DNA of 64,000 bases from Squalus acanthias. Lineage: Eukaryota. Position 1 is the first letter of the stretch. The number at the start of each line of letters is the position of its first letter. Shown one piece after another: positions 1 through 64,000 of the stretch. The stretch lies in the NCBI GenBank assembly GCA_030390025.1, contig JASTWF010000033.1:1924001-1988000 (forward strand), read 5' to 3'. Made by a program: the position numbers and the translations under genes. Below the pieces are notes generated by a model. It worked only from the letters and a program-made list of their open reading frames with translations. It was not told where the DNA came from and searched no databases.

Positions 1-3000
1 CTGTAAATGGAGCTGTCTGGGTCTGTAAATGGAGCTGTCTGGGTCTGTGAATGAGCAGTCTTTGTCTGTGAATGGAGCTGTCTGTGTCTGTGAATGGAGC
101 TGTCTGGGTCTGTGAATGAGCTGTCTTGGTCTGTGAATGGAGCTGTCTTAGTCTGTGAATGGAGTTGTCTGGGTCTGTGAATGGAGCTGTCTGGGGCTGT
201 GAATGGAGCTGTCTGAGTCTCTGAATGGAGCTGTCTGGGTCTGTGAATGGAGCTGTCTGAGTCTCTAATGGAGCTGTCTGGGTCTGTGAAATGAGCTTTC
301 TGGATCTGTGAATGGAGCTGTCTGGGTTGTGAATGGAGTTGTTTGGGTATGTGAATGGAGCTGTCTGGGTCTGTGAATGGAGCTGTCTGAATCTGTGAAT
401 GGAGTTGTCTGGGTCGGTGAATCGAGCTGTCTGAGTCTCTGAACGGAGCTGTCTGGTTTGTGATTGGAGCTGTCTGAGTCTCTAAATGGAGCTGTCTGGG
501 TCTGTGAAATGAGCTTTCTGGATCTTTGAATGGAGCGGCCTGGGTTTGTGAATGGAGTTGTCTGGGTATGTGAATGGAGCTGTCTGGGTCTGTGAATGGA
601 GCTTCTGAGTCTGTGAATGGAGTTTTCTGGGTCAGTGAATCGAGCTGTCTTGGTCTGTGAATGGAGCTGTCTGAGTCTGTGAATGGAGCTGTCTGGTCTG
701 TGAATGGAGCTGTCTGGGTCTGTGAATGGAGCTGTCTGGGTCTGTGAATGGAGCTGTCTGGGTCTGTGAATGGAGCTGTCTGGGTCTGTGAATGGTGCTG
801 TTTGTGTCTGTGAATGGAGCTATCTGTGTCTGTGAATGAGCTGTCTGGATCTGTGAATGGAGCTGTCTGAGTCTGAGAATGGTGCTGTTTGGGTTTGTGA
901 ATGGAACTGTCTGTGTCTGTGAATGGGCTGTTTTGTTCTGTGAAATGTGCTGTCTGGGTCTGAAAATGGAGTTGTCTGGTCTGTGAATGGAGCTGTCTGG
1001 GTCTGTGAATGGAGCTGTCTGAGTCTGTGAATGGAGTTGTCTGGGTCGGTGAATCGAGCTGTCTGGGTCTGTGAATGGAGCTGTCTGAGTCTGTGAATGG
1101 AGCTGTCTGAGTCTGTGAATGGAGCTGTCTGGTTCTGTGAATGGAGCTGTCTGGTCTGTGAATGGAGCTGTCTGGGTCTGTGAATGGAGCTGTCTGAGTC
1201 TGTGAATGGAGCTGTCTGGGTCTGTGAATGAGCTGTCTGGTCTGTGAATGAGCTGTCTGGGTCTGTGAATGGAGCTGTCTGGGTCTGTGAATGGAGCTGT
1301 CTGGGTCTGTGAATGGAGCTGTCTGAGTCTGTGAATGGAGCTGTCTGGGTCTGTGAATGAGCTGTCTGGGTCTGTGAATGGAGCTGTCTGGGTCTGTGAA
1401 TGGAGCTGTCTGGGTCTGTGAATGGAGCTGTCTGGGTCTGTGAATGGAGCTGTCTGAGTCTGTGAATGGAGCTGTCTGGGTCTGTGAATGGAGCTGTCTG
1501 TGTCTGTGAATGAGCTGTCTGGATCTGTGAATGGAGCTGTCTGAGTCTGAGAATGGTGCTGTTTGGGTCTGTGAATGGAACTGTCTGTGTCTGTGAATGA
1601 GCTGTCTGGGTCTGTGAAATGTGCTGTCTGGGTCTGAAAATGGAGTTGTCTGGGTCTGTGAATGGAGCTGTCTGGGTCTGTGAATGGAGCTGTCTGAGTC
1701 TGTGAATGGAGCTGTCTGGGTCTGTGAATGGAGCTGTCTGGGTCTGTGAATGGAGCTGTCTGGGTCTGTGAATGGAGCTGTCTGGGTCTGTGAATGGAGC
1801 TGTCTGGGTCTGTGAATGGAGCTGTCTGGGTCTGTGAATGGAGCTGTCTGGGTCTGTGAATGGAGCTGTCTGAGTCTGTGAATGGTGCTGTTTGGGACTT
1901 TGAATGGAGCTATCTGTGTCTGTGAATGAGCTGTCTGGATCTGTGAATGGAGCTGTCTGAGTCTGAGAATGGTGCTGTTTGGGTCTGTGAATGGAGCTAT
2001 CTGTATCGGTGATTGAGCTGTCTGGGTCTGTGAATGGTGCTGTCTGGGTCTGTAAATGGAGCTGCCTGGGTCTGTGAATGTGTTGTCTTTGTTTGTGAAT
2101 GGAGCTGTCTGTGTCTGTGAATGGAGCTGTCTGGGTCTGTGAATGGAGTTGTCTGGGTCTGTGAATGGAGCTGTCTGAGTCTGTGAATGGAGTTGTCTGG
2201 GTCTGTGAATGGAGCTGTCTGAGTCTTTAATTGGAGCTGTCTGAGTCTGTGAATGGAGCTGTCTGTGTCTGTGAATGGAGCTGTTTGTGTCTGTGAATGG
2301 AGCTGTCTGGGTCTGTGAATGGAGCTGTCTGTGTCTGTGAATGGAGCTGTCTGTGTCTGTGAATGGAGCTGTCTGGGTCTGTAATTGGAGCTGTCTGGGT
2401 TTGTGAAAGGATTTGTTTGGGTATGTGAATGGAGCTGTCTGGGTCTGTGAATGGAGCTGTCTGAATCTGTGAATGGAGTTGTCTGGGTCGGTGAATCGAG
2501 CTGTCTGAGTCTCTGAATGGAGCTGTCTGGGTCTGTGATTGGAGCTGTCTGAGTCTCTAAATGGAGCTGTCTGGGTCTGTGAAATGAGCTTTCTGGATCT
2601 TTGAATGGAGCGGCCTGGGTTTGTGAATGGAGTTGTCTGGGTATGTGAATGGAGCTGTCTGGGTCTGTGAATGGAGCTGTCTGAGTCTGTGAATGGAGTT
2701 TTCTGGGTCGGTGAATCGAGCTGTCTGGGTCTGTGAATGGAGCTGTCTGAGTCTGTGAATGGAGCTGTCTGGTTCTGTGAATGGAGCTGTCTGGGTCTGT
2801 GAATGGAGCTGTCTGGGTCTGTGAATGGAGCTGTCTGGGTCTGTGAATGGAGCTGTCTGAGTCTGTGAATGGTGCTGTTTGGGTCTGTGAATGGAGCTAT
2901 CTGTGTCTGTGAATGAGCTGTCTGGATCTGTGAATGGAGCTGTCTGAGTCTGAGAATGGTGCTGTTTGGGTTTGTGAATGGAACTGTCTGTGTCTGTGAA

Positions 3001-6000
3001 TGGGCTGTTTTGTTCTGTGAAATGTGCTGTCTGGGTCTGAAAATGGAGTTGTCTGGGTCTGTGAATGGAGCTGTCTGGGTCTGTGAATGGAGCTGTCTGA
3101 GTCTGTGAATGGAGTTGTCTGGGTCGGTGAATCGAGCTGTCTGGGTCTGTGAATGGAGCTGTCTGAGTCTGTGAATGGAGCTGTCTGAGTCTGTGAATGG
3201 AGTTGTCTGGGTCGGTGAATCGAGCTGTCTGAGTCTCTGAATGGAGCTGTCTGGGTCTGTGAATGGAGCTGTCTGAGTCTCTAATGGAGCTGTCTGGGTC
3301 TGTGAAATGAGCTTTCTGGATCTTTGAATGGAGCTGTCTGGGTTTGTGAATGGAGTTGTCTGGGTATGTGAATGGAGCTGTCTGGGTCTGTGAATGGAGC
3401 TGTCTGAGTCTGTGAATGGAGCTGTCTGGGTCTGTGAATGAGCTGTCTGGGTCTGTGAATGGAGCTGTCTGGGTCTGTGAATGGAGCTGTCTGGGTCTGT
3501 GAATGGAGCTGTCTGGGTCTGTGAATGGAGCTGTCTGGTCTGTGAATGGAGCTGTCTGGGTCTGTGAATGGAGCTGTCTGGGTCTGTGAATGGAGCTGTC
3601 TGGATCTGTGAATGGAGCTGTCTGAGTCTGAGAATGGTGCTGTTTGGGTCTGTGAATGGAACTGTCTGTGTCTGTGAATAGGCTGTTTTGTTCTGTGAAA
3701 TGTGCTGTCTGGGTCTGAAAATGGAGTTGTCTGGGTCTGTGAATGGAGCTGTCTGGGTCTGTGAATGGAGCTGTCTGAGTCTGTGAATGGAGTTGTCTGG
3801 GTCGGTGAATCGAGCTGTCTGTGTCTGTGAATGGAGCTGTCTGCGTCTGTGAATGGAGCTGTTTGGGTCTGTGAATGGAGCTGTCTGGTTCTGTGAATGG
3901 AGCAGTCTGGGTCTGTAAATGGAGCTGTCTGGGTCTGTGAATGGAGCTGTCTGAGTCTGTGAATGGTGCTGTTTGGGTCTGTGAATGGTGCTATCTATGT
4001 CTGTGAATGGAGCTATCTGTATCGGTGATTGAGCTGTCTGGGTCTGTGAATGGTGCTGTCTGGGTCTGTAAATGGAGATGTCTAGGTCTGTGAATGAGCT
4101 GTCTTTGTTTGTGAATGGAGCTGTCTGTGTCTGTGAATGAAGCTGTCTGGGTCTGTGAATGAGCTGTCTTGGTCTGTGAATGGAGCTGTCTGTGTCTGTG
4201 AATGGAGCTGTTTGGGTCTGTGAATGGATCTGTCTGGGTCTGTGAATGGAGCTGTCGTGTCTGTGAATGGTGCTGTCTGGGTCTGTGAATGGAGCTGTCT
4301 TGGTCTGTTAATGGAGCTGTCTGTGTCTGTGAATGGAGCTGTCTGGGTCTGTGAATGGAGCTGTCTGGGTCTGTGAATGGAGCTGTCTGTGTCTGTGAAT
4401 GGAGCTGTCTGGGTCTGTGAATGGAGCTATCTGTGTCTGTGAATGAGCTGTCTGGATCTGTGAATGGAGCTGTCTGAGTCTGAGAATGGTGCTGTCTGGG
4501 TCTGTGAATGGAGCTGTCTGTGTCTGTGAATGGAGCTGTCTTGGTCTGTGAAATGGTGCTGTCTGGGTCTGAAATGAGCTGTCTGGGCTGTGAATGGAGC
4601 TGTCTGGGTCTGTGAATGGAGCTGTCTGTGTCTGTGAATGGAGCTGTTTGGGTCTGTGAATGAGCTGTCTTGGTCTGTGAATGGAGCTGTCTGTGTCTGT
4701 GAATGGAGCTGTTTGGGTCTGTGAATGGAGCTGTCTGGGTCTGTGAATGGAGCTGTCTGTGTCTGTGAATGAGGCTGTCTGGGTCTGTGAATGGAGCTGT
4801 CTTGGTCTGTTAATGGAGCTGTCTGGGTCTGTGAAATGAGCTGTCTGAGTCTGTAAATGGAGCTGTCTAGATCTGTGAATGGAACTGTCTGTGTCTGTGA
4901 ATGAGCTGTCTGGGTCTGTGAATAGAGCTGTCTGACGTTGTTAATGGAGCTTTCTGGGTCTTTGAAGTCAGCCGTCTGGATCTTTGAATGGAGCTGTCTG
5001 AGTGTCTGAAATGAGCTTTCTGAGTCTCTGAATGGAGATGTCTGGGTCTGTCAAATGAATTGTCTGAATCTGTTCGTGAAATGAGCTGTCTGTTTTTTTC
5101 AAATCAGCTTTCCATGTCTGTCAATGGAGCTGTCTGGGTTTGTGAATTGAGTTGTCTGGGTCTGTGAATGGAGCTGTCTGAGCATGTGAATGGATCTGTC
5201 TGGGTCTGTGAATAGAGCTGTCTGGATCTGTGAAATGAACTTTCGGACTCTGTGAATGGAGCTGTCTGAGCATGTGAATGGATCTGTCTGGGTCTGTGAA
5301 TGGTTTTATCTAGGTCTCTGAAATTAACTTTCTGAGTCTGTGAATGGAGCTGTCTGAATCTGTGAATGAATCTAACAACAGAAAACGCTGGAAAACTCTG
5401 CAGGCCAGGCACAATCCGTGGAGAGAGAAACAGAGTTAACGTTTCAGGTCGAAAAACTCTCGTGAATGGAGCTGTTTGGGTCTGTGAATGGAGCTGTCTG
5501 TGTCTGTGAATGGAGCTGTTTGTGTCTGTGAATGGAGCTGTCTGGGTCTGTAAATGGAGCTGTCTGTGTCTGTGAATGGGGCTGTGTGGGTCTGTGAATG
5601 GAGCTGTTTAAGTCTGTAAATGGAGCTGTCTGGGTCTGTGAAATGAGCTGTCTGAGTCTGTAAATGGAGCTGCCTAGATCTGTGAATGGAACTGTCTGTG
5701 TCTGTGAATGAACTGTCTGGGTCTGTGAAATGTGCTGTCTGGGTCTGAAAATTGAGTTGTCTGTGTCTGTGAATAGAGCTGTCTGACGTTGTTAATGGAG
5801 CTTTCTGGGTCTTTGAAGTCAGCCGACTGGATCTTTGAATGGAGCTGTCTGAGTGTCTGAAATGAGCTTTGTGAGTCTCTGAATGGAGATGTCTGGGTCT
5901 GTCAAATGAATTGTCTGAATCTGTTCGTGAAATGAGCTGTCTGTTTTTTTTCAAATCAGCTTTCCATGTCTGTCAATGGAGCTGTCTGAGTTTGTGAATT

Positions 6001-9000
6001 GAGTTGTCTGGGTCTCTGAATGGAGCTGTCTGAGCATGTGAATGGATCTGTCTGGGTCTGTGAATGGTTTTATCTAGGTCTCTGAAATTAACTTTCTGAG
6101 TCTGTGAATGGAGCTGTCTGATTCTGTGAATGAATCTAACAACAGAAAACGCTGGAAAACTCTACAGGCCAGGCACAATCCGTGGAGAGAGAAACAAAGT
6201 TAACGTTTCAGGTCGAAGAACTCTCGTCAATGGAGCTGTCTGGGTCTGTGAATGGAGCTGTCTTGGTCGATGAAATGAGCTGTCTGTGTCTTTGAATGGA
6301 GCTGTCTGGATCTGTGAAATTAGCTGTCTGGGTCTGTGAAATCAGCTGCCTGGGTCCGTGAATGAAGCTGACTGAGTCTGTAAATGGAGCAGTCTGGGTC
6401 TGTGAATGGAGCTGTCTGAGTCTGTGAATGGTGCCGTTTGGGTCTGTGAATGGAGCTATCTGTGTCTGTGAATGAGCAGTCTTTGTCTGTGAATGGAGCT
6501 GTCTGTGTCTGTGAATGGAGTTGTCTGGGTCTGTGAATGGAGCTGTCTGGGTCTGTGAATGGAGCTGTCTGAGTCTCTGAATGGAGCTGTCTGGGTCTGT
6601 GATTGGAGCTGTCTGAGACTCTAAATGGAGCTGTCTGGGTCTGTGAAATGAGCTTTCTGGATTTTTGAATGGAGCTGCCTGGGTTTGTGAATGGAGTTGT
6701 CTGGGTATGTGAATGGAGCTGTCTGGGTCTGTGAATGGAGCTGTCTTAGTCTGTGAATCGAATTGTCTGGGTCGGTAAATCGAGCTGTCTGGGTCTGTGA
6801 ATGGAGCTGTCTGAGTCTGTGAATGGAGCTGTCTGGTTCTGTGAATGGAGCTGTCTGGGTCTGTGAATGGAGCAGTCTGGGTCTGTGAATGGAGCTGTCT
6901 GGGTCTGTGAATGGAGCTGTCTGAGTCTGTGAATGGTGCTGTTTGGGACTTTGAATGGAGCTATCTGTGTCTGTGAATGAGCTGTCTGCATCTGTGAATG
7001 GAGCTGTCTGAGTCTGAGAATTGTGCTGTTTGGGTCTGTGAATGGAGCTATCTGTATCGGTGATTGAGCTGTCTGGGTCTGTGAATGGTGCTGTCTGGAT
7101 CTGTAAATGGAGCTTCCTGGTTCTGTGAATGTGTTGTCTTTGTTTGTGAATGGAGTTGTCTGTGTCTGTGAACGGAGCCGTCTGGGTCTGTGAATGAGCT
7201 GTCTTGGTCTGTGAATGGAGCTGTCTGAGTCTGTGAATGGAGCTGTCTTGGTCTGTAAATGGAGCTGTCTGGATCTGTGAAATGAGCTGTCTGAGTCTGT
7301 AAATGGAGCTGTCTGAGTCTGTGAATGGAGCTGTCTGTGTCTGTGAATGGAGCTGTTTGTGTCTGTGAATGAGCTGTCTTGGTCTGTGAATGGAGCTGTC
7401 TGTGTCTGTGAATGGTTGCTGTTTGGGTCTGTGAATGGAGCTGTCTGGGTCTGTGAATGGAGCTGTCTGTGTCTGTGAATGAGGCTGTCTGGGTCCGTGA
7501 ATGGAGCTGTCTTGGTCTGTGAATGGAGCTGTCTGGGTCTGTGAAATGAGCTGTCTGAGTCTTTAAAGCGAGCTGTCTGGATCTGTGAATGGAACTGTCT
7601 GTGTCTGTGAATGAGCTGTCTGGGCATGTGAAATGTGCTGTCTGGGTCTGAAAATGGAGTTGTCTGGGTCTGTGAATAGAGCTGTCTGACGTTGTTTAAG
7701 GAGCTTTCTGTGTCTTTGAAGTCAGCCGTCTGGATCTTTGAATGGAGCTGTCTGAGTGTCTGAAATGAGCTTTCTGAGTCTCTGAATGGAGATGTCTGGG
7801 TCTGTCAAATGAATTGTCTGAATCTGTTCGTGAAATGAGCTGTCTGTTTTTTTCCAACCAGCTTTCCATGTCTGTAAATGGAGCTGTCTGGGTTTGTGAA
7901 TTGAGTTGTCTGGGTCTGTGAAAGCAGCTGTCTGAGCATGTGAATGGATCTGTCTGGGTCTGTGAATAGAGATGTCTGGATCTGTGAAATGAACTTTCGG
8001 ACTCTGTGAATGGAGCTGTCTGAGCATGTGAATGGATCTGTCTGGGTCTGTGAATGGTTTTATCTAGGTCTCTGAAATTAACTTTCTGAGTCTGTGAATG
8101 GAGCTGTCTGAATCTGTGAATGAATCTAACAACAGAAAACGCTGGAAAACTCTGCAGGCCAGGCACAATCCGTTGAGAGAGAAACAGAGTTAACGTTTCA
8201 GGTCGAAAAACTCTCGTGAATGGAGCTGTTTGGGTCTGTGAATGGAGCTGTCTGTGTCTGTGAATGGAGCTGTTTGTGTCTGTGAATGGAGCTGTCTGGG
8301 TCTGTAATGGAGCTGTCTGTGTCTGTGAATGGGGCTGTGTGGGTCTGTGAATGGAGCTGTTTAAGTCTGTAAATGGAGCTGTCTGGGTCTGTGAAATGAG
8401 CTGTCTGAGTCTGTAAATGGAGCTGCCTAGATCTGTGAATGGAACTGTCTGTGTCTGTGAATGAACTGTCTGGGTCTGTGAAATGTGCTGTCTGGGTCTG
8501 AAAATTGAGTTGTCTGTGTCTGTGAATAGAGCTGTCTGACGTTGTTAATGGAGCTTTCTGGGTCTTTGAAGTCAGCCGACTGGATCTTTGAATGGAGCTG
8601 TCTGAGTGTCTGAAATGAGCTTTCTGAGTCTCTGAATGGAGATGTCTGGGTCTGTCAAATGAATTGTCTGAATCTGTTCGTGAAATGAGCTGTCTGTTTT
8701 TTTTCAAATCAGCTTTCCATGTCTGTAAATGGAGCTGTCTCGGTTTGTGAATTGAGTTGTCTGGGTCTGTGAATGGAGCTGTCTGAGTCTGTGAATGGAT
8801 CTGTCTGGGTCTGTGAATGGTTTTATCTAGGTCTCTGAAATTAACTTTCTGAGTCTGTGAATGGAGCTGTCTGAATCTGTGAATGAATCTAACAACAGAA
8901 AACGCTGGAAAACTCTGCAGGCCAGGCACAATCCGTGGAGAGAGAAACAGAGTTAACGTTTCAGGTCGAAGAACTCTCGTCAATGGAGCTGTCTGGGTCT

Positions 9001-9106
9001 GTGAATGGAGCTGTCTTGGTCGATGAAATGAGCTGTCTGTGTCTTTGAATGGAGCTGTCTGGATCTGTGAAATTAGCTGTCTGGGTCTGTGAAATCAGCT
9101 GCCTGG
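1..9106 (-). repeat. 22-bp satellite array, G/T-rich strand on + (unit TCTGTGAATGGAGCTGTCTGGG), with ~2.75-kb higher-order repeat
   Basis: Hundreds of tandem 20-22-bp variants. Diagnostic inserts recur at 5371/8125 and 6135/8888 (offset ~2754). Confidence 0.97.
5371..8981 (-). mobile_element. Four ~94-bp Penelope-terminus/SINE-like fragments embedded in the satellite (5371-5463, 6135-6228, 8125-8218, 8888-8981)
   Basis: Reverse complement GACGAGAGTTCTTCGACCTGAAACGTTAACTCTGTTTCTCTCTCCACGG...TTCCAGCGTTTTCTGTT aligns to the 3' end of the Penelope element at 48340-48444. Confidence 0.8.
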
Positions 9107-9606
9107 NNNNNNNNNNNNNNNNNNNNNNNNNNNNNNNNNNNNNNNNNNNNNNNNNNNNNNNNNNNNNNNNNNNNNNNNNNNNNNNNNNNNNNNNNNNNNN
9201 NNNNNNNNNNNNNNNNNNNNNNNNNNNNNNNNNNNNNNNNNNNNNNNNNNNNNNNNNNNNNNNNNNNNNNNNNNNNNNNNNNNNNNNNNNNNNNNNNNNN
9301 NNNNNNNNNNNNNNNNNNNNNNNNNNNNNNNNNNNNNNNNNNNNNNNNNNNNNNNNNNNNNNNNNNNNNNNNNNNNNNNNNNNNNNNNNNNNNNNNNNNN
9401 NNNNNNNNNNNNNNNNNNNNNNNNNNNNNNNNNNNNNNNNNNNNNNNNNNNNNNNNNNNNNNNNNNNNNNNNNNNNNNNNNNNNNNNNNNNNNNNNNNNN
9501 NNNNNNNNNNNNNNNNNNNNNNNNNNNNNNNNNNNNNNNNNNNNNNNNNNNNNNNNNNNNNNNNNNNNNNNNNNNNNNNNNNNNNNNNNNNNNNNNNNNN
9601 NNNNNN
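9107..9606. other. Assembly gap (500 N)
   Basis: Run of exactly 500 N, typical of a fixed-size scaffolding gap. Confidence 0.99.
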
Positions 9607-12600
9607 CAGCTGATTTCACGGACCCAGACAGCTCATTTCACAGATCCAGTCAGCTCCATTCAAAGACACAGACAGCTCATTTCATCGAACAAGACAGCTC
9701 CATTCCCAGACCCAGACAGCTCCATTGACGAGAGTTCTTCGACCTGAAACGTTAACTCTGTTTCTCTCTCCACGGATTGTGCCTGAGCTGCAGAGTTTTC
9801 CAGCGTTTTCTGTTGTTAGATTCATTCACAGATTCAGACAGCTCCATTCACAGACTCAGAAAGTTAATTTCAGAGACCTAGATAAAACCATTCACAGACC
9901 CAGGCAGAACCATTCACAGACTCAGACAGATCCATTCACAGACTCCGAAAGTTCATTTCACAGATCCAGACAGCTCCATTCACAGACCCAGAGAGATCCA
10001 CTCACATGCTCAGACAGCACCATTCACAGACCCAGACAACTCATTTCACAAACCCAGACAGCTCCATTTACAGACATGGAAAGTTGTTTTGAAAAAAACA
10101 GACAGCTGATTTCACGAACAGATTCAGACAATTCATTTGACAGACCCAGACATCTCCATTCAGAGACTCAGAAAGCTCATTTCAGACACTCAGACAGCTC
10201 CATTCAAAGATTCAGACGGCTGACTTCAAAGACCCAGAAAGCTCCATTAACAACGTCAGACAGCTCTATTCACAGACCCAGACAACTCCATTTTCAGACC
10301 CAGACAGCACATTTCACAGACCCAGACAGCTCATTCACAGACACAGACAGTTCCATTGACAGATCCAGACAGCTCCATTTATAGACTCAGACAGCTCATT
10401 TCACAGACCCAGACAGCTCCATTCACAGACCAAGACAGCTCCATTCACAGACCCAGACAGCCTCATTCACAGACACAGACAGCTCCATTCACAGACCCAG
10501 ACAGCTCCATTCACAGACCCAAACAGCTCCATTCACAGACACAGACAGTTCCATTCACAGATCCAGACAGCTCCATTTACAGACTCAGACAGCTCATTTC
10601 ACAGACCCAGACAGCTCCATTCACAGACCAAGACAGCTCCATTCACAGACCCAGACAGCCTCATTCACAGACACAGACAGCTCCATTCACAGACCCAGAC
10701 AGCTCCATTCACAGACACAAACAGCTCCATTCACAGACACAGACAGCTCCATTCACAGACCAAGACAGCTCATTCACAGACCCAGACAGCTCCATTCACA
10801 GACACAGACAGCTCCATTCACAAACAAAGACAGCTCATTCACAGACCCAGACATCTCCATTTACAGACCCAGACAGCACCATTCACAGACCCAGACAGCT
10901 CAATCACCGATACAGATAGCTCCATTCACAGACCCAAACAGCACCATTCTCAGACTCAGACAGCTCTATTCACAGATCCAGACAGCTCATTCACAGACAT
11001 AGATAGCTCCATTCACAGACCCAAACAGCACCATTCACAGACTCAGACAGCTCCATTCACAGACCCAGACAGCTCCATTCACAGACCCAGACTGCTCCAT
11101 TCACAGAACCAGACAGCTCCATTCACAGACCCAAACAGCTCCATTCACAGACTCAGACAGCTCCATTCACAGACCCAGACAGCTCGATTCACCGACCCAG
11201 ACAACTCCATTCACAGACTCAGACAGCTCCATTCACAGACCCAGACAGCTCCATTCACAGACCCAGACAACTCCATTTTCAGACCCAGACAGCACATTTC
11301 ACAGAACAAAACAGCCCATTCACAGACACAGACAGTTCCATTCACAGACCCAAACAGCACCATTCTCAGACTCAGACAGCTCCATTCACAGATCCAGACA
11401 GCTCATTCACAGACACAGACAGCTCCATTCACAGACCCAAACAGCACCATTCACAGACTCAGACAGCTCCATTCACAGACCCAGACAGCTCCATTCACAG
11501 ACCCAGACAGCTCCATTCACAGAACCAGACAGCTCCATTCACAGACTCAGACAGCTCCAGTTACAGACCCAGACAGCTCGATTCACCGACCCAGACAACT
11601 CAATTCACAGACTCAGACAGCTACATTTACAGACCCAGACAGCTCGATTCACCGACCCAGACAACTCCATTCACAGACTCAGAGAGCTCCATTCACAGAC
11701 CCAGGCAGCTCCATTCACATACCCAGACAACTCCATTCACAAACCCAGGTAGCTCCATTCAAAAATCCAGAAAGCTCATTTCACAGACCCAGACAGCTCC
11801 ATTTAGAGACTCAGACAGCTCCAATCACAGACCCAGACAGCTCCATTCAGAGACTCAGACAGCTCCATTCACAGACCCAGACAGCTCCATTCAAAGAACC
11901 AGACAACTCCATTCACAGACTAAGACAGCTCCATTCACAGAACCAGACAGCTGCATTCACAGACTCAGACAGCTCCATTCACAGACACAGACAGCTCGAT
12001 TCACCGACCCAGACAACTCCATTCACAGATTCAGACAGCTCCATTCACATACTCAGAAAGTTCATTTCAGACACCGAGATAAAACCATTCACATACCCAG
12101 ACAGATCCATTCACAGCCTCAGACAGCTCCATTCACAGACTCATAAAGTTCATTTCACAGATCCAGACAGCTCCATTCACAGACCCAGACAGATCTATTC
12201 ACAGACTCAGACAGCTCCATTCACAGACACAGACAACTCCATTCACAAACCCAGACAGCTCCATTTACAGACATGGAAAGCTGATTTGAAAAAAACAGAC
12301 AGCTCATTTCACGAACAGATTCAGACAATTCATTTGACAGACCCAGACATCTCCAGTCAGAGACTCAGAAAGCTCATTTCAGACACTCAGACAGCTCCAT
12401 TCAAAGATCCAGACGACTGACTTCAAAGACTCTGAAAGCTCAGGTCACAGATCCAGACAGCTCCATTAACAACGTCAGACAGCTCTATTCACAGACCCAG
12501 ACATCTCCATTTTCAGACCCAGACAGCTTATTCACAGACACAGACAGTTCCATTCACAGATCCAGACAGCTCCATTTACAGACTCAGACAGCTCCATTCA

Positions 12601-15600
12601 CAGACCCAGACAGCTCCATTCACAGACCTAGACAGCTCAATTCACAGACCCAGACAGCTCATTCACCGACACAGATAGCTTCATTCACAGACCCAAACAG
12701 CACCATTCTCAGATTCAGACAGCTCCATTCACAGATCCAGACAGCTCATTCACAGACACAGATAGATCCATTCACAGACCCAAACAGCACCATTCACAGA
12801 CTCAGACAGCTCCATTCACAGACCCAGACAGCACCATTCACAGACCCAGACAGCTCCATTCACAGACCCAGACAGCTCCATTCACAGACCCAGACAGCTC
12901 CATTCACAAACTAAGACAGCTCCATTCACAGACCCAGACAGCTCGATTCACCGACCCAGACAACTCAATTCACAGACTCAGACAGCTCCATTCACAGACC
13001 CAGACAGCTCCATTCACAGACCCAGACAAATCCATTTTCAGACCCAGACAGCACATTTCACAGACTCAGACAGCTCATTCACAGACACAGACAGTTCCAT
13101 TCACAGACCCAGACAGCTCCATTCACAGACCCAGACAGCTCCATTCACAAACTAAGACAGCTCCATTCACAGACCCAGACAGCTCGATTCACCGACCCAG
13201 ACAACTCAATTCACAGACTCAGACAGCTCCATTCACAGACCCAGACAGCTCCATTCACAGACCCAGACAAATCCATTTTCAGACCCAGACAGCTCATTTC
13301 ACAGACTCAGACAGCTCCATTCACAAATCCAGACAGCTCATTCACAGACACAGATAGCTCCATTCACAGACCCAAACAGCACCATTCACAGACTCAGACA
13401 GCTCCATTCACAGACCCAGACAGCTCCATTCAAAGACCCAGACAGCTCCATTCACAGACCCTGAAAGCTCAATTCACAGACTCAGACAGCTCCATTCACA
13501 GACCCAGACAGCTCGATTCACCGACCCAAACAACTCCATTCACAGACTCAGACAGCTCCATTCACAGACCCAGACAGCTCCATTGACGAGAGTTCTTCGA
13601 CCTGAAACGTTAACTCAGTTTCTCTCTCCACGGATTGTGCCTGGCCTGCAGAGTTTTCCAGCGTTTTCTGTTGTTAGATTCATTCACAGATTCAGACAGC
13701 TCCATTCACAGACTCAGAAAGTTAATTTCAGAGAACTAGATAGCACCATTCACAGACACAGACAGTTCCATTCACAGACCCAGACAGCTCCATTCACAGA
13801 CTCCGAAAGTTCATTTCACAGATCCAGACAGCTCCATTCACAGACACAGACAGATCCATTCACAGACTCAGACAGCTCCATTCACAGACCCAGACAGCTC
13901 CATTCACAACACAGACAGCTCCATTACAGACCCAGACATCTCTATTTACAGACACAGACAGCTCCATTCACAGACATGACAGCTCCATTCACAGACTCAG
14001 ACAGCTCTTTCACAGACCCAGACAGCTCCATTCACAGACCCAGACAGCTCATTCACAGACACAGACAGCTACATTCACAGACTCAGACAGCTCTATTCAC
14101 AGACCCAGACAGCTCCATTCACAGACCCAGACAGCTCCATTCACAGATCAGAAAGCTCCATTCACAGACTCTGGCACCTCCATTCACAGACACAGACAGC
14201 TCCATCACAGACTCAAACCGCTCCATTTACAGACCCAGTGAGCTCCATTCACTGACTCTGACAGCTCAATTCACAGACCCATGCAGCTCCATTCACAGAC
14301 CCAGACAACTCATTGCACAGACTCAGTCAGCTCAATTCACAGACCCTGACATCACAATTCACAGACCAGACAGCTCCATTCACAGACCCAGACAGCTCCA
14401 TTCACAGACTCAGACAGCTCCATTCACAGACCCAGACAACTCCATTCACAGACACAGACAGCTCCATTCACAGACCCAGACAGCTCATTCACAGACTCGA
14501 CAGCTCCATTCACAGACCAGACAGCTCCATTCACAGACTCAGACAGCTCTTTCACAGACCCAGACAGCTCCATTCACAGAACGAGTCAGCTCCATTCACA
14601 GACTCTGACAGCTCCATTCACAGACTCAGACAGCTCCATTCACTGACCCAGACAGCTCATTCACAGACCCAGACAGCTACATTCACAGACTCAGACAGCT
14701 CTATTCACAGACCCAGACAGCTCATTCACAGACCCAGACAACTCCATTCACAGACTCAGACAGCTCCATTACAGACTCTGGCAGCTCCATTCACAGACAC
14801 AGACAGCTCCATCACAGACTCAGACAGCTCCATTCACAGACCCAGTCAGCTCCATTTACTGACTCTGACAGCTCAATTCACAGACCCATGCAGCTCCATT
14901 CACAGACCCAGACAACTCATTGCACAGACTCAGTCAGCTCAATTCACAGACCCTGACATCACAATTCACAAAGCCAGCCAGCTCCATTCACAGAGCCAGC
15001 CAGCTCCATTCATAGACTCAGACAGCTCCATTCACAGACCCAGACAACTCCATTCACAAACACAGACAGCTCCATTTACAGACCCAGACAGCTGTATTTA
15101 CAGGCACTCGCAGCTCCATTCACAGACATGGACAGCTCCATTCACCGACTCAGACAGCTTCTTTCACAGACCCAGACAGCTCCATTCACAGAACGAGTCA
15201 GCTCCATTTACAGACTCTGGCAGCTCCATTCACAGACTCAGACAGCTCCATTCACTGACCCAGACAGCTCATTCACAGACACAGATAGCTACATTCACAG
15301 ACTCAGACAGCTCTATTCACAGACCCAGACAGCTCCATTCACAGACCCAGATAACTCCATACACAGACTGAGACAGCTCCAGTTACAGACTCTGGCACCT
15401 CCATTCACAGACACAGACAGCTCCATCACAGACTCAAACCGCTCCATTTACAGACCCAAACAGCTCCATTTACAAACCCAGAGAGCTCCACTTACTGACT
15501 CTGACAGCTCAATTCACAGACCCATGCAGCTCCATTCACAGACCCAGACAGCTCCATTCACAGACCTAGACAGCTCAATTCACAGACCCAGACAGCTCAT

Positions 15601-18600
15601 TCACCGACACAGATAGCTTCATTCACAGACCCAAACAGCACCATTCTCAGATTCAGACAGCTCCATTCACAGATCCAGACAGCTCATTCACAGACACAGA
15701 TAGATCCATTCACAGACCCAAACAGCACCATTCACAGACTCAGACAGCTCCATTCACAGACCCAGACAGCACCATTCACAGACCCAGACAGCTCCATTCA
15801 CAGACCCAGACAGCTCCATTCACAGACCCAGACAGCTCCATTCACAAACTAAGACAGCTCCATTCACAGACCCAGACAGCTCGATTCACCGACCCAGACA
15901 ACTCAATTCACAGACTCAGACAGCTCCATTCACAGACCCAGACAGCTCCATTCACAGACCCAGACAAATCCATTTTCAGACCCAGACAGCACATTTCACA
16001 GACTCAGACAGCTCATTCACAGACACAGACAGTTCCATTCACAGACCCAAACAGCACCATTCTCAGACTCAGACAGCTCCATTCACAAATCCAGACAGCT
16101 CATTCACAGACACAGATAGCTCCATTCACAGACCCAAACAGCACCATTCACAGACTCAGACAGCTCCATTCACAGACCCAGATAGCTCCATTCAAAGACC
16201 CAGACAGCTCCATTCACAGACCCTGAAAGCTCCATTCACAGACCCAGACAGCTCCATTCACAGACTCAGACAGCTCCATTCACAGACCCAGACAGCTCGA
16301 TTCACCGACCCAAACAACTCCATTCACAGACTCAGACAGCTCCATTCACAGACCCAGACAGCTCCATTGACGAGAGTTCTTCGACCTGAAACGTTAACTC
16401 AGTTTCTCTCTCCACGGATTGTGCCTGGCCTGCAGAGTTTTCCAGCGTTTTCTGTTGTTAGATTCATTCACAGATTCAGACAGCTCCATTCACAGACTCA
16501 GAAAGTTAATTTCAGAGAACTAGATAGCACCATTCACAGACACAGAAAGTTCCATTCACAGACCCAGACAGCTCCATTCACAGACTCCGAAAGTTCATTT
16601 CACAGATCCAGACAGCTCCATTCACAGACACAGACAGATCCATTCACAGACTCAGACAGCTCCATTCACAGACCCAGACAGCTCCATTCACAGACCCAGA
16701 CAGCTCCATTCACAGAACCAGACAGCTCCATTCACAGACTCAGACAGCTCCAGTTACAGACCCAGACAGCTCGATTCACCGACCCAGACAACTCAATTCA
16801 CAGACTCAGACAGCTACATTTACAGACCCAGACAGCTCGATTCACCGACCCAGACAACTCCATTCACAGACTCAGAGAGCTCCATTCACAGACCCAGGCA
16901 GCTCCATTCACATACCCAGACAACTCCATTCACAAACCCAGGTAGCTCCATTCAAAAATCCAGAAAGCTCATTTCACTGACCCAGACAACTCCATTTAGA
17001 GACTCAGACAGCTCCAATCACAGACCCAGACAGCTCCATTCAGAGACTCAGACAGCTCCATTCACAGACCCAGACAGCTCCATTCAAAGAACCAGACAAC
17101 TCCATTCACAGACTAAGACAGCTCCATTCACAGAACGAGACAGCTGCATTCACAGACTCAGACAGCTCCATTCACAGACACAGACAGCTCGATTCACCGA
17201 CCCAGACAACTCCATTCACAGATTCAGACAGCTCCATTCACATACTCAGAAAGTTCATTTCAGACACCTAGATAAAACCATTCACATACCCAGACAGATC
17301 CATTCACAGACTCAGACAGCTCCATTCACAGACTCCGAAAGTTCATTTCACAGATCCAGACAGCTCCATTCACAGACCCAGACAGATCTATTCACAGACT
17401 CAGACAGCTCCATTCACAGACACAGACAACTCCATTCACAAACCCAGACAGCTCCATTTACAGACATGGAAAGCTGATTTGAAAAAAACAGACAGCTCAT
17501 TTCACGAACAGATTCAGACAATTCATTTGACAGACCCAGACATCTCCATTCAGAGACTCAGAAAGCTCATTTCAGACACTCAGACAGCTCCATTCAAAGA
17601 TCCAGACGACTGACTTCAAAGACTCTGAAAGCTCAGGTCACAGACCCAGACAGCTCCATTAACAACGTCAGACAGCTCTATTCACAGACCCAGACATCTC
17701 CATTTTCAGACCCAGACAGCTTATTCACAGACACAGACAGTTCCATTCACAGATCCAGACAGCTCCATTTACAGACTCAGACAGCTCCATTCACAGACCC
17801 AGACAGCTCCATTCACAGACCTAGACAGCTCAATTCACAGACCCAGACAGCTCATTCACCGACACAGATAGCTTCATTCACAGACCCAAACAGCACCATT
17901 CTCAGATTCAGACAGCTCCATTCACAGATCCAGACAGCTCATTCACAGACACAGATAGATCCATTCACAGACCCAAACAGCACCATTCACAGACTCAGAC
18001 AGCTCCATTCACAGACCCAGACAGCACCATTCACAGACCCAGACAGCTCCATTCACAGACCCAGACAGCTCCATTCACAGACCCAGACAGCTCCATTCAC
18101 AAACTAAGACAGCTCCATTCACAGACCCAGACAGCTCGATTCACCGACCCAGACAACTCAATTCACAGACTCAGACAGCTCCATTCACAGACCCAGACAG
18201 CTCCATTCACAGACCCAGACAAATCCATTTTCAGACCCAGACAGCACATTTCACAGACTCAGACAGCTCATTCACAGACACAGACAGTTCCATTCACAGA
18301 CCCAGACAGCTCCATTCACAGACCCAGACAGCTCCATTCACAAACTAAGACAGCTCCATTCACAGACCCAGACAGCTCGATTCACCGACCCAGACAACTC
18401 AATTCACAGACTCAGACAGCTCCATTCACAGACCCAGACAGCTCCATTCACAGACCCAGACAAATCCATTTTCAGACCCAGACAGCTCATTTCACAGACT
18501 CAGACAGCTCCATTCACAAATCCAGACAGCTCATTCACAGACACAGATAGCTCCATTCACAGACCCAAACAGCACCATTCACAGACTCAGACAGCTCCAT

Positions 18601-21600
18601 TCACAGACCCAGACAGCTCCATTCAAAGACCCAGACAGCTCCATTCACAGACCCTGAAAGCTCAATTCACAGACTCAGACAGCTCCATTCACAGACCCAG
18701 ACAGCTCGATTCACCGACCCAAACAACTCCATTCACAGACTCAGACAGCTCCATTCACAGACCCAGACAGCTCCATTGACGAGAGTTCTTCGACCTGAAA
18801 CGTTAACTCAGTTTCTCTCTCCACGGATTGTGCCTGGCCTGCAGAGTTTTCCAGCGTTTTCTGTTGTTAGATTCATTCACAGATTCAGACAGCTCCATTC
18901 ACAGACTCAGAAAGTTAATTTCAGAGAACTAGATAGCACCATTCACAGACACAGACAGTTCCATTCACAGACCCAGACAGCTCCATTCACAGACTCCGAA
19001 AGTTCATTTCACAGATCCAGACAGCTCCATTCACAGACACAGACAGATCCATTCACAGACTCAGACAGCTCCATTCACAGACCCAGACAACTCCATTCAC
19101 AAACACAGACAGCTCCATTTACAGACCCAGACATCTGTATTTACAGGCACACGCAGCTCCATTCACAGACATGGACAGCTCCATTCACAGACTCAGACAG
19201 CTTCTTTCACAGACCCAGACAGCTCCATTCACTGACCCAGACAGCTCATTCACAGACACAGATAGCTACATTCACAGACTCAGACAGCTCTATTCACAGA
19301 CCCAGACAGCTCCATTCACAGACCCAGATAACTCCATACACAGATTGAGAAAGCTCCATTTACAGACTCTGGCACCTCCATTCACAGACACAGACAGCTC
19401 CATCACAGACTCAAACCGCTCCATTTACAGACCCAGTGAGCTCCATTTACTGACTCTGACAGCTCAATTCACAGACCCATGCAGCTCCATTCACAGACCC
19501 AGACAACTCATTGCACAGACTCAGTCAGCTCAATTCACAGACCCTGACATCACAATTCACAAAGCCAGCCAGCTCCATTCACAGAGCCAGCCAGCTCCAT
19601 TCATAGACTCAGACAGCTCCATTCACAGACCCAGACAACTCCATTCACAAACACAGACAGCTCCATTTACAGACCCAGACAGCTGTATTTACAGGCACTC
19701 GCAGCTCCATTCACAGACATGGACAGCTCCATTCACCGACTCAGACAGCTTCTTTCACAGACCCAGACAGCTCCATTCACAGAACGAGTCAGCTCCATTT
19801 ACAGACTCTGGCAGCTCCATTCACAGACTCAGACAGCTCCATTCACTGACCCAGACAGCTCATTCACAGACACAGATAGCTACATTCACAGACTCAGACA
19901 GCTCTATTCACAGACCCAGACAGCTCCATTCACAGACCCAGATAACTCCATACACAGACTGAGACAGCTCCAGTTACAGACTCTGGCACCTCCATTCACA
20001 GACACAGACAGCTCCATCACAGACTCAAACCGCTCCATTTACAGACCCAAACAGCTCCATTTACAAACCCAGAGAGCTCCACTTACTGACTCTGACAGCT
20101 CAATTCACAGACCCATGCAGCTCCATTCACAGACCCAGACAGCTCCATTCACAGACCTAGACAGCTCAATTCACAGACCCAGACAGCTCATTCACCGACA
20201 CAGATAGCTTCATTCACAGACCCAAACAGCACCATTCTCAGATTCAGACAGCTCCATTCACAGATCCAGACAGCTCATTCACAGACACAGATAGATCCAT
20301 TCACAGACCCAAACAGCACCATTCACAGACTCAGACAGCTCCATTCACAGACCCAGACAGCACCATTCACAGACCCAGACAGCTCCATTCACAGACCCAG
20401 ACAGCTCCATTCACAGACCCAGACAGCTCCATTCACAAACTAAGACAGCTCCATTCACAGACCCAGACAGCTCGATTCACCGACCCAGACAACTCAATTC
20501 ACAGACTCAGACAGCTCCATTCACAGACCCAGACAGCTCCATTCACAGACCCAGACAAATCCATTTTCAGACCCAGACAGCACATTTCACAGACTCAGAC
20601 AGCTCATTCACAGACACAGACAGTTCCATTCACAGACCCAAACAGCACCATTCTCAGACTCAGACAGCTCCATTCACAAATCCAGACAGCTCATTCACAG
20701 ACACAGATAGCTCCATTCACAGACCCAAACAGCACCATTCACAGACTCAGACAGCTCCATTCACAGACCCAGATAGCTCCATTCAAAGACCCAGACAGCT
20801 CCATTCACAGACCCTGAAAGCTCCATTCACAGACCCAGACAGCTCCATTCACAGACTCAGACAGCTCCATTCACAGACCCAGACAGCTCGATTCACCGAC
20901 CCAAACAACTCCATTCACAGACTCAGACAGCTCCATTCACAGACCCAGACAGCTCCATTGACGAGAGTTCTTCGACCTGAAACGTTAACTCAGTTTCTCT
21001 CTCCACGGATTGTGCCTGGCCTGCAGAGTTTTCCAGCGTTTTCTGTTGTTAGATTCATTCACAGATTCAGACAGCTCCATTCACAGACTCAGAAAGTTAA
21101 TTTCAGAGAACTAGATAGCACCATTCACAGACACAGAAAGTTCCATTCACAGACCCAGACAGCTCCATTCACAGACTCCGAAAGTTCATTTCACAGATCC
21201 AGACAGCTCCATTCACAGACACAGACAGATCCATTCACAGACTCAGACAGCTCCATTCACAGACCCAGACAACTCCATTCACAAACACAGACAGCTCCAT
21301 TTACAGACCCAGACATCTGTATTTACAGGCACACGCAGCTCCATTCACAGACATGGACAGCTCCATTCACAGACTCAGACAGCTTCTTTCACAGACCCAG
21401 ACAGCTCCATTCACAGACCGAGTCAGCTCCATTCACAGACTCAGACAGCTTCTTTCACAGACCCAGACAGCTCCATTCACTGACCCAGACAGCTCATTCA
21501 CAGACACAGATAGCTACATTCACAGACTCAGACAGCTCTATTCACAGACCCAGACAGCTCCATTCACAGACCCAGATAACTCCATACACAGATTGAGAAA

Positions 21601-22676
21601 GCTCCATTTACAGACTCTGGCACCTCCATTCACAGACACAGACAGCTTCATCACAGACTCAAACCGCTCCATTTACAGACCCAGTGAGCTCCATTTACTG
21701 ACTCTGACAGCTCAATTCACAGACCCATGCAGCTCCATTCACAGACCCAGACAACTCATTGCACAGACTCAGTCAGCTCAATTCACAGACCCTGACATCA
21801 CAATTCACAGAGCCAGCCAGCTCCATTCACAGAGCCAGCCAGCTCCATTCACAGACTCAGACAGCTCCATTCACAGACCCAGACAACTCCATTCACAAAC
21901 ACAGACAGCTCCATTTACAGACCCAGACAGCTGTATTTACAGGCACTCGCAGCTCCATTCACAGACATGGACAGCTCCATTCACCGACTCAGACAGCTCC
22001 ATTCACAGACTCAGACAGCTCCATTCACAGACCCAGACAACTCCATTCACAAACACAGACAGCTCCATTTACAGACCCAGACAGCTGTATTTACAGGCAC
22101 TCGCAGCTCCATTCACAGACATGGACAGCTCCATTCACCGACTCAGACAGCTTCTTTCACAGACCCAGACAGCTCCATTCACAGAGCGAGTCAGCTCCAT
22201 TCACAGACTCAGACAGCTCCATTCACTGACCCAGACAGCTCATTCACAGACACAGATAGCTGCATTCACAGACTCAGACAGCTCTATTCACAGACCCAGA
22301 CAGCTCCATTCACAGACCCAGATAACTCCATACACAGACTGAGACAGCTCCAGTTACAGACTCTGGCACCTCCATTCACAGACACAGACAGCTCCATCAC
22401 AGACTCAAACCGCTCCATTTACAGACCCAAACAGCTCCATTTACAAACCCAGAGAGCTCCACTTACTGACTCTGACAGCTCAATTCACAGACCCATGCAG
22501 CTCCATTCACAGACCCAGACAACTCATTGCACAGACTCAGTCAGCTCAATTCACATACCCTGACATCACAATTCACAGAGCCAGAAAGCTGCATTCACAG
22601 ACACAGACAGTGCCATTCACAGACCCAGAAAGCTAATTTCACAGACCAGACAGCTCTATACACAGACTCAGAAAGC
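9607..22676 (+). repeat. 22-bp satellite array in opposite orientation (unit CCATTCACAGACCCAGACAGCT), with ~4.6-5.2-kb higher-order repeats
   Basis: Reverse complement of the 1-9106 unit. Variant blocks recur at offsets 5193 (13585/18778) and 4591 (15128/19719, 16369/20960). Confidence 0.97.
9727..21053 (+). mobile_element. Five ~94-bp Penelope-terminus/SINE-like fragments embedded in the satellite (9727, 13585, 16369, 18778, 20960); further copies at 32281 and 34463
   Basis: Same non-satellite insert at an identical satellite junction (CTCCATT|GACGAGAG...GTTAGA|TTCATTCACAG). Homologous to 48340-48444. Confidence 0.8.
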
Positions 22677-23615
22677 CCACACTCACCTAGCAGGATCCTG
22701 ATACACTGTGAAATCCCATACACACCTGGCAGGACCCTGATACACTGTGAAACCCCATGGACACCTGGCAGGATCCTGATACACTGTGAAACCCCATACA
22801 CACCTGGCAGGATCCTGATACACTTTGAAACCCCTTACACACCTGGCAGGATCCTGATACACTGTGAAACCCCATACACACTTGGCAGGAGCCTGATACA
22901 CTGTGAAACCCCAAACACACCTGGCAGGATTCTGATACACTGTGAAAACCCATACACACCTGACAGGCTCCTGATACACTGTGAAACCCCATACACACCT
23001 GGCAGGATCCTGATATACTGTGAAACCCCATACACACCTGGCAGGATCCTGATACACTGTGAAACCCCATACACACCTGGCAGGATCTGATACACTGTGA
23101 AACCCCATACACACCTGGCAGGATCCTGATGCACTGTGAAACCACATACACACCTGGCAAGATCTGCAACACTGAGACCCCATACACACCTGTCAGGATC
23201 CTGATACACTGTGAAACCCCATACACACCTGGCAGGATCCTGATACACTGTGAAACCCCAAACACACCTGGCAGGATCCTGATACACTGTGAAACCCCAT
23301 ACACACCTGGCAGGATCCTGATACACTGTGAAACCCCATACACAACTGACAGGATCCTGATACACTGTGAAACCGCATACACACCTGGCAGGATCCTGAT
23401 TCACTGTGAAACCCCATAGACACCTGGCAGAATTCTGATACAATGTGAAACCCCATACACACCTGGCAGGATCCTGATACATTGTGAAACCCCATACACA
23501 CCTGCCTGGATCCTGATAAACTGTGAAACCCCATACACACCTGGCAGGATCCTGATACACTGAAACCAAATACACACCTGGCAGGATCATGATACACTGT
23601 GAAACCCCATACACA
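22677..23615 (+). repeat. 39-bp minisatellite (CACACCTGGCAGGATCCTGATACACTGTGAAACCCCATA), ~24 copies
   Basis: Direct tandem units, with a BamHI site in most units. Translates as the 13-aa repeat TPYTPGRILIHCE. Confidence 0.95.
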
Positions 23616-24584
23616 TCAGCTGCTATTCCAATATACAGTCAATCTTAATACAAACTTTCTATGTGCCACGCAGAATCTCTGGGATCATAAATTGCCATGA
23701 GCTGGATAGTCAGGGTTTCCTGCTCCCAGAGAATTCTGTCCCACCATAAAGTGTTGGGAAAGAGATGGAGACATGCGTAACAGCAAAATGTTACCGCTTC
23801 TCAGCACAAAATAAGATGTCGGAAAGTGGTATTTCCGATCTGAGAAGATGTACTGATGTTCACACAATGGAACATTAATCCGTGTAGAAATGTGAGAAAT
23901 GTACAATGTTCCGGGTGACTAGGAAGTTATTGGTTATCTTCATAATGTTAGTGAAATCTTCTCTAAGATTAGTCCTTAAATTAAGGAGCTTTTTTAACCC
24001 AATTTAATGACGAACGGAAAGACATTTGTAATTTCCCAAATCTTCAGTATAAGAAACTTATACCAAAATGAAAAAAACGGAGTGTAATTATTGGTCGACC
24101 AGTTCAAATCGACGGCGAATGTTTTCTGCTCTAACATTACACTGACTGAATTAGGCGGCAATTCTATTTCTAATTCTAATCTGTGATATAACAGATCTGT
24201 TATAAAAACATATTCAGTGATTGTATGTGTAAAACAGCTGAAAAATTGTTGGCAATTTCAGATATTCAATGTAATCGGAGAATGATTAGGGACAGGAAAA
24301 TACCATTCGGGTCAATCAGTCTGTCCCTGTTTGAGAGATGAAGCCACCTAACCCTCCTCTCAGAGTATCCACAAAAACACGCTCAATTTTCTCTAGACCC
24401 CACTTACAGTGCACTTTAGTGTCCTTCCCTGGTAACTGGTCTCCCCGCTCTAATACGCATTGGGAGATAAAAGTTCCCTGATTTCCATTCTTACTTCTGA
24501 TTTTCAATTGTCTCCGTTATTAATTATTTTGGTACTTGTTTCCTGCACTAATGTTGTGAATTCCATTAAAACATTTCAAACATT

Positions 24585-25050
24585 TCCGCCAATGTTAGAG
24601 CGATGAAAATCGGAGATGCACAAGAGGCCAGAATTGGAGGAGCGCAGAGATCTCTGAGGATGATAGGGCTGGAGGTTACAGAGAGAGGGAGGAAAAAGAC
24701 CATGAAACAATTAAAAATAGGAATGAGAAATTTAAAACTAAGGCGTTGTTGGATCAGGAGCAAATGTAGCTCAGCGAGCGCAGGGGGTGATGGGTGAACG
24801 GGACTTGGTGCAATTAGAATATGGGCAGCAGAGTTTTGAATTAGCTCAAGATTACGGAGGGTACATCGTGGAAGGCTGACCAGGAGATCATTGGAATAGT
24901 TGAGTCTGGATGTAACAAAGGTATTGATGAGAGTTTCAGCAGCAGATGAGTTGAGGCAGCAGCGGAGATGAGCAATGCTTTGGAGGTGGAAGAAGGCAGT
25001 CTTGGTGATGAACAAGATATCAGGTCGGAACATTAGCTGAGGGTCAAATA
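24585..25050 (-). mobile_element. L2-clade LINE 3' fragment (degenerate ORF2 C-terminus)
   Basis: AETLINTFVTSRLNYSNDLLVSLP...LIQNSAAHIL resembles the L2 ORF2 motif AFVTSRLDYCNSLLxGLP...IQNSAARLL. Confidence 0.8.
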
Positions 25051-25120
25051 AGCCCCGATTAGGACTTCTGACAACTTAGTCTGTTTCACACCCAGTTCAA
25101 ACAATACCGCAGCTGACATG

Positions 25121-25308
25121 CCCACGGTCTGAGACAGGAAGAGTGGACCTTCTGACCATTTTCAGTCTGTCCCTCTCCCAGTACACACAATGCTCCAGAT
25201 AACCTTTCCACGGACTGATACGATGACAGTGGGACTACTGGCCATTCACAGTCTGTCCCTCTCCCAGTACACACAATCCTCCAGATAACCATCCCACGGA
25301 CTGATACA
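25121..25308 (+). repeat. 86-bp minisatellite, left part (~2 units) cut off by the CR1 insertion
   Basis: Same unit as 28494-29655. Confidence 0.9.
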
Positions 25309-28300
25309 TAGAAACATAGAACAGTACAGCACAGTACAGGCCCTTCGGCCCTCGATGTTGTGCCGAGCATTGTCCGAGACCAAGATCAAGCTATCCCACT
25401 CCCTATCACTCTGGTGTGCTCCATGTGCTTATCCAATAACCGCTTGAAAGTTCCTAAAGTTTCCGACTCCACTATCACAGCAGGCAGTCCATTCCACACC
25501 CCAACCACTCTCTGAGTAAAGAATCTACCTCGGACATACCTTCTATATCTCCCCCCATGCACCTTATAGTTATGCCCCCTTGTAACAGCTGCCTCTACCC
25601 GAGGAAATAGTCTGTGAACATCCACTCTATCTATCCCCCTCATCAGGTAGAGCAGTTGATGTCGTATACATGGATTTTAGTAAGGCGTTTGATAAGGTTC
25701 CCCATGGTCGTCTCATGAAGAAAGTAAGGAGTTGTGGGATAGAGGGAAATTTGGCCGATTGGATAAGTAACTGGCTATCTCATAGAAGGCAGAGGGTGGT
25801 GGTGGATGGAACATTTTCGGACTGGAGACCAGTTACCAGCGGTGTGCCACAGGGGTCGGTGCTGGGTCCTCTGCTGTTTGTGATTTTTATCAATGACTTG
25901 GAGGAGGGGACTGAAGGGTGGATCAGTAAATTTGCTGATGACACCAAGATTGGTGGAGTAGTGGATGAGGTGGAGGGCAGTTGTAGGCTGCAAAGAGACA
26001 TTGATAGGATGCAGAGCTGGGCCGAAAAATGGCAGATGGAATTTAACCCTGATAAGTGCGAGGTGATTCATTTTGGTAGGGCAAATTTGAATAAGGATTA
26101 CAGGGTGAACGGCAGGGTTCTGAGGAACGTGGAGGAGCAGAGGGATCTGGGGGTTCATATCCACAGATCTCTGAAGGTTGCCACTCAAGTGGATAGAGCA
26201 GTAAAGAAGGCCTATGGTGTGTTGGCGTTTATTAACAGAGGGTTTGAGTTTAAGAACAGTGAGGTTATGCTGCAACTATACAGGACCTTGGTGAGACCAC
26301 ATTTGGAATATTGTGTGCAGTTCTGGTCACCTCACTATAGGAAGGACGTGGAAGCATTGGAAAGAGTGCAAAGGAGATTTACCAGGATGCTGCCTGGTTT
26401 GGGGGGGAGGTCTTATGAGGAAAGATTGAGGGAGTTGGGGCTTTTCTCTTTAGAGCGGAGGAGGATGAGAGGCGACTTAATAGGATATATCCCATCTGGC
26501 CCAGGTGACTTATCGACCCTCAGGTTCTTCAAAATTGCTAAAACATCTTCCCACAGAACATCTACCACCTCCAGCCTATCCACCTTTATCACACTCTCAT
26601 CCTCAAGAACATGGCCCCTCTCCTCGGTGAATACTGACGAAAAGTATTCATTCATCACCTCTCCTATCTCTTCTGACTCCATGCACAAGTTCCCACTACT
26701 GTCCTTGACCGGCCCTACACTCACCCTGGTCATTCTTTTATTTCTCACATAAGAGTAAAAAGCCTTGGGGTTTTTCTTGATCCGACCCGCCAAGGACTTC
26801 TCATGCCCCCTCCTAGCTCTCCTAAGCTCTTTTTTTAGCTCATTCCTTGCTACCTTGTACCCCTCAATCGACCCAACTGAACCTTGTTTTCTCATCCTTA
26901 CATACGCTTCCTTTTTCCTCTTGACTAGACATTCAACCTCTTTTGTGAACCATGGTTCTCTCACTCGGCCATTTCCTCCCTGCCTGACAGGGACATACCT
27001 ATCAAGGACACGCAGTAATTGCTCCATGAAAAAGCTCCAATTTTCGTTTGTGCCTTTCCCTGATAGTTTCCGTTCCCATCTTATGCTCCCTAATTCTTGC
27101 CTAATCGCATCATAATTACCCCTCCCCCAATTATAAACCCTGCCCTGCCGTATGGCCCTATCCCTCTCCATTGCAATAGTGAAAGTTACCGAATTGTGGT
27201 CACTATCTCCAAAGTGCTCTCCCACATACAAATCAAACACTTGGCCCGGTTCATTACCCAGTACCAAATCCAACGTGGCCCCACCTCTTGTCGGCCTATC
27301 TACATATTGTGTCAGGAAACCCTCCTGCACACACTGTGCAAAAACTATCCCATCCGAACTGTTTGACCTATAAAGGTTCCAATCAATATTTGGAAAGTTG
27401 AAGTCACCCATGACAACTACTCTGTGACCTCCACACCTATTCATAATCTGCTTTGCAATTTCTTCCTCCACATCTCTATTACTATTTGGGGGCCTGTAGA
27501 AAACTCCTAACAACGTGACCGCTCCTTTCCTATTTCTAACTTCAGCCCATATTACCTCAGACGGCAGATCACCCTCGAACTGCCTTTCTGCCGCTGTTAA
27601 ACTATCCTTGATTAACAATGCTACTCCTCCACCTTTCTTACCACCTTCCCTACTCTTACTGAAACATCTATACCCCGAAACTTCCAACAACCATTCCTGT
27701 CCCTGTTCTAACCATGTCTCCGTGCTGGCCACCACATCGTAGTCCCAAGTACCAATCCACGCTCCAAGTTCTCCTACCTTATTCCGGATGCTCCTTGCAT
27801 TGAAGTAGACACACTTCAAGCCATCTTCCTGTCTGCCGTTACATTCCTGCGACCTTGATACCCTCCTCAGTACCTCCCTACACTCACCACTGGCTCCTGG
27901 ACTACAGCCCTTTTTCCCATCCCACTGACAAATTAGTTTAAACCCCCCCGAAGAGCCGTAGCAAATTTCCCTCCCAGGATATTGGTGCCCCTCTGGTTCA
28001 GGTGCAAACCGTCCTGTTTGTACAGGTCCCACCTTCCCCAAAATTTGCTCCAATTATCCACATAACTGAAACCCTCCCCCCTACACCATCCCTACAGCCA
28101 CGTGTTTATCTGCACTCTCTCCCTGTTCCTCAACTCGCTAGCACGTGCCACCGGCAACAAAGCAGAGATTACAACATGGTTTGTACTGGCTCTCAGCTTC
28201 CAACCTAGCTCCCTAAATTCCTGTTTTAAATCCCCGTCCCTTCTCCTACCTATGTCGTTGGTACCGATGTGTACCACGACTTGTGATTGTTCCCCCTCCC

Positions 28301-28493
28301 CCTTGAGGATTCTGAAAACACGGTCCGAGACGTCACGGACCCTGGCACCCGGGAGGCAACATAGCATCCTTGAGTCTCTTTTGCTGCCACAGAACCTCCT
28401 ATCTGTCCCTCTGACTATTGAGTCCGCAATAACTATTGCTCTCCTGCTCTCCCCCCTTCCCTTCTGAGCCACAGGGACGGACCCAGCGCCGGA
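25309..28493 (-). mobile_element. 5'-truncated CR1 LINE with internal inversion and deletion; ORF1 SGNH-esterase part, ORF2 APE endonuclease, RT, 3'UTR and (TTCTATGT)n-type tail
   Basis: ORF1 shows IADSIVRG...HIGTND. The endonuclease shows YFNARSIRNK, TETW, MGDFNFP and SDHN. The C-terminus reads FFTQRVVGVWNGLP. Tail is ACATAGAAACATAGAA, and GATACA is duplicated at 25303-25308 and 28494-28499. Confidence 0.93.
25645..26483 (+). mobile_element. Inverted reverse-transcriptase segment of the CR1 (GRAVDVVYMDFSKAFD...GVPQGSVLGP...FADD...RGDLI)
   Basis: RT motifs are on + while the flanking CR1 parts are on -. Confidence 0.92.
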
Positions 28494-29655
28494 GATACAA
28501 TGACAGTGGGACTCGTGGCCATTCACAGTCTGTCCCTCTCCCAGAACACCCAATCCTCCAGATAACCATCCCACGGTCTGATACAATGACAGTGGGACTC
28601 CTGGCCATTCACAGTCTGTCCCTCTCCCAGTGCACGCAGTGCTCCAGATATCCATCCCACGGTCTCATACAGTGACAGTGGGACTAGTGGCCATTCACAG
28701 TGTGTCCCTCTCCCAGTACACACAATGCTCCAGATAAACATCCCACGGTCTGATACAATGACAGTGGGACTAGTGACCATTCACAGTCTGTCCCTCTCCC
28801 AGTACACACAATCCTCCAGATAACCATCCCACGGTCTGATACAATGACAGGGTAACTAGTGGCCATTCACAGTCTGTCCCTCTCCCAGTACACACAATCC
28901 TCCAGATAACATTCCCACTGTCTGATACAATGACAGTGGGACTCCTGGCCATTCACAGTCTGTCACTCTCCCAGTACACACAATTCTCCAGATAACCATC
29001 CCACGGTCTGAGACAATGACAGTGGGACCAGTGACCATTCACAATCTGTCCCTCTCCCAGTACACACAATGCTCCCGAAAACGTTCCCACGGTCTGATAC
29101 AATGACAGTGGAACGAGTGCCCATTCACAATCTGTCCTTCTCCCAGTACACACAATCCTCCAGATAACCTTCTCACGTTCTGATACAATGACAGTGGGAC
29201 TCCTGGCCATTCACAGTCCGTCCCATTCCCAGTACACACAATCCTCCAGATAACCTTCCCACGGTCTAATACAATGAGAGTGGGACACGTGACCATTCAC
29301 AGTCTGCCCCTCTCCCAGTGCACACAATCCTCCAGATAACCATCCCACGGTCTGATACAATGACAGGTGGACTAGTGACCGTTCACAGTCTGTCCCTCTC
29401 CCAGTACACACAATCCGCCAGATAAACATCCCGCGGTCTGATATAATTACAGTGGGACTAGTGGCCATTCACAGTCTGTCCCTCGCCCAGTACACACAAT
29501 CCTCCAGATAACCATCCCACGGCCTGATACAATTACAATGGGACTCCTGGCCATTCACAGACTGTCCCTCTCCCAGTACACACAATCCTCCAGATAAACA
29601 TCCCACGGTCTGATACAATGACAGGTGGACTAGTGGCCATTCACAGTCTGTCCCT
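28494..29655 (+). repeat. 86-bp minisatellite, ~13.5 copies
   Basis: Unit CCCACGGTCTGATACAATGACAGTGGGACTAGTGGCCATTCACAGTCTGTCCCTCTCCCAGTACACACAATCCTCCAGATAACCAT. ORF ends step by 86 bp. Confidence 0.95.
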
Positions 29656-30047
29656 ATCCTTCTCGTTTCTTCTAGCTACTCCCTTGGAAGATTGATCAAT
29701 GAGATCCACTACTGTTGTATAACCAGGGTCGTGTGTGGATTTGTAATCACATATCTACAGTACAAAGCAGCGCTGATGGCATTAACTATCAAAGGGAAAA
29801 TATCACTCTCAGAAGTCTCCATGTTCAGTGAATATTAGAATCAAGTGAGAATTTGAAACACATTTTGGCCATTGTTCACTTTCCAGCGAGGTTTGCATTA
29901 ACTGAGTTTTAATTTCTGCATGCATCTCTATTGAAGCTGCGAATTAAATCTTGCAATATTTTACTGAATAGTGAAATGGTATTGAGAAGTTTTTTTTTGT
30001 CAATACAACGAATACTGAGAACCACTTTCTGTCTCTTCTAATTGAAG

Positions 30048-30432
30048 ATGTTCAACAGAAACACAAGGAAACACTCCGGGTACAAACTGAAACACTGATA
30101 GTGAACACTATCCTAATAAAGGAGAAGGTTAAGATTTTCCAGCTGGTTGATCGATACGCTGATCTAACGGTCATTTCTACTGTGCGAGATCGGACACTTG
30201 TAGAACATGAACTGCTGGCAAGAGGCCGAGACCATGAAGAGTGGAGAAAGCAACATCTCCGGGGAGAGCTGGAAAAAATCCGAACTGATCAATTGTTCCA
30301 GAGCAGTTTTTCACGGAGAAAATCCAATTCTGGGAGTTCAGGAGCAGTGAGCGGAGTCCCGGGGTTTGGAAAAACAACAATGGTGCAAAAGATTGTTCAT
30401 GACTTGGCCACTGGGAAAATATACCCACACTT
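30048..30432 (+). pseudogene. Truncated duplicate of the NLR NACHT exon 5' part (to just past Walker A), fused to the 22-bp satellite
   Basis: Acceptor TTTCTGTCTCTTCTAATTGAAG|ATG, then VQQKHKETLR...GVPGFGKTTMVQKIVHDLATGKIYPH, then satellite. Confidence 0.9.
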
Positions 30433-33400
30433 CACAGACTCAGACAGCTACATTTACAGACCCAGACAGCTCGATTCACCGACCCAGACAACTCCATTCA
30501 CAGACTCAGAGAGCTCCATTCACAGACCCAGGCAGCTCCATTCACATACCCAGACAACTCCATTCACAAACCCAGGTAGCTCCATTCAAAAATCCAGAAA
30601 GCTCATTTCACTGACCCAGACAACTCCATTTAGAGACTCAGACAGCTCCAATCACAGACCCAGACAGCTCCATTCAGAGACTCAGACAGCTCCATTCACA
30701 GACCCAGACAGCTCCATTCAAAGAACCAGACAACTCCATTCACAGACTAAGACAGCTCCATTCACAGAACGAGACAGCTGCATTCACAGACTCAGACAGC
30801 TCCATTCACAGACACAGACAGCTCGATTCACCGACCCAGACAACTCCATTCACAGATTCAGACAGCTCCATTCACATACTCAGAAAGTTCATTTCAGACA
30901 CCTAGATAAAACCATTCACATACCCAGACAGATCCATTCACAGACTCAGACAGCTCCATTCACAGACTCCGAAAGTTCATTTCACAGATCCAGACAGCTC
31001 CATTCACAGACCCAGACAGATCTATTCACAGACTCAGACAGCTCCATTCACAGACACAGACAACTCCATTCACAAACCCAGACAGCTCCATTTACAGACA
31101 TGGAAAGCTGATTTGAAAAAAACAGACAGCTCATTTCACGAACAGATTCAGACAATTCATTTGACAGACCCAGACATCTCCATTCAGAGACTCAGAAAGC
31201 TCATTTCAGACACTCAGACAGCTCCATTCAAAGATCCAGACGACTGACTTCAAAGACTCTGAAAGCTCAGGTCACAGACCCAGACAGCTCCATTAACAAC
31301 GTCAGACAGCTCTATTCACAGACCCAGACATCTCCATTTTCAGACCCAGACAGCTTATTCACAGACACAGACAGTTCCATTCACAGATCCAGACAGCTCC
31401 ATTTACAGACTCAGACAGCTCCATTCACAGACCCAGACAGCTCCATTCACAGACCTAGACAGCTCAATTCACAGACCCAGACAGCTCATTCACCGACACA
31501 GATAGCTTCATTCACAGACCCAAACAGCACCATTCTCAGATTCAGACAGCTCCATTCACAGATCCAGACAGCTCATTCACAGACACAGATAGATCCATTC
31601 ACAGACCCAAACAGCACCATTCACAGACTCAGACAGCTCCATTCACAGACCCAGACAGCACCATTCACAGACCCAGACAGCTCCATTCACAGACCCAGAC
31701 AGCTCCATTCACAGACCCAGACAGCTCCATTCACAAACTAAGACAGCTCCATTCACAGACCCAGACAGCTCGATTCACCGACCCAGACAACTCAATTCAC
31801 AGACTCAGACAGCTCCATTCACAGACCCAGACAGCTCCATTCACAGACCCAGACAGCTCCATTCACAAACTAAGACAGCTCCATTCACAGACCCAGACAG
31901 CTCGATTCACCGACCCAGACAACTCAATTCACAGACTCAGACAGCTCCATTCACAGACCCAGACAGCTCCATTCACAGACCCAGACAAATCCATTTTCAG
32001 ACCCAGACAGCTCATTTCACAGACTCAGACAGCTCCATTCACAAATCCAGACAGCTCATTCACAGACACAGATAGCTCCATTCACAGACCCAAACAGCAC
32101 CATTCACAGACTCAGACAGCTCCATTCACAGACCCAGACAGCTCCATTCACAGACCCTGAAAGCTCAATTCACAGACTCAGACAGCTCCATTCACAGACC
32201 CAGACAGCTCGATTCACCGACCCAAACAACTCCATTCACAGACTCAGACAGCTCCATTCACAGACCCAGACAGCTCCATTGACGAGAGTTCTTCGACCTG
32301 AAACGTTAACTCAGTTTCTCTCTCCACGGATTGTGCCTGGCCTGCAGAGTTTTCCAGCGTTTTCTGTTGTTAGATTCATTCACAGATTCAGACAGCTCCA
32401 TTCACAGACTCAGAAAGTTAATTTCAGAGAACTAGATAGCACCATTCACAGACACAGACAGTTCCATTCACAGACCCAGACAGCTCCATTCACAGACTCC
32501 GAAAGTTCATTTCACAGATCCAGACAGCTCCATTCACAGACACAGACAGATCCATTCACAGACTCAGACAGCTCCATTCACAGACCCAGACAACTCCATT
32601 CACAAACACAGACAGCTCCATTTACAGACCCAGACATCTGTATTTACAGGCACACGCAGCTCCATTCACAGACATGGACAGCTCCATTCACAGACTCAGA
32701 CAGCTTCTTTCACAGACCCAGACAGCTCCATTCACTGACCCAGACAGCTCATTCACAGACACAGATAGCTACATTCACAGACTCAGACAGCTCTATTCAC
32801 AGACCCAGACAGCTCCATTCACAGACCCAGATAACTCCATACACAGATTGAGAAAGCTCCATTTACAGACTCTGGCACCTCCATTCACAGACACAGACAG
32901 CTCCATCACAGACTCAAACCGCTCCATTTACAGACCCAGTGAGCTCCATTTACTGACTCTGACAGCTCAATTCACAGACCCATGCAGCTCCATTCACAGA
33001 CCCAGACAACTCATTGCACAGACTCAGTCAGCTCAATTCACAGACCCTGACATCACAATTCACAAAGCCAGCCAGCTCCATTCACAGAGCCAGCCAGCTC
33101 CATTCATAGACTCAGACAGCTCCATTCACAGACCCAGACAACTCCATTCACAAACACAGACAGCTCCATTTACAGACCCAGACAGCTGTATTTACAGGCA
33201 CTCGCAGCTCCATTCACAGACATGGACAGCTCCATTCACCGACTCAGACAGCTTCTTTCACAGACCCAGACAGCTCCATTCACAGAACGAGTCAGCTCCA
33301 TTTACAGACTCTGGCAGCTCCATTCACAGACTCAGACAGCTCCATTCACTGACCCAGACAGCTCATTCACAGACACAGATAGCTACATTCACAGACTCAG

Positions 33401-36179
33401 ACAGCTCTATTCACAGACCCAGACAGCTCCATTCACAGACCCAGATAACTCCATACACAGACTGAGACAGCTCCAGTTACAGACTCTGGCACCTCCATTC
33501 ACAGACACAGACAGCTCCATCACAGACTCAAACCGCTCCATTTACAGACCCAAACAGCTCCATTTACAAACCCAGAGAGCTCCACTTACTGACTCTGACA
33601 GCTCAATTCACAGACCCATGCAGCTCCATTCACAGACCCAGACAGCTCCATTCACAGACCTAGACAGCTCAATTCACAGACCCAGACAGCTCATTCACCG
33701 ACACAGATAGCTTCATTCACAGACCCAAACAGCACCATTCTCAGATTCAGACAGCTCCATTCACAGATCCAGACAGCTCATTCACAGACACAGATAGATC
33801 CATTCACAGACCCAAACAGCACCATTCACAGACTCAGACAGCTCCATTCACAGACCCAGACAGCACCATTCACAGACCCAGACAGCTCCATTCACAGACC
33901 CAGACAGCTCCATTCACAGACCCAGACAGCTCCATTCACAAACTAAGACAGCTCCATTCACAGACCCAGACAGCTCGATTCACCGACCCAGACAACTCAA
34001 TTCACAGACTCAGACAGCTCCATTCACAGACCCAGACAGCTCCATTCACAGACCCAGACAAATCCATTTTCAGACCCAGACAGCACATTTCACAGACTCA
34101 GACAGCTCATTCACAGACACAGACAGTTCCATTCACAGACCCAAACAGCACCATTCTCAGACTCAGACAGCTCCATTCACAAATCCAGACAGCTCATTCA
34201 CAGACACAGATAGCTCCATTCACAGACCCAAACAGCACCATTCACAGACTCAGACAGCTCCATTCACAGACCCAGATAGCTCCATTCAAAGACCCAGACA
34301 GCTCCATTCACAGACCCTGAAAGCTCCATTCACAGACCCAGACAGCTCCATTCACAGACTCAGACAGCTCCATTCACAGACCCAGACAGCTCGATTCACC
34401 GACCCAAACAACTCCATTCACAGACTCAGACAGCTCCATTCACAGACCCAGACAGCTCCATTGACGAGAGTTCTTCGACCTGAAACGTTAACTCAGTTTC
34501 TCTCTCCACGGATTGTGCCTGGCCTGCAGAGTTTTCCAGCGTTTTCTGTTGTTAGATTCATTCACAGATTCAGACAGCTCCATTCACAGACTCAGAAAGT
34601 TAATTTCAGAGAACTAGATAGCACCATTCACAGACACAGAAAGTTCCATTCACAGACCCAGACAGCTCCATTCACAGACTCCGAAAGTTCATTTCACAGA
34701 TCCAGACAGCTCCATTCACAGACACAGACAGATCCATTCACAGACTCAGACAGCTCCATTCACAGACCCAGACAACTCCATTCACAAACACAGACAGCTC
34801 CATTTACAGACCCAGACATCTGTATTTACAGGCACACGCAGCTCCATTCACAGACATGGACAGCTCCATTCACAGACTCAGACAGCTTCTTTCACAGACC
34901 CAGACAGCTCCATTCACAGACCGAGTCAGCTCCATTCACAGACTCAGACAGCTTCTTTCACAGACCCAGACAGCTCCATTCACTGACCCAGACAGCTCAT
35001 TCACAGACACAGATAGCTACATTCACAGACTCAGACAGCTCTATTCACAGACCCAGACAGCTCCATTCACAGACCCAGATAACTCCATACACAGATTGAG
35101 AAAGCTCCATTTACAGACTCTGGCACCTCCATTCACAGACACAGACAGCTTCATCACAGACTCAAACCGCTCCATTTACAGACCCAGTGAGCTCCATTTA
35201 CTGACTCTGACAGCTCAATTCACAGACCCATGCAGCTCCATTCACAGACCCAGACAACTCATTGCACAGACTCAGTCAGCTCAATTCACAGACCCTGACA
35301 TCACAATTCACAGAGCCAGCCAGCTCCATTCACAGAGCCAGCCAGCTCCATTCACAGACTCAGACAGCTCCATTCACAGACCCAGACAACTCCATTCACA
35401 AACACAGACAGCTCCATTTACAGACCCAGACAGCTGTATTTACAGGCACTCGCAGCTCCATTCACAGACATGGACAGCTCCATTCACCGACTCAGACAGC
35501 TCCATTCACAGACTCAGACAGCTCCATTCACAGACCCAGACAACTCCATTCACAAACACAGACAGCTCCATTTACAGACCCAGACAGCTGTATTTACAGG
35601 CACTCGCAGCTCCATTCACAGACATGGACAGCTCCATTCACCGACTCAGACAGCTTCTTTCACAGACCCAGACAGCTCCATTCACAGAGCGAGTCAGCTC
35701 CATTCACAGACTCAGACAGCTCCATTCACTGACCCAGACAGCTCATTCACAGACACAGATAGCTGCATTCACAGACTCAGACAGCTCTATTCACAGACCC
35801 AGACAGCTCCATTCACAGACCCAGATAACTCCATACACAGACTGAGACAGCTCCAGTTACAGACTCTGGCACCTCCATTCACAGACACAGACAGCTCCAT
35901 CACAGACTCAAACCGCTCCATTTACAGACCCAAACAGCTCCATTTACAAACCCAGAGAGCTCCACTTACTGACTCTGACAGCTCAATTCACAGACCCATG
36001 CAGCTCCATTCACAGACCCAGACAACTCATTGCACAGACTCAGTCAGCTCAATTCACATACCCTGACATCACAATTCACAGAGCCAGAAAGCTGCATTCA
36101 CAGACACAGACAGTGCCATTCACAGACCCAGAAAGCTAATTTCACAGACCAGACAGCTCTATACACAGACTCAGAAAGC
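30431..36179 (+). repeat. 22-bp satellite (duplicate of 16797-22676)
   Basis: Same variant order as 16797-22676. Inserts at 32281 and 34463. Confidence 0.96.
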
Positions 36180-37118
36180 CCACACTCACCTAGCAGGATC
36201 CTGATACACTGTGAAATCCCATACACACCTGGCAGGACCCTGATACACTGTGAAACCCCATGGACACCTGGCAGGATCCTGATACACTGTGAAACCCCAT
36301 ACACACCTGGCAGGATCCTGATACACTTTGAAACCCCTTACACACCTGGCAGGATCCTGATACACTGTGAAACCCCATACACACTTGGCAGGAGCCTGAT
36401 ACACTGTGAAACCCCAAACACACCTGGCAGGATTCTGATACACTGTGAAAACCCATACACACCTGACAGGCTCCTGATACACTGTGAAACCCCATACACA
36501 CCTGGCAGGATCCTGATATACTGTGAAACCCCATACACACCTGGCAGGATCCTGATACACTGTGAAACCCCATACACACCTGGCAGGATCTGATACACTG
36601 TGAAACCCCATACACACCTGGCAGGATCCTGATGCACTGTGAAACCACATACACACCTGGCAAGATCTGCAACACTGAGACCCCATACACACCTGTCAGG
36701 ATCCTGATACACTGTGAAACCCCATACACACCTGGCAGGATCCTGATACACTGTGAAACCCCAAACACACCTGGCAGGATCCTGATACACTGTGAAACCC
36801 CATACACACCTGGCAGGATCCTGATACACTGTGAAACCCCATACACAACTGACAGGATCCTGATACACTGTGAAACCGCATACACACCTGGCAGGATCCT
36901 GATTCACTGTGAAACCCCATAGACACCTGGCAGAATTCTGATACAATGTGAAACCCCATACACACCTGGCAGGATCCTGATACATTGTGAAACCCCATAC
37001 ACACCTGCCTGGATCCTGATAAACTGTGAAACCCCATACACACCTGGCAGGATCCTGATACACTGAAACCAAATACACACCTGGCAGGATCATGATACAC
37101 TGTGAAACCCCATACACA
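36180..37118 (+). repeat. 39-bp minisatellite (duplicate)
   Basis: Matches 22677-23615. Confidence 0.95.
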
Positions 37119-38087
37119 TCAGCTGCTATTCCAATATACAGTCAATCTTAATACAAACTTTCTATGTGCCACGCAGAATCTCTGGGATCATAAATTGCCA
37201 TGAGCTGGATAGTCAGGGTTTCCTGCTCCCAGAGAATTCTGTCCCACCATAAAGTGTTGGGAAAGAGATGGAGACATGCGTAACAGCAAAATGTTACCGC
37301 TTCTCAGCACAAAATAAGATGTCGGAAAGTGGTATTTCCGATCTGAGAAGATGTACTGATGTTCACACAATGGAACATTAATCCGTGTAGAAATGTGAGA
37401 AATGTACAATGTTCCGGGTGACTAGGAAGTTATTGGTTATCTTCATAATGTTAGTGAAATCTTCTCTAAGATTAGTCCTTAAATTAAGGAGCTTTTTTAA
37501 CCCAATTTAATGACGAACGGAAAGACATTTGTAATTTCCCAAATCTTCAGTATAAGAAACTTATACCAAAATGAAAAAAACGGAGTGTAATTATTGGTCG
37601 ACCAGTTCAAATCGACGGCGAATGTTTTCTGCTCTAACATTACACTGACTGAATTAGGCGGCAATTCTATTTCTAATTCTAATCTGTGATATAACAGATC
37701 TGTTATAAAAACATATTCAGTGATTGTATGTGTAAAACAGCTGAAAAATTGTTGGCAATTTCAGATATTCAATGTAATCGGAGAATGATTAGGGACAGGA
37801 AAATACCATTCGGGTCAATCAGTCTGTCCCTGTTTGAGAGATGAAGCCACCTAACCCTCCTCTCAGAGTATCCACAAAAACACGCTCAATTTTCTCTAGA
37901 CCCCACTTACAGTGCACTTTAGTGTCCTTCCCTGGTAACTGGTCTCCCCGCTCTAATACGCATTGGGAGATAAAAGTTCCCTGATTTCCATTCTTACTTC
38001 TGATTTTCAATTGTCTCCGTTATTAATTATTTTGGTACTTGTTTCCTGCACTAATGTTGTGAATTCCATTAAAACATTTCAAACATT

Positions 38088-38553
38088 TCCGCCAATGTTA
38101 GAGCGATGAAAATCGGAGATGCACAAGAGGCCAGAATTGGAGGAGCGCAGAGATCTCTGAGGATGATAGGGCTGGAGGTTACAGAGAGAGGGAGGAAAAA
38201 GACCATGAAACAATTAAAAATAGGAATGAGAAATTTAAAACTAAGGCGTTGTTGGATCAGGAGCAAATGTAGCTCAGCGAGCGCAGGGGGTGATGGGTGA
38301 ACGGGACTTGGTGCAATTAGAATATGGGCAGCAGAGTTTTGAATTAGCTCAAGATTACGGAGGGTACATCGTGGAAGGCTGACCAGGAGATCATTGGAAT
38401 AGTTGAGTCTGGATGTAACAAAGGTATTGATGAGAGTTTCAGCAGCAGATGAGTTGAGGCAGCAGCGGAGATGAGCAATGCTTTGGAGGTGGAAGAAGGC
38501 AGTCTTGGTGATGAACAAGATATCAGGTCGGAACATTAGCTGAGGGTCAAATA
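38088..38553 (-). mobile_element. L2 LINE 3' fragment (duplicate)
   Basis: Same ORF as 24566-25033. Confidence 0.8.
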
Positions 38554-38811
38554 AGCCCCGATTAGGACTTCTGACAACTTAGTCTGTTTCACACCCAGTT
38601 CAAACAATACCGCAGCTGACATGCCCACGGTCTGAGACAGGAAGAGTGGACCTTCTGACCATTTTCAGTCTGTCCCTCTCCCAGTACACACAATGCTCCA
38701 GATAACCTTTCCACGGACTGATACGATGACAGTGGGACTACTGGCCATTCACAGTCTGTCCCTCTCCCAGTACACACAATCCTCCAGATAACCATCCCAC
38801 GGACTGATACA

Positions 38812-41800
38812 TAGAAACATAGAACAGTACAGCACAGTACAGGCCCTTCGGCCCTCGATGTTGTGCCGAGCATTGTCCGAGACCAAGATCAAGCTATCCC
38901 ACTCCCTATCACTCTGGTGTGCTCCATGTGCTTATCCAATAACCGCTTGAAAGTTCCTAAAGTTTCCGACTCCACTATCACAGCAGGCAGTCCATTCCAC
39001 ACCCCAACCACTCTCTGAGTAAAGAATCTACCTCGGACATACCTTCTATATCTCCCCCCATGCACCTTATAGTTATGCCCCCTTGTAACAGCTGCCTCTA
39101 CCCGAGGAAATAGTCTGTGAACATCCACTCTATCTATCCCCCTCATCAGGTAGAGCAGTTGATGTCGTATACATGGATTTTAGTAAGGCGTTTGATAAGG
39201 TTCCCCATGGTCGTCTCATGAAGAAAGTAAGGAGTTGTGGGATAGAGGGAAATTTGGCCGATTGGATAAGTAACTGGCTATCTCATAGAAGGCAGAGGGT
39301 GGTGGTGGATGGAACATTTTCGGACTGGAGACCAGTTACCAGCGGTGTGCCACAGGGGTCGGTGCTGGGTCCTCTGCTGTTTGTGATTTTTATCAATGAC
39401 TTGGAGGAGGGGACTGAAGGGTGGATCAGTAAATTTGCTGATGACACCAAGATTGGTGGAGTAGTGGATGAGGTGGAGGGCAGTTGTAGGCTGCAAAGAG
39501 ACATTGATAGGATGCAGAGCTGGGCCGAAAAATGGCAGATGGAATTTAACCCTGATAAGTGCGAGGTGATTCATTTTGGTAGGGCAAATTTGAATAAGGA
39601 TTACAGGGTGAACGGCAGGGTTCTGAGGAACGTGGAGGAGCAGAGGGATCTGGGGGTTCATATCCACAGATCTCTGAAGGTTGCCACTCAAGTGGATAGA
39701 GCAGTAAAGAAGGCCTATGGTGTGTTGGCGTTTATTAACAGAGGGTTTGAGTTTAAGAACAGTGAGGTTATGCTGCAACTATACAGGACCTTGGTGAGAC
39801 CACATTTGGAATATTGTGTGCAGTTCTGGTCACCTCACTATAGGAAGGACGTGGAAGCATTGGAAAGAGTGCAAAGGAGATTTACCAGGATGCTGCCTGG
39901 TTTGGGGGGGGAGGTCTTATGAGGAAAGATTGAGGGAGTTGGGGCTTTTCTCTTTAGAGCGGAGGAGGATGAGAGGCGACTTAATAGGATATATCCCATC
40001 TGGCCCAGGGGACTTATCGACCCTCAGGTTCTTCAAAATTGCTAAAACATCTTCCCACAGAACATCTACCACCTCCAGCCTATCCACCTTTATCACACTC
40101 TCATCCTCAAGAACATGGCCCCTCTCCTCGGTGAATACTGACGAAAAGTATTCATTCATCACCTCTCCTATCTCTTCTGACTCCATGCACAAGTTCCCAC
40201 TACTGTCCTTGACCGGCCCTACACTCACCCTGGTCATTCTTTTATTTCTCACATAAGAGTAAAAAGCCTTGGGGTTTTTCTTGATCCGACCCGCCAAGGA
40301 CTTCTCATGCCCCCTCCTAGCTCTCCTAAGCTCTTTTTTTAGCTCATTCCTTGCTACCTTGTACCCCTCAATCGACCCAACTGAACCTTGTTTTCTCATC
40401 CTTACATACGCTTCCTTTTTCCTCTTGACTAGACATTCAACCTCTTTTGTGAACCATGGTTCTCTCACTCGGCCATTTCCTCCCTGCCTGACAGGGACAT
40501 ACCTATCAAGGACACGCAGTAATTGCTCCATGAAAAAGCTCCAATTTTCGTTTGTGCCTTTCCCTGATAGTTTCCGTTCCCATCTTATGCTCCCTAATTC
40601 TTGCCTAATCGCATCATAATTACCCCTCCCCCAATTATAAACCCTGCCCTGCCGTATGGCCCTATCCCTCTCCATTGCAATAGTGAAAGTTACCGAATTG
40701 TGGTCACTATCTCCAAAGTGCTCTCCCACATACAAATCAAACACTTGGCCCGGTTCATTACCCAGTACCAAATCCAACGTGGCCCCACCTCTTGTCGGCC
40801 TATCTACATATTGTGTCAGGAAACCCTCCTGCACACACTGTGCAAAAACTATCCCATCCGAACTGTTTGACCTATAAAGGTTCCAATCAATATTTGGAAA
40901 GTTGAAGTCACCCATGACAACTACTCTGTGACCTCCACACCTATTCATAATCTGCTTTGCAATTTCTTCCTCCACATCTCTATTACTATTTGGGGGCCTG
41001 TAGAAAACTCCTAACAACGTGACCGCTCCTTTCCTATTTCTAACTTCAGCCCATATTACCTCAGACGGCAGATCACCCTCGAACTGCCTTTCTGCCGCTG
41101 TTAAACTATCCTTGATTAACAATGCTACTCCTCCACCTTTCTTACCACCTTCCCTACTCTTACTGAAACATCTATACCCCGAAACTTCCAACAACCATTC
41201 CTGTCCCTGTTCTAACCATGTCTCCGTGCTGGCCACCACATCGTAGTCCCAAGTACCAATCCACGCTCCAAGTTCTCCTACCTTATTCCGGATGCTCCTT
41301 GCATTGAAGTAGACACACTTCAAGCCATCTTCCTGTCTGCCGTTACATTCCTGCGACCTTGATACCCTCCTCAGTACCTCCCTACACTCACCACTGGCTC
41401 CTGGACTACAGCCCTTTTTCCCATCCCCCTGACAAATTAGTTTAAACCCCCCCGAAGAGCCGTAGCAAATTTCCCTCCCAGGATATTGGTGCCCCTCTGG
41501 TTCAGGTGCAAACCGTCCTGTTTGTACAGGTCCCACCTTCCCCAAAATTTGCTCCAATTATCCACATAACTGAAACCCTCCCCCCTACACCATCCCTACA
41601 GCCACGTGTTTATCTGCACTCTCTCCCTGTTCCTCAACTCGCTAGCACGTGCCACCGGCAACAAAGCAGAGATTACAACATGGTTTGTACTGGCTCTCAG
41701 CTTCCAACCTAGCTCCCTAAATTCCTGTTTTAAATCCCCGTCCCTTCTCCTACCTATGTCGTTGGTACCGATGTGTACCACGACTTGTGATTGTTCCCCC

Positions 41801-41997
41801 TCCCCCTTGAGGATTCTGAAAACACGGTCCGAGACGTCACGGACCCTGGCACCCGGGAGGCAACATAGCATCCTTGAGTCTCTTTTGCTGCCACAGAACC
41901 TCCTATCTGTCCCTCTGACTATTGAGTCCGCAATAACTATTGCTCTCCTGCTCTCCCCCCTTCCCTTCTGAGCCACAGGGACGGACCCAGCGCCGGA
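38812..41997 (-). mobile_element. CR1 LINE with internal inversion (duplicate; inverted RT at 39148-39987 carries an extra G frameshift)
   Basis: Same architecture as 25309-28493. GATACA at 38806-38811 and 41998-42003. Confidence 0.93.
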
Positions 41998-43159
41998 GAT
42001 ACAATGACAGTGGGACTCGTGGCCATTCACAGTCTGTCCCTCTCCCAGAACACCCAATCCTCCAGATAACCATCCCACGGTCTGATACAATGACAGTGGG
42101 ACTCCTGGCCATTCACAGTCTGTCCCTCTCCCAGTGCACGCAGTGCTCCAGATATCCATCCCACGGTCTCATACAGTGACAGTGGGACTAGTGGCCATTC
42201 ACAGTGTGTCCCTCTCCCAGTACACACAATGCTCCAGATAAACATCCCACGGTCTGATACAATGACAGTGGGACTAGTGACCATTCACAGTCTGTCCCTC
42301 TCCCAGTACACACAATCCTCCAGATAACCATCCCACGGTCTGATACAATGACAGGGTAACTAGTGGCCATTCACAGTCTGTCCCTCTCCCAGTACACACA
42401 ATCCTCCAGATAACATTCCCACTGTCTGATACAATGACAGTGGGACTCCTGGCCATTCACAGTCTGTCACTCTCCCAGTACACACAATTCTCCAGATAAC
42501 CATCCCACGGTCTGAGACAATGACAGTGGGACCAGTGACCATTCACAATCTGTCCCTCTCCCAGTACACACAATGCTCCCGAAAACGTTCCCACGGTCTG
42601 ATACAATGACAGTGGAACGAGTGCCCATTCACAATCTGTCCTTCTCCCAGTACACACAATCCTCCAGATAACCTTCTCACGTTCTGATACAATGACAGTG
42701 GGACTCCTGGCCATTCACAGTCCGTCCCATTCCCAGTACACACAATCCTCCAGATAACCTTCCCACGGTCTAATACAATGAGAGTGGGACACGTGACCAT
42801 TCACAGTCTGCCCCTCTCCCAGTGCACACAATCCTCCAGATAACCATCCCACGGTCTGATACAATGACAGGTGGACTAGTGACCGTTCACAGTCTGTCCC
42901 TCTCCCAGTACACACAATCCGCCAGATAAACATCCCGCGGTCTGATATAATTACAGTGGGACTAGTGGCCATTCACAGTCTGTCCCTCGCCCAGTACACA
43001 CAATCCTCCAGATAACCATCCCACGGCCTGATACAATTACAATGGGACTCCTGGCCATTCACAGACTGTCCCTCTCCCAGTACACACAATCCTCCAGATA
43101 AACATCCCACGGTCTGATACAATGACAGGTGGACTAGTGGCCATTCACAGTCTGTCCCT
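41998..43159 (+). repeat. 86-bp minisatellite (duplicate; left part at 38624-38811)
   Basis: Matches 28494-29655. Confidence 0.95.
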
Positions 43160-43551
43160 ATCCTTCTCGTTTCTTCTAGCTACTCCCTTGGAAGATTGAT
43201 CAATGAGATCCACTACTGTTGTATAACCAGGGTCGTGTGTGGATTTGTAATCACATATCTACAGTACAAAGCAGCGCTGATGGCATTAACTATCAAAGGG
43301 AAAATATCACTCTCAGAAGTCTCCATGTTCAGTGAATATTAGAATCAAGTGAGAATTTGAAACACATTTTGGCCATTGTTCACTTTCCAGCGAGGTTTGC
43401 ATTAACTGAGTTTTAATTTCTGCATGCATCTCTATTGAAGCTGCGAATTAAATCTTGCAATATTTTACTGAATAGTGAAATGGTATTGAGAAGTTTTTTT
43501 TTGTCAATACAACGAATACTGAGAACCACTTTCTGTCTCTTCTAATTGAAG

Positions 43552-45289
43552 ATGTTCAACAGAAACACAAGGAAACACTCCGGGTACAAACTGAAACACT
43601 GATAGTGAACACTATCCTAATAAAGGAGAAGGTTAAGATTTTCCAGCTGGTTGATCGATACGCTGAGCTAACGGTCATTTCTACTGTGCGAGATCGGACA
43701 CTTGTAGAACATGAACTGCTGGCAAGAGGCCGAGACCATGAAGAGTGGAGAAAGCAACATCTCCGGGGAGAGCTGGAAAAAATCCGAACTGATCAATTGT
43801 TCCAGAGCAGTTTTTCACGGAGAAAATCCAATTCTGGGAGTTCAGGAGCAGTGAGCGGAGTCCCGGGGTTTGGAAAAACAACAATGGTGCAAAAGATTGT
43901 TCATGACTTGGCCACTGGGAAAATATACCCACACTTTCAATTTGTTTTCAGTTTAAAATTCCGGGATTTGAACGCTATTAACTGTAAAATAAACCTGAGG
44001 AATCTGATACTCTTTTTCTATCCTTACTTCGGGAAAGTTCTGGGAGAGCTCTGGAAGAACCCAGAGGGATTGCTGTTTATATTCGATGGTTTGAATTAAT
44101 TCAAGGACAGGATCGATTTTGCTGACACTCGGAGAAATACAGAACCTCAGCACATGTGCACAGATCCTGAAGACTGTTGTGAAGTGTCTGACATTGTGTA
44201 CAGTTTAATACAGCACAAGCTGCTCCCAGGATGTTCAGTGCTAGTGACCAGCCGCCCCAGTGCATTACATTTATTGGAAAAGGCTGAGATCAGTGTCTGG
44301 GCTGAAATCCTGGGATTTGTTGGTGAAGAATGGAAGGAATATTTCAACAAGTTTTTTGAAGATCAGACGGTGGCAGCAGCTGTTTTCAAACATGTGGAGG
44401 AGAACGAGATCCTGTACACCATGTGCTACAACCCTTCCTACTGCTGGATCCTCGGTCTGTCACTGGGTCCCTTCTTTACACAAAGAGACAGGAATCAGCA
44501 GCGAGTTCCCAAGACCATAACCCAACTATATTCGTACTATATTTACAACATTCTGAAAAACCATGGCCGAGAGATTGAAAGCCCCCGTGATGTGTTACTG
44601 AAGCTTGGTGAGATGGCCTTCACAGGAGTCTCCGAGAAGAAGATTGTGTTTGGAAATGGAGATTTGATCAAGTACAATCTGCAACCTTCCCAGTTCCTGT
44701 CTGGGTTCATGATGGAACTTTTGGAGAGAGATGAATCTGTCCAGAGCGTGGTGTACACATTCCCTCACCTCACCATCCAAGACTTTGTAGACGCACTCAC
44801 ACAATTCCTGACTCCAGATCCCGGGGACATCCTGAAACTCCTCAGAGAAACCCACAGCAAGGAAGATGGGCGATTTGAGATATTTCTCCGTTTTGTTGCT
44901 GGTCTCTCCTCCCCACAGGCAGCTCGGCCCCGAGAGGAGTTTCTGGGTCCATTTCTTCCTCAAACCACCTGCCGAGTGATTGACTCGGTGATGGGGATGG
45001 TTGAAGGACAGATTGGAAACACAGAGAGTGAAACTGGTAAAAGGAACCTCCTGAACACATTCCACTACCTGTTTGAGTCTCAGAATAAAGCACTGGCTCG
45101 GAACACAGTGGGATCTGTGGAATCACTTACATTTAGTAGATTGACATTGACCCCGATTGACTGTGCGGTCCTGTCTCACGTCATTGGAATCTGTGATACA
45201 ATAAAACACCTTGATCTACAGGACTGCAACATTGAGTGTGAAGGAATCCAGCGGCTGGGACCCGTACTGCACCAATGCCGGGTTATGAG
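43552..45289 (+). pseudogene. NACHT-LRR (NLRC3/NLRP-like) large NACHT exon with in-frame nonsense codon
   Basis: AG acceptor at 43550-51. Walker A GVPGFGKTT. Walker B LLFIFDGLN* (TAA 44097-99, expected DGLDE). Also VLVTSRP, CYNPSYCW and YTFPHLTIQDF in the same frame. Donor AG|GTAACT at 45290. Confidence 0.92.
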
Positions 45290-45967
45290 GTAACTGTTTA
45301 TTTGTATAACTGTTGGGTGAATTGTAGAACAGTCACGGATTGTGTTGTTGCTCCGTAATGAAGGGAAACAAACAGTTCAGTTAAACCACAGAGAAGCAGT
45401 TTCAAAACAAATATGTCCAATAATAAGAGGATCGGACAGTAATTCCCTGAGGACTGGAGAATCTAAAATTAATCCATAGTGAACAAGCAGGGATTTTACA
45501 GTCTTTATCAGATCAGCAAATACAGGTCACTGAGAGTCTGATAATTTAATTACAATAAATCATATTTAATAAGGCTGGACAGCGGAATGTAAACATAAAA
45601 TATAATCCGGCAATAAAGATAATAATTAATTTAATTTTTTTTCCACATCCACCATTTCAACTAGAAACAGGAGAGAAACCCGAGTTTAAATCATTAACAG
45701 TTCAATATTTACTCCAATACCGTGCAGGGTGTGTCCTGTCGAGGGGTTAGTTTCCTGGATTGGGAATATTGGGGAATCGGGAATTCTTTCAGCTGTAAAT
45801 GTTTACAATTATTCACAGTCCTGAACATTGAGTAAAGATTGATATTCAGGTTCTTAAACCTGCCGGTGAAAAGGTTCCAATCTAACCGGAGTACAGACAC
45901 ACACCGGCCAGCGGTGGGGCCTCGCACACAGCGGGCGGCTCCTGGGTAAACCGGGGGCAGTGAACCC

Positions 45968-46036
45968 GGGAATTCCCCATAATCCGCCCCCTGTGTGTGA
46001 GGCCCCGCTCGGGGAGGGAACTTCCGAAAATTCCCC
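45968..46036. promoter_or_regulatory. Putative NF-kB motif cluster with GC box
   Basis: GGGAATTCCC (45968-77), CCGCCCC (45984-90), GGGAACTTCC (46016-25), GAAAATTCCCC (46026-36). Motif match only. Confidence 0.35.
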
Positions 46037-46926
46037 AAAACCTGTCGGGCCAGTTACACCTGAAATAAATGTAGAGCCAGTTTAATGGGAATAAAGTGAG
46101 AGACTCTCCTCCCCTATAAACTAGGAGCACAGGGACATTTAAAACTTGTAACGGGACAGAATAAACTCTATTGCTGCTATTGACAAACATTCACTATAAG
46201 CCCTCTGACTCCCACAGCTACCTGGAATACACTTCCTCCCACCTCGCTTCCTGTAAGGACGCTGGTCCATTTTCCCAGTTTTTCTGACAATGCCACGTTC
46301 TATACTAGTGCTTCCGACATGTCTTCCTTCTTCCTCAGCCGTGGATTTTCCTCTACTGTGGTTGACACGGATCTTGACCGTGTCCGTTCTATTTCCCGCA
46401 CTTCTGCTCTCACCCCTTCCCCTCCCTCCCGGAACCACGATAGGGTTACCCTTGTCCTCAACTTCCACCCCACCAGCCTCCACATTCAACGGATCATCTT
46501 CCGCCATTTTCGCGACGTCCAGCGTGATCCCACCACCAAGCACATCTGCCCCTCACCTCCGCTTTCAGCATTCCGAAGGGACCGCTCCCTCCGCGACACC
46601 CTGGTCCACTCCGCAATCATCCCCAACATACCTTCCCCTTCCCACAGCACCTTCCCGTGCAAGCACAGGAGGTGCTACACCTGCCCTTTTACCTCTTCCC
46701 TTCCCACTGTCCAGGGCCCCAAACACTCCTTCCAGGTGAAACAGCGATTTTCTTGTACTTCTTGCAATTTAGTATGCTGTATTCGCTGCTCATGATGTGG
46801 TCTCCTCTACATTGGGGAGACCAAACGCAGATTGGCTGACCGCTTTGCAGAACACCTCCGCTCAGTCCGTAAGGGGGACCCCGAGCTTCTGGTCACCTAT
46901 CGCTTTAATTCTCCGCTCCACTCCCA

Positions 46927-47933
46927 GTCCCCAGCTGTTCACAATTTACATTAATGACCTGGATCAGGGAGTCGGATGCAGCATTTCCAAATTTGCAGAC
47001 GACACTAAACTAGGAGGGGGGGGTGGGCTCAGAGGAGGAGACCAGGAAGCTCCAGAGCGATTTGGACAGACTGGGTGATTGGGCGGTTAAATGGCAGATG
47101 CACTATAATGTGGACAAGTGCGAAGTTATCCACCTTGGGTGCAGGAACGGGAGGGCAAATTATTATTTAAATGGCAATAAATTGGGAGAGGGGGAAGTAC
47201 AGAGAGACCTGGGTGTTCTTGTACACCAGTCACTGAAGGCGAGCATGCAGGTGCAACAGGCGGTCAAGAAGGCAAACGGTATGCTGGCCTTCATAGCAAA
47301 AGGGTTGGAATACAGGAACAGGGATACCTTGCTGCAGCTGTACAGGGCACTGGTGAGACCACACCTCGAGTACTGTGTACAGTTTTGGTCGCCTCATCTG
47401 AGGAAAGATGTTCTTGCCATGTAGGGGGTGCAGCGGCGATTCACCAGGCTGATACCAGGAATGGCGGGATTGACCTATGAGGAGAGACTATGTAGTTTAG
47501 GGATGTACACACTGGAGTTTAGAAGATTGAGAGGGGACCTCATAGAAGTGTATAAAATTCTGACAGGTCTAGACAGACTAGATGCAGAAGGAATGTTTCC
47601 CTTGGCGGGTGAGAACAGAACTAGAGGACATAATTTAAGGATAAGGGCTAAACCATTTAGGACAGAAATGAGGGGGAATTTCTTCACTCAGAGGGTGGTG
47701 AACCTGTGGAACTCATTGCCACAGAGGGCAGTGTACGCCAGCTCATTAAATATATTTAAGAGGGAATTAGATATATTTCTACAGGCAAAAGGGGTTAAGG
47801 GTTACGGAGAGAAGGCGGGGACGGGATACTGAATTGGAGGATCAGCCATGATCTCATTAAATGGCGGAGCAGGCTCGAAGGGCCGGATGGCCTACTCCTG
47901 CTCCTACCTTCTATGTATCTATGTATCTATGTA
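46927..47933 (+). mobile_element. 5'-truncated CR1 LINE nested in the Penelope GIY-YIG domain
   Basis: PQLFTIYINDLD...KFADDTKLG, LVRPHLEYCVQFWSP and FFTQRVVNLWNSLP, with frameshift and stop. (CTATGTAT)n tail. Confidence 0.92.
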
Positions 47934-48339
47934 TGATCTCTCCATTCTCGGCCTCTTACACTCTTCCAACAAAGTACAACATAAGATCGAGGAACAGACC
48001 TCATCTTTCAATTATGAACGTTATAGCCTTCTGGACTCAACAACGAGTTCAACAATTTCAGACTATAAACTATTTTATTTTTTCATTATTGTTTTTCCCT
48101 CGCATGACAGCTGTTGATGATTCTGCCATTGCCATTCACACCTCATCTAGATTCATCTTTTGTTTTTTAACTTGTCCCATTACCAGCTCCTTTTGCTTGC
48201 ACCATCATCCCTTTTGTCTTTTAATCTCTCCTGTCTTCCACCCTCTCACAGACCTTCCCTTTTGTTCTTTCCTCCGCTCCCCCGACCTTTCCCGGCCCCG
48301 ACACTTGCTTAAAAATCTGTTACATCTGTAACTTTTTCC

Positions 48340-48376
48340 AGTTCTGACCAAGGGTCCTCGACCTGAAACATTAACT
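48340..48376 (+). ncRNA. Degenerate minimal type I hammerhead ribozyme motif in the Penelope terminus
   Basis: AGTT-CTGAcCA-A-GGGTC(CTC)GACCT-GAAAC-aTT-AACT. Helix I is AGTT/AACT and helix II is GGGTC/GACCT. Two core substitutions versus CUGANGA/GAAAC-GUH. Confidence 0.55.
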
Positions 48377-48738
48377 CTGTTTCTCTCTCTATAGATGCTG
48401 CCTGAGCTGCTGGGTATTTCCAGCATTTTCTGTTTCTATTTCAGAATAAATTCTCCTTGTTATATAAAATCCGGGGGGACTGATTTTACAGCAGCAGTTA
48501 GCGTTTCACAATATAACTCACCCCGGTTATATTATACAGATTAATATAATGCACAGAGTATAAAGTACAGGGAATCACCGCTTTATCATTGAATTCTGGG
48601 AAAATTGCCCCATTCCCTTAAAGTCCGGGAATTAAGGAGCAGCAGAAATGAGACACGTTTATCCAAACATGACGGGGCCGGTCACTGAGCTCCAGGAGGG
48701 TAATTCTGATCATCAGGGAATGAGACCGGACAGAGGGA

Positions 48739-50115
48739 CACCCGACCCCGACCCAACCCGCCACCACAGGACCCAACACCGACCCGACCCGACCCCGGCC
48801 TCACCCGGCCCGACCCCAACCCCGACCACACCCGACCCGACCTGGTCCCACCCGACCCGACCCCGGCCCCACCCCCGACCCCACCCGACCCCGACCCCGC
48901 CACCGACCCCACCCGACCCGCCACCGGCCCCACCCCCGACCCCACCCGACCCCGACCCCGCCACCGACCCCACCCGACCCGCCACCGGCCCCACCCCCGA
49001 CCCCATCCGACCCCGACCCCGCCACCAATCCCACCCGACCCACCACCTGCACCACCCCCGACTCCACCCAACCCCGTCCCCACCCCCGACCCCACCCGAC
49101 CGCAGCCCTACCCGACCCGCCACCGACCCGGCCCCACCCGACCCCGAGCCGACCCGCCCCCGGCCCAACCCGACCCGACTCCGATCCCGGCCTCCCCCGA
49201 ACCGACTCCGGACCCACCCGACCCCGGCCACACCCGGCCCGCCACCAACCAAGACCACACCCGACCCGACCCGGTCCCACCCGACACGAGCCCAGCCCCA
49301 CGCGACCCGACTCCGACCCCGACAACACCCGAGCCTACCCGACCACACCCGACCGGACCCGGTCCCAATCGACCGGACCCGGTCCCACCCGAACCGACCA
49401 CGCCCCCACCCGACCCGACTCCAACCCGACACCACCTGACCCGACCCCGGCCACACCCGACCCGCCACCGACCCCGGCCCCACCCGACCCGCCACCGACC
49501 CCGGCCCCACCCCTAACCAGCCACCAACCCCGGCCCCACCCGACCCGCCACCGACCCCGGCCCCACCCCTAACCAGCCACCAACCCCGGCCCCACCCGAC
49601 CCGACCCCGGCCCCACCCCGGCCCACCCGACCCGCCAGCGACCCCGGCCCCACCCGACCCGCCACCGACCCCGGCCCCACCCGACCCGCCACCGACCCGG
49701 CCCCGACCCCGGCCCCACCCCCAACCTGCCACCAACCCCGGCCCCACCCGATCCGTCCCCGGCCCCACCCCACCCCGGCCCCGGCCGCACCCCACCCCGG
49801 CCCACCCGACCCGCCGGCGACCCCGGCCTCACCCCCGACCCACCAGCGACCCCAGCCCCACCCGACCCGCCACCAACCCCGGCCACAGCCCCGACCCAGC
49901 ACCGTCCCCACCCGACGCGCCACCGACCCCGACCACACCCCCGGCCCCACCTGACCCCGGCCCCACCCCCGACCGCACCCGACGCCGGCCCCACCCGCCA
50001 CCCTACCCCGCCACCGGCCCGACCCCGACCACACCCGACCGCGACCCCACCCGACCCGCCACCAACCCCGACCCCACCCGACCCGCTACCGGCTCCGACA
50101 CCAACCGACCCGACC
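48739..50115 (+). repeat. C-rich low-complexity tract built from CCGAC/CCCAC/CCGGC-type short units
   Basis: ~1.4 kb of extreme C skew with very few T. Intronic. Confidence 0.9.
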
Positions 50116-50249
50116 AGGGGGGAAATCGCGGGGGGAAACCGCGTTATTAATGTCCTGAAGTACTTTCAGTGATTGCTGTAATATCCGAGAGAGAAAAATA
50201 TATCAGATCCGGGCTTTGATTCAGTTTGTTTCTCTCTGTTTGTGTTTAG

Positions 50250-50336
50250 ACTGTGGGACAATGAACTGGGAGATTCAGGAGTGAAACTACTGTCTGCGGC
50301 TCTGAGGAACCCGGACTGTAAAATACAGACACTGCG
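50250..50336 (+). pseudogene. NLR LRR exon (87 bp): LWDNELGDSGVKLLSAALRNPDCKIQTLR
   Basis: TTTAG acceptor and GTAAGT donor. Phase 2 matches the NACHT exon. Ribonuclease-inhibitor-type LRR. Confidence 0.9.
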
Positions 50337-50477
50337 GTAAGTACCAGACTGTGTGAGATTGTGTTTATAATAACTGGATGTTTGACACTGAACATTATTA
50401 TTAGTATCAGTAATAGTGTTATTAATAAACTCTGGGGATTTACTCTGATTCCTGTTATTTCTCTCTCTGATCCCCAG

Positions 50478-50645
50478 TCTATGGTCTGTCGATCTCACAA
50501 ATTCTGGTGCCGGGGATCTCGCCTCCGCTCTCAGTGCAATCCGCTCACTGACGGTTCTGGACCTGACATTAATCTCCTTCACAGACCGATCTGTCCCCGC
50601 TCTCCGCAGCCTCACACTGACCTGCCGGAGTCTGGTGCGGATCGG
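50478..50645 (+). pseudogene. NLR LRR exon (168 bp) with mutated donor: LWSVDLTNSGAGDLASALSAIRSLTVLDL...CRSLVRIG
   Basis: CCCCAG acceptor and 2x84 bp length. The expected GTGAGT donor reads CTGAGT. Confidence 0.82.
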
Positions 50646-50817
50646 CTGAGTGTTTGTGTTAATGCTTAATGTAATAAATAAAATATCAATGGGATTCAGT
50701 CACTGTTATAGGTAATATTGGTCTGTAATTATTATTGAAATATTAACCCCAGTCTCGCGGTTATTTACACTGATGTTCAATCTGTTTATTTCCTGTTTAA
50801 TCTTTAATCTGTTTCAG

Positions 50818-50917
50818 GCTGGGTGACAATCAGTTCAGTTCATCCGGACAGAAACAGCTGGAGTTACTGCGGGGAACAAGACCCGGATTGAGTGTGACCT
50901 TTACTGATTTAATTTAA
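50818..50917 (+). pseudogene. NLR terminal exon: LGDNQFSSSGQKQLELLRGTRPGLSVTFTDLI*
   Basis: TTTCAG acceptor, phase 2, LxxNxF LRR remnant, then TAA. Confidence 0.75.
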
Positions 50918-52039
50918 TTTAAGGGTTTCCCGCTCGAGCTGATCGCGTCATCGCCCAATGTGATGTTGGATGACCAGCCACAGGGTCACGTGACTCAGCC
51001 CCTCCCAGGCTGCACCATTTTAAAATGGATGTGAGAGTTTCTGCAAATTGCAGAGTCTGTGTGAGTGTGTGTCATGTTTCTGTAAATTTTAGTTCAATGT
51101 GGGTGGGAGGGAGTCTGTGTGAGTGAGAGACAGACAGAGAGTCAGTGAGAGCGAGAGCAACATGAAATCAAAAGGCAAGTAGCAGAATAGAAAGTCTGTT
51201 TCTGTAGTCCACAGAGTGTAAAGATAAGATACTGAAAAGTGTCTTTTTGGTTTTAAGCTTCCAACACGGCTGTCATCCCTCTGCAGGCTGGCCAGGCTGT
51301 GAGTGTGTGTACGTGAGAGAGAGAGAGAGAGGTCAAAAGCTGGTGTTTGTGTGAGATGTGGTCTGCTGTCTTATCACCTGCTGTTGTTGTAATAAAATCT
51401 ATTGATTTAATTCTAGCCCACATGAAATGCTGTTATGTATCACTTTATTGCAATTTATTTCACTTCACTTCAAGACAGACAGTCAGTCAGTGAGATACTG
51501 AAAAATGTCTTTGTGGACTGTCTGACAAAAGCTGCTCGGGGATCTTTGCATTCTTTTTATTCCACTCCACTCAATTCAAGACCAGGCAGGCTGGCAGTGA
51601 GAGAGACACATGAAATCAAGACAACATGCAGAATCGAAATAAAAACAGAAAATGCTGGAAATACTCAGTATATTAGGCAGCATCAGTGGAGATACAGATA
51701 AACTGATTAAATGTTTCACTCGATGACATTTCGCCAGAACCTTGCCAGAATCTGACAAAAGTTAATCGAGCTGAAACATCAACTCTGTTTCTCTCTCTCA
51801 CCACAGATGCTGCCTTACCTGCTGAGTATTTGCAGCATTTTCTGTTTTATTTCAGATTTCCTACATCCACAGCATTTGCTTTTGATGTAGAATTGAAAGC
51901 CTGTTTCTGTAGGCCGCAAAATGAAAAGATAAAATACTGGATACTGTCTGCTTTTAAACTGCCAAACAGAGCAGAGCAATGATAGAAATTAACTTTCTTT
52001 CATTGCTGACAGTGATTTGTGGCAATTTTGCAGGCTGGC

Positions 52040-52070
<31 letters not shown>

Positions 52071-53801
52071 CAAGCAGCAAAAGCTGGTGCGTATGCAGGG
52101 CTTGTCTGTGTTCAAGTTATCTGCCGTGTGCATTGGTATTGCATCTCATGTCTGAAGAAAACAGAAAGTATACACCATTAGAACAAACTGATTTCATTCC
52201 AGATTGCGCTGTTGGTGCATCTTATTTTGCCTTTCTTTCAAGAATTTAGTAAAAAGCAAATCTACATATATACATCAAGCCATTTGATATTTTTCTGGAC
52301 TGGACTTTATTGGGGAATGTTTGTGGATTGTTTCATGGCGCATCCTGGTTTGTGGGATCTTACTCTCCCCTTCAGCCCAACTCAAACAAGACAAGACCTT
52401 TAAAAAAAATATATAGCTGTTATATTTTTTACATTATTTTCAGAATAATCCATTTGATTTTTTTCTGGACTGGGCTTTATTGGGGAATGTGCTTGGGACG
52501 TTTTCAGAGCAAAAGCTACTGTGCGATCTTTCCATTCATTTTATTACACTCCAGGCAAACCACAGACAGGCAGACATTTAGTGAACAGAATTAAAGTATA
52601 CATATTATTTATTCCTGATTATTTACTTCTTTTCACCCTCCCGGGCTTTCATTTCCTCTCGGGGACCCGGATTTCTGGGGCCTCAGCTTCACTTCTTCCT
52701 GTTTGATTGACCTCATCAAACATGGACGCAGCGCGAGGAAGTGAAATCATCAAAAACTGACACTCCAGGCTGCACCCCTTTCAAATTAAATGTGTGTGTG
52801 TCTGTTTCTGCAAATTGCAGATTCTGTGTGAGTGTATGTGTCATGTTACTGTAAATTTTAGTTCAATGTGGGTGGGAGGGTGTCTGTGTGAGTCAGACAG
52901 ACAGACAGTCAGTGAGAGGAAGAGAGACATGAAATCAAAAGGCAAGTAGCAGAATAGAAAGCCTGTTTCTGTAGGCCACAAAGTGAAAAGATAAGATACT
53001 GAAAAGTGTCTTTTTGGTTTTAATCTTCCAACACGGCAGTCATCCCTCTGCAGGCTGGCCAGGCTGTGAGTGTGTGTGAGACAGTTAGAGGGCAAAAAGC
53101 TGGTGTTTGTGTGCAATGTAGTCTGCTGTCTTATTACCTGCTGTTGTTGTATTAAACCCTATTGATTTCATTCTGGCCTGGTACAATGCTGTTGTGTATC
53201 ACTTTATTGCATTTTATTTAATTTCACTTCAGTTGAAGACAGACAGTCAGACACTGAGATACTGAAAAAAGTCTTTGTGGACAGTCTGTCTCTGGGCTTC
53301 TTGCATTCTTTTTATTCCACTCTACTCAAATCAAGACAAGGCAGGCTGGCAGTGAGAGAGACACATGAAATTAAGACAACATGCAGAATAGAAATTAAAA
53401 CAGAAAATGCTGCAAATACTCAGTATGTTAGGCAGCATCAGTGGAGATACAGAGAAACAGTAAATATTTCAGCTTGATGACCTTTCGTCAGAACCTTGCC
53501 AGAATCTGACAAAAGGTAATCGAGCTGAAACATTAACTTTGTTTCTCTCTCTCTCTCCACAGATGCTGCCTTACCTGCTGAGTATTTCCAGCATTTTCTG
53601 GGTTTTTTTCAGATTTCTCACATCCACAGCATTTGCCTTTGATGCAGATTAGAAAGCCTGTTTCTGTAGGCCGCAAACTGAAAAGACAAAAATACTGGAA
53701 ACTGTCTGTTTGCTTTTAAACTGCCAAACAGAGCAGAGTAATGATAGAAATCAACTTTCTTTCATTGCTGACAGTGATTTGTGGCAATTTTGCAGGCTGG
53801 T

Positions 53802-53833
<32 letters not shown>

Positions 53834-55275
53834 CGTGACAGAGCAAAAGCTGGTGTGTATGCAGGGCTTGTCTGTGTTCAAGTTCTCTGCCGTGTACATT
53901 GGTACTGCAGCTCATGACTGGAAAAAAGCAGAAAGTATACACCATTAGATCATACTGATTTCATTCCAGACTGCACTGCTGTGGGATCTTACTTTGCCTT
54001 TCAAGAATTTTGTAAAAAGCAAATCTGCACATATACATCAATCCATTTGATATTTTACTGGACTGTACTTTACAGGGAATGTTTGTGAATTGTTTCATGG
54101 CATTTCCTGTAGTGGGATCTAACTCTCCCTTTCAGCCCAACCCAAACAAGATATTTGTAAAAAAAAGTATTAATTACATTTTTAAAATTATTTTCAGAAT
54201 AATCCTTTTGATTTTTTTCTGAACTGGGCTTTATTGGGGAATGTGCTTGTGATGTTTTCAGAGCAAAAGCTACTGTGCGATCTTTCCATTCATTTTATTA
54301 CACTCCAGGCAAACCACAGACAGGCAGAAATTTAGTTAACAGAAGTATTATTGAGTCTGTCTGAATGTGTGTGTGTCATGTTACTGTAAATTTTAGTTCA
54401 ATGAGGGTGGGTGGGAGACTGTTTGATTGGCAGACAGACAAGGCTGGCAGGCAGCGAGAGAGACACATGAAATCAAGACAACATGCAGAATGGAAATAAA
54501 AACAGAAAATGCTGGAAATACTCAGTATGTTAGGCAGCATCAGTGAAGATACAGAGAAACAGAGTAAATATTTCAGCTCGATGACCTTTCGTCAGAACCT
54601 TGCCAGAATCTGACAGAAAGGTAATCGAGCTGAAACATTAACTCTGTTTCCCTCTCTCTCCACAGATGCTGCCTTACCTGCTGAGTATTTCCAAAACTTT
54701 CTGATTTTATTTCAGATTTCCCACATCCACAGCATTTGGTTTTGGTGCCTGTTTCTGTAGGCCGCAAACTGAAAAGATAAAATACTGAAAACTGTCTGTT
54801 TGCTTTTAAACTTCTAAACCCAGCAGAACAATGATAGAAATCAACTTTCTTTTGTTGCTGACTGATTTGTGACAATTTTAAAGCTGGCCTGTGTGTGTGT
54901 GTGTGTGTGTGTGAGTGAGAGAGAGACAGAGAGCAAAAGCTGGTGTGTATGCAGTGCTTGTCTGTGTTAAGTTATCTGCCGTGTGCATTGCTATTGCATC
55001 TCATGTCTGAAAACAACAGAAAGTATATACCATTAGATCATATTAATTTAACGCCAGACTGCGCTGCTGTGGGATCTTACTTTGCTTTTCTTTAAAAATA
55101 AATTGTGAAAAGCAAATCTACATATATACATCAAGCCATTTGATATTTTTCTGGACTGGACTTTATTGGGGAATGTTTGTGGAGTGTTTCATGGCACATC
55201 CTGCTGTGGGATCTTACTCTCCCCTTCAGCCCAACTCAAACAAGACAAGAAATTTGATGAAGAAAAAGTATATAT

Positions 55276-55516
55276 TGTGGCAGATCGCCACCTAAACGGG
55301 CATAACCCACTTTTCTGTCTGTGGACAATATATCGGTGAACCTTCCCTTTAAGGCACCTTACCTTTAAGACAGGAGTGGGCGGGGCTTCAGGGCTTTTCC
55401 AGAGAATTCTGGGAGCAGCTTTCTCAGACATTTTGTTGTGCCATGCAGTGAATTAAAGTTTCTTGTGTTCCACATATGGATTCAGCCTCCATTCGTGTTT
55501 CGCGGCAGCCTCAACA
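55276..55516 (+). repeat. 5' LTR (241 bp)
   Basis: TGTGGC...CTCAACA, a direct repeat of 59310-59549. Confidence 0.95.
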
Positions 55517-55517
55517 T

Positions 55518-55529
55518 TGGTGACCCCGA
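55518..55529 (+). promoter_or_regulatory. Primer-binding site complementary to tRNA-Trp 3' end
   Basis: TGGTGACCCCGA lies 1 nt after the 5' LTR and matches the tRNA-Trp PBS TGGTGACCCCGACGTG. Confidence 0.85.
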
Positions 55530-55556
55530 TGCTCAGAACGTATTCCGAGCACTGCA

Positions 55557-56640
55557 ATGGCGGACACGAACGCAGTTTCAGTGAAACTGCCGGAGTTTTG
55601 GGAAAACCAGCCCGAAACCTGGCTTCTCCAAGCTGAATCCCGCTTCCGGCTGCGAAATATCACTACAGATGGGACGATGTACGACTATCTCGTCACATCA
55701 CTCAGTAGCGTCACAGTTTCCAAGGTTTGGACAATGCTGCAGAACCCACCAGAGGAAGGCAAGTACGCACATCTCAGGAAAGCCATCCTTAAAAAATTTA
55801 CGGCCTCGGCATATCAGCAAAACTGCCACCTCCTCGACCTTCCAGGCCTCAGTGATGCCTCACCGTCAGACCTTCTCTCCCACATGCTCTCCCTCACCGA
55901 TGAGAGCCCACCCGGATCCCTCTTCCGCACGCTGTTCATCCGCCAGCTCCCTCTCAGCATCCGCCCAGCGATCGTGGCGTCCGGCCTCACGAACCTGGAA
56001 GCCCTGGCTGATGAGGCCGACAAGCTGCTGTCCGCTCACTCCAGCTGCGACACAACTCCGGACCTGGCAGCCAATGCCTGGGCGCGCCCCTCACCATCCA
56101 GCACGCGGCCACAAGGGCCTGTCACTAGGCCCACGGGGCCTTCACGCCCCACTAACCCGGGCCACTGTTACTACCATGCACGGTTTGGCACCAGGGTACA
56201 ATGGTGCACACCTCCCTGCTCTTTCAAGTCCGCCCCCGTACCAGCCCCCGCGATGGCCGTGGGCCACGCGGGCTCCCTGCTGTTTGTTACGGATGACAAA
56301 ACCAGCCGCCGGTTCCTGTGCGACACTGGGGCTCAGCACAGCATCATCCCGGCCTCCTCCCTCGACATCCAAAAGGGCGAATGAGGACCAGCGCTGGCTG
56401 CTGCTAACGGCTCAGAAATCCGGAAGTACGGCACCCGGACAGTCACCCTCGACCTCGCTGGTCGCCGCTACCGATGGGAGTTCATCACTGCCAAGGTGCT
56501 TTCCCCTCTCATCAGCGCAGATTTCCTGTGCGCTCACGGCCTACTGGTAGACATCCCTCGTCACCGCCTCGTGGACATGAACAACATGACCCCCATCCTG
56601 GGCGCCATTCCCGGCCCTTACCCATCTGACCTTCTCCGCA
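55557..56640 (+). pseudogene. gag: Retrotransposon gag plus aspartic protease, with in-frame TGA at 56382-84 and a downstream frame break
   Basis: VKLPEFW...WLLQAE. CHCC box CYYHARFGTRVQWCTPPC and protease FLCDTGAQHSII. Continues in frame after the stop as AANGSEI...LISADFL. Confidence 0.88.
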
Positions 56641-56658
56641 GAGGCCGCCAAACACGGG

Positions 56659-59289
56659 GTGGAACACTTCATCCCCACCACAGGCCGCCCAGTGTACGCC
56701 CACGCCCGCAGGCTGGACCCGGCCAAACTGGAGATCGCGCGCACCGAGTTTGCCACCATGGAACAGCTCGGCATCATCCGCCGCTCCAACAGTCCCTGGG
56801 CCTCCCCACTCCACATCGCCCCCAAACCAGGCGGAGGTTGGCGCCCCTGCGGGGATTACCGCCGCCTCAATGACGCCACCACCCCTGATCGGTACCCCGT
56901 GCCGCAAATTCAGGACTTCTCGGCTAGACTGGCCGGGCGCTCAGTCTTTTCCAAGGTCGACCTGGTGCGCGGCTACCACCAAATCCCCGTCCACCTCGCG
57001 GACGTCCCCAAGATGGCAGTAATCACCCCCTTCGGCCTGTTCGAGTTCCTGCGGATGCCCTTCGGCCTCAAAAACGCGGCCCAGGCATTCCAATGGCTCA
57101 TGGACTCGATCCTTCGGGACCTGAAGTTCCTGTTCGTCTACCTGGACGATATCCTGGTAGCCAGTTCCTCCAAGAAGGAACACCTCGAACACCTCCACAT
57201 CCTGTTCGGGTGCCTCAGCGACCACGGGCTCATCCTCAGCCCAGCCAAATGCCAGTTCGGCCTGGACAAGATCGGCTTCCTCGGCCACCACATAACCCAT
57301 GCTGGGGCCATTCCCCTGCCCACCAAGGTGCAGGCCGTCCAACAATTTCCCCACCCCACCACCATCAAAGGCCTCCAGGAGTTCCTCGGGATGGTGAATT
57401 TCTATAATCACTTCATCCCCAAAGCGGCGTCTCTCATGAGGCCCCTGTATGAAACCCTCCGGGGCAGGAGCGGCAAGATGGCCGTTGAATGGACGGCAGA
57501 CGCGTCTGCCGCCTTCGACTCCACCAAGACCACGCTCGCCAACGCCACCCTGCTCGCGCACCCACGGCCCAATGCCAGGTTAGCGTTCACCACGGACGCC
57601 TTCGACCATGCAGTCGGCGCCATGTATGAGCAGTGGGTCGACGGCGCCTGGCAACCACTTGCCTTCTTCAGCCGCCAACTACGCCCCCCAGAGGTTAATT
57701 ACAGCACCTTCGACCGCGAGCACCTCGCGCTGTTCCTGGCGGTCTGCCATTTCCGGTTTTTGCTTGAGGGCCACCCCTTCACAGCGTTTGTTGACCACAA
57801 GCCCCTGACATTCGCAATGGCAAAGACAACCGACCCCTGGTCCGCCAGGCAGCAGCGCCAGCTCGCGGCAGTGTCCGAGTTCACCACGGACATCCAACAC
57901 GTCTCCGGCCGAGACAATGTGGTAGCCGACTGCCTCTCCCGCCCCGCCATCCACGCCGCACACCGAGCAGTCAACTACGCTCAACTCGCAGCAGACCAGA
58001 GCACCGACCCTGATCTGCTCTCCGCACCCACCAACCTACCAGGTCTACGCCTGGCAGACGTCGCCTGTGGCCCGACCGCAGTCACGGTCAAGTGCGACAT
58101 ATCCCTATGTCAACCTCGGCCCGTCGTCCCAGCGTCTTGGCACCGCCGGGTATTCGACATTCTCCACAACCTCTCCCACCCCGGCGCCCGCGCATCCATC
58201 AAATTGGTAGCCAACCGCTTCGTCTGGTGCGGCCTTCGCAAGGATGTGCGTACTTGGGCCAACTCCTGCCTAGCCTGCCAACGGGCCAAGGTACAGCAAC
58301 ACACCAAAGCACCCCTCGAGGAGTTTACCGTCCCCTCACGGAGATTCGACCACATCCACGTGGACATCGTCGGGCCCCTGCCGCCGTCGCAAGGCCACAC
58401 GCACTTGCTGACCATCGTTGACCGCACCACACGCTGGCCTGAGGCAATTCCACTGACCTCTACCACCACCGCCGACATCGCCAGAGCCTTCGTCAGCACC
58501 TGGGTCTCACGGTTCGGCATCCCCTCCGACATGACGTCGGACAGAGGTCCGCAATTTACCTCTGAACTCTGGACCGCTTTTGCACGCAATCTCGGGGTGA
58601 CCATTCACCGCACCACAGCGTACCACCCTCAAGCCAACGGACTGTGTGAGCGGTTCCACATATCCTTCAAGGCATCTCTTCAAGCCAGCCTCCAGGACGG
58701 CGCCTGGACCAACCGACTTCCGTGGGTCCTCCTCGGCCTGCGCACCACGGTTAAAGAAGACCTCCACGCATCGGCAGCAGAGCTCGTGTACGGTCAGCCG
58801 CTGCGCATACCCGGCGAGTTCCTGCCCACCGCCACGACACCCTGGTCAGCCGACCAGCAATGCCACGACTTCGCCTCACCGGCGTTGCAGTTCGCCCTGG
58901 TGCCCATTGCCCGACACGGCGAATCCACCTCACACAGCCCACTAAGCCTGCACCAGGCACAGTATGGTTTCTTCCGGCACGACGCCCACCGCGGACCCCT
59001 TCAACCCCCGTACGACGGGCCCTACAAGGTGCTACAGGCTGGGGACAAATTTTTCACCCTGCAAGTGGGCGACAGGACCGAAAAAGTGTCGGTTGACCGA
59101 CTCAAGCCAGCACACTCGGAGCCCGGTGAGCAGGTCCCTGTAGCTCGTCCACCTCCATGCGGCGGACCTGCCCTCAAGCCCATTCACCCGGCTGCTCCAC
59201 GCCCGGCCGTTCCACGTCCACCAGCGTCCTACAAGAGCCGCTCCGGCCGGCCCATCAGACCGCCGCACCCTCTCGTCCACACCTCCTAA
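56659..59289 (+). CDS. pol: Retrotransposon pol: RT, RNase H and integrase (876 aa open frame)
   Basis: RT shows RMPFGLKNA and YLDD. RNase H shows TTDA...ADCLSR. Integrase shows HHCC, HVDIVGP/SDRGPQF/GLCERF and GPY. Confidence 0.93.
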   Translation: MEHFIPTTGRPVYAHARRLDPAKLEIARTEFATMEQLGIIRRSNSPWASPLHIAPKPGGGWRPCGDYRRLNDATTPDRYPVPQIQDFSARLAGRSVFSKVDLVRGYHQIPVHLADVPKMAVITPFGLFEFLRMPFGLKNAAQAFQWLMDSILRDLKFLFVYLDDILVASSSKKEHLEHLHILFGCLSDHGLILSPAKCQFGLDKIGFLGHHITHAGAIPLPTKVQAVQQFPHPTTIKGLQEFLGMVNFYNHFIPKAASLMRPLYETLRGRSGKMAVEWTADASAAFDSTKTTLANATLLAHPRPNARLAFTTDAFDHAVGAMYEQWVDGAWQPLAFFSRQLRPPEVNYSTFDREHLALFLAVCHFRFLLEGHPFTAFVDHKPLTFAMAKTTDPWSARQQRQLAAVSEFTTDIQHVSGRDNVVADCLSRPAIHAAHRAVNYAQLAADQSTDPDLLSAPTNLPGLRLADVACGPTAVTVKCDISLCQPRPVVPASWHRRVFDILHNLSHPGARASIKLVANRFVWCGLRKDVRTWANSCLACQRAKVQQHTKAPLEEFTVPSRRFDHIHVDIVGPLPPSQGHTHLLTIVDRTTRWPEAIPLTSTTTADIARAFVSTWVSRFGIPSDMTSDRGPQFTSELWTAFARNLGVTIHRTTAYHPQANGLCERFHISFKASLQASLQDGAWTNRLPWVLLGLRTTVKEDLHASAAELVYGQPLRIPGEFLPTATTPWSADQQCHDFASPALQFALVPIARHGESTSHSPLSLHQAQYGFFRHDAHRGPLQPPYDGPYKVLQAGDKFFTLQVGDRTEKVSVDRLKPAHSEPGEQVPVARPPPCGGPALKPIHPAAPRPAVPRPPASYKSRSGRPIRPPHPLVHTS

Positions 59290-59309
59290 GCGGATTCTGT
59301 GGGGAGCTG

Positions 59310-59549
59310 TGTGGCGGATCGCCACCTAAACGGGCGTTACCCACTTTTCCGTCTGTGGACAATATATCGGTGAACCTTCCCTTTAAGGCACCTTACCTTT
59401 AAGACAGGAGTGGGCGGGGCTTCAGGATTTTTCCAGAGAATTCTGGGAGCAGCTTTCTCAGCCATTTTGTGTGCCATGCAGTGAATTAAAGTTTCTTGTT
59501 TTCCACACATGGATTCAGCCTCCATTCGTGTTTCGCGGCAGCCTCAACA
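59310..59549 (+). repeat. 3' LTR (240 bp), preceded by short purine tract GGGGAG
   Basis: Direct repeat of the 5' LTR. About 9 substitutions and 1 indel by eye. Confidence 0.95.
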
Positions 59550-60682
59550 GTATTATATTTTTTAAATTATTTTCAGAATAATCCATTTGATTTTTTTCTG
59601 AACTGGGCTTTATTGGGGAATGTGCTTGGGATGTTTTCTGAGCAAAACGTGCTGTGCGATCTTTCCATTCATTTTATTGCACTTCAGGCAAACCACAGAC
59701 AGGCAGACATTTAATTAACAGAAGTAAAGTATATATATTATTTATTCCTGATTGTATTTACTTCTTTTCACCCTCCGGGCTTTCATTTCCTCTCGGGGAC
59801 CCGGATTTCTGCGGCCTCGGCTTCACTTCTTCCTGTTGGATTGTCCTCATCAAACATGGCCGCACATCCAGGAAGGGACCATCATCAAAAATAGACACTC
59901 CAGGCTGCACCCCTTTTCAAATTGGATGTGTGTGTGTGAGTGTGAGTTTCTGCAAATTGCAGAGTCTGTGTGTGTGTGTTTCTGCAAATTGCAGAATCTG
60001 TGTTTCTGCAAATTTCAGAATCTGTGTGTCATGTCACTAAGTTTTATTTCACACTGGATGGGAGGGAGAGTGTGTGAGTGAGAGACAGACAGACAGATGG
60101 CCAGTGAGAGAGCGAGGCATGAAATCACAAGGCAAGGTGCAGAATAGATAGCCTGTTTCTTTAGGCCGCAAAGTGAAAAGATAAGACACAGAAAAGTGTA
60201 TTTTTGGTTTCAATTTTCCAACACGGCATTCATCCCTCTGAAGGCTGGCCAGGGTGTGTGTTTGTGTGTGTGAGTGAGAGAGAGAGAGAGAGAGAGTGGG
60301 CAAAAGCTTGTGTTTGTGTGAGATGTGGTCGGCTGTCTTATTATCTGCTGTTGTATTAAACCCTATTGATTTCATTCTTGCCTGGTTCAAATGTAATGCT
60401 GTTGTGTATCACTTCATTGCACTTTATTTCACTTCACTTTACTTCAAGACAGATAGTCAGTCAGTGAGATACTGAAAAATGTCTTTGTGGACTTTCTGAC
60501 AATAAAAGCTGCTCTGGGATCTTTGCACACTTTTTATTCCACACTACTCAAATCAAGAAAAGGCAGGCAGGCAATGAGAGAGACAGATGAAATTAAGACA
60601 ACAGGCAGACTAGAAATCAAAACAGAAAATGCTGGAAATACTCAGCAGCTCAGGCGGAGTCTGTGGTCAGAGGGAGAAAGAT

Positions 60683-60718
60683 AGTTAACGTTTCAGTTCG
60701 ATGACCTGTCGTCAGAAT
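60683..60718 (-). ncRNA. Minimal hammerhead-like motif with intact core (left arm of palindrome)
   Basis: Reverse complement ATT-CTGACGA-C-AGGTC(ATC)GAACT-GAAAC-GTT-AACT. Core is intact, helix II has one mismatch and helix I is weak. Confidence 0.5.
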
Positions 60719-61929
60719 CTGACGAAATGTCATCAAGCTGAATTAACTCTGTTTCTCTCTCTCTCCACAGATGCTGCCTGACCTGCTGAGTATTTACAGC
60801 ATTTTCTGTTTTAATTTCAGATTTCCAGCATCCGCAGAATTTTGCTTTTGATGCAGAATAGAAAGCCTTATTCTGTAGGCCGCAAAATGAAGAGATAAGA
60901 TACTGAAAAGTGTTTTTTTACTTTTAAACTGCCAAACACAGCAGAGCAATGAGAGAAATCAACTTTCTTTCATTGCTGACAGTGTTGTGTGGCAATTTTG
61001 CAGGCAGGCCTGTGTTTGTGTGTGTGTGAGAGAGAGAGACAGAGAGCCAAAGCTGGTGTGTCTGCAGGGCTTGTCTGTGTTCAAGTTATCTGCCGTGTGC
61101 ATTGGTACTGCATCTCATGTCTGAAAAAAACAGAAAGTATACTCCATTAGATCATACTGATTTCATTCCAGACCGCTCTGCTGTGGGATCTTACTTTGCC
61201 TTTCTTTCAGGACTTGTAAAAATCAAAGCTACATATATACAACAAGCCATTTGATTTTTTTCTTGACTGGACTTTATCGTGGAATGTTTGTGGGAAGTGT
61301 CAGAGCATATCCTGCTGTTGGACCTTACTCTCCCTTTAATTTCCAACCCAACTAAGACAAGACAAGACTTTTGTAAAAACAAAGTATATATATATTATAT
61401 TTATTTTATTATTATTTTCAGAATAATCCATTTGATGTTTTTCTTGACTGGGCTCCATTGGGGAATGTTTGTCGAGTGTTTTCAGAGCAAAAGCTGCTGT
61501 GAGATCTTTACATTCATTTTATTCCACTCCACTCAAATCACAGAATGCAGAGATTTAATTTACAGAAGTAAAGTAGATATGCTATTATTATTATATATTC
61601 TTGATTTTATTTGCTTCTTTTCACCCTCCCTCCGTGCCCATCTCTTGGGGCATCAATCACCCCCTACATGCATTTCACCCCCTCCAATGCCCCAGCCCCT
61701 TGTGGTCCTGAGCTCCACACTCACTCACTCACACACAGGAGCCGAGCTGGCGAGCTGCAGCCACCATCCCTTCCTTCCTTCCTCCCTGCACCATGTGCTG
61801 CCTGCCTGGGTATGTGTGAGCAGCAGCGCAGCCTGTGAGCGGCTCCAGACAATGGCACAAAGCAGCGGGGCGGGACCCCATCCTGCAACACAAGTGGCGC
61901 CCATTTAAATCACAGTCCACCGCAAAGCG

Positions 61930-62058
61930 CAATTATACTGCAAAATGCTATTCCATTGCAAAGGACTATTATATTGCAATTTGCTATTCAATTGCAAATT
62001 ACTATTATATTGAAAAGATCTATTCCATTGTAAAGTGCTATTCCATTGTAAAGGACAA
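61930..62058 (+). repeat. Degenerate 18-bp tandem repeat (CTATTCCATTGCAAAGGA-like), ~7 copies
   Basis: CTATT(CC/AT)ATTG(C/T)AAA recurs every 18 bp. Confidence 0.75.
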
Positions 62059-62082
62059 TAATAAAATTATATAAATTTACCG

Positions 62083-64000
62083 CATAGACGGAGGCCATTC
62101 GGACCGTCGGGCCCGTGCCAGCTCTCTGCAAGAGAACTTCAACTAGATCCACTCCCCTTCCCTGTCCCCGTAGCTCTGATAATTCTTACTTCACGTACTT
62201 ATCCAATTCCCTTTTGAAAGCCACGATTGAATCTGCCTCCACCACTCTTTTCAGGCAGGGCATTCCAGATCATTACCACTCGTTGCATCATTTTTGTTTC
62301 CAAATGTCGTCTTTGGTTCTTCTGCCAATCACCTTAAAGCTGTGTCCTGTGGTTCGCGACCCTTCCGCCAATGGGAACAGTTTCGCTCTCTCTACTCTGA
62401 CTCTACACCTCATGATTTTGAACACATCTATCAAATCGTCTCTCAAACTTCACTGCTTTAAGGAGAACAACCCCAGCTTCTCCAGTCTATCTATATAACT
62501 GAAGTCCCTCATACCTGGAACCATTCTTGTAAATCGTTTCAGAATCCTCACTGAGGTCTTCACATCCTTCCTAAAGTGCGGTCCCATGAATTGTACACAA
62601 TGCTGCAGTTGAGACCGAAATAGCGTTTTTTAAAAGTTCATCATAACTTCCGTGCTTTTCTACTCGATGCCTCTATTTATGAAGCCCAGGATCCTGCTTT
62701 GTCAACCTACCCTGCCACCTTCAACGATTTGTGCACATATACCCCCAGGTTGCTCTGTTCATGCAAACCCTTCAGAACTGTACCCTTTAGTTTATATTGC
62801 CTCTTTTCATTCTTCCTACCGAAATGTATCATTCGCATATTTCTACGTTAAATTTCATCTGCCAGGTGTCCACCGATTCAGTCAGCCTGTCTGTATCTTC
62901 TTGAAGTCTATCACTATCCTCCTCACTGTTCACTATACTTCTAAGTTTTGTGTTATCTGCAAATTTTGAAATTGTTCCCTGTATACTCAAGTCCAAGTCA
63001 TTAATATATGTCAAGTAAAGCAGTGATCCTGGTGCCGACCCCTGGGGAACACCACTGCATACTTTCCACCAGTCTGAAAAACAACCGCTCACCACTACTC
63101 TCTGTGTACTGTTACTTAGCCAATTTCGTACCATGCTGCCACTGTCCCTTTTATTCCATGGGCTTCAACTTTCTGGCAAACGTATTATCTGGTACTTTAT
63201 CAAACGCCTTCTGCAAGTCCATGTATCCCACATCAACCGCATTGCCCTCATCAACCCTCTCTGTTACCTCATTAAAAAACGAATCAAGTTAGTTAAACAC
63301 GATTTGCCTTTGACAAATCCGTGCAGGCTTTCCATAGTTAATCCAGAATTGTCCAAGTGACTGTTACTTATGTCCCGGATTATCGTTTCTAAAAGCTTCC
63401 CCACTATCGGGGTTAAACTGGCTGGTCTGTAGTTGCTGGGTTTATCCTTCCAGAATTTTTTGGAACAAGGGTGTAACATTTGCAATTCTCCTTTCCTCTG
63501 GCATCACCCCTGTATCTAAAGAGAATTGGAAGATTATGGCCAGTACCTCCTAAATTTCCACCATTACCTCCCTCAGTATCCTAGGATGCATGCCATCCCG
63601 TCCTGGTGACTTATCTACTTTAAGTACTACTAGCCATTCTACTACCTCCTCTTTACCTATTTTTATCCCATCCAGTATCTCATCTACCTCCTCATTCATT
63701 ATGACTTTGGCAGCATTCCTTCCTTGGTAAAGGCAGATGCAGAGTTTTAATTTTGTACCTCAGCCATGCCCTCTGCTTCCATGCATAGGTCTCCCTTTTG
63801 GTCCCTAAACGGTCCTACCCCTCCTCTTACTACCCGTTTATTATTTATATGCATATACAAGACTTTTGGATTGCATTTCATGTTAGCTGTCAGTCTATTC
63901 TCCTACTCTCTTTTCCCCTCTTATTTCCTTTTTCACTTCAACTCTGAACTTTCTATATTCAGCCTGGTTCTCACTTGTATTCCCAACCAGACATCTGTCA
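62083..64000 (-). mobile_element. Decayed CR1 LINE (ORF2 RT and 3' end), continuing beyond the window
   Basis: NYRPASLT...HGFVKGKSCLTNL and GVPQGSAPG...INDLD...KFADNTKL, with many stops and frameshifts. Confidence 0.9.

Follow-up and report, generated by a model that had tools for sequence, protein, structure and literature searches.

Hammerhead sequences are known from satellite DNA, satellite 2 of newts being a further hammerhead satellite. Minimal hammerheads (min-HHRs) have been described in the pLTRs of metazoan Penelope-like elements (PLEs; Cervera and De la Pena 2014, PMC4209133), where most motifs are reported to be single and probably to stem from truncated PLEs, and 5' truncation is described as typical of these elements (PMC8557442). 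Retrozymes and hammerhead satellites are, in the published accounts, built from short regular units, each with a complete and often tested ribozyme. The endonuclease of a Poseidon PLE is reported to prefer ATT (PMC11167929), and the 500-bp repeat of Arabidopsis has a proposed origin from pAL1 and a foreign insertion (PMC8122249). No description of the satellite insert treated here was found in the literature searched, subscription papers and Repbase lying outside its scope.

The DNA analysed was a 64,000-nt stretch of Squalus acanthias (assembly GCA_030390025.1, contig JASTWF010000033.1, positions 1,924,001-1,988,000 of the forward strand), referred to as the window. TRF found a satellite with a period of 22 bp, and 1071 monomers, with a mean of 2.0 mismatches against the consensus, were counted across three arrays. 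Array A (1-9106) was delimited by the TRF period and the monomer count and carries its monomers in minus orientation; array B (9607-22676, plus strand, TRF) is a patchwork of duplicated 0.4-5.2-kb blocks; and array C (30431-36179, plus strand, TRF) opens the second copy of a 13.5-kb tandem duplication. Between arrays A and B lies an assembly gap of 500 N (9107-9606) with satellite on either side, the same homologous satellite position starting each flank in opposite orientations.

A sequence-only reading of the window had placed eleven copies of a ~94-bp insert in this satellite, and all eleven were recovered at those positions and strands, each measured as a 93-bp body plus a short junction and the quoted core motifs reading as given. 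Four lie on the minus strand, namely copies 1 (5369-5465), 2 (6133-6229), 3 (8123-8219) and 4 (8886-8982), with copies 1-2 and 3-4 sitting in a 2.75-kb duplication. The others lie on the plus strand: copies 5 (9726-9822), 6 (13584-13680) and 7 (16368-16464), copy 8 (18777-18873) within a 2450-bp block copied from 11447-13896, copy 9 (20959-21055) within an 1833-bp block identical to 14848-16680, and copies 10 (32280-32376) and 11 (34462-34558), which are duplicates of copies 8 and 9, respectively. The orientation of the insert relative to the monomer is identical in all eleven, and the split between strands is an inversion of the whole array across the 500-N gap. Pairwise, the copies differ by 0-5 positions in 97 nt and form 6 haplotypes, but they are not independent, since those at 32281 and 34463 fall in the 13.5-kb duplication (0 mismatches over 7781 bp). 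The copies at 5371 and 8125 had been called more degenerate, a description that comes down to differences at two core or helix sites, a C in place of G5 and a change of one loop base. At position 5 these two copies (1 and 3) have the satellite base again, a return to the satellite consensus; their upstream flanks also carry other variants, and an exchange at the junction, in register with the satellite, would fit both.

An alignment of the insert to the 3' end of a Penelope element, proposed in the same reading, was reproduced by BLAST (82.5% identity over 80 nt against 48355-48434, E 1e-17), and the inserts derive from the hammerhead-bearing end of a PLE. The element concerned is the 3' part of a decayed PLE (46187-48444, plus strand) and contains an ORF remnant with a GIY-YIG-like stretch and one in-frame stop. 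The GIY-YIG match is weak (E 0.0098, below the Pfam cut-off), and the remnant also gave HTH_animal look-alikes (0.91-0.93) of low recognition score. It is broken at about 46930-47930 by a piece that, from its translation, we take to be CR1-like. Downstream of the remnant lies the related pLTR end, whose hammerhead-bearing part (48336-48444; the 48344 copy) has 4 pairs in helix I, 5 pairs in helix II and changes at G8 and G16.2. At about 17% divergence, this element is a relative of the same family and not the donor. At its 3' side the insert stops about 5 nt or less from the short end of the 48344 copy, and among 9 other Penelope copies in the window the 3' end takes two positions that differ by a short tail.

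We next consider the junctions, which are identical on both sides in 11/11 inserts. It had been suggested that C3 of the hammerhead was replaced by U; there is no such mutation, position 3 being the satellite monomer's own T where the element stops. The 5' truncation falls within the CUGANGA box, separating U4 from the lost C3, so that the seeming U3 is a satellite base and helix I is gone. Copy 6 begins at U4 (13584), a T common to the satellite, and has its putative cleavage site after 13611. Its 3' end lies near the element's terminus and its 5' end at U4. A G at monomer position 5 is found in 1% of the satellite versus 9/11 insert junctions. In contigs of 4 of the 23 sequencing runs, which served for this comparison, dispersed family copies align from 13584 onward, their loose 5' end carrying an intact arm and C3 in 4/4 runs; the satellite contigs, among the matches listed, reach as far as 13584 in three of these four runs. 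We also considered an insert that started with the helix I arm and then lost 12 nt, and rejected it on the ungapped alignment of family copies from 13584. CATT flanks the insert on both sides, as at copy 6. Compared with the empty site, the filled one is longer by two monomers, CATT and the insert, so that the target-site duplication may be 4 nt with some multiple of 22 added, unless the empty site arose by later deletion. Contigs from an independent run of organism A span the junctions with 4-8 differences, and contigs of runs under two other organism labels span the right one, indicating a long history of persistence and spread for the insert.

Of the 23 runs, 20 contain all or some of the stretch, and none is recorded as RNA. 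For two runs RNA was guessed: in X16 (organism A) neither junction is spanned by a contig among those listed, the satellite having far less depth than the family, and in X12 (organism D) the right junction is bridged and the depth profile resembles that of the DNA run X6. These comparisons covered 32 of 13,302 contig pieces, and contigs give neither ends nor strand; X16 and X12 are not expression evidence.

The flanks and spacing of the inserts bear on how many insertions there were. The 66-nt downstream flanks of the eleven differ by at most 4 nt, while only 3 of 721 other in-register satellite positions match this flank that well (median 17 mismatches). These three insert-free matches are empty sites, the diagnostic block without an insert at 12020-12085 (plus strand) and its duplicates at 17213 and 30847. 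In addition, in 6/11 copies one variant of the insert is linked to three variants of the flank, and no insert in the window has new flanks of its own, 11/11 sharing one. Since both junctions, the diagnostic downstream flank and the monomer orientation are common to all copies, we attribute them to one insertion event; insertions in both orientations were rejected on the uniform orientation relative to the monomer. Nor does each higher-order repeat carry one core, as had been claimed: successive spacings are 763, 1990, 764, 3858, 2784, 2409, 2182 and 2182 bp, 5.4 kb of array A is insert-free, and empty blocks are present. Of the duplicated blocks, 16 of 74 run through a cleavage site. No block end lies within 30 nt of a cleavage site (0 of 161; 3.9 expected), and none lies within 15 nt of a cleavage site or of an insert 3' end (0 of 418; 5.1 expected for each).

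As to the ribozyme itself, the sequence-only reading was right that satellite replaces the 5' strand of helix I, which forms 0 of 5 pairs in 11/11 copies versus 4 pairs in the 48344 copy, and that helix II carries a mismatch. The best shifted register of helix I gives 3 of 4 pairs across a 3-nt bulge. In helix II, 4 of 5 pairs remain, the central one being a U.C mismatch, and an unpaired base is present; the folding model gave pair probabilities of at most 0.06 in the inserts versus 0.34-0.58 in the 48344 copy. At 13593 nearly all family depth has the helix-II-pairing G in 4/4 runs, and so the mismatch of the insert is derived. U3 faces G8 in 11/11 copies, leaving no C3-G8 or U3-A8 pair, and G5 is lost too in 2/11. 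What all eleven retain is GAAAC-GUU, that is, the GAAA box, the A15.1-U16.1 pair, the palindromic 15.2-16.2 and an NUH triplet. The ~12 PLE-derived core positions are all intact in 9/11 copies. Selection on the core was considered and not adopted, this intactness not being significant against the 10% divergence of the tail (P about 0.28), a comparison that does not by itself exclude selection.

In descriptor searches, 9 of 11 inserts matched only if helix I was not required, and none of the eleven matched a descriptor requiring even one helix I pair; the 48344 copy, with its 4 helix I pairs, matched once its two core defects were allowed. The loosest descriptor also hit an unrelated site in an NLR exon (43995) and is not specific. 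The Rfam hammerhead families matched nothing in the window, the insert or the 48344 control, and having missed the control too, this search was uninformative. Dimer energy modelling likewise gave no separation, with gaps of 14-38 kcal/mol in inserts and controls alike. PMC7151607 lists as a variant a natural hammerhead that has U3 and, beside stem I, a 2-nt insertion, and so U3 alone is no proof of ribozyme death; assayed saltern variants of that U3 type are reported to need at least 75 mM MgCl2 (PMC3088659). In functional minimal hammerheads a helix I of 4-5 bp closes the core, and one of 2 bp is described for a D. virilis variant. The literature searched contained no direct measurement of C3U as the sole change.

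We consider it highly probable that the inserts represent a dead Penelope end, truncated on its 5' side, which was passively amplified along with the satellite. This was the second of two possibilities raised by the sequence-only reading, a dead fragment carried along by unequal crossover, and the shared flank and the blocks running through the GUU site support it. The origin would be one extremely 5'-truncated Penelope-like insertion at a CATT site of the 22-bp satellite. The endonuclease would have nicked the satellite, with reverse transcription of about 97 nt from the short 3' end, and the product may have been joined to the satellite at the T shared between C3 and U4, where the junction is seen, which would have removed C3 and the entire 5' arm of helix I. 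The fragment then gathered its observed substitutions, about 10%, one of them breaking helix II. Together with flanking monomers it would have been multiplied by DNA-level block duplications in satellite register, a pattern visible in the arrays and presumably produced by unequal exchange, slippage or break-induced replication, the 13.5-kb tandem duplication being the latest event. The same exchanges would have replaced the upstream flank in two copies and left or regenerated the empty sites. RNA of the insert is predicted to form no hammerhead as monomer or homodimer, which would make the insert a passive marker of satellite turnover.

The first of the two possibilities was a multi-kb retrozyme-like satellite, whose transcripts would be cut to unit length by its hammerheads, turned into circles and inserted anew with the help of Penelope proteins. 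A core-like motif does repeat in a tandem context here, and PLE-linked tandem type I hammerheads are reported from one chondrichthyan genome (10.64898/2026.07.22.740005). But helix I is absent throughout, all copies share one downstream flank, the spacing of 763-3858 bp compares with units of 150-450 bp in PMC7229834 and 51-972 bp in 10.64898/2026.07.22.740005 (a regular unit would be about 150-450 bp, up to about 1 kb), none of the 418 block ends marks the cleavage site, and empty-site blocks and the insert-free part of array A exist. Since the spacing is irregular and empty flanking blocks occur, there is no retrozyme unit; spread via RNA finds no fixed unit and no boundary at the cleavage site or 3' end, is already largely refuted within the window, and we give it almost no credence. 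Hitch-hiking without cleavage, in which the PLE reverse transcriptase copies upstream satellite into new sites by way of the Penelope 3' end, much as with SINEs, would draw on the short 3' end kept by the insert and on the in vitro insertion of the Anolis PLE without hammerhead cleavage, with internal priming (PMC11167929). It would, however, be expected to give new downstream flanks, whereas all eleven share one with linked variants, and no block end coincides with the insert 3' end. The Anolis template is moreover reported to need sequence beyond its priming sites (PMC11167929), which a fragment ending at the terminus would lack, if the families are comparable. We regard this course as extremely improbable. 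Equally so is the view that the number of copies is mostly an assembly artefact of haplotype duplication and mis-scaffolding. The near identity of the 13.5-kb duplication (3 mismatches and 1 indel in 11.8 kb) and the inverted gap flanks beginning at the same position speak for it; the six insert haplotypes, the junctions bridged in the independent organism A run and under two other organism labels, and a 131-bp offset change within the satellite between the two copies of the 13.5-kb unit speak against it. Such an artefact affects the count of inserts, not their existence.

Somewhat less remote, though still very improbable, is that the insert, dead in cis, is a substrate cut in trans at a fixed site by intact minimal hammerheads out of an abundant pool of Penelope RNA, maybe with assistance from the element's protein. 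It keeps the substrate half, GAAAC-GUU and the 3' arm of helix I, and in a modelled heterodimer this arm pairs 4 of 4 with the 5' arm of the 48344 copy. The Penelope family is heavily represented in all four runs, minimal hammerheads are reported to act as dimers (PMC4209133), and an Anolis PLE hammerhead is reported to cleave only with its protein (PMC11167929). Yet the complex would be held together by only about 8 pairs between the two molecules, in vitro even tandem dimers are described as cleaving poorly (PMC4209133), and the account in PMC11167929 gives no in vivo reads ending at the Anolis site. In short-context folds of 2/3 haplotypes the arm pairs with a GAGUU of the insert itself to form a hairpin (probability 0.6-0.96); in longer-context folds it is not tied up in this hairpin. 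Correspondingly slight are the chances that trans cutting gives satellite transcripts a fixed processing site and that the persistence of the junction under three organism labels reflects selection. If true, this would be a natural trans-acting hammerhead on host satellite RNA.

The passive amplification of a dead Penelope end is the ordinary case, a retroelement end as passenger of a satellite. Because it goes back to one insertion and its right junction is bridged under three organism labels, the insert can serve as a single-origin marker for dating the satellite family and for following block turnover in the arrays. Two cautions for motif scans arise: a satellite base can complete an apparent CUGANGA box, and array duplication can make one decayed motif look like a tandem hammerhead.

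Compared with known systems, the insert has the same origin as the PLE min-HHRs of PMC4209133 and, like those described there, has an extra base between positions 9 and 10.1, GAAAC-GUH, a palindromic 15.2-16.2 and no loop 3; unlike them, it never received C3 and the 5' arm of helix I, its helix II is mismatched and it is located in a satellite. It shares with the non-LTR retrozymes (Cervera and De la Pena 2020, PMC7229834) and the Schistosoma W-elements (PMC8490949) a PLE-related type I hammerhead sequence in a tandem array, and with the hammerhead satellites of Li, Clavereau and Pollet (2026; 10.64898/2026.07.22.740005) a hammerhead sequence that is tandemly repeated, but the unit here, unlike that of retrozymes as described, is a ribozyme-free 22-bp monomer, with inserts irregularly spaced and none complete. 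As in Poseidon PAc of Anolis carolinensis (Frangieh et al. 2024, PMC11167929), about 100 nt separate the hammerhead from the 3' ends, these ends take two positions that differ by a short tail, and ATT is found at the target, although the insert, unlike PAc, has no ORF. Finally, as proposed for the Arabidopsis 500-bp repeat, a single insertion into a satellite would have been spread by unequal exchange or break-induced replication, whereas in the present case a Penelope terminus is the passenger, the unit length is not homogenised, and empty sites coexist with filled ones.

The 22-bp satellite forms three arrays in the tandem-repeat scan, at 1–9106 (− strand), 9607–22676 (+) and 30431–36179 (+), with a 500-N assembly gap (9107–9606) between the first and the second. 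As a sequence-only reading had it, the satellite of the window contains 11 non-satellite inserts, at 5371, 6135, 8125 and 8888 (−) and at 9727, 13585, 16369, 18778, 20960, 32281 and 34463 (+), and its alignment of the insert to a Penelope 3' terminus likewise held, with 82.5% identity to 48355–48434 (E 1e-17) in a BLAST search of the window, where eight further copies were matched at 51.6–60.8 kb. The insert body measures 93 bp in all copies, which differ at 0–5 positions per 97 nt and fall into six haplotypes. Upstream of the copy at 48344, a decayed relative that we used as reference, lie the remains of an ORF that matches GIY-YIG weakly (E 0.0098, under the Pfam cut-off) and whose upstream part resembles HTH_animal clusters (a lead only); this arrangement fits the 3' terminus of a Penelope-like element (PLE). 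PMC4209133 describes minimal hammerheads in the flanking repeats of PLEs, and the insert descends from such a hammerhead.

The left and right junctions are identical in all 11 inserts, as is their orientation relative to the satellite monomer (11 versus 0), copies lying on both strands because the entire array is inverted across the 9107–9606 gap. The 66 nt downstream show at most 4 nt differences among the 11 copies, a flank that, elsewhere in register in the satellite, is matched as well at just 3 of 721 positions (median 17 mismatches), and insert-free matches to this diagnostic block, that is, empty versions, occur at 12020, 17213 and 30847. One insert variant co-occurs with three flank variants, in six copies. 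Several inserts are plain duplicates of other copies: those at 32281 and 34463 lie inside a 13.5-kb tandem duplication (0 mismatches over 7781 bp), that at 18778 inside a 2450-bp block duplicated from around 13585, and that at 20960 inside an 1833-bp block with an identical counterpart around 16369. The 11 inserts thus stem from one insertion, not eleven.

The earlier reading of the core as UUGACGA, with C3 mutated to U, is refuted by the satellite register and by public contigs. Satellite monomers stay in phase up to CATT, core positions 3 and 4 being the monomer's two Ts, and the G that follows is found in 1% of the satellite yet at 9 of 11 junctions, and is therefore element-derived. In all four runs, dispersed family copies in public contigs begin to align at 13584 (numbering of the insert copy at 13584–13680, +), and loose 5' ends of dispersed family contigs terminate in an intact helix I arm and C3 (20, 1, 10 and 7 contigs); contigs of the satellite match as far as 13584 and carry on as satellite beyond it, in the three runs with such contigs among those listed. 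Position 13584 is therefore a shared T, placing the truncation of the insertion between C3 and U4 of the hammerhead core, a point that the public contigs settle. The insert's 3' terminus and the short end of the 48344 copy lie within ~5 nt of each other. CATT is present on either side, and the filled site exceeds the empty one by two monomers, CATT and the insert; the target duplication therefore measures 4 nt plus some multiple of 22, unless the empty site is a later deletion. Truncation at the 5' end is frequent and typical of PLEs (PMC8557442), and an Anolis PLE endonuclease favours ATT (PMC11167929), a resemblance across families to the CATT here. The copies at 5371 and 8125, previously called degenerate, do differ from the others, but in that position 5 is the satellite base again and the upstream flank variants are other ones, which would fit an in-register crossover at the junction. 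Separately, the last bases of the insert (13666–13680) are rich in pyrimidines and then read AG, which would make a candidate cryptic splice acceptor were the array to lie within an NLR intron; at the other acceptor-like site of the family, CACAG, the insert reads CACGG.

Of the hammerhead itself, the insert retains U4-G5-A6 and G8-A9 (9 of 11 copies), GAAAC-GUU, the single unpaired base leading into helix II and the helix I 3' arm. C3 is missing, U3 facing G8; the 5' arm of helix I is gone, with 0 of 5 pairs in all 11 inserts versus 4 pairs in the 48344 copy; and helix II has lost one central pair, at a position where nearly all family depth carries the pairing G (four of four runs), so that the mismatch is derived. 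Shifted registers of helix I give at best 3 of 4 pairs, over a 3-nt bulge, and for helix II the modelled pair probabilities do not exceed 0.06, versus 0.34–0.58 in the 48344 copy. A descriptor without a helix I requirement matched 9 of 11 inserts and one requiring a single helix I pair 0 of 11, the 48344 copy being recovered once its two core defects were allowed. A dimer presumably cannot rescue the insert, because each half still requires the 5' arm in the dimer fold set out in PMC4209133; an Rfam search and dimer energies were uninformative on insert cleavage. There is nevertheless a record of a natural U3 variant carrying a 2-nt insertion (PMC7151607), saltern variants of this kind required at least 75 mM MgCl2 (PMC3088659), and we found no literature measurement of a lone C3U change. 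These variants, together with core positions that are unchanged in 9 of 11 inserts (chance ~0.28 at the tail's 10% divergence), count against a firm call of a dead ribozyme. In the public run X3, position 13590, the unpaired base ahead of helix II, shows T at a summed depth of 33,601, close to the ~35,800 of the non-G remainder at 13593, the two sites being unphased; this suggests that most satellite-borne inserts in X3 may be a variant absent from the window.

The stretch is represented in runs of several coded organisms. Requiring 31 letters on each side, and among the 32 of 13,302 pieces listed, at least three contigs (4–6 differences) from an independent DNA run of organism A bridged the right junction. 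Among the same listed pieces it was also bridged in organism B, by at least one contig with a single difference over 102 nt and at least one low-depth contig with 15 differences, and in a run of organism D, with 10 differences in 90 nt; at least one contig of organism A bridged the left junction. The insertion is therefore real and older than the near-identical copies of the window suggest, and is probably common to related species.

Several other features of the window were recorded. The contig ends flanking the 9107–9606 gap begin at one and the same satellite position to within ~5 nt, in opposite orientation and with a few per cent divergence; the region is either a large palindrome whose centre was not assembled or contains a paralogous or haplotype contig in the wrong orientation. 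On the monomer-sense strand of 1–36179 stop codons are scarce, leaving open frames of up to 686 codons, some crossing an insert, with no evidence of their being genes. The 13.5-kb duplication (18627–30432 and 32130–43936; 3 mismatches and 1 indel in 11.8 kb) is either very recent or a haplotype artefact; its junction near 30431 fuses a truncated NLR NACHT exon to the satellite via a few matching bases, creating an open frame of NACHT start and satellite repeat (29975–31111). An NLR exon with NACHT, NOD2_WH and NLRC4_HD2 (Pfam) lies at 43479–45293, has an in-frame stop at ~44097–44099 and is preceded by 86-bp and 39-bp minisatellites and a CR1-like element. The tandem-repeat scan also gave a 1.4-kb C-rich, ACCCG-based degenerate repeat (48740–50112), and the pol region of a Gypsy-type LTR retrotransposon (55524–59289) is open over 899 codons (RT, RNase H, integrase). 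The NLR, CR1-like and Gypsy sequences identify the host as a vertebrate. The same Penelope end as in the insert also occurs in four head-to-head fold-back pairs (51636–51856, 53391–53613, 54489–54716 and 60613–60821), all decayed, whose two halves meet 3–14 nt upstream of the CUGA box. Of these pairs, the first three at least have common flanks and look like duplicates of one insertion. Truncation close to the core start seems to recur in this family.

How the insert multiplied was judged from the ends of duplicated satellite blocks, taken at ≥250 bp and ≥96% identity (74 blocks, 161 ends) or at ≥150 bp (418 ends), counts that are descriptive only, the blocks being mutually non-independent. 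A retrozyme-like satellite spread through RNA, proposed earlier as a multi-kb unit, predicts fixed-length units bounded at the cleavage site. Spacing is instead irregular (763, 1990, 764, 3858, 2784, 2409, 2182 and 2182 bp), 5.4 kb of the first array contain no insert, and no block end lies within 30 nt of a cleavage site in the first set (0/161; 3.9 expected) or within 15 nt in the second (0/418; 5.1 expected), 16 of the 74 blocks spanning such a site; we hold this origin to be extremely unlikely. Tail-primed hitch-hiking, which predicts boundaries at the insert 3' end and new downstream flanks, is scarcely credible either, with 0/418 ends there (5.1 expected), and the 4/418 near the insert 5' end are at chance level. 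A unit model predicts a strong excess of block ends, and none was seen. What the blocks show is the pattern of exchange at the DNA level, in register with the monomer; the mechanisms of such exchange are reviewed in PMC8122249. That the insert serves as a trans substrate is improbable, and that its multiplicity is mainly an artefact is most improbable.

The best explanation, which we hold with high confidence, is a dead, 5'-truncated Penelope end amplified passively along with the satellite. Compared with known systems, the insert falls short of the PLE minimal hammerhead in three defining features, namely C3-G8, helix I and helix II. It also departs from retrozymes in the two features testable, a regular short unit and a complete ribozyme per unit, known metazoan units measuring 150–450 bp (PMC7229834) or 51–972 bp, the latter with consecutive units that each hold a complete hammerhead (10.64898/2026.07.22.740005). 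It behaves like a foreign element absorbed into a satellite and then amplified with it.
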